Below, one piece after another: positions 1 to 64,000 of a stretch of DNA of 64,000 nt. Under the pieces are notes generated by a model. That model was not told the origin of the DNA and searched no databases. It worked only from the letters and a program-made list of their open reading frames with translations. Source of the DNA: Paramecium tetraurelia (taxonomy: Eukaryota); contig CT867996.1 in assembly GCA_000165425.1 (NCBI GenBank), positions 1 through 64,000 of the forward strand, written 5' to 3'. The position numbers and the translations under genes were made by a program. Numbering within the stretch: the stretch's first letter is position 1; the number at the start of each line of letters is the position of its first letter.

Positions 1-969
1 AAGGTATTGATTATTATCTGTTTGATTAATATTAGATAGCTTCTGATTAATGCTTTACATATTGTCTCAAACTTAAAAATTTATATAAATTAACTTGTCT
101 TTAAATTACTTATCTAATATTTATTGGCTTTCCTTCCATTTTTTTTGATCAATAATTTAGTTCTTTAGATCTTTATCCTAAAATGATTGTTTCAATGATG
201 TTCAAACTTCTTAAACATTTTTATTAGAGTAATATTTATGCATGAAATTTTTTTAATTCCATAAACTACCTATTTGAATCAGAGAATCATTTTTTATTCA
301 ATTTTACATATTAGAAATAGAATTGCTTTTGTATTAGCTCTTAAACTTAAAAATATTTCCTGTTTCAAATATTTGAAGAAAAACTAATTCAGTAGAAATA
401 ATATGTTGAAAACTATCTTTATTAAAGTATAAGCTCTCAAATTTTACTTATTTTTATAAATTATTTATCTATCTCTAATATCTTGTTTATTTAAATAAAT
501 CTATAATCAATCACAATAATTTTATATCTTCCTTACAATCATAAATGAACCGAAAGTGATTGCTTATCAATATGCAGAATTAGGGATAAATTCCATATTT
601 AGATATGACTGAAATACATATAAAAGGATGAAGCATCTTCATTTTATTTTTAAGAATATAAAAATTTCTTTGGTTAGTTAATATGAAGATAGCTTTATAT
701 TGATATTTTTATTCCGTTTAATTTCAGATATATATGACAGTTGGAATGATGTTAATATTTATTCATAACTTAAGATGAAACAAAATAACAAATGAATTTG
801 ATTGTATTATTCACTCCAAAATTGACAGATTGTATTTCTTAAACCAGAACCATTCATGCCACAAAATAATAGTTTTGATAATGGTTAATTCTAAGTTAAT
901 ATTTTTAATAGAATATAGTTTTATATTTATCTAAAGTTAATCCGCTTTTTATCATTTATTTTATTGATT

Positions 970-1359
970 ATGTCGATTGACTACTTACCAAAGGGAGGAG
1001 TCAATAAGGGAATTGTTATACCTTTGACATTTTCATGCCCTAAGGAATGTGTATGTTAATCCTCAAAACCAGTAGTTTGGTATTGTTTATGTGGAAGTGT
1101 TTTGTATCTCAGTGAATATGGTGATGTCTTTTGTGAAAATCACCTAAAGAATTGTTCAGGATAATTTATTAAGGATAAATGTTTCTAATGCGATAAGGCA
1201 AAACAATCTAACTTTAGGTATTAATTTAAAAGCTTGTCCTAAATTTTGATCACACTATCTATGAACTTGTAGTCCTTGGAATCTACTATGGATTAAGGGG
1301 ATTTGAAAAAATTTTGTACAAATATATTGAGCAACATAAGTAAAAGATGGTACTTTTGA
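970..1359 (+). CDS. Small Cys-rich, putative Zn-binding protein, 129 aa, intronless
   Basis: ATG 970 to TGA 1357-1359, 390 nt, open in the ciliate code: MSIDYLPKGG...FSCPKECVC...WYCLCGSVLYLSEYGDVFCENHLKNC...CFQC...SKRWYF. Confidence 0.75.
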
Positions 1360-4300
1360 AATTATATTGTTAATTATCAATAAATTAAAAGAATATATGG
1401 TTTTTATTGTTATAGAATAACCATTTAATTTTCATACTAATAAACATATCATTTAAGTAAAACATATTGTTCATATAATTTAATTTTCCTTAAATAGCTC
1501 AATTATATTCTCATTATAAATTGTAATAGAACAGATTTTCACATGAAATACATTAGCTCTTTATGGATCCCATCTATGAATCTCAGCTGTCTTTATGTAA
1601 CAAATGATGACCTGAGAGTAATATTTTGATTTTATATCTCTGTTACTCACAATAGTGACATAAATGAAAATTGCAATTATTCAATAAATACAGATTGTTT
1701 CATCTTCCTACTTAAGCAGAATAGCTTGCATTGATTTAAATTTTTTTTGCAGATTAAGAATTATCAATGGTTTCTGCATTCTAATAAAGATCATATGAGA
1801 AGTAAAATGAGCATGATTCATTAAGAATATAATTTTTGACATTAACATAATATGAGTCAGGCTTAATTATGAAAAATGAGTATGAATATGAGATCCTTGC
1901 ACTCTTCAACTCGACAGTATGATTTTTGAATCCAAAATTTCAGCTGATACTATTAAGTATCTTTAAAAATTCCAAAATATTATATAAATTTTTATCGAAA
2001 GCAAGAAATTAATTACCTGCAACAATTATCATAACAAGTTTTTCATTGGAATCCTAACAAGAGTTTTGATGAATTGCATGCTGAATATCTATACATTAAT
2101 TGGATACTCTTCTGATTTTCTCTTTAAATCTGCCCACTTTAAGTTCCAATATATTATCAAATTAATTTATTATTGAGACTCTATTTCAAGATAAATTATT
2201 TCAGTGACTATGTATCTTTAATTGTACACGATCAATTTAATAATACTAAATGCAGTGATGTTATTTATTAATATAGCAAATTAATCCATTTTCTTATTTA
2301 TTTGCACAAGATATCATAATTCAGAAAACTAATTAAACCCCCTAAAAAATCTGAAGGTCTTGAGCAAAATTATGCCGTTTATCGACAGCCTTTTTAGTTG
2401 ATCTATGCCCATTATCTTTTCTTCTTCATCTTTATAAAAACGTTTTATTTCTGATTTTGAACTTCGTATTATTTTCTAATTAACTTTAAAATTATATCAA
2501 TTCATTATTAATGATAAAAGGTACTAAATTTTCAAAAGGATATTTTGGCTAATCGTTTATACTATGTAGATACGATTCTAAATGCTGTATAAATTAATGA
2601 TTTTTCTAAGGTATGTAAGGTTGTGATGTGATTCTTAATTGTTAAAGATGCTGAATTAGAAGAAGTATTCAAATATAAAATGTATTTAATTGTTTCTATT
2701 AAAAATATAAAAAAGAAAATCCTTAAGTACAATATATAACTTTATTTATTATTAATATAATATATTTTAGCGATACTGTTTATTGAGCAAATGAAACTAA
2801 AGTTCAACCTTTAAGTTTTAGTTTTTTTGTAAGAAGATTCTTGAGTTGGAATACAACGCAGAATAATTTAAAAATGTAATCCAATCCTTGAAAATTCTTA
2901 TTTTAAGTTTATAATAATATTAAATTGATCTAAGTAATTTAGATTGATATTAATTCTTAATTTCATTTAACAGGTTTTATTTATTGACAAAAAGAAATTA
3001 TTATATATGGAAACTCAATGATTATAATGCTTTACATATAATCTATTTTTCTGTCTAAGCTGTGTCAGTCAAAAATCATGAGAAACTAAAGCGATAGATC
3101 ATCATCAACACTGCCAGCTCTATTCACATCTAGTTATTGTAATCAATTTAACACCATATCAAATACCCTTTCGAAGCAAAGCAAGAGTCTTTCTCTACAA
3201 ACTTAAAAAGCAGTTTTACCTTAAAGATTTGAACAACTGAAATTATAAAACTTAAGATTCAGAATTTTCAGGCATTTCTTACATGTGTTTTCCATAGTTA
3301 ATTTTTCAACAATTTTGGGAAATATTAAATATGAAAGTTAATATAGGAATTATGAATTTAAGAAACTCATGATTAGTTTCAAACATTTTTGAATAGATCT
3401 TAATTCTAAAAGTTCACACACTAAAAGAGCACAATTTCTTAAAATATTCATAAAGCATTGATTTGATGATATTCAATTAAATGATGAATAGAGCTAGTTA
3501 TTACTACTTCAGAATGATTTCTAAGCAATAATTCATAATTTAATATTCAAAAACATAAAGTTACTTCTAAGGAGACAAATTCTTGATAATTATTTTATGT
3601 TTTCTACAGTATTATTCAGTGTTTGCAAATAAAAGAACTAATTATGATATAATCTATTAAATTATAATTAAATTTTATCTGACTTTTGCGTTTTTGCTTA
3701 ATCAAAAAAGACAATAAGTAATTTCTAATTGCTCTCTATTCTTCAGTCGAACTCAAATTTTTAAGTAATTATCAGATAAATTGTATAAGAGTATATTATT
3801 TAATTCTCCATTCTTAAGAATTTAGAATCTCATAAGACTTGTGTTATTTGATGAATATTTTCTTTTTATTGAGAATATTTCTGGAGTTTGGTTATTCCTA
3901 AGGTGCAGTGGTATGGTTACCCTTGGCAAGAGGGCCTCGGACTTCTCATTAGGCCACCTGATTACAAATAACTTTAAAGTTAATTTAATTTAATTTTCTT
4001 TTCTCTTTTTTTTTAAGTGGAACCTTAAATCCTATCAGATCTTTTTATTTTAAAGATGGAAGCAAAAAATTGTTGCTCGGATATAAACTCTTCTTTCTTC
4101 CAATTGTGAAATTACTGATTAATTTATCATTAAAATTCAACTTCTTGCCTTTTTGGTTTTAAGTTATGCATCAGTTAGCTATTATAAATTGATCTGTGTC
4201 TAATATTGTTTATCTTCATTAGTTTCTGATTTTCCATAAAATTTAAAATAAAGCAGTTAAGAATATACTTTATTTTGTGAAAAATATTTATCCATGCTGA

Positions 4301-5886
4301 ACAGCCTTGTTAAAAATATTAAAAGAAACTGGACCAACTTACTATAAATTATCTGAATAGTATAGTAGATGTTGGATATGTTGTTGATTTGTAAATAATG
4401 CTGTCTTTTATTTTATCCTAATTAGATAACAGATGTTTTAAAAATTCAATATTTCCAGAGAGGATAACTAAATTGGAATCAATATTGCATTCTTTAAAAC
4501 CAATGCATCAAAATTATTCCTTAAATTTATTTTTACATTCCATGATAATCTCTACCTAATTTAGATTGGTATCTGCTAATTTAAAAGATTATATAGGCTT
4601 CCCAGCGAAGAAGGATGATATTATTACAGTTTTGATTTTTAAGTGGTCAATAGAAATTAAAGCCTCTTGTAAATAAACTTATATATTAATTTATTTGCTT
4701 ATCAAATCCAGAATGGAAATACTATACAGCTATATACTATCCTTCATTCGCATAATTATGTATAATTTTCGCGACCTGATTTTTTTTTCATTTAGATTCA
4801 TTCATATTGATTGGCTCTATTTTAAGTCTTTTGACTCCACTATCTGTCTATATAAATAAGATAAGATTAATCCTGCAGTGACTTGTATCATAATCTTTCC
4901 TTCATCAAAATCCCAAATCTTAGTCATTAAATAGAATACTAATCCCCTAAATAATGTGATTATTGTTATTTTAATTCACCATTTAATGATGGCTATTCTT
5001 GGCTGATGCCAAAGACTTGCACAAGACTCAAATCATACATGAATCCAGAAGCAGCCACTATCATCGCACTTTAATTTTTATAATCGTATGAGGATATTGT
5101 TTAGGTTCAAATTTATTGCAATCGCTTAATCTGCTCAGAAGATTGAGAGTTTACTCAAAACCACTAGAAAATTAATGAATAGTTGATATTTAAACTATCT
5201 CTTATCTAAAAACCTCATGAGTAATTTAAAGAATATCATAAATATAAGATTATAAGGAAGAACTTACAATTAATACTAAAATTAAATCTGAGGTTATAAG
5301 CAAAGTAGAATATTATCGTTTAAATGGCACCAATCATATCATTAAATAGTAAATAAGATGAACTAAATGATTAAGATTGACCAGATTTATAAATTTGATT
5401 ATTAATAGTTTTTATTCTAATCAAAATATCCTTCTTAATCATTTAAAAAGTTCTTTTTAAATCCTTATAAAGCAAAAACCTTTATTTATTATGTTATTAT
5501 TTTGAATATATAGTATATAAATAAAATTAAAAAAGCGAGGATTTCAAATCACGAGTTGTTTTTCGCACTCATTATTTTATAAAATTTATTGAAAATGATA
5601 GAATAGATTCTGAATCATATACCCAGCACAATTCGGATGTTAATCGATATTTTTTATAAAATCTTCCTATTTTTACAAGTGCTTAACTGAAAACAAATGT
5701 TAATATCTTTTAAATGTTAGGATAGAAAAATAATTATTAACAATTTTCTATTTTAGAATCTATTAAAAAATAATTACATTTATTAGGTTTATTTATAATA
5801 ATTTTATAATAATAGAATTCAAATTTTATAGGGGTTTATAAGGAGAGGAAAGAAAATGTATGTTGTATAATAAAAATCAAATAAAA

Positions 5887-8269
5887 ATGAATTCGTCTTC
5901 TTAAAAAAATGAGATTCGTGAAAATATGTGTCAAATTCATAACCGAGAGATAATTGCAATAGATCTAAACTCAACAGAAAATGGATCTATTAAATACCTT
6001 TGTTGTGACTGTATAGTTGAGAAATTGAATAACAATAGAATATCAACAATTGAACAAACATAAGCGAGAATTTAAGAATATTAGGCGTTAAGATAAGAAA
6101 AAAAGGCTGGAGAAATCAAAATAAAGCTCTAATAATATAAAATAGTGCTTGAAAAATATTCAGAGTTTAAAATAAATGCTTGTAATTCTTTAGTTAAGAT
6201 CTATGATCAAATAAAAACATAAATTAGTATTCTAGAAGAAAAGCAATCTTTATTGAGAAAATTTTAAACTACGTCTAATTTTTAAGAGGATGTTAAATCA
6301 TTATCTGAATTTCTTTCATTAAATGAAAACTAAATAGAATTTCAATAAGATACCTAATCTTTTGACGATTTAATCAGAGAACTTGAGCTCATTTTTAATA
6401 AGACCGCATACTAATAAACTATTATCACTTTTAAGGAAGCTAAATAGAAAATATAGGAATTCAATGAAGGTAATTAAATTAAATTAATGCCCCTGCAATT
6501 TGAAAATAATAAAGTAATTATTTATATTATCCAGAAAGCATAAAGTTTAAGTAGACTTTGTCCAACCCATAATAAAGAAATACTTCTGATTGACCTAGAA
6601 TCAAAAAATAAATAAATAGAAGAGAGATTTGCTTGCTTAGAATGCGTTGGTGATGAAGGCTTTAATTGCAAATAAAAATCAATTGAAAAAATAAATTTAT
6701 TATGGAATCAAAAGAAAATTAATTAAATTAAATTTGTTGAAGAATTAAAGTCAAAGAGGTAATCAAAATAAGAGAAATTAAATAAAAAGATTTAGTAAAT
6801 GAGAGAGAATTACAATTCAAAAATAAATTCCATCAGTGAACAATTAATAACAAATTTTCCCTTACCGATAACCAAAACAAGTGAACTTAGTAAGTTTAAA
6901 TAAGTTTCAATACAATAATTAAGTAATGAAGAATTGAATTAAACTATTAATTATCTGATTCAATAAGATAATGATAATATTTAAAATGAGTATATGATTA
7001 CTAAAGACATTTAATTTACAAACTCAATAGAAAGTTAATTAGAACAATTAAAATAAAATGATTTATTAGACATTTAAGAGTCAATTAATATTTTGCATGA
7101 TTAATCAAGTATCAAGAATAGTTTATTATTAGCTGACAACAAATTGTAGGGAATTCTTTAACTATCAAAACTAATTTAATAGAGTACAATTGTAGAATAA
7201 TAACAATAGATAAGAAAACAAGAGTTGGATGAATTAATAAGTTCTTCTAAATAAATATATTCTTAGTTGGATTTGTTGAATTACGCAATTGAAAAATTTT
7301 AATAGCACAATAACAAAGTTATTTCTATTAAAAATAAAATATAATCAATTCCAGATCATGAAAATTTTTCAAACATTCAACAACAACTTACTTTGTATTT
7401 GAATAATTTCGAAAAGGATTTTAAGGATCTGAAGAAATTTTGTGAAATAGATTAATTAGAGAGTGCTAAATTGGCTTTACAATAAGATTATACAAAATTG
7501 CAATTAGAAAGTAAAAAGATTATTCAATAAATTAGACAAGGAGTTAGAAATAAATTTATAAAACATAGTAGATGAATTAATTGAAAAATTGAAGGTAGAA
7601 CAAAATAAGAATGCTTAGTGTTAAGAACAATCAATAGTCTATTAAAATGAGATCAAACAATTAGCTTAAAAGATTATAGATAAGGAAGATTTAATAAAAA
7701 CACATGAATCACTGTTTGATAAATTTGGATTAAATTTAAAACCGAAATTATTATAAGATGATTTTTGGGTTAGATTATCCTTTTATTTATAAGAAAAATC
7801 AAAAAAAAAAATCCATGAATCTCTCTTAATTTATTAAGGAACTAGGGATGGATTGAATAAAGATTAATTTTGGAATAAGTGTGATGGAAAGAGTAATCTT
7901 CTTATGATATTTTAATCTGAGAGCGGATACATATTTGGTGGATATTCTCCATGTTAATGGATATAGTATACTGGCAAATATATTCAAGATAATTCAAAAT
8001 AATCATTTTTATTTTCATAAACACATTTTTAATTCTATCCTATGAAAACAAATGGTAATTGTTATGCAATATACTCAAATAATTCATCGGGGCCTGTATT
8101 TGGAGATGGTCATGATATAAAGATAGACAGTAATTTTAAAGATGGCTATTCTAATTTAGGTCATGGATATATATGGGATTAATATCAGGGTGCCTATTCA
8201 AAGCATCTATTTGGATAGGATAAACCAAACATAGCTGAATGTGAAATATATGAATTAAAATTAAATTGA
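5887..8269 (+). CDS. TLDc-domain protein with two N-terminal CxxH...CxxC Zn-finger-like modules and coiled coils
   Basis: Introns 6514-6534 and 7511-7535. The C-terminus has TLDc-type motifs LIYQGTRDG..FWNKCDGK, YIFGGYSP, SFLFS, GPVFGDGHDI and ECEIYEL. The N-terminal module is CQIHNREIIAIDL..LCCDC, and a second copy reads CPTHNKEILLIDL..FACLEC. Confidence 0.9.
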
Positions 8270-11104
8270 AATTTGAATTAGACCTTATTGTGATCCAAAA
8301 AATACTATCTATTTATATCGTTATTTGAAATTTCAAATTCTTCACAAAAAGTCTTTATATATATTTAAACTCTATATATTGATGATTATCTGGGAGAATC
8401 ATTAATATGTTGTAAATATAAACGAGTAGAATTAATTTATAACAATAATAAAAAAAAAACACTATCGAGAATGATAATTGAAATTTTAAAATAACATATT
8501 AAAGTTGATGAACTAGTTATTAATTAAGATAGCAAGGTTTAAAAAATTTAAACACAATATTAGTATTTTCAATAAAAAATAAAAATTGAACCATCTAATA
8601 TAAAGTAATAACCAATTTATTGCTATTTAATTTATGTAAACTTCAAATAATTTGAGTAAATAATCAAAGTTAAAAATTCTCAATTTTACTCTTTGATTAG
8701 AATTAATGTAACAAATAGTTTACAAGGTATCATGATTGCTGATTGGTTAATAGAAGAATAATATTGCTTAGAACATGAACATTAATTTTAAAAAATCTTT
8801 GGCCTAAATATTTTGATATAGATAAGAACCAGAAAATTAATTTTTTATATAATTTATGATTCATAAATTCTAATTAATTGAAGAAGGTTGCTAAATCAAT
8901 TTTAGATGGATTTTATATTCTCGATCTATGTTAATGATGCACTAATTAATGCATTCCATTCCTGTAGCTACATCAAATGTGGATAAAATAAAACCAAAAA
9001 TAAACACATATAGAGGCAGCAAATGGTAGCCACATAGAAGTGAGGATATTGAACCTTTAAAAAACTGTATTATTGTAGTTAACCATTTATTGAAGCTGTT
9101 GTTTAATGTATTCAAGGCACTTGTTGAAATGCATAAATATAGATTTCATAGAATTATTAGAATTTTTTCATTCTTCTTCTTTCTCTTTAGTAGTAGAACT
9201 TAGCCTTTATTGATCCACTAGTAATGAAAGGAAAAAAGAAGTTTTAAGGAAACTAAAGAAACAAAGTTTTAGGCATTAACAAATAGGATACAAAATACTT
9301 TTCTAATGAATCCTACCTAGAATGAAATAATGTATAATATTATTAGCTTCAAATACATCAGTTTTCAAACATACGTATATAATTTTTCCCTTTCATACTT
9401 TCTAAACGAGGGCTATTGTTTTATTAAAAGTATATATAAATTCTTCAATTAATTCTATCAATATATTTGAATATGCAAATACAAAATAACTGTTTAATAA
9501 TTTTTAATACAGTTTATTTGTACTAGAGTGAACTCATAACAAAAGTTGATATTTTAACTTTGATTATTATTAAATGGTAATTATATAAGACAAAATAAAA
9601 AAATTTCTCATGACTTCTAATTCGCTATAATAATATCTAATTAATCGAAGATTTTTGTGAGTACGATTTATAACATTAACAGATTTTGAAATTGCAAATA
9701 AATACCATCATTAAAAATATGATTAATCAAAATTTAAAGTGAAAATAGCCCTCATCTTTAAATCCTCTAATTAGTAAAATTCTAATCAACAGTATTTAAC
9801 TGACAAAATTTGTCTGATTATCAGAAATAAAATGGGTGGTAAGCCAAATTGGCTTTGCATCCAAACAACAGCTCCTAAGTTTATAAATACAGAGTTCCTT
9901 GAGTATTAAGAATTGCCTGTTGTTAATAGTGAGTGATGTCAAGAACTTAAGTGTAAATTTGTTTTAGAAATACTCTACGATTTGGCATTTATCAACTACG
10001 TATCCTTGAAAATAAATCGTAAAATGTATTTTTCTAATTATTTTGGGCACCTTCTCTTCGTTAATATAAAATTAAAATTTTAACCTTTCAAATTTAAAAT
10101 ACTTGAAAAAAATCTAAATTCTTCTGGCTTTTCGCAATTATTTTCACTCTGAGTTATTTCAATTTCCTTTAACCATACAACATTGTGATAAAAGTGCTTT
10201 TTAAATATAAAAATATAACATAAAATTGAACCTTCAGTTCACTTTTTATTATAAATATAGTTCTTTAGTAGCTTTACTACAACGAATCCACTGTTAATTA
10301 TATGCTATTGGAAACTATTTATAGATTATAAGTTAATTCTCTACCAAAAATAATTTAAATGCAAAAACTAAAGTATATAGTCAATTACGATTGCATCCAT
10401 TTTTTTTAATTCAGCTTTTAGATATTTCCTATTAAGAGGTTATCTTCATCTTTCAAAAGCTTTGTTATGATCAATACTTTTGTATCTAATTAAAATATTG
10501 CGTTCATCTATTCACAAATTCTATTTTCGATGCCATCTTGGAGAAATAAAAAATATATATTTACGGGTTAGTAATAAGGTTTGTAGACTAGTATTCTATT
10601 GTCTAAGCAATTTAAAGAAACTGCTGAATAACATGAGTTTTAATATTTGATTCCCAAAACAAAAATTACAATGTAACTTATAAATTAAATTTGATTTACT
10701 ATCAAATATATCAAATCGTTAACATTTAATAATCTTAAGAGACTTATGTTTTTTCTCAATATTTCTAACTCTATTTAAATAGAAATACTCTAACTTATTT
10801 TAATTTAAAATCCTTTTGAAATGGAGCCACTGCTAAGGTATAATAATAGAAAAATGATTTCAGGTAAAGAGAAATAAATTAAAATTTTAAAATATTAATG
10901 AAGTAATAATGAATACAAATATAATAAAAAAAAAAGGATGAATTCATTTAATTTAGTAAAAAGTGCGAATTTATTATTTAATGAATTAACAATCTTGCTT
11001 TGTTCAATTTATTAAAAATTATATACTGAATTGTTGTAGTATGATAAATTAATGGCTTAATATAATAAGAAATAATATAAATTATTACTATTATTTATTA
11101 ATAT

Positions 11105-13601
11105 ATGGATTAAGAAGTTCAAGTTAAGTATTTTAAGCTACCAAAAAAAGAAGAGGTCGAAAAAGGATTTCTGATTTTTGTTTTAGATTGCTCAGGATCT
11201 ATGGCAAGCTGTATTCTTCCTATATTATCTTATAGATTGGAAATATGTGGCGAAATATCATAATGAGTTAAAAGAAAAAGCCATTATGTCAATAGCTATT
11301 ACTTTCGACACATATGTTAAAGTATTGCAGCCTAATGAAAATATATCTCCAAACATATATTAATATGGTGGAGAAAGTACAAATATAACAAGTGCCTTTG
11401 TTGCCTTAAATCAAGAAATTAAAAAAAGAGAGATCACAAGTGATTTAACAGTAGTGTTTGTTTCTGATGGGCAAGGTAGTTATGATGAGAATGCAATAGA
11501 GTAAAATATGCCCAAGGTAAACAATCTAAATTTTATTTGTGTGGGTGTAGGAAATGGATTTCCAACTCATATTTCAATGAGTCTTAGAGCACTTTATCAC
11601 ACAGGCAATTTTTCAATACCTCCTGTGTTCATAGTTTCAGTCGAAGATTAATCAAGCAAATAAAGAGAGGAATTTTTAGATTCTATATTTAAAGAGGAAT
11701 TTTAATCAGTTGGGGCTATTTTAAAACCAAGAAAATAATGCGAAACTTCTCCTTGCCTGTGTTTTCCTTGGAGCAAGGAGAAAACAACAATGGTTTGGTC
11801 TGGTAGTTGGGTAGGCAGCCATGATAATGAAATCACTTTTGATGGAAGGGTACTCTAGCCTTCAAATCCATCCGAGGTTATGATATTAGAATTGGCCTCT
11901 TATTGGCTATAGAATATTTAATTGCTTTCGTTGAAATCAAAGGTGAAATAGGAAGCTTAGGTGGCTCTTGCAGAATTTGAAAGGTTATCGAATTTAACGC
12001 CAAAACTTCAAGGTTAAAAGAAATAAAAAACATTTGCTTAAAGAGTGTAAGAATCTTAATTTAAGGATACAGGACTCTCAGATCTTGTCGCAGAATTGAA
12101 ATTATTCACATAAGACTTTACATTAAATTAATTAAGCGATAAGGATGCAGCTGACAGATTGAAGATTGGAACTAAAATAGGTAAATTTCACACTAAAGCT
12201 CTAAAATTTGCTGGATTATCTATCGAAGAATTTACAAAAGCCAAACAATAGCTCATTGAGTGTCTTAAATAACATAAATTTGATGGTAATGATGGAGATA
12301 GATCCGTTATGACATTATAAAGTTAGAAGGAGATATTACAAGAAGAGGATTTAATCTATGGATTAGAAAATTGTTCATCTTAATATCAATTGGTGACTGC
12401 ATTTCCAATAATAGGTTATGGATTATAGGTTAAAAGAACAAATGCAAGCATGATTGATCCATATAAGATTGAAATTGTATCTCTGGTTAGGATTCATAAA
12501 TTTTTAGATTCGGTCTCCTTGATAGAGAACGCTTAGCATGAATTAAAGTTTTAAGTTGGAAACGGATAAGAGGAAATAGTTAATTGTATTCTCCCTTTGT
12601 ACACAAAAAAGAATGAGGATCTGAAGCCATTCTTCAGATCTTTAATATTTCACACAATAATGACATTTGTGGCATGTGAGAATGCAGATGTATGTTTTGA
12701 TTAATCCTATGCAGCCTTATTAGCAAATACTTTATTTTATTTGATTAGATAACCAAAGTCTGAATGGAGTAGAGAGATGATAAGTTTAATCAATGAGTCG
12801 TATACTTTGGCTTATGAGTAACATAATAAGAATTTTACAAATAAGTTAATTTAAAACCCAATCTAAAGCTTAGTTGATTTTAATAAGGATTTTGATACTC
12901 ACTGTATGGATACAATTAAGGTTATACTTATTCTATCTGCCAAAAAGGATCAATTATAAAAGGAATAAGTAAAAAATATCCTTGATAGGTTTATAATTGA
13001 AACAATAGGGAGAATGTTGAAAGAAATGGCTCCTAAGGATCATATAAATATCTTTTTCAATTAAGAGAATGAACATTAAATAATAAAAGAAGCTACTGAA
13101 AGAATAATTAATAGATTTGATCACGAGAAACTGAAAGAATATAACTCTATTTCTGCAATTAGTTATTAAATTTTCAATGAAGTTGAACAAAACAAAGTTG
13201 AGGAATGGCAATTACAAGTGACATTCAAAAAGGATCAAGTAATTGAATTTTTATCACACACTAAATATCAATATAAAGATTTATAATGCATCTATGAGTA
13301 CTTCATGCAAGAGGAAATTCCCGAAAATTTTTTTATTGCTGCAGTATTTCATGCAAGATACTAAAGATCAATAGAAAGAGCAACCAATGAGTTCATTGTA
13401 GATTTTGATTTACTTAATACAAAAATTTTATTAGTTAAGCACAAATTCCTTAAAGTTGAATTGTTGGAAAAATGTAAAGTAGAAATCAAATCACATATTT
13501 AGAAGATGGGATTCAACAATTTATTTGTGTAAAGAAGGCCTGAATCTGGAAAAAGTGGAAGAAATAGACCAAATGCCAATAGCTTATAGAAGAAACCATG
13601 A
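11105..13601 (+). CDS. von Willebrand factor A (vWA) domain protein, about 823 aa
   Basis: One intron, 11211-11235; spliced length 2472 nt is in frame. MIDAS elements are FVLDCSGSM, GGESTNI and VFVSDG, followed by a long C-terminal region I cannot assign. Confidence 0.9.
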
Positions 13602-14523
13602 ATTACAATTAAGATAATTTGATTCTCATATTTAAATTATATTGAATATTAAAATTAGTGTTGCTTTGCCCTTAAAAATTAATTTATACATATGAAATCC
13701 TTGTAATGAAAAATTAACATTAATAATTATATGAGTTATTATAAAAAACAATTAAATATACATAAACTGGTATATATTAGACTCATGTGATTTCAATTAT
13801 AACTAACCTTCAAATACGAGCACAACATATAATCATATAATCTAAGGTGATTAAATGTATTCCTACATGAAATCTAAATTATCATTTAGAATCTAGTTAA
13901 GTAAAAGAATTATAAAGTCATCAAGCAATTCTAGCAATTTAGCATATAATATTTTTGATACTTATTCTCTAAATGAAACAAATGGAGTGTTTTATGTTCT
14001 CAATAAAAAATTCAAATTACTGAAAAAAATATATAAAAGACTATTTAATAGAGCAATCCATCTAAAGAATTTTTTCCAATTCATGAACAAGAATGAATCA
14101 AGTTTCATATGTCTATTTACATCATTTTAAATGCATTTGCCTTCAAATTTATAATTCTTTAGAACCATAAATTTTTATCTCAAATGATTGCACATTTTAA
14201 CTAAGAAAAAAATGAATCAAACAAGTATAACTATGCTGCATATTTATCCTTGAAAATGATGTAAGTATAGAAAAAAGGCAAAATTCAGAATTCCAGATCT
14301 CTTTCATCAATTTATAAAAAGAATTGGATTGAAATCAATTTATTAGTGGAGATAAGTGGTTTGATTTATCTAGTAGGGAAACAAAATGATCGAATAAAGA
14401 ATAAGATTAGAAGCTGACTAAAAAGTTAAAGAAAGTGTATTTTGCATGCCCACATAATTTCAATTTGGATATGAATTTTATTTTTTAAATTGATATCTTT
14501 AAATCAATTATCTTCTCTAAAAT

Positions 14524-15375
14524 TCAATTAAGACTTAAAGCCAACAAAATGAATCCAAAGAAAAAAAGTCTTTTTTATATTGAGTTTTTACTACAAATTT
14601 CACATTATTCACTACTTGGATCCCAAGCATATGAATAAAGAGTGTATGACAAACATTAACCTTGATCTAAGCTCTCTGGCTCTAAATCAACACATTAGTT
14701 TTAGTTCCAAGTGCATAATGTAACATCTTTTGAATCAATCGAAAAATAGAATTAGCATGATTATTCTGGCAATATAGAGCACTCCAAAGGCTTACATGTT
14801 TCATTCCAATAGCAAGCACTAGGATCACACTCATCTATTTTTTTATAATCAGAACATTAAGTTATTGTTCTTGTTTCACAAGATTAAGTTTCCTTATTTC
14901 TAACACATTGTTTTTCATCATCAGTTGCAAGCCATTCACAATGGTCATAAGGAATTTTATCACAATTTGTGATACTCTTTGCAGACTCATTGCTTTTAGC
15001 CATGCATTTTATTGTTCCAGCCATAATATCAATTGTACCAACATCAGCTTAACACTTTATCAATTCATAGCATCTATTAGCTTGAGTAATTGAAAAACTA
15101 TAATCAGAGCATTTTGTAAATGTTTCACATTTATCAAGTTAGTAATTCCAAGTACATTAAAATGGATCTGGAACACCTTGGCAATCTCCTTTATTAAATT
15201 CTCCACAAGATTTGTTTTGACATAATGATGTATTATTGTTCCAATTGCAAAATTCAAGAATGCAATCTTTGTCTGTTAACAAATTTTAACACGAGCATTC
15301 ATAAAAAGAGGAAAGTTTTATGGTTGAAGTTTAACATCCAACAACCAACAAGGTAAATCCAATCAAATTGATCAT
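14524..15375 (-). CDS. Cys-rich surface protein (Paramecium mini-antigen-like), 283 aa, with signal peptide and hydrophobic C-terminal tail
   Basis: Intronless, 852 nt. N-terminus MINLIGFTLLVVGCQT, then YECSCQNLLTDKDC and periodic C-x-W motifs (FCNW, CTW, CEW, CYW). C-terminus RLFFFGFILLALSLN resembles a GPI signal. Confidence 0.85.
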
Positions 15376-18300
15376 TATTTGTCTTTATAATTTTAATTAA
15401 GAAATTTTCAACTTCGAAATGACAATAATCAAAATACAAAATATTCTACTGATAAAACAAAGATTTAAAATCTTTGTAAAGGGAGAAGTGTTGGAACAAA
15501 TTTAACCGACCTACTAATTTTAACAATATTGCGTTGAATAGATGAAATATCATCTCTATGCATTTCTCAAAAATAGAACATCTCTCAAAGAAAGTATATA
15601 CAAGAATTTTATGAAATGATATATTTTATTAAGGTTTTAAATCTAATGACAACAATTTTACATATTTTACATCAATGAACTTGGTAAAAACTTCAATATA
15701 AAATGAATAAAAAAACTCAAACTAAGGGAAAGTTGCCATTTGAAAAATAATTAAAGAAGGAGAATAAATTTCCAAAAAATATACTTATATACATAAATAA
15801 ATATCAAAAAGAATGTATAGTTCTTTAAAATTTAAGAATAAGAAAATGAAATCTTTGGATTGAGTTTATCTTTGGAGAAAAATACCTTATAGGCAAAGTG
15901 TTGAAAATAGTATTTTACACATAAATCAAATATGGTATGTTCGAAATGTGAAAATATATTTTATTTTTAAATATTTTCTCAAGAAAAGAGTTTGTTGATC
16001 GTCAGAATTTATCAGATGGAACAGTCAGAATTCAAACGTTAAACTCTTAATGTCATAACAAAATCTATTAGATTTCAAATAATATTCATAGATATTATAT
16101 ATTTCCCTAACGATGCATGGTAAATTCCACTCTGCATTATTATACGAATTCTAATAAGAACTCGTAAGATAATCAATTTTAATCCATTGGTATTGATATT
16201 ATACATTAATTAGAAGGATAAGAATTTAATTTGATAAATTCGTAGGAATACGATAAATTGGAAAGGTAAATGAAACGCACTTTATCAGCAACTCATGAAG
16301 CGTAGGTGGGTTTGTAGAGTATTCTTAGGGAGAGAAATGAATAATATGATTGTTATTGGTGTAGACTCAGAATTTACTAAGAGTTTACAAAAACAGAAGA
16401 AGATTATGACTGTCATTATCAAAGAGGACTAATAGGAAGTAAACTTGAAATAGCATTGTTAAAACTTAGATTTATCAAAGATCTGAGAACTATTATATTT
16501 GAATGATTGATAAAAGTGATAAGTCTAAGATATAAGAACCACTTTCAGCATTTGCAATGATGTAAAACACTTTGTTAAGAAATATTATCATAATTGAAAT
16601 AATATAAGACAAATTAATTATGTTATTGTTAAGCGAATTTTTTTTGTACCGACATTTAAGCATAAAAAAAGTGGTTGGAACTTATACTAACAAAAAAATT
16701 AAACCTATTTTGAATTACAAGATAAACTTCTAAAATAAAATAATTCTAAGACACTTAAGATATTAGTGGGAGCTTTACATGCAGTCTACATTTTTGCTGA
16801 GATAAGAGAAGAACTATATGTTTAAAGTCTAAAGTAATCATAATTTTGATGAAAAGTCAAAAATGAGAGTAATAACTTTATAATCTGAAAATAGGTTGTT
16901 TTATAAAAATTGTTATTATCCAAAGTATAACATGTCAAGAATTTAATTAACTTTAATAATATAATTATAATACAATATGCATATCATGACAAAATCTTAT
17001 AGACCATTCATGCAAATACAATTATAATTTGTTATTAATAAAAGAAATTAATTACATTAATTTATAATCTGCATATGTTTATAAAAAAAATTTAAAATGC
17101 TGCATATGCAACCAATTAGGAAGTGGAGGAATTAAGATATAGAATTTTGTTTATCAGTTTATTTAATATATGCCATGAAATTTTAATATTATTCAAGAAA
17201 GAACCTTTGTTATATCAATGTTTAATGAGAAAGGCTACATAATTGATAATTTATTTGATATTGCTCCAAATTACCTATCATTCCTTATTTACAATACTTA
17301 ATTTCAACTATGGATGGCTTACTTGGCCGCTGTAAAAGCATTATATGCAAAGCCTAGGTAAAAGTAAGTATCAGATCCTTCTCTTTTTTTATTACTGATT
17401 TGAGATCAAGCATCTGTAAAACAACATAATCGAGATATTGTTACTAGTATTAACATTTTTTTATCATTCTGTTAAAATAAGGGTCCTGCAACGATAAAGA
17501 TTTAAAGAATAGTCAAAAACAAAATAACAGTGATAAAATTGTTTAACTTGCTGTAAATTTACTTTAAATTTATTTAAGCAGATACTGCTTCAATAACTGT
17601 ATTTTTCTAAAATTAACTAACCTAAGGCTACATTATCTTTTTGTTAATTTGCCCAAACATTCATCAATCAATTGTGTTTAAAAATTAAAAATGATATGAT
17701 GATGAGTTTTTGAGAGTAGTTTACTGGATGAATTTTTGAATAATTAAATTTGAAATTAATTGCATAATATTAATTAAGCAATTTATAAAGTACTGGTTTT
17801 TCCTTTGAGCTTGCCATAAATTTAGATTAGTATTATTCGACAATCAAGGATTTATGCAATTTTTATTCAATAATAATTTAAATGGCTAATATTTAGGGAA
17901 CAGAACTTAATTGGAACCTAAGTGAAACTTATTGAAAAGAATAAGTTTTCTTTTGCTTTATAAAGTATAAAAGCCGAATATGTGTGAATAAAGTTAGTTG
18001 TATCTAAAAAATGTATAAATATTGAAATCAATATATTTATAAAATTTCTCTTTAGGAAGAAAGCCCTAAAACATCATAATATTTGATTTAAATAAATATT
18101 GGTAGATTGAATATCTTTAAATGATACATTAAATATTGCGCATCATTTGTGATAGTCTCATAGATTTGATATTTGTTGAAATTCAATTAATTTACAGTTT
18201 GCACTTCCCATCTTAAACTAATCTATTGAGATATTCTTTATTCTTAATTTGATTATTTATATTATGAATTGTAAACCTTTCTAAGACCCAAGGTTTTTGT

Positions 18301-20107
18301 AATGAAGTCATTCAAATAATAAAATTTGAAACAGATTAATTGATAAATTTAGTATCAATCATATGGTCGGAAAATTAGTAAATGAACAATATAATAGCTT
18401 AATTGCAAACCTAATACTCTTGAACTCTATTCAAAAAACTTAACATCTAAAATATTTAATCTCCATTTTCAGCTCTTACAATTCAGATTGACATATCAGG
18501 TGTATTATTGCTAAGCTTTATTAAACATACAGAGCTTAAGTCCAAGTCAACTTCAATTTATATTTAGATTGATTTTTCCATATAACTTGCTGGACTTTGA
18601 AAACGAGAATCTGAATGTCTATTTGTTCTCTACTTAGAATTTAAATATATTTTGAAGTTAAAAAAATTTTAGTATAAAATAATTATATTGTTCATGGGTT
18701 TTGAAGTCATCAATATTATAAGGGAATTAATATTTGAAGAAATTCATAATTTTGGTTAAAAATTTAACCTAACCAAATAACTCATCATTTGGAAATGTGG
18801 ATTAAGTTGGTGGAAATCTATTCTTTAAATTTTACAAAAATTTCTAAAGCATTTTCATCATATACATAATACCTCTTAGGTGAAGAGAAATTTAAATTAA
18901 ACCCAATTCAATGATAGGGTATGAATTTTTGAGCTTAAAGATACCTATTTGAGAAAGGCCATCCTTAACCTTCTAAAATAGGGTATAGAAATTTTCTGTT
19001 TAATGGAAAATTCAACTATATGCTATAGATTTCTATTTATTATTAAAGTAAATATTATGTATTGCGAGAGATTTTAATTTAGGTATGAGATTTCGCTTTG
19101 CCAGGTAAGAACAGGATAAAGATTGTTTGGAGCGGTCTAATTGAAACAGATAATGAAATTCCACCAAAAAAAATGAAAAAGGACATCTTATTCAAAATTT
19201 GAGGTTATTCACATCTTTTACTGCATCCATTAAGAAATTAATATAGGAAGTTTCACTCCTATCAACATAAATCTGTTATATTTGAATTGAATTTGGTTAA
19301 AAAATTCAGGAAATAATTTGGTCTAGTAGATCAGCTACTTAAATTTAATGAAATAAATGACTCTATCTAACTAACAATAAGATGAGAAGGATTAAATGAC
19401 TTAGGATTGCGAGTTCTTAATTTATATAGACATATGGCATTAAAAGCATATTGGCTACTATAATGTCATTACCTAAAACCATTTTGAAAAACTGACTGTT
19501 CGTATAACTAGAGATGATTAACTATAATTAAAAAGAATTTGGTGAGCATTTTGCAATAATGATGTTAATTTTATGGATTTATGTAATAATATGGGAAACC
19601 GTTTGGTTTTCGGTATTTAGGTAGGATTGAAAAAAACCTAGAATAATGAAGGAAAAGAAGGAGAATCGAATATAATATTTTTTCTCTAATCAAGTTAGAA
19701 TCTTCACAATTTGATGATATATTTAGATATCGTTTTACTGATTCTCAATATAATTCAGCAATTAGGATTTGTAAGTCAGCTAAGCACAACCAAAAGCAAT
19801 AGATGTTGAATAAATCAATACTTGGTGCTGCAAAATCCAGCTCATAAGAAAGCTATAAGTATATTTATTAATATACTAAAGAACTTCAAAGAAAAATTAA
19901 ATGGAAGGTAGTTAAATTAAACGCTTCTTGAATTCAACTTCAGCATTCTATAAAAAGGATTTTTGTTTAATAAATTACATGATTTGTGATTTAGGTAGTT
20001 ACATATTGATTTAAAGTCAGTTATAAAATGTACAGGAAGATACCAAAGGAAAAATATAGCATATTAAAAAGAAATGAGATCTAAAATTATTATGCTCTAA
20101 TTAAAAA

Positions 20108-22492
20108 TCAACTTTAATGCTCTTAAAATTCTATTTAATCATCCAAAATCAAGCTTCCTTTTTATTTGAGAACTGTTGTAAAATCCATACCTGATTGATC
20201 CATAAATTCTCCTTTATAAAGTAATGCTCCTTATGCTTAAAATATTAGTTATTTGGAGATAAGGAGAATGGTTATATTTGATGCGACTAAATAATAAGTT
20301 AATTAATTACCATTTTATAATAAGGTATTATTTTTAAGTGGGGTTTTTAAAAAAGTAGGATGGTCCTTAAAACAACAATCATAGCCTAGATTTTTTTTTT
20401 CTGTATTAACATCCCATAAACGGAGAGACTTATCTCCGCTACCTGACGCTAATTTCGTACCGTCAGGAGAGAAGCATACTGATCTGATGAAATCATGATG
20501 ATCTTCTAATTTTACCTTCTATTATCCTGTGTTAACATCCCATAAACGAATAGAGTTATCCTTACTACCAGATGCTATTGTAGTACCACTAGGTGAGAAT
20601 GATATTGACAGGACTCCATCACTATGACCATCTAATTAGATTTTTTATTTTCCTGTCTTAAGATCCCATATGCGGATAGAGCTATCTGCACTACAAGATG
20701 CTAATGTTTTACCATCTGGAGAGAAGCATATAGAGCGGACATAATCTCGATGACCCTCTAATTTGGCTTTTATTTCTTATCTCTTAACGTCCCATAACCT
20801 GATTGAGTTATCTCCGCTACCAGATGCTAATGTAGTGCCGTCAGGTGAGAAGCAGACAGAATTACTATGACCAACTAGTCTGGCCTTTTCTTTTCGTGTT
20901 GTAATATCCCATAAACGAACAGAATGATCCGCACTACCAGATGCTAATATTGTATTATCCGGAGAGAAGCACACTGTTAGGACTGAATTAGTATGACCAT
21001 CTAATTAGGCTTTTTATCGTCCTGTCTTAACATCCCATAAACGGATAGTTCTATCTCCGCTAACAGAAGCTAACGTAGTTCCATCACGAGAGAAGCAAAT
21101 TTAGTTGACCGCATTTTCATGACCCACTAATTTTGCCTTTAATTCCCCTGTCTTACTATCCCATAATCGAATAGAGTTATCTGCACTGCCAGATGCTAAT
21201 ATTGTACCATCCGGCGAGATAGAAACTGAATTGACACTACTCTCATGGCCTTCAAGTTTATTTAATTCATTCAATTTTATATTCTTCCATTTGCAGTTAA
21301 ATAATTAAGCGCCATTTAAATTCACACCACCTATATCGACATTATCAAATTGGGATCCATTCAAATTACATCTCAAAAAATTTCCTCCAATCAAAGAAGT
21401 ATCTTTAATCCTAATATTTTCAAAACTTTGCTCTTTTAGATCTACCTTCATCTCAACTAATAAATTAAGTGAATTTGAGCCACATTAGATGAATTAACTA
21501 TCAATAGCTGTTAGGTTAACTAGAAACTTTAAAAATTCGATAATCTTCTCATCTTTTTATATCTTTTTAATTATATTTATTCTAGTTTCTATGTATGCAT
21601 CTGTTGAAAAATTTTTTTTATTAAAATCAAGTTAATGAATATCTCTAAATACAGTGGTAATAACCTAAAAGTCATTTTTCAATTTCACCTCTCTGCTCTT
21701 AGGAGATAAATTCGCTTCATTATACATGTATTCTTCCTGATACTTTTGAGCGAATTCTTTTTAAAGAAATATAATAATATTTGAAATTTTATCTTATTTT
21801 AGCATCTTTATCATCTTATCAAATAATTTTTGATTGATACTTTTTGATAAAGCTAACACTTCATACAAATCTTTCTCTCTTTCATTGATTTATACTATTT
21901 CTTACCTTGGTTCAATCCTTATTTATAATATCAATTCTTACTTAATCTTTGAAGTAATCTCTTTCATTTCTATATTCATCTTTTCACAGAAAGTTTTAAT
22001 ATCTTATTCCCATTAATTCTTTGTCTTTTCCAGTTTTACCAATTAAGAATTTTGTAAATCATTCCAATCATCCAATGATTCTCCTATTAGAATTTATACT
22101 AATTATTCTAAGTTAGAATTGGAGAATTCTGATAGATTATCATTTTAGTTGAAAAGATTCAAATACAATTTATTTTACTCTTCAATGAAATCATACATTT
22201 AATTGATTGACTTCTCCAACTCTTCCCAAATTTTCCTCATTTTGCTTTCTGTTTCAGAGAGCATAGATTTAAAAGCCTTTCTCTAATGGATTAATTCTTC
22301 AGTATTTTGATCTAGCTTAGATTCTGAAAATCTCTTCATGACCATTTCTTTAAATCTTTTTATTGATACTATATTGCTATTAAACTAATGCTCATCTAAG
22401 CACTCTGAACAAAGTTTCCTATCGAATTAGCACGTATGAGGAGCGATACATATTAAAGACACTTGATTTTTAATATGATTGGTACAATTCAT
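20108..22492 (-). CDS. Zn-finger / coiled-coil / pentapeptide-like / 7x WD40 protein, about 786 aa
   Basis: One intron, 20287-20310; spliced length 2361 nt. N-terminus [23 protein letters not shown]. Pentapeptide-like segment [41 protein letters not shown]. Seven repeats of GH..V..VCFSPDG..LASGS.D.SIRLWD. Confidence 0.93.
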
Positions 22493-24352
22493 TATCTTAT
22501 TTTAAAGAATATTCAATTTCTATTATTTTTTTCAGTCATTAATATATAATATGTATCAAAAATATCAATTTCTTTGTTCATTAGATTAAGGAATTATGTC
22601 AGGTAAAATTAGAATTTAGGTAAAATGAGTTAATAAAAAATCAAAGAACCTTTGGTATAGTTACTACTTTATGAATATGAATTAAATGAGGGTTAGATAA
22701 TTTTGATTTAATAGATGACACTTGTTTTAACCGATGGAGAAATATAAATGTAAACAAAATAAGGAAGGAGATTTAGGGTTGTTTGATTAAATGTTAGGGA
22801 TTTCAATAAAATCAATGATTAGAAAATCGTTTCATCCTTAATCTAAATTGAATAATAATATTAATCAACTATGAATGAAAAATTTTCAAATCTTTAATGA
22901 GAGATCATGGCTCTTATAAAAGCAGTCAACGAAATCATCTATATAATAACATAATAAAAATTAAGTAGTCAAAGTTAAATAGAAATTTTTCAATTATGGG
23001 ATTTTTCACCATAATCTTGAATTGAAAAGTTGTCAAAAATTTTTAAAATATTGTTGTATTTCTATTTGAATGTTAGTGGAATATATGTTCACTAAGGTTT
23101 AATTTGGATATCATCTTTACTTTCAGCTAATATAAATTTCTACGTTAATTTAATTTAAATTCTTAGATTGCCTCATATGATCTGTAGTTAACTGTACTGT
23201 TTTATTAGAATTCTTTTTTATAGGAGAAATCGCTCTACATATAATCTTCCAAATGGCTGCCCTTTATATTTTTGGTTATTATAGTTTAAGTCCTTTTTAG
23301 TTAAAATTTCATTTGAATTTATTCACATAATAATTCAAAAGTGAGTTTATTTAAAATCATCAGAGGTCTAAGCTTTCAGTGAAAAATTTTTTTTAAATAA
23401 ATTCTCTCAACAGCAATAATAATCTATATTTTATTGATTTCAAAAATATGGATATATATTCTTAATTCAGATTCTTGGATATATTGGCTTAATCTATTCA
23501 TTAGACAAAAAATATTCGAAATTGTAGAGGCAGAAGATTATTTACCAATATAAAATATTACTCTATCTAAAATATTTATAACCTATCCCATAATTGAATA
23601 ACCATAATTTACATTAGAATCCAATTTAAAATACCTTTTCAAAACCTCTATAAATTTAATTTTATTAATTCAGAAAATTTATGATATTATGAATTAAATT
23701 AATACAAATAAAACAATAGGGGGAAGTCTTATCAAAGAAATTAAATAAAATGCTTGACATTTATGAGAAGTCAAATTGCTTTAATTGTGATTACATTAAA
23801 TTTTAAACAATATTTCATTCAAACCTAAAATTTGGAAATCAAAAATATCAATATAATATGTGGTTAGATTTGCTCAGGATTAAATGTAAAAAGCTTATAC
23901 GATTATATTTGAAAATACTCTAATTATCACTATTATCTTGTATTGGAGTAACAAGTAAGGATATCAAATAAACTCAGAATTTTTCAAAGTAAACTCAAAA
24001 AGTGATAATTTTAAATATCGAATAAATGATAAACGACTATTATACTTTCCCCCATTTTTTTAATTAGCTAATTGATTGATATATCCAAAAACATTCTAAA
24101 AAATTTTATCATCATTTGCACATATTTTATTTTGATATTAATTTAACACAGAATTGTATTACAAAATAAATTCAAAACTAAGATTTTATTGCTAATGGAA
24201 ACCTTTTCAAACATCCTTACACCTCTGATTTTCTTCTAACTTCAAATTTATGTATTTATTTTCTAAAATAAGGAAGACCAATTAATAAAGGAAAATTTAT
24301 TGATTAATCAGGCTTAGAAGCAGTTAGTGATTTCTTTAATTAAGAATAATAA

Positions 24353-25616
24353 ATGATTTAAGATGCTACTGACAGGGAATGTGTTTATAAACACAAGGAT
24401 TGTCCTATTCTGTCAGTGCTTGATAATTAAAATTAGAAATTAAAGGAAAATTTGATATGCACAGATTGCTTAGATCTCTACGAGTTAAGCTGAAATATCA
24501 CGTCAACTAATGAAATAGTAAAAAATATATTTAATTATTAGGAAACACTTAATGAATAGGTCAAAACCTTAAGAAAATAAAACATTTATGAAATAGATTA
24601 ATTTACAAAATATCTTTTCAAACTGTACTGATATTATTATTGTAAATTCATGTTAATGGAAGGATGAATTAATTCAAAATAATGAGGATCAATTAGATGA
24701 AGAATGCAGAATGAATAAATTAGATAAATTAGAATTATTATCGTAAATTAGAAAGCTCTGTTGCTAGCATAAAATAAATTGTGAATATTGTAGAGAAAGA
24801 AACAGAAAATTTAAAGATATTGCTTGGATAAGACTAATATTATGAAGAATTTATGCTATACCGATAAAAAAAGTATTAGTTAAAACTTTAAAATTTCGAA
24901 ACACATTTGATCAATAACATATGCATACCGAAACATGTGATGGACAAACTTAAGAAGTTTCTTAGGAATTGTGGTGGTTTGTTCTTGCATTCAATAAGGA
25001 TGGTTCTATAATGGCTGGGGCAGCAAAAAAGGATATAAAAATATAGAATTTTGAAAATGGGTATTTATAAGAAAAATAAGTTGGTGTTTCATTATTAGCT
25101 TAATAAGCATAGCACACATATTAGTTAAATAAGTATGAATGAAGATGATACTTAATTAGTTTCATGCAGTGATGATAAAACAATTATAGTTTGGGAAAAG
25201 AAAAGAAATTAAAAAAATAAATAAATTCAAATGGTTTCAGAGTTTGTTTTCTTAATTAAGATACGGTTTCAAGAAAAATAGTGTTCAATTCATATTTTAA
25301 ACAAGAATCAGATCAGTTTATTGAAATAAAAGATTTGTAAATCAACTTAAAATATTAAGACTTAAAAGATGGATAATCCTTATTTCCATCCATTTAGAAT
25401 AAAGCCAAGTAAATTTTTATCATAAAGCATAACAAATATGTTTATTAATTGAAATAACAAAATTAAACATTTAGCCTTCTGAGTGAACCTACAGACTGTA
25501 GATCATGCAAAAGTTATGGAAATGTTACTGAGGATGGAAAATATTTAATGCTTTAGAATGATGAAACTTCATCATTTCATGTATATGAATTGAAAATACC
25601 AATGAGTATAAATTGA
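24353..25616 (+). pseudogene. Decayed Zn-finger / coiled-coil / WD40 gene
   Basis: Begins CVYKH...LICTDC, then has an in-frame TGA at 24491-24493. Later WD fragments (AFNKDGSIMAGAAKKDIKI, SCSDDKTIIVWE, GNVTEDGKYL) are separated by apparent frameshifts or deletions. The 5' end is uncertain. Confidence 0.65.
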
Positions 25617-25691
25617 AGTATATATAGATACTTTATATATTTAATAATTATTTATTTTAAATTAATAGAATTAGGAATACTAATAATATAT

Positions 25692-27163
25692 ATGAATCAG
25701 ATAAAAGAGCTTGAGATTAAATGTTCTATAGAAGATCATGATTATGCCTAATTAGTTTGTTTAAATAAAGAGTGTAAAGCTAATAGAGTTTATTGTGACT
25801 AATGTATAAGAAATGGAGATCACATTGCTCATATTAATGATTAATGGAATATATAAAAATTAATTCTGATTTTTTAGAATATAGAGAAAGAAAGCGAAAC
25901 CTTAAAATCAGATTTGTGTTTGATAAATTAAGAAATTAATAAAATATTTACTTAATTAAATTAAAAGATTACAAAGAAATATCAATATTCCAAAGAGAGA
26001 TTATAAAAATTGGATGCAAAACAATTACATTAAATCTTAAATTACATTATTAAATATGAAGAAGTTGAAAAAAGTGTATTAAACGAAGTTAAAAAATGTT
26101 CAGATGATATGATCATGCAAATAAAAAGATATACTTCAGAATTGAAAATAGAAGAGTTACTCATTAAAAATTCAAGAAAAATAAAATACAACACAGTTAT
26201 TTTAAAAAGGTATTGAATCATTAATTTAGGATATTAATTATATTAAGAAGATAATGAATATGAGGAAGCAATCAAATTATTTGATGATGCATTATTTATT
26301 AATCCTGATCATTTGAATTCTATCACTTCGAAAGGTATAAACTAAACTAAAAATTTTTTAGCTGAATGCTTAAAATAGCTTAAGAATTACAATGATGCAA
26401 TCCTATATATTGATAGAGCTTTATCTATAGATTCAGTGCAAGTCGATTCTTTATATACAAAAGGTAAAATCCGTAATCAATGTTTTAGCTCAATGTATAT
26501 ACATGCTTGATAATTTCAATGATGCAATTCTATGGTGCGATAAAGGTTTATTTATAGATCCAAAACATATCAATTCTTTATAAACGAAAGGTTAAAATTC
26601 AGACAATAATATTTAGCGGAATGTTTAAGAATGCTTGGCGATTACAAAGATGCAATTCTATGGGCTGATAAAGTTTTGTCTATCGATTCAAAAAATGTCA
26701 ATTCATTACATACTAAAGGTTTGAATTCAGTTAATAAGATAATAGCTGAATGTTTAAAATGGCTTGATAATTACAAAGATGCAATTTTATGGGCTGATAA
26801 AGCTTTATCTATCAATTCAAAGCATATCAATTCATTATTTACAAAAGGTATATTTTACTACATTAGGCGAATCATTAAGAATGTTGGGTGAATATGAAGA
26901 CGCCATTAAGATATTAGATGTAGCATTGAATTAAAATCCGAATCATGATTAATCTCTCGTCTGCAAAGGTCTATTGTATTTCTATTCTTTTAGGAGCCTG
27001 TTTACAATCATTATAAAAATATTAAGAAGCCATCAATTGCTATAATTAGGCAATTTAGATCAATCCAAATTATTAATTTGTTCAAAATCAAAAAAGTATA
27101 TATTAGTTTAGATCTATAGTTGTTTGTGAAAATCAACTGAAGAAACAATAAATTAGAAAATGA
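25692..27163 (+). CDS. B-box-like Zn finger / coiled-coil / 7x TPR protein; apparent +1 frameshift near 26166-26175
   Basis: N-terminus CSIEDH..VCLNKEC..YCDQC..H..H. Phase-1 introns at 26210-26229, 26335-26361, 26464-26488, 26591-26616, 26719-26745, 26848-26866, 26969-26993 and 27096-27119. TPR units read AECL..L..Y.DAI...DKALSID.K..SL..K. Confidence 0.85.
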
Positions 27164-28559
27164 TAACTTGAATAATATATTGATTTAAACCATCAACTAT
27201 AATTATAATAAAATTCATTTATCAATTTAACATTATTTTTTTTTTCTTAGAAAATAAATTTTATCCTCACTCTAACTTATTAAATTCTTGTATTTGGAAC
27301 TTTATAAATACATCCCTCCTTCAAAATCATAAAAAATATATCATTATTAAATTTTTGAAATCAATTGTATTTCATTATTATAATTTTATTTGATTTTTAT
27401 AGAAGTTAAATGTTAGAATAGTTTACTTAGCTTGAAAGCAATAAAATATATGAATTAGATTAAATAAGGAAGATTAATAACAGCAAATAATACATAATCC
27501 AAATTTTTCAACAATTAATTCGAGATGAATTGCGATTTCTAGCAATATTTTTATTTAGAATACTTAGCTAAAAAGCTATGTAATGCCAATAGACTTTTAT
27601 TAGAATCATGATGGAGAAAAACATGGATAATATCTTTTAACATTTAATTACTTACGAATTCTATTTATTCTTTCATCTAATGTCATGCTGAAGTTATTAT
27701 TTTTTTAAATAAAGGAAGGATAAAAAATATTTCATTCGTCCATGGCAGGTCTTTCACAATCTCTTAAGCAAGGTCTAAGATATAGTCAAACACTATACAT
27801 TTGGATTAACATTACATAGAGAATAAAAATAACTTTATGAGAAGCATAATCCTAAGAAATTAAATGGCAAATTAGTGTTCCATATATAATGCTAAAAGTA
27901 TTGACTATGTTAAATTTTAAATTATATAAGCTTGTACTTTATCAATATTATAATTTGTGAATCTGATACTCTAGCGGTGTAAAACATTTCATTTATATGT
28001 TATGAATAAATTCAATTATTTGTGTAAGAAATCATCTTATACTGCTACTACTTTAAACTTTATGAATTTCAAACTTTCGTCAGGCAGATAATTATCATAA
28101 TAAGAAAAACAACAATTGCAAATATTGAAGCAAGAAAGAGAGAATTAATTAAGGGAGAGACTTACTGAAACCTCTATTTTCCTAAATTATCTTTCTTTTT
28201 TGTACTTGAAATTTTTGGATTATATCACAAATAAATAAATCTTTCTTAATATAATTGTTTATTTTGCTATATATTTTAGAACTGAAAGTGAAGAAAAATT
28301 AAGAGGATTGGTATAATGATTAAGCTTGAGTTCATGTATTTCTAAGTACTATGAGGGTATAATGTGTAAGCAAAAATCTTCATAATTAATTTTTGCTTAA
28401 TAGAATAAATTTGCTAAATAATATTACTCTACCTGAAATTGTAGGGGGCATCAATAAATCATTTTCTTACTAAGCAGCATTTTATAATTTTAAATATATC
28501 CTTTACAGAATTTAAGTTTATAAAAATAAAAATATGGAATATTACTTAAGTCCTCTATA

Positions 28560-29010
28560 TTATAGCCCCATAGATTCCATTTTGCAAAAAGAATGAGTCT
28601 TGCTAATAATTAGTAATTTTTTCTTATTAAATTGAAGGGGGTCACATTGTTTTGTTAGGATTCTTTCTAATTTTACTTTGAGAAGTCCACGCTTAGTTGA
28701 AAATTTGAGAAATAGACTTAAACTCTCTTTTTTTTTAACAGCAACTTCTTCTATCATACTTTTATTTTAAAACTGCCACCCATTCCTCTAACAAATAATG
28801 TCAAGTTGCAATGAAGCTCCGCGAGCTTAAAACAAGTTTAATCTCCATCGTTTAACTGGGTAATTATTTCTGTGACAAGTTCAAGATGTTGCCAATAATT
28901 CTTCAACAGAACAAAACCCTTTTGGAATATTTACGTTAATAATCCTCATTCCTGCTCTTGAGCTAGGATTATTCCATTTGGCCTCAAAACTTAGTTTCAT
29001 CATTGCATCA
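28560..29010 (-). pseudogene. Possible decayed MaoC-type / enoyl-CoA hydratase 2 remnant
   Basis: Fragments TLFVRGMGG and KQCDPLQF...HSFC are interrupted by a TGA and a frame change. They loosely resemble the hydratase-2 motifs LFxRGxGG and GDxNPLH...HGLC. Confidence 0.25.
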
Positions 29011-30746
29011 ATACTATTTTTTCGATATTGATAATAAGGATAGGAATTTGATAGTTGTTAGGGATAAGAATGATATTCGATGACAATAGAAAATTAAGGA
29101 TTGGATTTACAATTTTATGTATTAAGAGGGAATGATAACAGATATTCAACAAATGAGTTATTAAATAAATGGACTATTATGGTTGGCTTTTCTATTCTAT
29201 ATTTTTTCCTTTTTAAAAGAACAAGCTTAAAAGATGCTATAGTACATCGACTTTGAATTTCATTAAGCATAACTGATTTCTTTCAATCTGTTTAGTTCAG
29301 TTTCCTTGAATCTCGTTTTTAAATTTTTATTGCTTAATATCGTACAACACATTTTTGCCATTTCAAAACTGTGGTGTATAAACGAATTCATTACTGATAA
29401 TCAAATAGACTTAAAATAGCAATCAACAATCTGAATTTGATCAATAGCTAAAGAGAGCAAAAATTTTAATTCTATTGGTAAAAATGGATGCTTCTCTCTC
29501 CTTGCTTCTCAAACCATTGCTTAATTTGAAACAGTAAGGTTCGAAATCTATTTTGATGAATAAAATTAAATAAATTAAACAATTCTAATTACTAGAATTA
29601 AAAGGTTTTAATCAACCAGTGAAATGGATCTAGCACATCTTAGAGATCATGAGTGAGAAAAATCCAAATAATATAGATCTATCAAGGTGCTGTATCTACT
29701 CGTAAAATATGATCCACCATAGGAATTGGCTACCCATCTTTGCCTACTGTCATTCGTCAGGGTTGGGAGGCAAATTTTTTGGTTCCTTCATTCCCTAATT
29801 ATCTGACTAAGGTAGATGTCGGATGAGACTGGTTATGTCAGCATCAATCAAATGATTTTGTGGCAAGAGAGTCATGATCTTCTCAGCTAGTGCACAGATT
29901 CCCTAACTTATTAAGAGTTAACTATATTTTTAACATAGTAATTTATTAAAAATGATCATTAGCTTGAGAGAAAATACCCAGATCACTGATAAAATTGAAA
30001 GCCTTGAAAAGTCAAGAACCCATTTAAGATAATTTTTGATTTCATCTTACTTGAACTAATAGTGATGTTTGAAAATAAATAATAATGATCTCAACTACCA
30101 GCAAATAATCATTTCAATATTTTACTTTAACTGTAAACTCTATTCCATGTAAACAATTTCTAATAAGAAAATTAAGCAGAATTTAAATAATAAAATATGT
30201 AATTTTCATGATTAAGAATTAACAAAAAATATAAAATGGGAAACTAACATTATTTTTTAAATTTATCCAATCCTAAGTATTTTATATTAAGAAATTCTTC
30301 ATGAATTTATTATTAAACTATTTCTTAGGTAAATCAACTTATTAGAATTTGAATTTTTAATAGCATTTATGAAATGATAAATTTATGCTAGAACATTGTG
30401 AAAGTAGAACATTCAATAAAAATTAACTGTTTTGAATAAATCTAAATTGAAATTGAGTAATCGAATTTAAGTTGAATATTCTACAAAAAAAGAAATCTTT
30501 GTAGAAATCTTTTTTGGAGTTTGGCCCTAAAATGCTTGGGTTGCGGTTATTTATTTTATGCCTACCATTATTATGACTATTAAAATTAAAGGAAGACTGA
30601 GATTTAAAATGATAAGAAGGATATAATTTTCATTCTACTTTACTTTGTAAATAATTTATTCATGTTTAAGTTTAAATAATTTTTTTTTATGATCACTTAA
30701 TGTATTTTTGTTGATTGAATTATTAAATTGTGAACTTTAATTATTC

Positions 30747-32597
30747 ATGCAACATTTCGAAAATCAAGACTAAAATTCAGAAGACTTTGAGTTGCTAGTT
30801 TGGGAATAAGGAGCTAATCATTTCCTAAGATAGGCCACTTTTACTGTTATATAAAATCAATCTGATTTAATTACTTGCGTTAGGAATGGAATTATTTTTT
30901 AATTTAAAGTATCGGAGATAATATTCTTGTTTAGAAATTAGATTTAGCTGATGGCTCAAGTATCACAAAAAATCTCTTACATATTAAATATTTTAAATGG
31001 GCAGGAAAGGAAGGTAAAGAGAAATAGAAAATTGGCAAATGGGTAGTCTATTGGAAAAATAAAGAATAATAAATAGGAGGGTTTTATGATAATTAAGGTC
31101 GATAATAAGGATTATGGAGATTAAATTATGAAAATTTTTGGGAGTATTGTAATTTACATATCCTAAGTTTGGCTTAAATTGTTTATGCTGGAATTTATGA
31201 AAGTGGAATTCAAACACAAAAATGGGACACTGTTCTTAACAATAATAAAATGTAATTATTTTGGGAAGAATTTTAGTGGAGGAGGATGTTACGATTATAA
31301 AGGTTAAAAGAAAGGAAAATGGACAGAGCTACACTAAAACTTTTTTAAATGCAACCATAGCCATTGTGATGCTACGTATGTAGGATAGTATTTGGAGGGA
31401 AGAAAGTAAGGATTTTGGTAATCTTTTTTCTCAAATAAAATGATGTAATTTATTACTTTAATTATAGTGGGGGAGGTATTTACAATGATGATGGTCAAAA
31501 GAATGGTTTTTGGGTTGAATTAAGTGATTACTTAAATGAGTATTGAATAAAATTATTGATAGTCTTAATTAGATTATTTATATGGGTACATATAACGATG
31601 GTCTACCAATTGGAATATGGGAGGTTTTACTAATTTACGATAAAAAGCATACATAAATGTAAAAATATCAATACTATACAAAATCAAGTGGTGGAGGTGC
31701 TTATAATGATGAAGGAAAAAAGAATGGTAGATGGGTTGATTTGTGTAGGGATTGGTTAAAGTAATTATAAATTCCGATGGATAGTGGAAACAAGGAAATC
31801 ACTTTGGTTGGCGAGTATAAAAACGGAAAAAAAATTGGGTTATGGAATACTTTTAATTGGTATAACCAATCCATGTAACATTTAAATTTGAAGATTAAAG
31901 TGGTGGTGGAGAATTTGAAGATGGAATTAAGAAAGGATAATGGGTTGAGTTGCATGATAATTGGCATCAAAAGTTCTTTTTCATTTAAATGTAGATGGCC
32001 TTAAATATCATATAAAGGTATTTATTAAAATGGAAAAAAAAATGGAAGATGGGATACTTATGACAATTACAATGCAAAAGAGAAACTTATGTTAAATTCT
32101 TATTATTATTTAAGTGGTGGTGGATAGTTTAAAGGTGGAATAAAAAATGGAAACTGGATAGATGTACATGATGAATGGATTCCAAAGTAATAATAAATTA
32201 AATTGGTAGTTGGAGAGAAATTACTTATCATGGTGAATATTGTATGGGCAAAAAGCTTGGTACATGGAAAACTTTTGAGTAACAAGATAGATTAATGTAA
32301 TAATTTAATATCATAAATTTAAAGAGGAGGAGGAGCATTTAATGAAAATGGAGCAAAGAATGGTTAATGGATTGATGCTGATGAAAGATGGAATTTTTAG
32401 TATTCAATTTATTATCAATCAATAGAAGTTCTGAGGTTATATATGAAGGTGAATATAGGAATAATAAAAAAATTGGAGAATGGAAGAAAATAGATATATT
32501 AAATGGTAAAAATAGTAGTCTGTATTTAATTAAAATTAACATTAGTGATTGCGAATATTATAATGAAGATGGACCGTTGATTGAATCTAAATTATGA
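30747..32597 (+). CDS. MORN-variant (YwqK-like) beta-hairpin repeat protein with 14 short introns
   Basis: Repeats of GGGxYxxxGxKxGxWxEL and YxGxYxxGxKxGxW. Introns at 30909-30934, 31144-31167, 31252-31276, 31445-31467, 31540-31562, 31659-31688, 31761-31784, 31875-31900, 31973-31994, 32091-32114, 32187-32209, 32297-32324, 32400-32425 and 32522-32545. Confidence 0.85.
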
Positions 32598-32905
32598 TAA
32601 GAGAGCTTGAGAAATATAAGTTAATAAATATAAAGAGTATAATTATTTAAAATTCGTGAGGTAAAAATCTTTAATATTATCAAAACTGTTTTTGATTATT
32701 CTAAATTACCTAAACTAAATAAAAAATACATTAAATTATTAATTAGATGAAATTTATGAAACATAATCATTTTTTTAGAATAAATGAAAAAGAAGATTAA
32801 TAATCCAAATCGTATAAGATTAAAAAAGCCGAAGACTAACATTTTGATTAATTTATTCTTATAACTATAGCCTGAAATGAAAACTTTATTTTTCATTTCC
32901 TTTTT

Positions 32906-34072
32906 TCATTTAAGCTGGATGCTGGAAAATTAGATAATAACTTAATCTCTGTAGTTTACTTATAACATCTAAATAGGAAAGTTAAACATACATTGCTTTA
33001 AAGATAAAGGAATCAAATGTGTTTGAATGATAAGTTTTAGATTTTATCCAATGGCTGAAAATCTTTTGAGACTCCAAGGCTTAATCAAATAAATGTATAT
33101 TTAAATTTTCACTTCTACAGTTTGATTCCTCTACTTTTTCTAGATTTAAGTTTTTCATAGAAATTTTTTCATTCAAAACATTTGATAGAAAGTAATCAAT
33201 ATGCTATTAATATTCATCTCCTAGAATTAATTTGAATTAGTTTATTATATTTTTAGCATGTTCCTTTTCTTTTAGTAAAACTTTCTTCAAGTTGTCTTTA
33301 TATTAACTTATCAAATCATAATGAATTGCATTCGAAAGATTTAATTATAAAATTACCTTGTTCCTACTTAAAACAATCATAGGATGGCTAGGGTACTCTT
33401 TAAAATGTTCCTTTACCGCTTTTAAAGAATATAAAAGATTAACAAAGTTTTACAAATCCTCATAAACATAATATTCAATTTATTGTAATTCACTCTAATA
33501 CTCTGTCTTATTCTCAATCTGATAAACTATATTTTTTTCTGTTGGGTTAGTACTCGTTTATTGAACAATTTAGCTTGATTCAGAATCAACAGCTTTCTTT
33601 CCTTCAACACCATTAAAAATATTATTCAGAATTAAAGTACATTGCTTCTATTCATTGAAATTTATAAATTATTCTAATTTTGAATTCATTTTTACAATTA
33701 ATGCTTGATTTATTTACATAATTTCATTATTGAAAGATGATTCATTATTACCCTATATTTTTTCATTTTATATTAGTTTGTCAAGCTCTTTAAGGAAACT
33801 ATAATCCTTATTCAATTATCTTATTTAATTAAAACTTTTTATCCATTCTTTATAATTTTCAATTAATTTATTTTTTTCTATATTAACATAATATTTTTAA
33901 TAATCAATATTCTACTACAATTATTTTACTTATTTTATATTTTTTTATTTTTTATTTTTTAATATTTCTAAATTACTTATTATATTTTTTTCAATCAATT
34001 ATTATTCTTTTTTTAAATATAACATTTTATTTATATTATTAAATTTTTTTATATATTTTTTATATAATATTT
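32906..34072 (-). pseudogene. Partial or disrupted hypothetical coding region running into the assembly gap
   Basis: About 180 codons are open from 33719 to 33173 in the ciliate code. Flanking coding-like sequence lies in other frames, and the 5' part is low-complexity next to the gap. Confidence 0.25.
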
Positions 34073-34489
34073 NNNNNNNNNNNNNNNNNNNNNNNNNNNN
34101 NNNNNNNNNNNNNNNNNNNNNNNNNNNNNNNNNNNNNNNNNNNNNNNNNNNNNNNNNNNNNNNNNNNNNNNNNNNNNNNNNNNNNNNNNNNNNNNNNNNN
34201 NNNNNNNNNNNNNNNNNNNNNNNNNNNNNNNNNNNNNNNNNNNNNNNNNNNNNNNNNNNNNNNNNNNNNNNNNNNNNNNNNNNNNNNNNNNNNNNNNNNN
34301 NNNNNNNNNNNNNNNNNNNNNNNNNNNNNNNNNNNNNNNNNNNNNNNNNNNNNNNNNNNNNNNNNNNNNNNNNNNNNNNNNNNNNNNNNNNNNNNNNNNN
34401 NNNNNNNNNNNNNNNNNNNNNNNNNNNNNNNNNNNNNNNNNNNNNNNNNNNNNNNNNNNNNNNNNNNNNNNNNNNNNNNNNNNNNNNNN
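34073..34489. other. Assembly gap (N run)
   Basis: Run of N. Confidence 1.
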
Positions 34490-34836
34490 GTTTTTAAATT
34501 ATTATTATTAGCAACAAATATTAGTTCTTTTTATTTTTTCAATCATTTTTTGGTTTCATTTTTTCCGTTAATCACATTTTTGTTAAGAATTTTAATTTAA
34601 ATAATTAAACCACGGAAGATCCCATTTTTAAGCATTTTCATCATATAAAAAAAAAGAATGAATGATTGATGGAATTATACGGGTGAATATTCAAAAATAA
34701 ATATTGAATATTTAATGCTCAATATTGATGTGGAATATGAAAAATTGGAATTAATATAAGTTCAAGAAAAAAATAAAAAAAATGTGATAATAAAAAATTC
34801 CTTAAATGTTAAACATTATCTATCAATTTAAAAATA

Positions 34837-36516
34837 TCAATATTATTCTTAAAATTCTCTAATTTAAATCTCATTTAAAGAAGGATCATATATTATGAGA
34901 ATCTCTCCATTATCACTAATACTTCCATTTAGATTTCCATCTCTAAGTTCTATTGATTATGCTAAATTGCACTCATAATTTTAAAAATCTGACGAAAAAG
35001 AAAATTTTAAGATATTTATAGCACTTCCATTAATACTTAATAATAAATTCTTAAATGCAACAAAGATCCCAATTTAATAATAGGATACTTCTTCTTTTTT
35101 AATTGTTCCCTTATAAATAATTTCACTAGTTTTTATATATTGTTTTATGTTGGAGTCAAATGAGTAGAGGGATACCGCTTAGGATTATTTTTAATAGAAG
35201 CTAAACGTGAAGTTGTTTATGTAACAAACTCCAGTTCCAATTATTTGTATTTTTTATTTTAATATCCAAATAGAATTAATCAATTCATATATTGTGATAT
35301 TCCAGTGACTAGAAACTATTAATTGATTTCCAACAGGATTAATAGATAAACCGGTAATACATTCACTAGAAATCTAAATTTATTATTCAGAAGTCCAAGA
35401 TTATTTAGCAAATTAATAAAAATAGATAGAATAGCTTCGAGAGAAGAAGAATTCATTTTCAGCAAAGTTCAGTTACAAAAATTAAATCTAGGAAGTTGCT
35501 GCTTTCCTAACAATTTCATATTCATATTTTACTCTAAAAATTGGATTCCAGTTAGTTTTATTAAAAAAATTGGTATACTTTGACCAGATTGTAATAAGTT
35601 AATCTTCAGATGTTGAGATTAATGAGTTTAACATTGTTGTTTTCTTTTTGAAGAAAACGAGATTTTGTACTCTCTAAGTTCCCTTTTCTCTAAGGATTGC
35701 CAATTAATTTACATTTTACTTTTACTTTTGTAAATAAAATTAGATCTCCATAATTTTGATGCCATCATCTTAACCAATAGCAAATAAAGAATTGTCATGA
35801 TTGATTGCCAAAGAATAACATTTGACTTTTTCATTTAATTAAAATTTCGTTTTAAACTCATAAGAAAAAGGTTTTTTGTTACCAATAATTGTTCTAGGTA
35901 ATTGTTAAAAAGTGTGTTCAGGTTTGTTTTTTGTATCTTCCTGCCTAACCAACATTACCTTCTTGCCAATCAATTAATTCAAAATTATTTATATTTTATT
36001 TTTTTCTTCATAGTACTCAAATTTAATCAAGCTACTAATTGTTTCACTACACCACTTTTCATTGATTTTTTTTAGATCTATAGGTTCAAAATCTAATTCT
36101 CCTGAATTTTTAATTAAGCTATTCAAACAATCAAAAAAACTATAATTTGCCATCTCTTTTCCAATATCTTTCAGTCGATTTATGAAATTATTCACTCTAT
36201 TTTCGAAATCATCCAACTCTTAAATTATTGTTTTTCTTAGTTAATAAATAGTTCCACTTATTCTTGTTAATTATTGTAATTAAGGGATAAGTTCATTCTC
36301 ATATTCTTTTAACCTCTATTTTAAAGGTTTTTCTATTATTTTTAATACTCCCTATATTGGTTTTAAGTCTTACTCAATCTAATCTATGCATTCTTTGCAA
36401 TATAATCTCTAGTTTGGAAGTAGGTTTGCCTGCAGACTTATTAAACTGACAGGCTGATTGTGTTTAAATTTACAAGAATAATCTTAAAAATTCTCCTTAC
36501 TTTTTACAGTGAACAT
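34837..36516 (-). CDS. Zn-finger-like / coiled-coil / divergent WD40 beta-propeller protein, 559 aa, intronless
   Basis: 1680 nt, ATG to TGA. N-terminus CKFKHNQPV..QRLYCKEC. WD-like blades include CYSLAINHDNSLFAIG, LISTSEDQLITIWS, GLSINPVGNQLIVSS and GSISDNGEILIIYD. Confidence 0.85.
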
Positions 36517-38782
36517 ATATATCGTTACTATCTATTATTAATATAAAGAAATTTGTATAATATAATTTAATTTGTTTTTTGATCAAATTTATTCAATAAT
36601 TGATTGATCCACTCTTCTCATTATTGGTGTCATTTTCTGAATACTTATAAAGCTAAAACTTTATTACCATCTAATCACTTATAATTTGTAATTTCGAATT
36701 TAGAAATAAATTTTGATTTAATCATTTAAACCAATAAAGTTAACCCACCGATTATGATTTAAATAATATTTAGATCATAAATTCATTTATTGATTCATTT
36801 GTTCAAGACTCGAAAAACAAAGTGATTAGAATATCAACATCCAAAAGAACAATCAATTTTTCATAAAATGAGCAATTATTACAATCTTGTTGACATCACA
36901 CACTTAGAACCAATAGATCATTGACCAAAAAAAAATATAGCTAAATGGAATAATAAAAGTAAGTTGTAATCGAATAAAAGATAAAAAATGATAAGAGTTA
37001 TCAAATTTAAGCACTTCTAATTGATGATGTAAATTTAGAAGATGTTAAGATGACCAAATTTATTCAAAATCCAGTAAATGATGGAGCCGTAATAATTTAG
37101 GATTTCATAAAGGCATATATACTATTAAAAACAAATCAATTAAAGACATTCATTTTAAATAATAATAGAAGAACTTGAATTCTATGAATTAACATAACTT
37201 TAATTCTAAGAACTTGTGCTAGAATTCGATTAAAATATAATTGATGTTTGATTTTTGATATTCTTCATAATTTAATAAAGCCCATGTTTGTAGTTTTCTG
37301 AAAATTTTAAATGACCTACTTCTATACATCAGCGTATTTCAACCTACTTCAGCCAACTATCATAATATTATTTTGTATTTTTTTAACACTCACATTTCTA
37401 AGAATCTATTCTTTCAAATAAGAAAAATGTACTATATATGTTGTCTTGTTTTCTATGAAATATCATATTACTTATATTGGATTTTTGGATAGGGGTTGCT
37501 TTTTATTCAGCTAATATGAAATTACAGAATCCTTTAGTTTAATTAAGCCAAATCATGATAAGATACCTAGTTTAGCTCTATCCAAATTCATTCTAACTTA
37601 CGGCAATTAGAAAATAAAAGATTTGTATTAGTTCATAAGTAAATGCACTTTACTTTTTTTTGATTAGTTATTCTTTTAATTGCATTATTTTCAATTTATT
37701 CTAACTCTCCAATAATCTTTATAATTTACACATCTCAGGAACAATATTAATCTCTGAAAACTAAAACATTGTATAAATTTCAAATTACTTAGCACTATGA
37801 ATTAATAGTCAATTGTTCACTTACTAAAATCTATCCTTTTATTGAATTCAAATGTTAAATTAAAAAACTCATTGTTTAATTATTAGATTTGCATAGTCAA
37901 GTAAATTAGTAAATTGTAATTCTAAACAATTGGATTAAATATTTGAGTTTTAGGTATGTTAAGTTTTCCTCAAATAATAAATTTTTCTAAAAATTTAGAA
38001 TTATTCTTATAATACTCTGTACAACAATAGTTAGGAAGATTTAGAGGTTTTTTGTTAGAATATTTAAAATATATTAGTTATACTTAACAGGAAGGTCTTC
38101 TATTTGTGCAAACATTTTAAAATGCTCAATTTATCTTATTCATGATTTGAAATATTAATAAAGTAGAACTGTAGGTGTGAAGGCGAAATTTATGGTCAAC
38201 AACTTGAAATTATTATCAATTTTTTAAATATTAAGCAATTATCAATTTTAATTATCATTATGATTATAAAGTATAAAATAATCATATTATAAGTGTAAAA
38301 TTAATTTATCTTAATTAAATGCATTATATTTTGTTTATATGATTTAAACAAATAAAACATTATAATAGATTCAATTGTAATTCATAGCCAAATTACCTTA
38401 AACTTTTTAAAAGTAATTTTTACTTTCAAATATCTTACCAGTAGCATCGGAATAAAGATAATTGTGTGTGAGTCAATATATATGTTGTGGTATCAATTTT
38501 CGTTTGTTTGTTCACTTATAATCATCCTGTTATTTATATATTGATATGATCTACTTTGAGCATCAGCAAGTAAATATTTGTTGATGACCTCCAAAATCGT
38601 AATACTTTTTGTTTATTCAATAAATTAGAACAGATTACATTTTCTTTCTGAAATTGGCATTAACTACTTGAAAGATAAAGGAAATGATGAATAAAATTTG
38701 TTTCAAATTAACATAAAGAATTTGGTTTAGTGTAAATAAATTTACAATTATTAATTAAGGCAAATGGATATTTATAGAATAT

Positions 38783-41063
38783 TCAAATGATTACATATGC
38801 AACCTTCTCTATAAATCTTTTAGAATAATCGTCTGGATTTTGGGCAGAAGTGTCTAAAGCAATATTTACATGAATGGCCTTTTTAGTGTGCTTTTCAATG
38901 ATCTTTTAAGCGTTCCATTCTTGGAGATAATCAATAATAGCAATATGATAGTAAATTCCATTTTCAGTTGCATTTATACTATGAATACATTACAAATCAG
39001 ATGAGAAATAATTGGGAATCTTATATATATATATTTATTACGTCTTCTTCTTTAATATGATGGTTATTTTAGCTATAAGTATACCAATCCATTTTAATAA
39101 TCAATAGTGAATAATCCATTAATTTGATTTTACTAAAAAATTGAGCATCATGAACCAAACATACTCTCAATCTCTCTCTATATTATTAAGGTATATGCAA
39201 TTATTATTCTAAATTTTGAAAATCAATATCTTTTAATGTAATTTTCCTTAACTCAGCATCATTATACTTAACATTTTTCTTTAAGACTTATCTTGAGTGT
39301 TCAGATCCTTTTATATCGTATGTTCTGATTCTGTACATTGATGGTATTTACATAGCATTTCTCATTACTACTACATTAATAGACTCTTAGACCTAAATTA
39401 TTGATAAACATATACATTTTATCTGAATAATTTGTAAATGCCATAAATGGGTGAAATAGCTGTTTCATTTTCACTTAAATGAAAAAAGTAAGGAATGAGA
39501 TTTTTTCGTATAACCATTAATTCTTAATCCGATAAAGTTTTGATAATTAATTTATTGTCATGAGTGAAAAAGAAGAAGGCTCCTCCCTTGCCTCCATCTG
39601 GCCCTTTGAATTATTTTATTTAGTCTTAATTGGCAATTAAGTCAAATGATTTGAAATGATTAATCATTTTGGCGTCCTTCTCTCTTATCTTATGAAATAT
39701 TGTTGGTGAATAGACAGTCATAGTTGATGGTAACAATTTTAAGTCTAATGACTTTTCATTATTGGTTCCTTTGCTATCAATTCCGTAGATGATTTCTTCA
39801 AGAAAATCATCAGTGGTCAAATTATAATCAGACTTCAACCTCGTAATATCATTGCTCAATATTGAATCATTGCAATATCTGGAATCTGTTTATCTCCTAA
39901 CAAGATAAATTTAATCAAATTCACAAACAGATGTTTCTGAGGACGTGTCCTTTTTGCAAACAGATCTTATGCCAAAAATTATTGTGTTGACTTAATCAAA
40001 TTTAAGATTTTAATGGATCGTATCATAAAAGTTAGAATCATCATGCACTAATTAATACTTTATATGCTTACATAATTCACTTTAGACATTGTCTCTTCTC
40101 CAAACTTTCCTCCACAATCTTTTAACTTGATCCTTAATTGTTGGTTCATTGTATCTTAAAATGGATAAAACAACTGGGGTACACAATTTAGCTGAATTAC
40201 CTATCGTTATAAATATCAGTAAAATTCCCTTATGAAAATATGAACAGTTGAATCCTGCAAGAGTAAATGATATTGCCTAGGATGTCCAGATTAAGCAAGA
40301 GCCTTTGATATAACGATAATAATATTTTCCAAATGTTTCTCTTATTTCTTTGTATTTCTCATCATCTGGAATGGCTTTATTAAAGTACCATATTGTATAT
40401 AACGAAATAAGAGTATAAAATAAGACCAGCATTATACCAGCCAAAGGAAATCCTGGGTGATACTTAAAACTGCAAGTACCAAATATTGAAAGACCATTAT
40501 TATGAGTAAATTTAGCTATGATTGGGATTGATATCATTGCTGTCCATGCCAAAGAATGCAAAATAATGGGTAATTTTGGTATTACTTTGAATTGATTTTT
40601 AAGGGTTAATCGAATGTAAATGCAAAATACCACATTATAAGATACTTCTCCTGTTCCTGCAAATATACTAAACATTGAATTTGTTTAACAAAATGGACCT
40701 GAACTTAAAGGACTTTCGCCATATACAGTGTAATAGCATGCAGTCACAAACCAATGTATACACAATATTGCATCAGATAAAGATATAAAGAATACTATAT
40801 CTCCTGGCATTTTCCTTGTATTTGGATACTTGAGAAAACTATAAGTGATGAACATTGTGCACATAAATGCTAAAGGCGCTAATTGATGATAACATTCTTC
40901 AAATACAAACTATCAAAAATATGTATTGATCTAATGGTTGCATTTTAATCTTTTCAGACAGTTCATCATCAGTCAAATCCTCATAACAATAAAATACATC
41001 AGCATCACTATAAATTCCTAAAGCTTAGCTTAAAAATAGGAAGTAGATTATCGCTTTTATCAT
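38783..41063 (-). CDS. GPCR-PIP kinase fusion (RpkA / GPCR-PIPK type), about 735 aa
   Basis: Introns 40879-40906, 39393-39415 and 39020-39041; spliced length 2208 nt. A signal-peptide-like N-terminus precedes a multi-TM region (PGDIVFFISLSD, FCQ, GLSIFGTC). PIPK motifs are GGKGGAFFFFTHDNKLIIKT, YDIKGS, MDYSLL and IIDYLQ. Confidence 0.93.
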
Positions 41064-41688
41064 ATATATAATTATAAAAAAAAATTCGAATCGAAATTAG
41101 CTTACCAAATTTGAGGAGTACTTTGCAATTCCAACAAATACATATTTTCGTCATTATTTAACCTATAATTTATTCAAAAAATATGGAACATATATTTTTT
41201 GGTTACATACTTTCTACTTTTGTTTTAATTGATCTTTACTTCATCCTAAATTTATATGTGCTTTCTCGATTAGATTTCAGAAATATATTATATCAGTTAA
41301 TTTAGTTAATATTTTAAAACTCTTTATAAGAATTGATTTTATTAATCAAAAACATCAATCACTTTTTTAAATTGAGGGACATACATATTTATCAGTTTCA
41401 CGTTCAATCAAACCAACATTAATTCCTCTTGACCTTTGTAACATAATAAATACAAATGTAAAAATGATATCTTCAAAAATGTGTAAATTGATCTCTACCT
41501 TTTGTATCTGGGAAACTAGGCTAAAATAAAAGATTAACATATAAAATAATTGCATTTAACATAAATATATTCGAAACGGAGGAGAGGATAATTGAAAAAT
41601 ATCAACTCATATAATTGATTATTGAATTAATTCTTTATAAATATGGAGAGAAATGAGAGATGTTGTTTTAAAGATTAACAAAATGCTA

Positions 41689-43245
41689 TCAATAACAAAA
41701 TTTCAATATCTGTAATACCTAATTATGCAAATTGTTCACCGCTATTGAACTTGATTCTTATGATATAGAAAGTATTTTATAGTTCCCCTTTATTGAGTCT
41801 TACTTTACTAGTTAATCTTTATCGTCAATTTAGCAAATTTCTAAGCAGTTATCTTATTCTTACACTATCACGATGTTAGGTATGCTTAAATGACATAGTC
41901 TACCAACAATGTGCAATTTATCTAATTTTTAGATATTAATGAAATTGCCATTTTTGTTTTATTTCCAATTTTTAATTTCCAATCCTCCGCTAATAAATTA
42001 ATTTGATTTCACCCAACTGACGCTATAAATCCTATCACTATGAGCTTTCTTAATTGGATCACATAAAGGCACCCAAATTAATTAATTTGGCTTAGTTACT
42101 TGTTACTTCCATATAAATATGTCCTTATTATGAGTGCATACTACAATATTCATCGTAAATTGATGACAACTCAAATCCTATACAGGCCAAAAGAAATCTT
42201 CTAAGACAGAATGTTCTGACCACGTTTCATTTTCTTGATCTTTGATGTAGATTATTATCTTGGGAGTTGGTTACGCACATATTAAAAATTATTTCTTTTC
42301 AACTGACACCATACATGGACTCCACCCTTCATCTTATTTAGTTCCATTAATGATTTGTTTTAATACAAATGATTTATCTGTTTAATAGATCAAAATATTG
42401 TTTGATGCACTTCTTACAAAAAGTTACTGTTAGTTCATTCCTAAACTAATTACATCATTTCTTATAGTTTGTAATTTTTTCAATGAGCCTTAGGCTTCCA
42501 TCTTATAAATATCTGTTACCTCTTCATTTTTATTTGTTATATACAACACCTTATCGTTGAAAACACAAGTATCATAAAGTTAATCTAGTTAATTAATGAC
42601 CTGTAATTTACACAGTTCCGAGGTTTTGAAAAAATTTTCATTTTTAGCCAAAGTATGTTCTATTACACACTCCTTCGTATATGTTACGAGATACTCACTT
42701 AATGATTAAAGTTGAATCTTTAGGTTTACTTGTAATTATTCTACTTCTTTCGATAACTACTAATTTATAAGTTCTATTGATTTGATTGTTTATTGAATAA
42801 CTTTTGAAAATTATGAAGCTGCGTACATATTATCATTAGAACTCAAAACAACCGTTTAAGCAATATTTTACAACTTCGATAAAGTTAATTAGTCCTCTTC
42901 TTCAACTTAGAACTCATTTTATTTCTCTATTAGGTTAATTAAAATATTATTATTTTAGTTTTCTATTATTTAAAGCAATTCACTCGTTTTCTTTTTAAAT
43001 AATTCTTAAATATTGGAGATTCTTTTCTTTAATTCTTTTTAAGATAAGATTTAAATATTTTATAGAGATCTGATTTCCTCAACTCCTGATTAATTAATTT
43101 CTTTGAATTTCTGTAAAACTCTAGAAATATTTTCTCTACTTTTTGATGGACATTCAATACAAACTGCTCTTTCACCAAGTGGTGTATTAACGTCGATATC
43201 AATTTGTATAATTAGTTTGTTATGTAAGGGGCAGTTAATATTCAT
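41689..43245 (-). CDS. Zn-finger-like / coiled-coil / divergent WD40 protein, 518 aa, intronless
   Basis: 1557 nt, ATG to TGA. N-terminus MNINCPLHNKLIIQIDID..ERAVCIEC, a Q/E/K-rich helical middle, then WD-like blades such as HSDRIYSVSW..QFISGGLEIKNWK. Confidence 0.8.
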
Positions 43246-44689
43246 TATAAAATTAATATATTTATTTAATTGAATTATTTTTGTAATCGCTAGTTAATCT
43301 TTGAGAATTACTGTGATATTGCAGAAGTTGACATTTTGAGAACAGAGAATTAGGATTAATAATATCAATTGAAAATATAAGAAATTAGAGCCTAAAGAAA
43401 TAATACTATCTAATCCATCATTGTGGTTTTCAAAAGTCATGAATTAAGCTTAAAAAATTTTATTGAAATTAATTCTTTCATTTCAAATAATTCATTATTA
43501 TTAATCATACAATTTTTCACCAATTTTTGTTTAGAGAATTTCTGTCTGAAATTTTGTTTAAATATATCTTCTTCTAATCCTGATTTTCACAAATTTACCT
43601 AAACCAGCTACTTTGTATCCTCAACCTCAAGATGTTTTCATAAAATTCTTGAAATAGTCTTCTAATTTTATGTTTTTCTTTAAGTCTTGCATAATTCATT
43701 TAATCTATCAGTAATCATACAAATAGATCTTTTTATATGTGTTATTTTTCAGCCAGAAAACAAAGGATAAAAAATGATTGATTCTGCTTTCTATTAATAA
43801 ATTAGTAAACTATGTTTTAGGAATTTAAAGGAACTATAGTGAAGAAGATTCCAGAGAACAATCGATTATAATCTAAACAATTATCATAATAAAAGGAATA
43901 TTTCAAATCTTTACACTTTGAATCTACTTTGAAATCGCATATGAAGAGATAAATTAGAATAAGACAATCTCTAGAGCCTCATGAGAAAAATAGCTACTAT
44001 AATACATTTTTAGCTAAAATGGATTTATTATCTTAGCTTTATACATCTAAATTATCAATAGAACAAGTTAGATTATTATTTTCCTTAATGGGATAAATAT
44101 TTACAATAATCAAAATAATTATACATAACCAGAACACAGTCATGATAAAGTATTTGATCCAAACTAAAATTTACCTCTGAGCTTAAAAGAACAGTTTTTT
44201 AGGGGCTTTTAACGGCTTTATTTAACGATCTGTATGTGTTGCGAAGGCTAGCTAACAAAAACAATCAATTATAATAAGATTGCTAATCATTATTCCATTA
44301 TTAGATCAAGTGTATTTTACTTTGATAAACAATTTCTTTAAATAGTTTCAATTAGTTTATTTCGGTACATTTCCTTATTATCTTGCGCTACAAAAGTTCT
44401 TATCGTTAAAAGCTTAAAGTTAATTTCATTAAGCATCTTAGATTTAATATTTGAGTTAATTATAATATCTATTAGGTGAAGAGACAACATTAGATTCTTA
44501 ATAACATTAATCCCAATTTTTGAAGAGCAATGATATATATCATCATTATAATATTCATAATTAAATAAATGCATAAATAATTGAATTCGATAAGCTTCAT
44601 TTCGGCTAATAGTGGATTTTCTGATTTGTAATCTTGTTCTATTATTAAAGGTAATAATTATTATATAGCCAAATCTATTGATTAACATC

Positions 44690-45726
44690 CAGAATTGATT
44701 TCATAACTTTTTGAAACAGAAAAGCTGCAGAAATCGAAGAATATTTTTTAGGATCCTGTAAATCTTAAAATTCTATAACATGATCCAGCAATAGGACCAA
44801 AATATGAAAAAAATAAAATAGTTTCAAGATCTATTGTCGGAAAACCTGAAATATTCAGAAAGAAATAACCTACTCAGAACATTCATTCAAATTAAGAGTT
44901 CCATATGCCTACGCAACAGATAAATATGCAAGAATCAATTAGTCTAGCCAAAAAGGAATCTCCATTACAAAGAAGATTAACACAATTAAAAGTTGTTTAA
45001 AGTCCTGTTAAAATTTCGAAATAAACAAAGTATGAGAAGGTAATTACAGGTTCTGAGTTAATCAGTAAAATTGCTCATCTGGAAAAAAGATTAATTTAAA
45101 ATAAACTCGATGAATAATAGCAATTTGATAACATGCCATTTTTTTAAAAATAAAATTTATATCGAGACCAAAGAGCCTTAGAAGATTTTGATAAATAAGA
45201 AAAAATTCATTCTGAACTGCTTCATTCCTTATCAGCTCGCATATCAAGAAACCCAAGTTGTTCTTTAATGATGGATTTATACAATTTTAGAAGAAAACAA
45301 GAATATTCAAATACAAATGATAAAATGAGGCAGTTATCAGAAAATAAAAATCAGGAAATTATGTACAAATTCTATAATAATTTAGAGAAATCCAAGAATA
45401 AAACTAGATACCCTTTTATATCTGTTCTGATAGGCAATAAATTATTAGAAAACCACACATTTTTGAAAAAGATGCAACTATTTCCAACATTTTAAAGCAC
45501 ATGAATGAGGAGAAAACCTATTAAAGTTTTACAACTAACAAAGTTTTAAAAGAAAAAGAATTAAAATATAAATTATTAGTAAAAGATAAAATTAATATAA
45601 ATATTGATGAATTGATGATAATTGGATAATCTAAATATGAGTAGGAAATCTCCATAAACCTAAACCATAAATATGTAATCAAAGATATAGAAAAATATCA
45701 AGGAAATGAGGAGGAAATATTATGAC
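44690..45726 (+). pseudogene. Disrupted hypothetical-protein remnant
   Basis: Coding-like stretches (KYEKNKIVSRSIVGKPEIFRKK; MMDLYNFRRKQEY...) with frame changes between them. Boundaries are approximate. Confidence 0.3.
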
Positions 45727-45773
45727 ATTAGAATATTTATTCTTTTATTAATATTATGAATTAATCATTTTTT

Positions 45774-48700
45774 TCATTCGTTTTATTGATCAAATCTGGT
45801 GCAACTTGTGATTTAATCTGGCTTATTTGCCCAAGGACTATTATTAATAAAAATATTTACATCGAATATATGATTACTTCATAAATTTATTATTCTTATT
45901 ATTCGTTCAAATATCTTAACTTTATATTGTAATTAAATCCAGCTACAAGTTATTCATGAACGCTAATTATGGATTCAAATTCAAATCCTTCCTTTTAAGG
46001 ATTAAATTTTGTGTTCACCTCATTAATTGCTTCTTCAATTACAATTTGGTTAGAATTACTAAATTTATTTTCATTTAGTAATTTCCATGATCCTGATGGT
46101 TATCTCTTTGATCCTCTTAATTAGTTGAATTATTATTTTGGTGTTTCTATTGTCTTTTAGAATTCGGAAGATGAACTTGAAGTACTTTATTAAGCAGGAG
46201 TGTTACCTTCTTAGGTAAATTCTCTACTAATTTAAGTTGCTTAACTATCTATTTTAGTTTAATTTCCAGCTCCTAATTCAACATTTTCAATGTTTGTTTG
46301 ATTAAAAACATTTGTGAAATTAGAATCTATTGATTAGTTTACAATTCCTTCTTAAATCTATTAGTCTAATTATTTTTCACTTTAAATATCATTGATTGTA
46401 ACATTGTAAATATTTTCACTAAAACTTGAGTTAGAAATTTGGTTTCTATTAGCATGAATTGTATTTGCTGAATTTGATTGTTAAGATTAATAAGTACTAA
46501 TATTTCCATCATTATATTTTGTGCTATTATTTGTATTATAGAAAGATTACTAGTTGAAAGTTTAATTTTATGTGGATTGGTTACCATCTTAATATCCACT
46601 CATTTATTCACTTTTGAAGACATTGCTTTGAGTTGAATATTATATTTGTGAATATTCTCCATTCTATTTTGATTAATATGATTCACTTTCGTTGATTGAG
46701 GATGAAACTAAATTTGAACTATTTGTGTTAATATTTCCATTTGAAACATATTAGTTTTAGGTAGATTGTGATTAATAATTAGTTTGATCTCGTAATTTAC
46801 TGCTACTTGATGAATTAATATTTCTATCAATTTCTCCATTTATTTATTAGGTATTACTGGAGGAATTGAAATTTTGAATTGTTGAAGACGAACTACCAGA
46901 TTCTGTGCTTTAATATATTTGCTCTTACTATTAATATCTTTCTGATGAAGTTTTGTTTAATTGTGCTTGTCCTTAGCCATTCTGATAACTAACTTCTCCT
47001 TTTCCCCTATTTAAATTATTTTGAATTGTGTAATTATCATTGTATTAAAGACCATTTTAAGATAAATTTTTCGGTTTAATACTAGTATTTAGCGGATATT
47101 GCCAGATGAAACTTTAAATCAATGTGCCATAAAATACAGCATTATTATATCCTTAAGAATAAGAACTACCCGTGTAAGGCTTGTAAACAACTATGCTGAA
47201 TTGCAAAGTAGCATTTCTAAAAACTGTATTTCCATGTGAGTCATATATTTTATTCAATGTAATTAATTCATTATCATTATAATAGTAATATGTAGAATTA
47301 TTACCTGACTTTGGCTTATATAAATCCGTTTAATTAAATATAACTATCTATTAATATGACTACATAGATTAGTTATAAAACATAACAGTCTAAGTGGAAT
47401 TATTTTATTAGGATTGAACTTCTTGATTTCTCAACTTTAAGCTAATTTTAGATTTTTAAAGTTTTGATCGAGTTGATAATGAAATGCTAGACGAATTTGT
47501 TGTATTTGAGGTATTGCTAGAATTAGTATATGTATAATAATTGGTATTTGTATTGTATTATGGATATGAGTAATTGTATTATGATGGGTAACTTCCATTT
47601 GTAAAGTTAGTGTTATTAGTGGTATTTGAGGTATTACTAGAATTACTATATGTATAATAATTGGTATTTGTATTGTATTATGGATATGAGTAATTGTATT
47701 ATGATGGGTAACTTCCATTTGTAAAGTTCGTGTTATTAGTGGTATTTGAGGTATTACTAGAATTACTATATGTATAATAATTGGTATTTGTATTTTATTA
47801 TGGATATGAGTAATTGTATTATGATGGGTAACTTCCATTTGTAAAGTTCGTGTTATTAGTGGTATTTGAGGTATTACTAGAATTACTATATGTATAATAA
47901 TTGGTATTTGTATTGTATTATGGATATGAGTAATTGTATTATGATGGGTAACTTCCATTTGTAAAGTTCGTGTTATTAGTGGTATTTGAGGTATTACTAG
48001 AATTACTATATGTATAATAATTGGTATTAGTATTTTATTATGGATATGAGTAATTGTATTATGATGGGTAACTTCCATTTGTAAAGTTCGTGTTATTAGT
48101 GGTATTTGAGGTATTACTAGAATTACTATATGTATAATAATTGGCATTAGTATTTTATTATGGATATGAGTAATTGTATTATGATGGGTAACTTCCATTT
48201 GTAAAGGTCGGGTTATTAGTGGTATTTGAGGTATTACTAGAATTACTATATGTATAATAATTGGTATTTGTATTTTATTATGGATATGAGTAATTGTATT
48301 ATGATGGGTAACTTCCATTTGTAAAGTTCGTGTTATTAGTGGTATTTGAGGTATTACTAGAATTACTATATGTATAATAATTGGTATTAGTATTTTATTA
48401 TGGATATGAGTAATTGTATTATGATGGGTAACTTCCATTTGTAAAGTTCGTGTTATTAGTGGTATTTGAGGTATTACTAGAATTACTATATGTATAATAA
48501 TTGGTATTTGTATTGTATTATGGATATGAGTAATTGTATTATGATGGGTAACTTCCATTTGTAAAGTTCGTGTTATTAGTGGTATTTGAGGTATTACTAG
48601 AATTACTATATGTATAATAATTGGTATTTGTATTGTATTATGGATATGAGTAATTGTATTATGATGGGTAACTTCCATTTGTAAAGTTCGTGTTATTAGT

Positions 48701-49859
48701 GGTATTTGAGGTATTACTAGAATTACTATATGTATAATAATTGGTATTAGTATTTTATTATGGATATGAGTAATTGTATTATGATGGGTAACTTCCATTT
48801 GTAAAGTTCGTGTTATTAGTGGTATTTGAGGTATTACTAGAATTACTATATGTATAATAATTGGTATTAGTATTTTATTATGGATATGAGTAATTGTATT
48901 ATGATGGGTAACNNNNNNNNNNNNNNNNNNNNNNNNNNNNNNNNNNNNNNNNNNNNNNNNNNNNNNNNNNNNNNNNNNNNNNNNNNNNNNNNNNNNNNNN
49001 NNNNNNNNNNNNNNNNNNNNNNNNNNNNNNNNNNNNNNNNNNNNNNNNNNNNNNNNNNNNNNNNNNNNNNNNNNNNNNNNNNNNNNNNNNNNNNNNNNNN
49101 NNNNNNNNNNNNNNNNNNNNNNNNNNNNNNNNNNNNNNNNNNNNNNNNNNNNNNNNNNNNNNNNNNNNNNNNNNNNNNNNNNNNNNNNNNNNNNNNNNNN
49201 NNNNNNNNNNNNNNNNNNNNNNNNNNNNNNNNNNNNNNNNNNNNNNNNNNNNNNNNNNNNNNNNNNNNNNNNNNNNNNNNNNNNNNNNNNNNNNNNNNNN
49301 NNNNNNNNNNNNNNNNNNNNNNNNNNNNNNNNNNNNNNNNNNNNNNNNNNNNNNNNNNNNNNNNNNNNNNNNNNNNNNNNNNNNNNNNNNNNNNNNNNNN
49401 NNNNNNNNNNNNNNNNNNNNNNNNNNNNNNNNNNNNNNNNNNNNNNNNNNNNNNNNNNNNNNNNNNNNNNNNNNNNNNNNNNNNNNNNNNNNNNNNNNNN
49501 NNNNNNNNNNNNNNNNNNNNNNNNNNNNNNNNNNNNNNNNNNNNNNNNNNNNNNNNNNNNNNNNNNNNNNNNNNNNNNNNNTCTTCATATGTGTAATTAT
49601 ATTAAGTTTTATTCACCGTTGTAAAGAATATGGATTTAATTGCGGAATCATCTATTTTAAACATAAAAGTACTTATTTTTTCACTACTTGCAATTTCTGC
49701 TTTTGGTAGGCTAGATGTCTATTCAAGGTGAAGAATATGATTTATTTCTTCTCTAACTTAGATGTTATTCTTTGCTTTATTAAGTAATTATTCAACTGAA
49801 TCTTGTCTTGCCGTAACGCTGAGTACTAACAAAATAGCAAACATTGATAAAGTTTTCAT
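45774..49859 (-). CDS. Large secreted Asn/Thr/Ser/Tyr-rich repeat glycoprotein with a C-terminal cystatin-like domain (spans a gap)
   Basis: Signal-peptide-like start MKTLSMFAILLVLSVTA, then the gap, then 40-aa repeats and a long N/S/Q-rich region. It ends SGSW...HEQLVAGFNYNIKL...YS(intron 45838-45860)IPWANKPDQITSC. Continuity across the gap is inferred. Confidence 0.8.
47502..48912. repeat. 120-bp tandem repeat, about 11.8 visible copies, continuing into the gap; coding on the minus strand
   Basis: The sequence recurs every 120 nt with few substitutions. The unit encodes GSYPSQYNYSYPQ(Q/Y)NTNTNYYTYSNSSNTSNTTNNTNFTN. Confidence 0.98.
48913..49581. other. Assembly gap (N run) within the repeat gene
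   Basis: Run of N directly following the tandem array. Confidence 1.
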
Positions 49860-52800
49860 TAAAAATAATATTAATAATTTTGGATTTGATTTTCAGATTT
49901 TTAGATGGAGCAAATCTTATTTATTTAATTAATTTTTTTATTTCTTAATTTATTTAATAATTATGTTTAAAATTTGTTCTTCACAACAACCATAAATTTT
50001 GAGAAAACCTTTGTTGATGATATGAGCCCATTTAAGATTAAAAATATTGGAATTGTCTATTTTACAAGTATACATTAACTTTCTTACTATTTATACTCAT
50101 TCAATACTGAATCATTCAAAACCAAATTCGACTGAAATTTATCAAAATTGATTTATGAACATTATTTTTATTCATGTATTTATCCTTTCAATGCTATATG
50201 AAACTGTAAATTTTTATAATTATCTTTCATTCTGGAAATTTTTAATTTAATGTATTTAATTTAGGAGAAATGCTCCCACTAATTATTTGCTATTGTAGAT
50301 GAATAAATCGTTTTAAATAGTTCATTAAAGGAAACTGTCTTGGAATTACAAAAAAATATAAATTATATCAAAAGTAGCAAAATGGTATGAAAAGTTAGAT
50401 ATATGTCATTTTTCCATCACGAGATTTAGCGTATATTTATTAAATCACCAAAATATTTTAAATTTCTTTTTCACAAGATTACATTCATACTTATAAGTAT
50501 TTTTAGAACTCTATATTTGTTAAGTGCTGAGAAATAGTATTGTTTTTCTATTTATTTTTGTATGCTACAGTTTAAAAGAGAAAATTAATTGTTAAAGTAA
50601 AATAATGCGATAAATTCCCTAAGATATTTTTAAACATATTCTAATTAATTAATAGCAATATCAAGACTAAAAATAAGAAAACTCATAAACTACACTCCAT
50701 GAATTTATTAAATCCAATTACAGTTTGGTTAAATTTTATAGGAATAATAATCAATCAAAAAATTAATTATTTACATGATTTCTCCTCCATACATTGTTGA
50801 TAAATTTAAAATAGAAATAATTTGAAAAATAATATTGTTGAAATTCATCAACCTATTTTTTAATGCAATTATTAAAGCTAATAGATATTCCTAATTTATA
50901 AAATTTACTTATTTAAACATTTTTGTTTACTTATATATGCTTATTTATATCAGATGGTAGATGTTTATTTTTTATATTAGAAAACTAGTTTTAATTCATA
51001 AATATATTTCTTTGAGCGCAATTTATCCTAAGCCTAAGAATTCATATATTATTTGATCCAGTTAAAATGTTCATCATCAAGTGAGAATAAAAAATGAATT
51101 TATCTGTTGTGCTGGATGCTAAATTATTATTTAATGAAGTATTTAAATTACCTTCTTAAATTAATGCAAGTCAATTTCTACTTCATTGAAATATGATTAT
51201 ACCTTTAAGAATTCAAACTATAAACTCAATCTTAGCATTTTCCTTAGTAGCTAATTTTTATAATCTATGAACAGATAGAGTGAGCTCCATCATGATGAAG
51301 AGTGTATTTCAGGCCTATTTCTTGAATTAGCCTTGATTTCTAATGATGGTACCATAATTTAAACACTTCCTAAAACACAATGAAATTTTCAAATCTGACA
51401 TAATTAACTCGAAAAGCAAAACTGACGAATATTCAGTTAAAAATTAGAGATGCTAATGCTGTAATGAGGTTAAATTCAAAAAATATTACAACCTAAAAGA
51501 TCAAACTCTGTTATCACTATAGAATATTTGTTTCAAGAAATTACAAATACATTACACCGAAACAAATTTTAAGATGTTAAAATAGGGCAGTTGTTTGAAA
51601 ATGCAATTACAAAACTGTTATCCGAAACCTTACTTTCGGTTAGATGTAGGTTGGGGTTATGACTAATCCAAATAAAGTATGGATGATTAACGTCACAAAA
51701 CAACTACGATTATAGAATACAAAGCTTAAAATATTTCATAAACAGCAACCTTATTATGAATTAACCAAAAAATATTATGGTAAAATAAGTGTTCAATTCT
51801 CATTAAAAAATTTGCATGAAATTAATATGTTATGAATTGTTTAGAAAGAAGAATTTTAAGTTAGATAATTTTCATTTTAGAAATTATTTTGGTTATCTCA
51901 ATAGTTAATAACTCACAACAAATCTGTTTCAAGGTCTAAATTACAGCGTTTGGTCAATTTTTAAATCAGGAAATTATTTGTGGCTGCTCCTTTTGTAATC
52001 ATTGAGGAATGAAATTAGCATGATTTCTGCAAATTCAAGCAAAATCTAAAATTATATATTATGAACTTTAAGTGCAATTTAGAGCAGAGCATGATATTAT
52101 TTTTTAGACGAGATCCTTTGGACCAAATTATTTTAGTCCTTAACTAAAAAAGGATCAAACAAAATCGAGATGCAAACATAAAAACATACCATAATTGGAA
52201 TTTTAGTGCATTAGGAAAAATGGTGTTATCATATTGAATAAAACAATTAATGGTCAAATTTATGAAATCCATTTAATAGAATTACTTAAATTGATTTTTA
52301 TAAGTTATGAAAAATGAAATATACTTATCATCTTGGAATGAACTTAGGTGCATAAGAACCGATTGTAAAATAATACTGAATGAAACAAATCGGCTGCAAT
52401 ATTCCAAATTATTAAATTCTTAAAACCCTTCTTTCCTTTCAAGCAGTGCACAATTGGGGATGAGAGGGTGTATTTTCTATAATAGTAGTCTTTCTCAAAA
52501 ATGCTTCCTAATTTCTTATGCTAATTTGAGATATGCTAGTTTACGCAAAAGCAAATTACTTTTATTCTTTGATTGACATAAAAAAATTATAATTACTTTA
52601 AAGAATACCTGATCCAAATGCTTCTTTATGAAAATTTCCATGTCTTTTAAATTCCGTTTTCTAATACCGAGAATAGTCATTTTATTATTCTCATCAGAAA
52701 TTTTAGAAAGTTTTTCATTCTAAAAAATTATCATCAAAAAAATGCTAATTTTCTCAACTTATGACATCTTTCAGAAACAAATTTTTAGAACAATTTGCTC

Positions 52801-52971
52801 AAGAATATTATGAAATTTAGAATTATTGTCAAAATCTATAAAGTAGAAAAAATAGTTATTATTTATAACTCTTCAAGCATAAATGCCTATTAGAATCTGG
52901 AAATTTACAAGAATTGAAAAATCTATATTAATTAGTAAGTAAATGAGCTCCATAGATATTTATAAAATATC

Positions 52972-54516
52972 ATGTATTAAAATAAGCACTATGAAATTTT
53001 TAAATTACCTCACCTCTAAGAATACTAATCTAACATTACTTTTATTCCTAAATGTCCAGAATATATTAATTCATAGAAATCTTAATTATAAGTTGGATTA
53101 GAGCTTCCTAATTTTACTATGATGCCTAAAAAATAAAAATAGCTGATGAGGAAAAAGACTCCTCCTAAGAAGTACATAGATGAATTCCCAGCCTATTATT
53201 TAGACTTATTACCACTACCTCCATTTCTTTAAGAGAAAGAATAACTAAATTATTTGATTTTGCAAGAAAAAGGCGTGAGACCTAAAAAAATAGAAATAAA
53301 TTAATTACCTTCATTAAGGCAACTTAAAGAAACACCAAAATCAAAGATATCTTCCAAAACAACTTCTAAGCCTAAAAGCAAGCCTATTATCAAATCTTTA
53401 GACTTATAAGCTTTAGGATAAAATTAGTAACAAAAGGAATCAGAACAATAAATTAATAAATAAAGAGTTTAAACCGAGTTGAAAAAGAATTAACAGAAAA
53501 AACCATCATCTTCATAATTAAAAAGATTGATTAAAATAGTGTATCAATTAAAAATTTGGTTATCTTTTTATAAATTGCTTATTGAAACGTTAACTGCTAA
53601 ATCTGAAGTAATTTTAAAGCAATAAAGAGAGGAATTTACTTAAAATCTTACAGGAGCGTTAAGATAATTATCAGATTGGACTGATGCAGGTTTAGATGAC
53701 TTACTACTTGAAATCATCAATTTAAAAGATCCTTTATATATTAAAGTAGGAGAAGAAAAACAAAACCAATAGAAAAAAAAGAATATCGAAAATCTATTAG
53801 TCCTATGCATGAAAAAACTACAATCGATAAACATGGGTGAATTTTTCACAAAATAGCTTGCTTTAATTTTGAATAACTTAATTTAACCTTACTAGTTTCC
53901 TCCTGTATAATATTACTTTAAATTTGAAATTGTCAGATTAAAAACTACTGCTTCTGGGAGTCTTGGGTAAATAGAAAAGAATCAATAAAGAATGATACTA
54001 ATGCTATTCTTAATTATAAGATAGATATTATTTGCCTAGATCTTAAGAGCTTGGTAATTTCATCCTAATTAAACAGATAATGATAAATAATTGATTTTAA
54101 TTTAAGCAAACTCAATAATTCTTGTTTCAGTCGTACATGAAATCATTATTAAATGGATAGAAAGAAATGTACCAAAGAAACGAGGTCTTGATTTAGAATT
54201 GTTGCATCAATAATTTTAATTTCTTGAAAAGCCATTAACATAGGATAAGGAGAAGATGGAAAAATAAGGAAAAATCTATTAAGATAATGAATTAATAGAA
54301 GGAATATTAGGAAGCAATTAAATTATGAAGTACTTGTAAAATAGTAAAGGAGAATTTGAAAAGTGGGTGATATAGTTCGAGTAGGATATTATAGACTTTT
54401 GCGATAAGATTTATGATCATCTAAAAAAAGAATTTGTGGATCAACCTAGGCAAAGAGATCGAATATGCAAAATGATGTCAATCCATTATTTAGCATCATT
54501 AATTAGAAAATATTGA
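52972..54516 (+). CDS. Hypothetical protein, about 514 aa (start uncertain)
   Basis: Long TGA-free frame in the ciliate code (PPKKYIDEFPAYYLDLLPLPP...LKDPLYIKVG...SIHYLASLIRKY), ending at TGA 54514-54516. Confidence 0.7.
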
Positions 54517-54526
54517 TAATATATAA

Positions 54527-55218
54527 TCACATACTTTTAGATAAATCAGTTGCGCAAGATTTTCTTTTGCTAGACATATATTTTTAAACACTTTTCTTTC
54601 TTTGGACAATTTGCTAACTTAATCGTTTATTAACTAAATAATCAAAAGAAGAATTGACAGTTTTCTAAGGAGTAATATTAGTGTGAAATCGTTTGTCTTT
54701 GAGTTTGTTTTATTTTTCTATAGTTTTGGTATTGCTAATTTTGGTTGACTGTTGAGTACATATTTCAATTTGTTTGTAATAATTTAGTTATTCCTTCAAG
54801 AGCTTAACTTTTTAATACAGTTCCTCATTCTCTTTTTTTAGTTTCTAAGAACTAGATATCGCATGAATAGTACATTTAAAGTTTTTTTTGTATTCTGCAA
54901 TAATTCATCTCTGTCTTACTCTAACTATTTGATTTAATTTTTCATTTCATCGTACTTTTAATTCATGAGGTAAGATTCCTGATGTGATATATAAGTAAAT
55001 TTTACTCTGATATGCACTCTGACTTCAGATTCGTATTTCTACAATTGTTTTTCTAATTCCTTATAATCCTTTTTAATTTTGTTATGTTAAATATGTTCGA
55101 TGATTATGGTAAGTTGTTGAATTAAATTTTGCGATTTGACAAAGTTTTAAAAGGATTCTATATCACTGTGATCTGCTACTAGATGGTATATTTTAATTAA
55201 CAATTAAGACACTGACAT
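54527..55218 (-). CDS. Hypothetical coiled-coil protein, about 211-220 aa
   Basis: MSVSQLLIK...ELEKQLQKYESEVRVHIR. Intron 54845-54873 is needed for frame; 54979-55005 is a probable in-frame intron. Confidence 0.75.
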
Positions 55219-55245
55219 ATTTATATTAATATATAGTAAATGCAA

Positions 55246-56862
55246 TCATTTCAATCTGGATTTGAGTTTGGCTTAATAATCAAGGTTGTCCTTCTGCACT
55301 TTTTCAAGTTGTTATGACTTTTCTAGAACTTTCATTCTTAATCTTTCTATTTCCTTATCCTATAATTCACATTTGCTTTATAATTCGTTTATAGTAATAT
55401 TGTTGATTTTGACTTCCTCCGCAAATTTCTAATATTGTTTATGTTAGAGAGCTAAGTGTCTATAATTGTCAGCTTATCTTGATAAATCATTGATCAAACT
55501 TTCATTTTGCTACTTCAGCAAGTTGATTTCCTATTCTTTGATTTGAATGACTTCTTGAATCTTCTCATCTTCTCTCTCTTAACAATTAGAATTGTTATTC
55601 ATCATCATTTCAACAGTTTGTAATTCTTAATCCTTTTAAGCAATAACATTATTTAATCTATTACATTCCCCTTCTAACATATTAGTCTTGCATTCTAAAT
55701 CTCTGAAGTGGTATTGATAGAATTGTTTCAATTCATTCAATTATTTATCCAAATTCTGATTGTCACTTTTGAATTAATGATTCTACTCCTTCTATTAAAG
55801 TAATTCCTATTATAAAAATTGAATCAGCTTAGCTTTTGATTCTTGAATCTCCTTCAATTCCATTTCCTTATTTTTCTACTCATATTCTAGATTGATTTGC
55901 AATCTCTTAATCAATTCCTGATCTCTTTATTATTAAGTCTGAAGTAAACATATTTATTCAGATTATTTCCCAGTTAATTAAATCAAATCATCAACTCTTT
56001 ATTACAATTAGGTTTTATGTTCTTAGTAAGTACAACTCACATGCTTAAAATCACTTTCCAATTCTTTGACTCTAATGCTTAGACTTGAAGCTTGCATAGT
56101 TTTGTTATCAGCCAATTCCTTCAATTTTTTGACAGTTGATAGCAAATCAAGATTCTAATCTTTTTGGATCTGAAGCTTAGATTTCAGTTCATTTAGATAT
56201 TATTCCTAAGAATTTATAATTGTCTATTATTTCATCAAAGTAAATTCTTAGTCTTTTGATTGGAGGTCAAATTAGGAAATAGCCTATTCCAACTTTTCTT
56301 CTAGGGCATTATTAATCTACTTCACTTGAATCACCTCATCTTCCTATTAAATTACATAGAACTATTACCAAAACTTAGACTAAATTCTAATTGTTATTTT
56401 CAACGCTAGAAATTTTGGACAGGCATTATTACAACTTTGCTATTTCCTATTTGTATTACATTGTTTCTTATCTTAAACTTTATCTGTGGTTAATCTCCTA
56501 TTGTTCCAATTGAAACTTTAAGGTGGCCACATCTTATTTCCAATTTATATCTAATTGTCTTAAGGCATCTGAATGTGTCTTCTCTAGAGCTTCATTTTTA
56601 TGTTAGAGTAACTCTAATTGATTCTAAGAGATATTTATCGAATTGATACTTTTAGATCTTGATTCTCAGCAAGAACCTTTTGATTTTCCATAGTCATTGA
56701 AATTGAAGGCTATTATTTAAGGCGATCTTTCAATTTTTGATTCTCTCCTTACAATCTGTCTATTTCTTTGAGGAATGTCTCGATTTCTGAAATTGACTTG
56801 CATGATTTCTCAGGGTTTCTCTCTACTGAATTATAAGATTATAGTGGTTATCTAATGTTCAT
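55246..56862 (-). CDS. Long coiled-coil protein, about 521 aa
   Basis: Introns 56624-56649 and 56344-56368 give 1566 nt in frame. Heptad-like Q/E/K/L composition throughout. Confidence 0.8.
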
Positions 56863-56952
56863 TTTGTTAACGGATAAAATTAATTAATATTAAATTAAAA
56901 ATTTTATTCACATATATATACAAATTAAAGGTGGGGGGTGACCAATGCTCTA

Positions 56953-57365
56953 TCACATTCCAACTCTGCTAATTATTTGAATGTTATCCTACTCTCCTAT
57001 TTACTTAACTTTATACCCGCAACATTTTGCCTTTATGGAATTCTATTTCAGAATATAATTTAATTTTATACTGCTGCCAATTTATTTCTTATCAACTCGT
57101 CCTTAAAAGTCTTTCTATGAGCAAAAAGAATTGTCTTTGCAGATGAATACTTTATCCCAGCCTTTTGGGCTGCCTAATAAAGAGTTTAAACCAAAAACTT
57201 TACATCTTGGATTTTATAGCTTTCAAATAAAAAGAGCTGGAGGAACAATAACTTTGCCTCAGAGCTAATATAAGTGTAATTTCTTGGCTTTTGCTCAAGT
57301 TTTCTCTTTTTTGTAAAGTGGCGATGCTTTATAAAGGTGAATTAAGTCTAGTCAACTGAGGCCAT
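56953..57365 (-). CDS. Small helix-turn-helix (homeodomain-like) protein, 117 aa
   Basis: Introns 57174-57203 and 57043-57071; spliced length 354 nt. HTH-like segment KIQDAAQKAGIKYSSAKTIL, preceded by the basic stretch KKRK...RNYTYIS. Confidence 0.8.
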
Positions 57366-57793
57366 GACGTAATCAATTTACAATGAAATTAATAAAAAAA
57401 TTATTTGTTTAAAATTATGAAAAGTCAATTTTATTAATAATCATCAATTTTTTTTATTCATAACTATTACTAAGATGAGTAGAGGATAACATTTATTGCA
57501 ATTTTATTAAGATAATATAGGATTTATTTTGCATTTAATTCAATATTTTAAATTAACTAATTCTATTTTAATTTCTGAAATTCTTAATCTATTTCTTCAT
57601 TAAACTAAAAAGTATTCATTTTAATTTAAAATATTTATAGTATTCAGATATTACTCTCTCTTTTGTTTAAATTAAATGAAGGAAAATATATAAAAAAAAT
57701 TTTCTAAAGAATTCAATATTAATTATCAATATATTTATTATTTAATTAATAAATTATGAAATAAAATGTTTAATGCTTTTTATCACAACCGAA

Positions 57794-60151
57794 TCATTAA
57801 TTATTTTTTTATTTTAAAGCTTTTTCTTTCCTCTCTATTTCTTTTAAACATATTTCTAACAAATAAATTTAAAACAAATAACCTTTTAACTTTAAGCTAT
57901 TTTCATCATTGGGATCTATTATTAAAGCCCTTTCAATCACTTTTTGTGCTTACTTTGGCTCGCCTTACTTTCTTAAACAATTGCCTAAAATACAGTTTAG
58001 ACTTACTTAATCCTCTTAGACAAAAAATTCGATTTTTATCAATATTAAGTGCTTTTTCATAGCATTCTTATGCTTCTTTATATTTCGTTAATAATCTTAG
58101 GCTTTCTCCTAAAGTTTCAGTAAAATATATACCTTTTCCGGTTAAAGACATAGAATCATTTTCATTTAAGTCTAATGACTTATTATAATAATGAATTGAA
58201 TCTTCATATCTTCCTAAACATCTTAGACTTTCAGCTAAGAAATAAACAAAAAATACACCTTTTCCTAATAAAGATAATGAGTGATTTTAATTCAGCTTTA
58301 AGGCTTGATCATAAAATTCTATTGATTTTTGATACTCTCCCTATGCGCTTAGAATGTCACCTAATTTAATTTAACACACTAACCTCTTCCTCTTAAATTC
58401 ATAAAGAAAATCGGGTCATCGCTTTATGATTCTCCATTAGCCTTATTTAAGGATTCCTAATAGTATTCATCTGCTTCTTTGAATTTTTTTTGCATTCTTA
58501 AGCATTCTCCTATAAAAATATTAATAATGAGACCTTTTCCATACAGCGATAAGCAATTTTTATTTAGTTTTAAAGCTTTATCCAAAGTTTCTAATGACTC
58601 TGGAAATTTATGCATTAATCTTAAGCAATTTGCTTTGCCATTTAATGATGGAATATCATTTGGGTATTTTTCAAGAGCCTTCTCATACAATTTTAAAGCC
58701 TCTTCATATTTTCTATCCTTTTTTAAATTATCAGCTATGGATTATTAATGTAAATTACCAGAAATACAGAATTCAAGAACTTCGTTTTTATCGAAAGGTT
58801 CAGGTGCTGTTAAGTTGGGTGTTTATTTTTCATCTAACTAGTCTTAAATCGATTTATTAGATTCATCTTCATTGTTTTAAATATACAGTGGATTTTCTGA
58901 GGTCCTAGTTTAAAATATGCCACTAATTAAAGAAGGGTCTTCTGTTTGAAAGTCAACATCTTGTTTTTCACCTTAATTTGAATCATCAAAATCCATAGGT
59001 ATTGTATTTTGTTCCAACTCAAATAAGCATAAACCTAAAATTTAGTACAGTTTTTAAAAAAAAATACCTTTTCCAAATAATGAATCTACATTTTTCTAAT
59101 CGATCTCTAAAGCTAAATCATATTATTAAATAGCTTCTTTATATAACTCTTAATGCCTTAAACATTCACCTAAAATATAATTTTATAAAACCTAATCCTA
59201 CAAGAGATAATAAATTTTTTTCATCCATTTACAATACCCTCTCATACAAAGGTTTTGATTGTAAATAATCCTCAAGCATTCTTAGACATTCACCTAGAAA
59301 TTTTATGATTCTCTTACCTTTTCCAACTAATGATGGGATATCATTTAATTCAATTTCCAACGCTTTGTCATAATATGGAATTGCCACTAAGAATTCTTTT
59401 AGCAATCTGTGGCAATCACCTAAGCTTCTCCAACAAATTAGGTTTTTTTGGTCTATATCTGTAGCTTACTTATAAATAACGATCGATTCTTTATACTTTT
59501 CTTATTTTTTTAATATGTCAGCTAAAAATTTGAATTACTTATTAAACCTGTTTAAATATAATAATGAATGGATCTTTTTTCTTCTTCGGTTAATTAAATG
59601 GAGGGTTTTTCATTATTTTAGTTACTTGATTAAGCATTATCATAGATCGTATCTATTTTATTATCTTCATCACTTTAGTTAATTTCAATTGTTTCATTTT
59701 TAACATTTACCAATTCAATCAATTTTTTTATTTCTTCGATGTATATATTACTAATATTCTATATTTTCTTCTTAATCTGGTCAGATTTCTTATCGAATTT
59801 TAAAATATTATCAAGCAATTTGTGTTTTTAATTACTTTGCGAAAGATTGAGGTCTACAGAATGTTATGCCATAATAACGGCCTATAGTTGTTTAATAGGT
59901 TCTGTCACAGAATTACATAATGAAGATAAGTAATCCTCTAATTCTTAATATTTCTAAACCTGATCTTGGATATAGAGTTCAGCTTCTTAAGAGTTTACTA
60001 GTTGATGATTTTTGTGATTTTCAAATTCTACACATTTATCACAAATGAATCTAAATTCAGAACAACTTTCAGCTAGGCAAATGGATTTTACTACGCTTAG
60101 GTGATGCCCTAACTAGCAATATAGTTCGATCCATTATGATTGCTACGACAT
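57794..60151 (-). CDS. B-box-like Zn finger / coiled-coil / two-cluster TPR protein with 10 introns
   Basis: N-terminus CQLGHH..ICLAESC..ICDKC..HKNH. Phase-1 introns at 59522-59547, 59294-59317, 59170-59191, 59035-59067, 58735-58758, 58510-58533, 58361-58383, 58235-58258, 58109-58132, 57985-58006 and 57856-57882 (10 within the TPR arrays plus one before them). An acidic linker separates the two TPR clusters. Confidence 0.9.
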
Positions 60152-60256
60152 AAATTTTAAATATGAAATCTGTTAATAAAAGAATGATGTTATAGAATAT
60201 ATTTATTTTTGAGGATTTGACTTTGAATTATTTGTTTATTAAATAAAATTTATTCA

Positions 60257-61178
60257 ATGTAAAATAATAACATTATGTGCGCATACCACCCAGAATCACC
60301 TGCACGTTATATATGTCAAGGTGAGAGTTGCTTCGAAAAAAGAATATTTTGCCATGCATGCTTGAAAAACAACAAACATATGCATAGTGTTAATAGAAAT
60401 GAATTAATAGAGGAATTACCATAAATTTTGGAGGGTTCACGTTAGGATTGTGATCACCTTTTAGAATTTATTGAAGAAACCTTTAAAGAAATCATTTTAT
60501 TTAAAGATTATTTAATTAGGGCTATTAGAAAGAAATATCACATTTAAATAGAGTTATTTAATGAAATTAATATTGAATCTAAATGCTAAGCATTAGATAA
60601 TTTAATCAAATTCAAAGAAGATTCAAAAATTATTTAATAAGTATTGGATCAACCATTTAAGACAGTTTTATCACATATTAAAGATGGAATAACAGATGTT
60701 TGTTTAGAATAAGTAACTTACCTAGGATAGATGACTGAATAAGAGCGACAGTAATTTCAAAATCATATCACCGAAAGTAATTTATTTATTGAAATATTAG
60801 GTTAGAATTTATTTTAATCCAACCGTTTGGAGGAAGCTTTAGAAAAGGTAGAGAGAGCACTAATTATAAATCCGAGAGATCTAGACGCTCTTATTTAAAA
60901 AGGTTTTCTTATTTTAAATGTTAGGCAATATATTAATGAGACTTCAAAGATTAAAGGAAGCTCAATAGCAATTTATTTAAGCTCTTAAAATTGATGAGTT
61001 GCATGTTACATCCAGGTTTGCATTAGGTATATATTTTTATAACTTTCCAGGTTCTTATTATATACGTACCAATTAAAGAAGACAGGCACTGCAATAGTAT
61101 TTTAAAATAATAGATATTAATCCTGGTAATCAATAAGCAATAATTTAAATTGATTAATTGCTAGAAGAAACTTATTGA
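60257..61178 (+). CDS. B-box-like Zn finger / coiled-coil / 3x TPR protein, 283 aa
   Basis: N-terminus CAYH..YICQGESC..IFCHAC..HMH. Phase-1 introns 60777-60800, 60903-60924 and 61027-61050; spliced length 852 nt. Confidence 0.88.
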
Positions 61179-61419
61179 ATATGAATTTATTATATTCTTC
61201 ATTTATATTAATTTTAACTAAATTTAAATAATTAATTAGAGAAATTCTCTATAGAGTATTGCATAATATAATCTTTTAGTAATCAATCAATGTATATTTG
61301 AATAAGGTTTATGAATTTTAAAGAATTTGCACTTTATCAAAAGCATAAAATAGAAATATAATAATAATAGATTCTAATTAATTTTATATATATTATAAAT
61401 TAAAATCAAATCTGATTGG

Positions 61420-61964
61420 ATGAATCAATTTCGATAAGAAGATAATTAAAAATAAGAGATCTAAGATGATAATCTAATGTTTTAATATAATTTTTATTAA
61501 ATAGAAGGCAAATACCAAACTATAGCAGGTTTCTACCTATAGCAAATATAAACAGAATCATGAAGAAAGCACTCCCTGAAAATGCGAAGATCGCTAAAGA
61601 TGCCAAAGAAACAGTATAAGAATGTGTTTCAGAGTAAGGAATAATTTGATAAATAGATTCATATCATTCATAACATCAGAAGCTTGTGAAAAATGCAAGA
61701 ATGAGAAAAGGAAGACAATAAATGGAGAAGACTTATTGTATGCCATTAACACATTGGGTTTTGAAAGTTATGTTGATATATTAAAACTCTATTTAAATAA
61801 ATATAGAGAGGTACAAAATGCATATCATTGGATAGGCAGTTAAGGCGGTAGAGGGCACAACAGGAGCAACTAATTAAAAAAGGAAAAGGCAAAATTCATC
61901 TGATGATGATGACGAGGATGATGAAGAAGATGAAGAAGATAACGATGATGATGATCAATCCTGA
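61420..61964 (+). CDS. NFYB: Nuclear transcription factor Y subunit B (histone fold, CBF-A/HAP3), 156 aa, with acidic tail
   Basis: Introns 61479-61504, 61634-61656 and 61811-61835; spliced length 471 nt. [63 protein letters not shown]. Confidence 0.95.
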
Positions 61965-62037
61965 ACAATTATTTAGATATAATGTTAATAAGTTTATTTA
62001 TTCATTTCTCATAGTCTTTTTAATTAAATAACAATAT

Positions 62038-62766
62038 TCAGGGTTTAACATTTTTTATTATTAAATTTTCTATAGAATTGTCGGTGTTTTTAATCATATA
62101 TAGTATGCTGTCCAAACAATCTCTCAAGATGGTATAGAAGTCCAAATCATTAATTTTCAGTGACATTCTGCTTAGCTATAAATTATAGTAGTCATCTTTG
62201 TAATTGGTCAGGTAGTGTTTCTTTATTTATTGATGCAATTATTGTAGTGAATTTCTGATTTCATTACTAATAATTTATAAATTCTAGCATTTAAGATAAT
62301 TAAGTGAAGTTTGGATTTGATTCTTTTCATATTTCAGTTATTCATTATCTTTAATTATAAGTTAACATTGCTCCTCCAACTTTTCCATTTGAGGTTAGAG
62401 GTTGTTAAATTATGTAAGCTGTTTCATTAGACTTTTGTTTTACAAATCCAATTGTGTAATTTTATTTTGCTATTCTCTAATGATGCCATCTTTCTATAAT
62501 AATATAGTTAAGAGTTGTTTTTTTTCTCTTTAAATTTATTCGAGTATTAGTGCATAACTATGGGTTTAAGTTAATTTCTTATCTTGTTGTTGATGCTTGA
62601 TTTCTGGCTTAGTGAAAGTAGTTTAAGATTTTTTTAATAGATCGTCGATCTTGGAATTGACTTCAGTCAGACGGGAATTGCTTTGAGGAGTTTGGATAGT
62701 GGTCAGAGGATTGGATCTAAATGATAAGTTGGTTAAATGAGTAGAGGTAGATCTGGAAAACTTCAT
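62038..62766 (-). CDS. Hypothetical coiled-coil protein, 242 aa, intronless
   Basis: 729 nt open frame, ATG to TGA, in the ciliate code: MKFSRSTSTHL...IKNVKP. Confidence 0.75.
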
Positions 62767-62877
62767 TTAGAGGTTGTTATAATTTGTATTTTAATTTATA
62801 CTTGAATTAAAAGAGGATGAGCGATAGTGTTGATATATTAGTTTATATAAATAAATAGGTGATTAAATATATAAATA

Positions 62878-64000
62878 ATGAATTTCACAATAAATGAAAT
62901 ACGGAAATCGGGGACTCATGTAAATTAATTTATTATGACAGACAGAAGAAGAACTCAATCAACTAACATTGGATGAGAACATGGGGGAGTTGAGAAGAGC
63001 ACAATACATTCTTTAGAGAGGTCATCCAATTTAAAAATATGCAGTATGATAGATAGTAATTAGATTTACTCAAACATCCACAGGCTATTTAAAGTGAGTG
63101 GATTTAGTTTATTATTTCCCATAATTAACGAGGATTTGGTGAAGTAAGACGAAGACACAATTGCAATAGCCACAAAGGAATTTTTGTTGATTGCAAGGTA
63201 GATGAAAGAGAAGGAGTAACAGATATTGCTTAATCAAACATTTCATTTTATGAAGAATTACAATTTGAAATTGGCAGAAGGATGGTTTGAGTTATTTGAG
63301 ATGTTGTATTGTTGCGACATTCACAATTCAATTAAATTGATAAATGAGTTAACCGATATTGAGGCTGACACACATTGGCGTTAGAGAGGAGCTCGACTGC
63401 TACAGTATATACCATAGATCGAGAGAATACAATTACTTTGTATGGACAAGGATCCTCAGGTAAGGTTTGAGATTGTGAAGACAATATAGATTGTTTACTG
63501 TAGTTTTACTCCTGAGAAGTTTAGTACTTATTTGCAGATGAAGGTATATAAATAATATAACAATGAAGATTTTTGAGTTGATTTATGATTATGAAGTACA
63601 AGTAAGGATGGCAGCAATTGAGATGTTTTTTATGGTTTAATCTCATTTATAAGATAGGGAAAAAATGATTACAAAATAATTCTTTGAATTCCTAAGTTCC
63701 CAGAATGTATAAATTATAACAATAATGTCAAGAATATGTGGGAAAGTATTAATGGAAATCATGGATGTAAAACCTGATATTTAAAAATTTCTAAAAGTGT
63801 TCATTTCATTTGCTGAAAGCACAAATGAGGAATATCGAATTAACTTTGCCTACAATTTTCCTGCCATTCTTCAAATCCTAAAGGGAGAATGCTATGATTA
63901 ACTAAAAGAAACTTATTTACGATTGTTACAATTTGATACATCGACTCAAGTTAAGAACTTACTCCTGGCAAGCATCCCAGATGTGATCTCTACCTTGAAA
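62878..64000 (+). CDS. HEAT-repeat protein, Ser/Thr phosphatase 4 regulatory subunit 4-like (3' partial)
   Basis: After short introns the N-terminus reads TEEELNQLTLDENMGELRRAQYILQRGHPIQKYA, resembling the PP4R4 N-terminus. HEAT-like segments follow: LCMDKDPQVR, LIYDYEVQVRMAA, YRINFAYNFPAIL. Confidence 0.75.

Follow-up and report, generated by a model that had tools for sequence, protein, structure and literature searches.

The window analysed here is a 64-kb stretch of Paramecium tetraurelia macronuclear DNA. An initial annotation of it had claimed that eight otherwise dissimilar genes start with a related Cys/His module, followed by a coiled coil and one of several C-terminal domains ('heads'), and had read them as TRIM-like and possibly immune-like. 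This raises the questions of whether the modules form one family, whether they are B-boxes, and what such proteins might do. We consider that the genes probably encode a family of adaptor or scaffold proteins with a B-box-like module and a coiled coil but no RING. The earlier interpretation is supported for the family, the missing RING, the predicted fold of the two-zinc type, the predicted dimer and the domain swaps, but not for formal B-box membership.

Nine modules at eight loci and their wider family

The modules (m1–m9) were found in place at all eight loci, m1 and m2 sharing one gene (Table 1), and they align with three invariant Cys. A post hoc regular expression, C-x2-4-H-x18-24-C-x2-C, written with the modules already known, matched 10 sites in a six-frame scan of the window, namely the nine modules and one site at 4874+ without HMM support, vs. 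a mean of 0.51 (maximum 3) in 100 nucleotide shuffles and 0.26 (maximum 2) in 100 residue shuffles. Leave-one-out HMMs recovered four of the seven separable modules (m5, E = 2.4e-3; m6, 1.2e-4; m8, 2.6e-5; m9, 1.4e-5), m1 and m2 being inseparable because one ORF holds both. When left out, m3 was still the top non-training match, but only at E = 0.13, and m4 and m7 were absent among the 12 best matches. When a profile of 71 family modules was run against the window ORFs, all eight loci scored at E ≤ 1e-6, with 0.015 for the ORF that came next.

Table 1. Positions in the window of the module-bearing genes and their parts
Feature	Position	Strand	Description
P0007, 778 aa, intact gene	5887..8266	+	tandem one-zinc modules, long helical region, TLDc
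m1, type C, in P0007	5923-6036	+	
m2, type D, in P0007	6553-6672	+	
25-nt intron of P0007	near 7511-7535	+	between helical region and TLDc
TLDc of P0007	about 7739-8257	+	TLD 129.5 bits (Pfam)
P0012, 778 aa, intact gene	20108..22492	-	m3, helical region, pentapeptide repeats, seven WD40 repeats
m3, type A, 7 Cys/His, in P0012	22373-22492	-	
Disrupted member	24353..25613	+	m4, in-frame TGA, helical and WD40-like remnants in other frames
m4, type F, locus 24353+	24377-24490	+	
Member with in-frame stop	25692..27119	+	m5, helical region, TGA, then ~7 TPR units
m5, type B, 8 ligands, locus 25692+	25716-25832	+	
P0003, 559 aa, intact gene	34837..36516	-	m6, helical region, degenerate beta-propeller-like C-terminus
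m6, type F, one-zinc, in P0003	36361-36480	-	
P0014, 518 aa, intact gene	41689..43245	-	m7, helical region, C-terminus
m7, type E, one-zinc, in P0014	about 43126-43239	-	start also given as 43245
P0006, 735 aa, intact gene	57797..60151	-	m8, helical region, TPR repeats
m8, type B, 8 ligands, in P0006	60001-60124	-	zf-B_box 14.4 bits, below threshold
P0010, 277 aa, intact gene	60257..61178	+	m9, helical region, TPR; database model begins 60275
m9, type B, in P0010	60275-60394	+	start also given as 60272

Searching 1.84 billion proteins, the nine-module profile returned 51 cluster representatives at E ≤ 1e-3; 50 of the 51 carry the same N-terminal motif, and all but one resemble Paramecium proteins. 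All eight named representatives, and likewise 20 of 20 matches in another search, come from the Paramecium aurelia species complex, to which the family so far appears confined. The 71 family modules fall into six subtypes (A–F), which hhalign joined by the links A-B (91%), A-F (86%), B-F (85%), E-F (87%), C-E (93%), D-E (97%) and C-D (97%). Each link scored 27–49, vs. maxima of 12–19 for 20 column permutations, and thus exceeded all 20 of its permuted controls. Direct matches of A-C and B-C failed (1–2% probability), so the unity of the family is one of transitive links; this chain across the six subtypes nonetheless supports the claim of a single module family.

The outer ligands are nearly constant (C-x2-4-H in 70 and CxxC in 68 of the 71 modules), and it is the inner ones that distinguish the subtypes: both are present in 35 of the 37 A/B modules vs. 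none of the 34 C–F modules. Types A and B show the pattern of both zinc sites, C-x2-4-H ... C-x3-5-[CH] ... C-x2-C ... H-x1-3-[HD]. Types C, E and F keep the outer pair alone (C-x2-4-H and C-x2-C), which we take, from the wiring of B-box2, to be exactly one complete zinc site; D is intermediate. Asp-rich stretches (e.g. AIDLD, IDIDV) stand at the lost inner-ligand positions in types C and E. The initial annotation had described these patterns correctly, with one correction: m3, in a WD40 gene, keeps seven ligands, and its subtype has the fuller set throughout the family.

Predicted fold of the module and predicted pairing of the stalk

Sequence searches gave no B-box assignment: Pfam zf-B_box scored 13–14 bits in two of the nine modules (cut-off 24.1) and reached E ≤ 1e-3 in none of 35 relatives, and three PDB profile searches with module sequences returned no B-box. 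Comparison of structures, which had been suggested earlier, did point to a B-box for the two-zinc type. An AlphaFold model of the two-zinc m3 (pLDDT 85) retrieved, in an exhaustive VIA search, the B-box2 plus coiled coil of TRIM28 as its top match (Z 6.3, 64 aligned residues), then TRIM72 (Z 5.4), TRIM5alpha (Z 5.1) and, from the preconoidal rings of Toxoplasma, 9ya0_AA (Z 5.0, with an rmsd of 2.5 across 50 residues), and the best Foldseek rows were also TRIM B-boxes (rmsd 2.1–2.3 over 45 columns); these are modest scores, no Foldseek match attaining E ≤ 1e-3 and every Z lying below 8, a range in which, according to the tool, a match can stem from a common arrangement. For P0012 residues 1–60, the model supplied by the ESM Atlas itself matched ciliate WD40 and TLDc clusters, then the zf-B_box part of TRIM9. 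The models support a B-box2-like predicted fold for the two-zinc module, running directly into a helix, and to this extent the B-box claim stood. The one-zinc model (type C) was weaker (pLDDT 74) and found only generic RING, U-box or zinc-knuckle matches (Z ≤ 3.9; best rows without a B-box), with the same order of predicted secondary structure as the two-zinc model. No RING family appeared in any Pfam scan, and the modules begin at or near residue 1, in agreement with the 'RING-less' label.

Modules of all types are N-terminal and are followed by a helix. Two copies of P0010 were predicted to form a homodimer with a score of 0.61, vs. 0.00 for the best control, thereby reaching a mark that 21 of 30 proteins solved as homodimers and 0 of 23 solved as monomers also reached; the prediction was made without an alignment, and its success may stem from TRIM structures that the model had learnt. 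The runs had at least 83% of contacts in common, with a partner pLDDT of at least 79. Since the contact pairs (63-84, 66-81, 70-77, 59-88) sum to ~147, the modelled arrangement is antiparallel about residue 73–74. The oligomerising coiled coil proposed earlier thus has a predicted counterpart in one member, as an antiparallel helical homodimer.

Exchange of heads, conservation and decay

Heads in the window are WD40, TPR and TLDc, with SPRY additionally in relatives. Those proposed before were recovered for TLDc at 5887+, WD40 at 22492- and TPR at 60151-, at 60257+ and downstream of 25692+. The other WD40 calls fared less well: 24353+ has one repeat at the Pfam threshold (27.1 bits, ORF 24715-25449), P0003 (36516-) scores 16.2 bits, under the threshold of 27, and the C-terminus of P0014 (43245-) matched no Pfam family in the scan. 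WD40 is mentioned for this last locus solely in the source name of its orthologue.

The heads are interchangeable, as had been claimed, three module types each having two different partners. Type A occurs with WD40 (P0012, P0029, P0041, P0050, P0064) or TLDc (P0033), tandem C+D with TLDc (P0007, P0025) or SPRY (P0072, 28.9 bits, above the Pfam cut-off), and type F with SPRY (P0063, 24.1 bits) or a WD40-like domain. Upstream of TLDc, P0007 shows 79–80% identity to its orthologue in P. octaurelia, but inside TLDc only 53%; P0025, in turn, is 70% identical to that orthologue in TLDc but only 49% in the N-terminus. Heads have been exchanged among module subtypes in evolution.

Orthologues are kept in at least four sibling species. 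Between orthologues the module was the best-conserved part, or tied, in three of four single-module gene comparisons (module vs. coiled coil, 84% vs. 59%, 79% vs. 58% and 67–74% vs. 31–51%); for P0010/P0013 the values were 80% vs. 83%. With the tandem-module P0007 the module led in two of four comparisons, and in two of four rows the second module did not exceed the first coiled coil (50–52% vs. 50–52%). P0014 and its orthologue P0020 are 69% identical. The retained orthologues and the conserved module appear to count against the fast turnover that had been proposed.

Pseudogenised members had also been proposed, and two of the eight loci do have in-frame stops. At 24353+ a TGA (24491-24493) lies directly 3' of m4, with no spanning GT..AG intron of length divisible by 3, and the database protein (P0028) has only 46 aa. 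Transcription is low there, with a 27-nt intron (25133-25159) spliced and no RNA gap reported at 24491, at a shallow local depth of ~1.3. At 25692+, also with low transcription, a TGA (26214-26216) separates the helical region from the TPR part, where a short intron follows each of the ~7 units. No intron of length divisible by 3 spans this TGA, and a candidate 20-nt GTA..TAG intron only reaches another stop; the database model (P0011) ends at 174 aa, and its orthologues P0017 and P0026 continue into TPR. A paralogue located elsewhere, P0018, is frameshifted. Among the intact genes, P0012 is transcribed, its 24-nt intron at 21917 being spliced in RNA contigs, and the genes at 60257+ (P0010) and 60151- are arranged head to head at a spacing of about 105–123 bp.

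Known systems of similar architecture and a proposed role

The closest known systems are the animal TRIM/RBCC proteins (e.g. TRIM5alpha, TRIM28, TRIM72), which gave the best structural matches. Shared with them are the predicted B-box2-like fold passing straight into a helix, the antiparallel helical homodimer predicted for a Paramecium member, and variable C-terminal domains, SPRY among them in Paramecium relatives. Unlike them, the Paramecium proteins lack a RING, many keep one zinc site only, and they carry as heads TLDc, TPR, or WD40 plus pentapeptide repeats; the modules fall below the Pfam B-box thresholds, with ligand spacings of x4 and x6 that are wider than the x2 and x4 of B-boxes. 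The likeness is one of predicted structure and architecture, the Pfam and PDB sequence searches having returned no B-box. Outside animals, alveolates included, the available text of Marin (2012; PMC3503706) places only the MATH-containing TRIM subfamily A.

A second comparison is with the Toxoplasma/Plasmodium preconoidal-ring proteins Pcr4 and Pcr5, described in the available text (10.1101/2022.06.06.494926) as tandem-B-box proteins that form an antiparallel coiled-coil heterodimer and need their B-boxes for assembly or localisation, not for dimerisation. They resemble the Paramecium family in coming from alveolates, in having no RING and in the B-box-type modules beside what is, in Paramecium, a predicted antiparallel coiled coil, and tandem modules recur in the Paramecium TLDc/SPRY subfamily. 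The B-boxes of Pcr4 and Pcr5, however, are of the canonical two-zinc kind and lie internally; the tandem ones appear close together in a schematic legend of that text, vs. ~165 residues between the Paramecium tandem modules, and the Pcr proteins carry no TLDc, SPRY, TPR or WD40 heads. The U-box, a RING fold that the type C model weakly matches, may serve as an analogy for a cross-brace domain that retains its fold with metal ligands replaced; it keeps neither zinc site and is able to bind E2 enzymes, whereas the one-zinc Paramecium modules keep one site and nothing in them suggests E2 binding.

Could the one-zinc modules (C, D, E, F) be an unrelated zinc knuckle or ribbon that resembles A/B by Cys/His spacing and position alone? 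The failed A-C and B-C matches, the type C fold search and the loss of m4 and m7 from the leave-one-out results would fit this, but we think it improbable, given the links of F to A, B and E and of E to C and D above permuted controls, the equal predicted secondary-structure order, the N-terminal position with a helix next in every type, and four kept ligands that presumably form the pairs of one complete cross-brace site. A family of immune-like sensors in the style of TRIM proteins, its heads recognising bacteria, endosymbionts or viruses and its members shaped by birth-and-death evolution and positive selection, also seems unlikely. The architecture parallels TRIM class IV, SPRY heads in relatives included, eight diverse members cluster within 64 kb, two of the eight loci carry in-frame stops and the paralogue P0018 a frameshift, and close orthologues differ strongly in the TLDc head; against this, orthologues persist among sibling species, duplicate decay is common in Paramecium following whole-genome duplication, and WD40, TPR and TLDc are generic interaction domains.

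Somewhat less doubtful, though still tentative, is a putative cytoskeletal or cortical scaffold, RING-less B-box and coiled-coil rods forming large assemblies as in Pcr4/Pcr5. The modelled similarity of m3 to 9ya0_AA, the Pcr precedent and the tandem modules point this way, but TLDc or SPRY heads are untypical of structural filaments.

We favour the adaptor or scaffold family. What the analysis establishes is the family of modules, the architecture, the swaps of heads, transcription of some members and the stop codons of two; that the modules bind zinc, that the proteins dimerise and that they act as adaptors is inferred. Each protein is predicted to open with a 40-residue cross-brace zinc module leading directly into a helical stalk, which would pair antiparallel with a second copy, so that one module and one head would lie at each end of the rod. 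The head belongs to one of four protein-binding types (WD40, TPR, TLDc or SPRY), which have been swapped among module subtypes, and the protein, with its RING missing, would not itself be a RING-type ligase. Its most likely role is that of a dimeric adaptor: partner binding would fall to the head, and higher-order assembly or docking to the zinc module, by analogy with B-boxes in TRIM lattices and Toxoplasma preconoidal rings. The module with which the eight neighbouring Paramecium genes start has had no existing annotation.

Cys/His modules in the window and their relatives

Reading the window, whose G+C content is 20–28%, as long ORFs requires TAA and TAG to code for glutamine; the ORFs are identical to recorded Paramecium tetraurelia macronuclear products, and the introns measure ~20–35 nt. 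Gene models were those of the database, because TGA is the only stop and greedy ORF-joining splice models consequently ran too long. The initial annotation had listed nine N-terminal Cys/His modules (m1–m9) at eight loci, and all nine were located exactly where it had placed them (see table). Three Cys are invariant in their alignment. A regular expression for the module, composed post hoc when the modules were already known, hit 10 six-frame sites in the window vs. averages of 0.51 and 0.26 over two shuffled sets (100 shuffles each); the site at 4874 (+) was dismissed as chance because no HMM supports it. Leave-one-out HMMs recovered m5, m6, m8 and m9 (E 2.4e-3 to 1.4e-5) and, weakly, m3 (E 0.13); m4 and m7 were not recovered, and m1 and m2 are inseparable in this test. 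With recovery thus incomplete, the nine modules alone are insufficient to prove a single family.

Modules and other features of the window, with module subtype (A–F) and protein where assigned
Feature	Position (strand)	Protein; subtype	Remarks
m1 + m2	5923 (+) and 6553 (+)	P0007; C and D	one gene; TLDc downstream, 129.5 bits
m3	22492 (-)	P0012; A	precedes pentapeptide + WD40 repeats
m4	24377 (+)	P0028; F	
m5	25716 (+)	P0011; B	TPR units downstream
m6	36480 (-)	P0003; F	
m7	43245 (-)	P0014; E	
m8	60124 (-)	P0006; B	TPR repeats downstream
m9	60272 (+)	P0010; B	TPR repeats downstream
Possible tenth member	32415–34025 (-)	P0066	transcribed ORF; no Pfam family
N run	34073–34489		417 bases
Kinase ORF	39362–40864 (-)		hydrophobic, multi-pass-looking N-terminal half; PIP5K catalytic domain starts at C-terminal end, 46.2 bits
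Repeat gene	30693–32580 (+)		transcribed; SGGG.Y...G.K.G.W..L repeats, MORN-like by eye; no Pfam family at E<=1e-3 in either ORF piece
Cys-rich ORF	14524–15375 (-)		283 aa; regular Cys spacing, hydrophobic C-terminal end, ciliate surface protein-like; no Pfam family
Short ORF	61500–61950 (+)		histone-fold NF-YB/Dr1-type by eye (...[26 protein letters not shown]...), then acidic tail
Second N run	48913–49581		669 bases, within low-complexity stretch open in several frames

The nine-module profile, searched against 1.84 billion representatives, gave 51 matches at E<=1e-3, 50 of them with the same N-terminal motif; the sole false match, P0039, is a Cys-rich VWC/PSP94 protein unrelated to the family. 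In most of the 50 representatives the module (the first one, in two-module proteins) begins no later than residue 25. Every named match came from the Paramecium aurelia complex, namely 8 of the 8 named among 10 looked up, and 20 of 20 among the matches listed in a later index search that returned at least 20 proteins and is not a census. Orthologues occur in P. octaurelia, P. pentaurelia and P. primaurelia. A search with residues 1–240 of the 60151 (-) protein returned the self-match only, the word index limiting sensitivity.

From 60 proteins we extracted 71 modules and sorted them into six subtypes: A (21 modules; consensus [32 protein letters not shown]), B (16 modules; consensus IKCS...H....L.C.N..C...R.YC.QC...G.H..H), C (14 modules, the first of tandem proteins), D (12 modules, the second of tandem proteins), E (three m7-like modules) and F (five m4- and m6-like modules). 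Against the window, the 71-module profile found the same eight ORFs at E<=1e-6, with no other match below E 0.015. Subtypes were linked by hhalign as A-B (91%), A-F (86%), B-F (85%), E-F (87%), C-E (93%), D-E (97%) and C-D (97%), these seven links scoring 27–49 each vs. a maximum of 12–19 in 20 column permutations. The idea of one Zn-finger family therefore holds in that profile links join all six subtypes, but A-C and B-C gave no direct match (~1% each).

Other loci were noted along the way. Two type B TPR members, at 60151 (-) and 60257 (+), stand head to head ~105–123 bp apart; they appear to be an old divergent pair, since their modules are only ~20–25% identical, and may have a promoter region in common. 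The ORF of P0066 may, from its sequence, be a tenth family member: residues 92–188 of P0063, a relative with a type F module and SPRY, match 33929–33618 (-) at E 1.3e-8 and 42% identity. Its extrapolated N-terminal module position lies inside the 417-base N run, and no tenth module is visible in the stretch just below that run. The kinase ORF looks like a receptor-PIP kinase fusion, and its kinase probably extends into a further exon. Long 'ORFs' at 45698–49859 were rejected as artefacts because of the second N run in a low-complexity stretch open in several frames.

Zinc ligands and the B-box question

The canonical B-box2 pattern, C-x2-H-x7-C-x2-[DC]-x4-C-x2-C-x3-6-H-x2-4-H, is a cross-brace of eight Cys/His/Asp ligands. 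Eight ligand positions are also present in types A and B, at wider spacing (e.g. C-x4-H-x6-C-x4-C-x6-C-x2-C-x5-H-x2-H), and we call these types two-zinc modules by this putative ligand pattern. Across the 71 modules, C-x2-4-H was present in 70 and CxxC in 68, while two further Cys/His between these pairs were present in 35 of the 37 A/B modules vs. none of the 34 C–F modules. Past CxxC, at least two ligands occur in 15 of the 16 type B modules and at least one in 19 of the 21 type A and 8 of the 12 type D modules; types C and E have zero. Types C, E and F, the one-zinc modules, retain C-x2-4-H and CxxC only (inner ligands in 0 of 22), with type D partial. In B-box2, ligands 1, 2, 5 and 6 form one site and ligands 3, 4, 7 and 8 the other; given this wiring and the retained ligand pairs, exactly one whole zinc site would therefore be left in the reduced modules.

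Sequence comparison did not identify the module as a B-box. Against Pfam zf-B_box (PF00643, cut-off 24.1 bits), m8 reached 14.4 bits (E 0.045) and m9 13.3 bits (E 0.094), both below the gathering score; there was no match for the remaining seven of the nine modules, nor any at E<=1e-3 in the 35 relatives scanned. Bare modules gave sub-threshold Pfam matches to B-box, UBR, ZZ and zinc-ribbon families, none of which was accepted, and members are not labelled B-box in the Pfam scans or source names examined. Sequence-profile searches of the PDB (A1, A2, A3) found no B-box, the weak matches of profile A2 being confined to the helical part.

The predicted fold speaks differently, at least for the two-zinc type. 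We took a B-box fold to be a pair of short strands plus a helix, built around two zinc sites, an arrangement predicted for type A by the AlphaFold model of m3 residues 1–70 (28 aligned rows, pLDDT 85). In an exhaustive VIA alignment of this model to 48,161 chains, the best eight rows were all B-box or B-box + coiled coil (Z 6.3–3.9): TRIM28 (Z 6.3, rmsd 3.1, 64 aligned), TRIM72 (5.4), TRIM5alpha (5.1) and the Toxoplasma preconoidal-ring chain 9ya0_AA (5.0), followed by a second TRIM28 entry, mini-TRIM5, MS1043 and TRIM29. Every Z is below 8, the range where, by the tool's own warning, a common arrangement can give the score, so that for this predicted structure the uniformity of the best rows is what carries weight. 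Foldseek returned nothing at E<=1e-3 for the same model, and its list was headed by TRIM B-boxes (rmsd 2.1–2.3 over ~45 columns). Two further results serve as leads only: the ESM Atlas model of P0012 residues 1–60 had ciliate clusters as its closest neighbors (WD40, TM 0.90; TLDc, 0.81), followed by the zf-B_box part of TRIM9 (0.64), and zf-B_box was the first named family by language-model features (0.78–0.82). The one-zinc type C model (pLDDT 74) has the same strand/helix order as the m3 model; it found only generic zinc-knuckle, RING and U-box matches, none specific (Z<=3.9), led by the Rabex-5 zinc finger (3.9) and the Bre1 RING (3.8). The B-box claim of the initial annotation is accordingly split: Pfam and PDB profiles went against it, but the structural comparison with B-box2 that it had proposed favors it for the modeled two-zinc type.

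Stalks, heads and the state of the genes

Helix begins 3–8 residues past the last ligand in both the type A and the type C model. Prediction of a complex of two copies of P0010 (the 277 aa TPR protein at 60257 (+)) scored 0.61 vs. 0.00 for the best control, with at least 83% of contacts in common between runs and partner pLDDT of at least 79; the mark for this score is reached by 21 of 30 solved homodimers and 0 of 23 solved monomers, and a eukaryotic pass may reflect the model's memory, e.g. of TRIM structures. The closest contacts (63–84, 66–81, 70–77 and 59–88) sum to ~147 per pair, which points to a predicted antiparallel pairing about residue 73–74, with residues 117–124 folding back onto the pair in the predicted complex. 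The TRIM arrangement is in this way supported, if not shown, by the modeling, in keeping with the coiled coil proposed to follow the module. The genes had also been described as RING-less, and RING families were indeed absent from Pfam scans of the window proteins and relatives.

Pfam scans of the 35 relatives found TLDc in two, TPR in five (one weak), WD40 in four (one with pentapeptide repeats), sub-threshold SPRY in two and a false match in one; the other 21, many of them short fragments, had no family at E<=1e-3. SPRY scored 28.9 bits (cut-off 26.3) in P0072, a P. octaurelia protein of 1193 aa with tandem C+D modules, and 24.1 bits vs. the same cut-off in P0063; in UniRef, P0037 carries the name 'B30.2/SPRY domain-containing' and P0044 the name 'SPRY domain-containing'. 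Heads in the window are WD40, TPR and TLDc; SPRY occurs in relatives. The suggested interchangeability of heads was found for three module types, each with two different partners: type A with WD40 or TLDc (P0033), tandem C+D with TLDc or SPRY, and type F with SPRY (P0063) or a WD40-like domain. Type B occurred with TPR only, among the members scanned.

One gene may record such an exchange. P0007 (5887–8266) and its P. octaurelia orthologue P0008 are 79–80% identical to ~residue 600 and 53% identical across TLDc; the P0008 TLDc shares 70% identity with its counterpart in P0025, a more distant member of the family, vs. 49% for the N-termini of these two proteins. The mosaic identity suggests gene conversion or head replacement, possibly a recent exchange, with accelerated divergence as the alternative explanation of the same pattern.

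In three of the four single-module comparisons the module was better kept than the coiled coil (84% vs. 59%, 79% vs. 58% and 67–74% vs. 31–51%), the exception being P0010/P0013 (80% vs. 83%). In the tandem P0007 comparisons the first module leads or ties in all, and the second does not exceed the first coiled coil vs. P0009 and P0015.

Pseudogenised and frameshifted members had been reported, and two of the eight loci do carry in-frame stops in this assembly. At 24353 (+) a TGA directly follows the module and is not spanned by any GT..AG intron of a length divisible by 3; the database product is 46 aa. At 25692 (+) a TGA at 26214 separates the stalk from the TPR part, with no frame-keeping intron to remove it; the database model stops there, at 174 aa, and the orthologues run on into TPR. 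Both loci have low-level transcripts, and a 27-nt intron at 25133–25159 was spliced in one RNA contig; at 24491 no gap was reported in RNA of depth ~1.3, cover too thin to settle either TGA. A copy of the TLDc gene on a different P. tetraurelia contig, P0018, is both truncated and frameshifted. Decay of duplicates is ordinary in Paramecium, and decay of these copies fits gene turnover.

The 22492 (-) gene is transcribed, with a 24-nt intron spliced in RNA. Over its WD40 repeats (20464–21391) RNA depth was 10–20x that of the unique N-terminal part, and mismatches, loose ends and 'goes back' joints were frequent there; the excess probably comes from cross-mapping of the numerous WD40 paralogues, not from a true difference in expression.

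Relation to TRIM proteins

The layout is that of TRIM/RBCC proteins minus RING, and membership in that family fails because RING, its defining feature, is missing. The likeness lies in a module followed directly by an antiparallel dimeric coiled coil, as predicted here, and in a variable C-terminal domain (WD40, TPR, TLDc or SPRY). The predicted models thus support a structural reading in which the module is B-box-like, the stalk dimeric and the head exchangeable, without RING. B-box + coiled coil + variable head is usually regarded as an animal invention.

Searches of the literature on B-box with Paramecium, and on ciliates with TRIM, turned up no earlier account of these proteins as a family. 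Outside animals, only the MATH-type TRIM subfamily A is recognized by Marin 2012 (PMC3503706), whose abstract names 'alveolates'; the text of that paper had no match to six ciliate/protist terms. The nearest RING-less analogues are Pcr4 and Pcr5 of Toxoplasma; each carries tandem B-boxes, and the two pair through an antiparallel coiled coil as a heterodimer, their B-boxes being required for preconoidal-ring assembly, not for dimerisation (10.1101/2022.06.06.494926). The likeness of the preconoidal-ring chain 9ya0_AA comes from the module's predicted structure alone (50 aligned residues at Z 5.0).

A broader reading, which we consider improbable, would have these proteins form a ciliate TRIM-like modular recognition system, independent of or long predating the animal TRIM classes, in which RING-less B-box/coiled-coil dimers serve in non-self or cargo recognition, recombination inside genomic islands swaps their heads (SPRY, TLDc, WD40, TPR), and an undescribed 'half B-box' keeps one zinc site with the other replaced by acidic residues. 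Such a 'half B-box' would parallel the derivation of U-box from RING.

The family is clustered and combines the TRIM layout without RING with heads that include SPRY and TLDc. It would offer a second, independent setting for a B-box/coiled-coil chassis without ligase activity and for how heads exchange, and its series from two-zinc to one-zinc modules would be natural material on metal-site loss in cross-brace folds.

Follow-up and report, generated by a model that had tools for sequence, protein, structure and literature searches.

The locus analysed here raises the question of why consecutive exons of a Paramecium gene should share one exact length, and whether that regularity records how the encoded repeat protein grew or serves as a device for varying it. 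The window, a 64-kb stretch of Paramecium tetraurelia DNA, has traits of the Paramecium macronuclear type: TAA and TAG are read as Gln, TGA is the sole stop and introns are 19–33 nt long. The first-pass annotation had proposed that a gene on the forward strand (gene 1) carries six exons between positions 26362 and 27095 that each encode one tetratricopeptide repeat (TPR), and that these exons are symmetric cassettes that can be duplicated, swapped or skipped in frame. On direct re-reading, all six exons are exactly 102 nt (34 codons) long and are divided by GT..AG introns of 19–27 nt. As had been claimed, all introns of the array are in phase 1 and interrupt the same codon, a Gly or Ala codon at TPR position 8, and each exon is symmetric, being phase 1-1 and a multiple of three nucleotides (3n) in length. 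The split codons are GCT, GCT, GCG, GCT, GGC and GGA (Ala or Gly), and ..AAAG precedes each of them.

The array extends beyond the boundaries that had been drawn. A 20-nt GT..AG intron located at position 8 of the first repeat (26210–26229) precedes a 105-nt exon that encodes the first TPR (26230–26334), which profile scanning and exon comparison assign to a first type of unit. The equivalent region of a relative, P0046, reads GIKSSNQ followed by an out-of-frame TPR, which corresponds to the same intron left unspliced. After a 27-nt phase-1 intron that is 3n and holds no in-frame TGA (26335–26361) come four 102-nt units of a central type, recognized by sequence and profile scan or by exon comparison (26362–26463, 26489–26590, 26617–26718 and 26746–26847). 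These are separated by phase-1 introns of 25 nt (26464–26488), 26 nt (26591–26616) and 27 nt (26719–26745), the last of which is again 3n without an in-frame TGA. A 19-nt phase-1 intron (26848–26866) then leads to a penultimate-type unit (26867–26968) and a 25-nt phase-1 intron (26969–26993) to a last-type unit (26994–27095), both 102 nt long and both identified by sequence, profile scan and a tree of repeat units. Exon 26994–27095 can be taken as a true internal exon because the C terminus becomes collinear with relatives once a predicted 24-nt intron (27096–27119; phase 1, 3n, no in-frame TGA) is removed. Specifically, the spliced tail ..NQK|IVCENQ.. of gene 1 aligns with ..DRK|IECES.. of P0010 and ..DKK|TECENQ.. 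of P0007. The final exon (27120–27163) holds the start of a capping helix and ends with the stop codon TGA at 27161–27163. Among the assembled contigs of four runs, those from RNA or possibly from RNA cover only 25659–26064 and 25728–25896 of this gene, together with 31–45-nt pieces at 26768–26806; they show no joints, and their lack of cover over the array carries no weight.

Several lines of evidence indicate that the central part of the array is repetitive at the DNA level. The four central exons are 74–85/102 nt identical in pairwise comparison, with the highest value for units 3 and 4 (85/102 nt), and the remaining exon pairs of gene 1 share 45–58 nt. Tandem Repeats Finder reports a period of 128 bp, with 3.9 copies and 77% matches, at 26357–26849. 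The introns had been described as differing from one another in both length and sequence. The difference in length holds, whereas introns 26591–26616 and 26719–26745 are alike beyond chance: their similarity score is 8, a value attained in 9 of 2000 shuffles, and the highest score among 88 cross-gene pairs was 7. This is the single alike pair among the six central-unit intron pairs tested, the scores of the other five being equalled in between 121 and 936 of 2000 shuffles, and its two members precede the two most alike exons, units 3 and 4. Among the central exons, dN/dS ranges from 0.47 to 1.23 and dS from 0.30 to 0.47, with roughly 19 synonymous sites per pair, values that are compatible with relaxed constraint and also with diversifying selection.

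The encoded repeats have the expected TPR character. After conceptual splicing, seven gene 1 units lie exactly 34 residues apart, in agreement with the 34-residue TPR unit that had been invoked. For 7/7 gene 1 exons, the top or near-top Pfam family is TPR_1 or TPR_2 (E values of 3.9e-09 to 0.049), and single exons match TPR_1 itself with E values of 3.9e-09 to 0.074. Only exon 26994–27095 exceeds the TPR_1 curated cut-off on its own (36.4 versus 27.8 bits), which is unsurprising for isolated pieces of 33 residues; whole relatives bear precomputed TPR family assignments. The AlphaFold model of the relative P0007 (mean pLDDT 88.7) has paired helices, with helices of 13–14 residues alternating from residue 185 to 354 at pLDDT values of 94–98 over most of this region. 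Judged on this relative, the modelled array is consistent with the helix-turn-helix solenoid of TPR proteins.

The equation of one exon with one TPR needs qualification, since it is true of the 34-residue period and fails for the structural repeat, in which the intron bisects helix A. The split codon corresponds to TPR position 8 (Gly or Ala), in the middle of helix A, and in the Pfam alignment profile position 10 of the TPR coincides with exon residue 2. In the P0007 model, the equivalent residues 210, 244, 278 and 312 are situated inside helices 203–215, 237–249, 271–283 and 305–317. Thus, exon and structural repeat are offset from one another.

Upstream of the array, gene 1 seems to be damaged. 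Its exon 1 (25692–26209, 518 nt on the forward strand, open in frame 0 from ATG 25692) encodes a zinc-finger-like Cys/His motif and a long helical hairpin. Over residues 1–157 it aligns without gaps with P0007, at 55% identity. This exon ends in phase 2, which is mismatched to the phase-1 acceptor at 26230, and the array is therefore out of frame with the gene 1 start codon. The alignment to P0007 stops at residue 157, and the zone in which frame 0 must switch to frame 1 (26157–26209) marks an apparent frameshift relative to the family. Indeed, the frame-1 end of exon 1, ..QLFQKG, resembles ..QLYQKG and ..FYQKG of relatives. A BLAST comparison of the frame-1 peptide of 26146–26208 with P0007 gave no alignment, the peptide being too short. 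The frameshift is also present in an independent DNA run, X1, in which a contig spans 25659–27300 with no gaps and carries an identical gene 1 sequence. Alternative splicing was considered as a means of restoring the frame and rejected: GT dinucleotides within 26140–26235 occur only at 26156, 26196 and 26210, and none of the possible GT..AG pairings has the required length class. The unspliced open reading frame (25692–26216; 174 codons plus TGA) is identical to the public predicted protein P0025 (174 aa), which ends before the TPRs and has no TPR part. Gene 1, severed from its TPR array by the exon 1 frameshift, has probably become a truncated gene or a pseudogene of recent origin.

Products of this family combine an N-terminal Cys/His zinc-finger-like (B-box-like) motif and a long helical hairpin with a C-terminal TPR array. 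Eight Cys and His residues are conserved within a stretch of about 37 residues, which is followed by the long antiparallel hairpin. Across 12–14 family sequences, H16, C35, C38 and H44 are invariant, and C11, C23, C28 and H47 are present in at least 90%. The spacing of these residues is B-box-like when set against the B-box consensus. The gene 1 N-terminal part gave no match to Pfam zf-B_box at E ≤ 1, and its first 172 residues none to NB-ARC at the same threshold. A PDB sequence search with the first 57 residues returned one chance-level row (E 3.9), and Foldseek found nothing at E ≤ 0.001 for the N-terminal model. The top Foldseek rows, which are weak (E 0.5–0.7), were the KAP1 RBCC domain, PML B-box1 and TRIM29 B-box2. 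VIA-align superposed model residues 1–69 on the B-box-coiled-coil of TRIM5alpha (Z 5.3, rmsd 3.3, 61 residues aligned), and a wide search with the same program was dominated by generic helical hairpins. Any likeness to TRIM/RBCC scaffolds, with their B-box and coiled-coil, is limited to the N-terminal part; unlike those scaffolds, the Paramecium family has no RING domain, and its C-terminal domain is a TPR array. The N-terminal domain is represented by 58 cluster representatives. By eye, the C termini of other members include WD40-like (SGSDDKSIKFW), P-loop-like (GETGVGKST) or other sequence.

A second member of the family in the window retains the same layout in an intact form. Gene 2 (57794–60151, reverse strand) has 12 exons, delimited by explicit intron coordinates, and a conceptual product of 694 aa. 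Every one of its 11 introns (22–33 nt) is in phase 1 at TPR position 8. The internal exons measure 204, 102, 102, 276, 201, 126, 102, 102, 102 and 102 nt, so that 6/10 are exactly 102 nt. A 204-nt exon encoding two repeats with no intron between them is followed by two 102-nt exons (59521–59068, in the direction of transcription), and four 102-nt exons in a row (58360–58259, 58234–58133, 58108–58007 and 57984–57883) are separated by introns of 24, 24 and 22 nt. Units of gene 2 are only 40–65/102 nt alike, yet exon length and intron position are kept, and the architecture is therefore old.

Taken together, the two genes have a phase-1 GT..AG intron at 19 of 21 position-8 boundaries (8/8 in gene 1 and 11/13 in gene 2) and no intron at any other position in about 3.4 kb of coding sequence. 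The two gene 2 boundaries that have no intron read ..TTAG|GTGA.. and ..AAAG|CAAA... Twelve exons are exactly 102 nt, with one of 204 and one of 201 in addition, and consecutive 102-nt exons form a run of six in gene 1 and runs of two and four in gene 2. Most introns (16/19) are preceded by ..AG, and 17/19 divide a codon that starts with G. Ten of the 19 are 3n in length and free of in-frame stops, the other nine not being multiples of three. Intron sizes of both genes fit Paramecium, in which introns are reported to be GT-AG with a median of 24–25 nt (PMC12862383). In a crude scan for intron-like elements flanking an open stretch, matches at a spacing of 102 numbered 12 inside the two TPR genes (mean 0.85 per length) and 11 outside them (mean 8.4, s.d. 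3.3). Within the 64-kb window, the 102-nt spike is confined to gene 1 and gene 2.

Relatives were found in P. pentaurelia, P. primaurelia, P. octaurelia, P. sonneborni and P. tetraurelia, and their intron positions outside the window are read from indirect protein signatures. Of 138 unit pairs from 42 family proteins, 119 have a unit-to-unit period of exactly 34 residues. A period of 42–43 occurs in four unit pairs of three proteins, in which the inserts begin with G or S (xGT) and end with L or I before A or G (..TAG), matching what an unspliced 3n phase-1 intron at position 8 would give. Where the family alignment has gaps, their lengths are multiples of 34 residues. The first, penultimate and last repeats are present as single copies at fixed places, and the number of central units ranges from 1 to 4 in the relatives (gene 1 has 4). 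These counts come from 16 family proteins, of which P0001–P0010, P0012–P0014 and P0016 have full or near-full arrays. Five family models (P0011, P0015, P0017, P0035 and P0046) are frameshifted or truncated. A scan with the family alignment also returned seven metagenome loci of 26–34% identity and 39–67% GC, which were set aside as not Paramecium.

When 64 repeat units drawn from 12 proteins are placed in a tree, they group by position type, with support of 99/99 for the last type, 86/92 for the central type and 84/87 for the first type. Per-exon phylogeny had been suggested as a check for shuffling, and by this check the units cluster by position and the central type alone varies in number. 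Duplication of units, as had been proposed, is borne out by the 74–85/102 nt identity of the central exons and by relatives that have 1–4 central units and 34-residue gaps. The proposed swapping of cassettes, in contrast, finds no counterpart in the position-wise unit tree or in the best gene 1 versus gene 2 identity of 66/102 nt, although 34 alignment columns and two genomic loci afford low power. To judge from these sequences, the array appears to have a history of duplication and loss, with no swapping seen.

We consider it highly probable that the regular exons are the footprint of tandem duplication of an exon-plus-intron unit. According to this model, an ancestral TPR unit would have gained one tiny intron in the position-8 codon, which reads G|GN or G|CN and follows ..AAAG. 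Tandem copying of the 102-nt exon with its intron, a unit of about 121–129 bp in gene 1, would then have expanded the array, and each copy would thereby have inherited both the exon length and the phase-1 intron. Gain and loss continue to alter the number of central-type units, probably through unequal crossing-over or replication slippage. The regular exon size would be a passive by-product of this history, with no special cassette mechanism. Unequal crossing-over would leave the frame of a repeat with a 3n period intact whether introns are present or not, and introns only 19–33 nt long would offer little room for breakpoints; a by-product is therefore a simpler explanation than a diversification device. 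Because just one of six central intron pairs is alike, the common descent of most introns is deduced from their position, not from their sequence. Two observations sit less easily with passive duplication. The model does not predict that 10/19 introns should be 3n without an in-frame stop, and ..AAAG|G.. is a good proto-splice site, at which repeated independent insertion is conceivable.

The first of these observations bears on the proposal that the exons form an active cassette system, in which the TPR surface is varied by in-frame exon skipping, retention of 3n introns or exchange of exons at the DNA level. Every exon is phase 1-1 and 3n, so any skip would preserve the frame, and none of the ten 3n introns would add an in-frame TGA if retained. 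Heterotrichs apart, most ciliates are reported to have few introns of 3n length (PMC13685798); the excess observed here is weak (P = 0.065 against an expected 1/3). Variation from 1 to 4 central units, dN/dS values reaching 1.23 and five frameshifted or truncated relatives, which suggest birth-and-death turnover, would all suit such a system, and the TPR and LRR exon arrays of Ectocarpus have been read in this way (PMC3341825). Exchange of exons, however, is at odds with position types that hold in the unit tree, with number varying in one type alone, and with units of gene 1 and gene 2 that are never close. In P. bursaria, regulated splicing is reported to consist mainly of intron retention and alternative 3′ sites (PMC12862383), and gene 1, the source of the original observation, is itself frameshifted upstream of the array. 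We regard a cassette system as unlikely. A more far-reaching proposal, which strikes us as a shade less likely still, is that a large Paramecium family of exon-array TPR genes is the counterpart of the Tetrahymena LRR arrays, and that skipping together with stop-free 3n retention would evade nonsense-mediated decay, giving TPR surfaces of variable length for the recognition of ligands that themselves vary, for example prey, symbionts or mating partners.

The proto-splice context raises the alternative that the intron of each repeat was gained independently, with AAA G|GN (Lys7-Gly/Ala8) as the preferred site and the 102-nt length simply mirroring the 34-residue period. The ..AG and G-starting contexts, the scarcity of detectable similarity among introns and the two intron-free boundaries of gene 2 are what parallel gain would produce. 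It would nevertheless need 19 separate insertions at one site and none elsewhere in the coding sequence, and the one alike intron pair adjoins the most alike exon pair. Moreover, neutral introns of about 22 nt that accumulate indels would be expected to lose their similarity in any case at dS values of 0.30–0.47, and the sequences of the intron-free boundaries are as expected from precise intron loss. Parallel gain is thus judged very unlikely. Even less credible is the notion that the GT..AG stretches are coding linkers, or an artefact of reading an AT-rich repeat. Ten of the stretches can be read through without a stop, and in three relatives the public models indeed translate stretches of this kind, but the nine whose length is not 3n would disrupt the TPR frame. 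Removal of the stretches yields the exact 34-residue period that prevails among the relatives, and their size, GT..AG ends and AT-richness suit Paramecium introns.

Duplication of an exon with its intron, the reading we favour, can be set beside other exon arrays. In classical phase 1-1 symmetric-exon modules, exons of 3n length can be duplicated or removed in frame. The Paramecium array differs from these in that its exon boundaries interrupt a helix of the structural repeat instead of separating folded modules, and its introns are probably too small to offer much of a target for recombination. A closer parallel, as had been suggested, is provided by the LRR genes of Tetrahymena, which are reported to contain arrays of exactly 90-bp exons, more than 98% of them in phase 2 (Xiong et al. 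2019, PMC6564038). Both systems are from ciliates and have tandem exons of fixed 3n length, one repeat period to each and a single intron phase; in both, too, neighbouring exons have the junction codon in common, exon number differs between genes and duplication of exon/intron units by unequal crossing-over is offered as the explanation (for Tetrahymena, PMC6564038). The two differ in repeat, exon length and phase (TPR, 102 nt and phase 1 against LRR, 90 bp and phase 2) and in scale: the Paramecium genes have 7–13 units each, and for Tetrahymena exon numbers in the tens of thousands, with as many as 51 in one gene, are described, together with an association with a LINE-like element (PMC6564038). 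In the same report, P. tetraurelia LRR genes are said to have no 90-bp peak, and the arrays are considered unique to Tetrahymena (PMC6564038). The Paramecium TPR array is an analogue, not a member, of the Tetrahymena 90-bp LRR arrays.

The NB-ARC-TPR genes of Ectocarpus, as described by Zambounis et al. 2012 (PMC3341825), likewise have one exon per TPR, pseudogenes and a variable repeat number. Their main exon is 126 nt, encoding a 34-residue TPR plus a linker, and the authors treat the 102-nt 'TPR-like' exons that they mention as truncated and likely to lack function (PMC3341825). The Ectocarpus N terminus is an NB-ARC domain rather than a Cys/His motif with a helical hairpin, and the introns are reported to hold shuffled and inactivated exons (PMC3341825), whereas those of the two Paramecium genes are 19–33 nt long and empty. 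With no NB-ARC match and exons of 102 nt, the Paramecium genes fall outside the Ectocarpus family, and neither their unit tree nor their cross-gene identities give evidence of shuffling.

In the literature that we searched, which left most subscription journals out of scope, no prior description of a 102-nt TPR exon layout in Paramecium was found, although one may be in print; the text of a recent ciliate intron survey contains neither 'TPR' nor 'tetratricopeptide'. Public models of these genes frequently translate 3n introns or lose the frame, so that the numbers of repeats and of family members given in current Paramecium annotations are probably not to be relied on. The layout in which each fixed-length exon holds one repeat period extends, among ciliates, beyond the LRR genes of Tetrahymena to a TPR family of Paramecium. 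This points to a common ciliate route for the growth of repeat proteins, namely tandem copying of an exon together with a tiny intron.

Gene 1, a forward-strand TPR gene at 25692–27163, lies in an AT-rich region (24% GC) in which coding sequence is readable only with TAA and TAG as Gln. Its closest protein matches come from Paramecium pentaurelia, primaurelia, octaurelia, sonneborni and tetraurelia. Taken with this codon usage and with GT..AG introns of 19–33 nt, these matches assign the window to a Paramecium genome. Elsewhere in the window, GC content is lowest at 48001–50000 (16.4%), which also has a strong GC skew (0.43), and at 34001–36000 (17.9%). Direct reading confirmed the claim of the first-pass annotation that six exons between 26362 and 27095 are each exactly 102 nt, and the introns between them measure 25, 26, 27, 19 and 25 nt. 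On the same strand, a 105-nt exon (26230–26334) is directly preceded by a 20-nt intron and directly followed by one of 27 nt, and a 24-nt intron (27096–27119) leads to the last exon, which ends with a TGA stop at 27161–27163. As had also been claimed, the introns are phase 1: all eight cut after the first codon base, splitting a Gly or Ala codon in seven cases and an Ile codon in the last.

Pfam TPR profiles match each gene 1 exon when the exons are scanned singly, with exon residue 2 falling on profile position 10. The split codon therefore corresponds to TPR position 8, the small residue of helix A. In the AlphaFold model of P0007, a relative from P. tetraurelia (mean pLDDT 88.7), the equivalent residues 210, 244, 278 and 312 are located mid-helix in 203–215, 237–249, 271–283 and 305–317. 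Each exon thus begins with the closing part of one helix A, continues through helix B and stops seven residues into the following helix A. The earlier equation of one exon with one TPR holds for the period but not for the structural unit.

A profile made from the seven exons of gene 1 showed that the window contains another TPR gene, gene 2, on the minus strand (60151–57794). With an explicit intron model it comprises 12 exons and yields a 694-residue product with no stop; gene 2 is intact. All 11 of its introns (22–33 nt) are phase 1 and occupy the same TPR position as those of gene 1; introns across both genes are GT..AG and span 19–33 nt. The internal exons measure 204, 102, 102, 276, 201, 126, 102, 102, 102 and 102 nt, where the 204- and 201-nt exons arise because two repeat boundaries carry no intron. 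The 276-nt exon encodes an acidic, non-TPR linker that separates two TPR blocks, each of which opens with a two-repeat exon (204 or 201 nt) having no internal intron. When both genes are pooled, introns are present at 19 of 21 position-8 boundaries and at no other site. A crude control scan of the window found 12 instances of 102-nt spacing inside the two TPR genes versus a mean of 0.85, and 11 outside them versus a mean of 8.4 (sd 3.3). Within the window, this spacing is enriched only in the two TPR genes. The 102-nt, phase-1 TPR exon layout is a family trait, and we found no description of it for Paramecium in the largely open-access literature searched.

Gene 1 is broken upstream of its TPR array. 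Exon 1 (25692–26209, forward strand, 518 nt) ends in phase 2 and does not fit the acceptor at 26230, which calls for phase 1. The alignment of frame 0 with P0007 is free of gaps up to residue 157 (nt 26162), and the end of the exon resembles relatives in frame 1 only (..QLFQKG versus ..QLYQKG). The frameshift zone (26157–26216) is situated between the N-terminal module and the TPR array. Splicing does not rescue it, as none of the GT..AG pairs available in the interval brings the array back into frame. A public predicted protein of 174 aa, P0025, is exactly the unspliced frame-0 ORF that terminates at TGA 26214–26216. An independent DNA-run contig of 4,831 nt, differing from the window at three bases, spans 25659–27300 with zero gaps, so the frameshift cannot be put down to an assembly error in a single project. 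Downstream, the splice sites are intact and the reading frame stays open through all seven TPR exons and the tail, so the lesion is probably young.

Genes 1 and 2 begin with a common module of eight conserved Cys/His residues (C11, H16, C23, C28, C35, C38, H44 and H47) followed by a long helical hairpin. This module has no match in Pfam or in a PDB sequence search, and structural searches return B-box/RBCC-like entries as weak matches only. Searched alone, it recovers 58 cluster representatives at E ≤ 0.001, most of which carry TPR arrays and some of which have WD40-like or other C-terminal parts (by eye). In Paramecium, it seems to serve as an adaptor head of general use. Predicted proteins that carry it with a non-TPR C terminus are P0048, P0059, P0061, P0063, P0066, P0071 and P0076, and further non-TPR carriers are P0057, P0041, P0074, P0065 and P0073; their partner domains include, by eye only, WD40-like repeats and a P-loop-like GTPase motif.

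Four units of gene 1 are recently similar. At 26357–26849, Tandem Repeats Finder detects a repeat with a period of 128 bp. The relatives' array consists of one first, one to four central, one penultimate and one last unit and closes with a short tail; number varies in the central type only, the other types being positionally stable, and gaps in the family alignment are multiples of 34 residues. A tree of 64 units from 12 proteins, built on just 34 columns and poorly resolved within types, groups units by type (support 99/99 for last, 86/92 for central and 84/87 for first) and reveals no unit moved to another place. The first-pass annotation had read the exons as cassettes that can be duplicated, swapped or skipped in frame. 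Duplication is borne out by the four exons within the period, which are pairwise identical at 74–85 of 102 nt (other gene 1 pairs, 45–58), and by the variable number of central units. Swapping finds no support in the clustering by type or in the at most 66 of 102 nt that gene 1 and gene 2 units have in common.

Among central-unit introns, only 26591–26616 and 26719–26745, which adjoin the two most similar exons on their 5′ side, resemble each other beyond chance (9 of 2000 shuffles). The central exons have dS values of 0.30–0.47 and dN/dS values of 0.47–1.23, with roughly 19 synonymous sites per pair. Gene 2 units are mutually alike at 40–65 of 102 nt while retaining exon length and intron position, and thus the layout is old and more than a trace of recent duplication. 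In sequencing runs X1, X17 and X19, several short contigs match solely the pieces 26767–26820 and 26351–26383, with 1–5 differences. A 10.7-kb DNA contig matches only 26351–26383 (intron end and exon start) before continuing into different TPR-like sequence. These matches indicate close relatives of these units elsewhere in that genome.

Intron lengths divisible by three (24, 27 or 33 nt) occur in 10 of the 19 introns of the two genes (binomial P = 0.065 versus 1/3 and 0.009 versus 1/4), and none would introduce an in-frame TGA on retention. A ciliate survey describes such introns as rare in most non-heterotrich lineages (PMC13685798). In public protein models of relatives, 119 of 138 pairs of consecutive units keep a 34-residue period. 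P0012, P0026 and P0040 together contain four pairs with 8–9 additional residues exactly at the position-8 boundary, beginning with G or S and finishing with L or I ahead of A or G; these inserts match read-through of a 24- or 27-nt GT..TAG phase-1 intron, as indirect evidence. P0046 reads ‘GIKSSNQ’ at its first boundary and then out-of-frame TPR, the signature of an unspliced intron of the 20-nt class. Judging from these sequences, gene models of the family appear often to be mis-annotated. P0011, P0012, P0015, P0017, P0026, P0035, P0040 and P0046 contain either inserts from retained introns or long stretches in which TPR exons are translated out of frame. The odd models in other Paramecium species mean either that pseudogenes are common or that tiny introns with a length divisible by three are systematically mis-annotated.

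Comparable arrays are described in two reports. Tetrahymena LRR genes contain arrays of exactly 90-bp exons with introns more than 98% phase 2, attributed to unit duplication through unequal crossing-over; these are called unique to Tetrahymena, the P. tetraurelia LRR genes being without them (PMC6564038). Ectocarpus NB-ARC-TPR genes place each TPR plus linker on a 126-nt exon; some of their exons are 102 nt long and ‘TPR-like’, and there is evidence that exons have been shuffled (PMC3341825). The Paramecium TPR arrays are of the same kind but differ in repeat, length, phase and register, and shuffling, evident in Ectocarpus, was not seen in them.

An ancestral TPR unit with one intron was probably copied in tandem, with unit number probably altered through unequal crossing-over or slippage, and gene 2 probably lost two introns. 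A 102-bp tandem period remains in frame after homologous misalignment with or without introns, and introns of 19–33 nt account for only about one-fifth of its length. Duplication at the DNA level therefore gains little from symmetric exons, whose relevance would be mainly to putative exon skipping in RNA. The layout is best read as a trace left by the tandem duplication of units in a Paramecium gene family with fast turnover.
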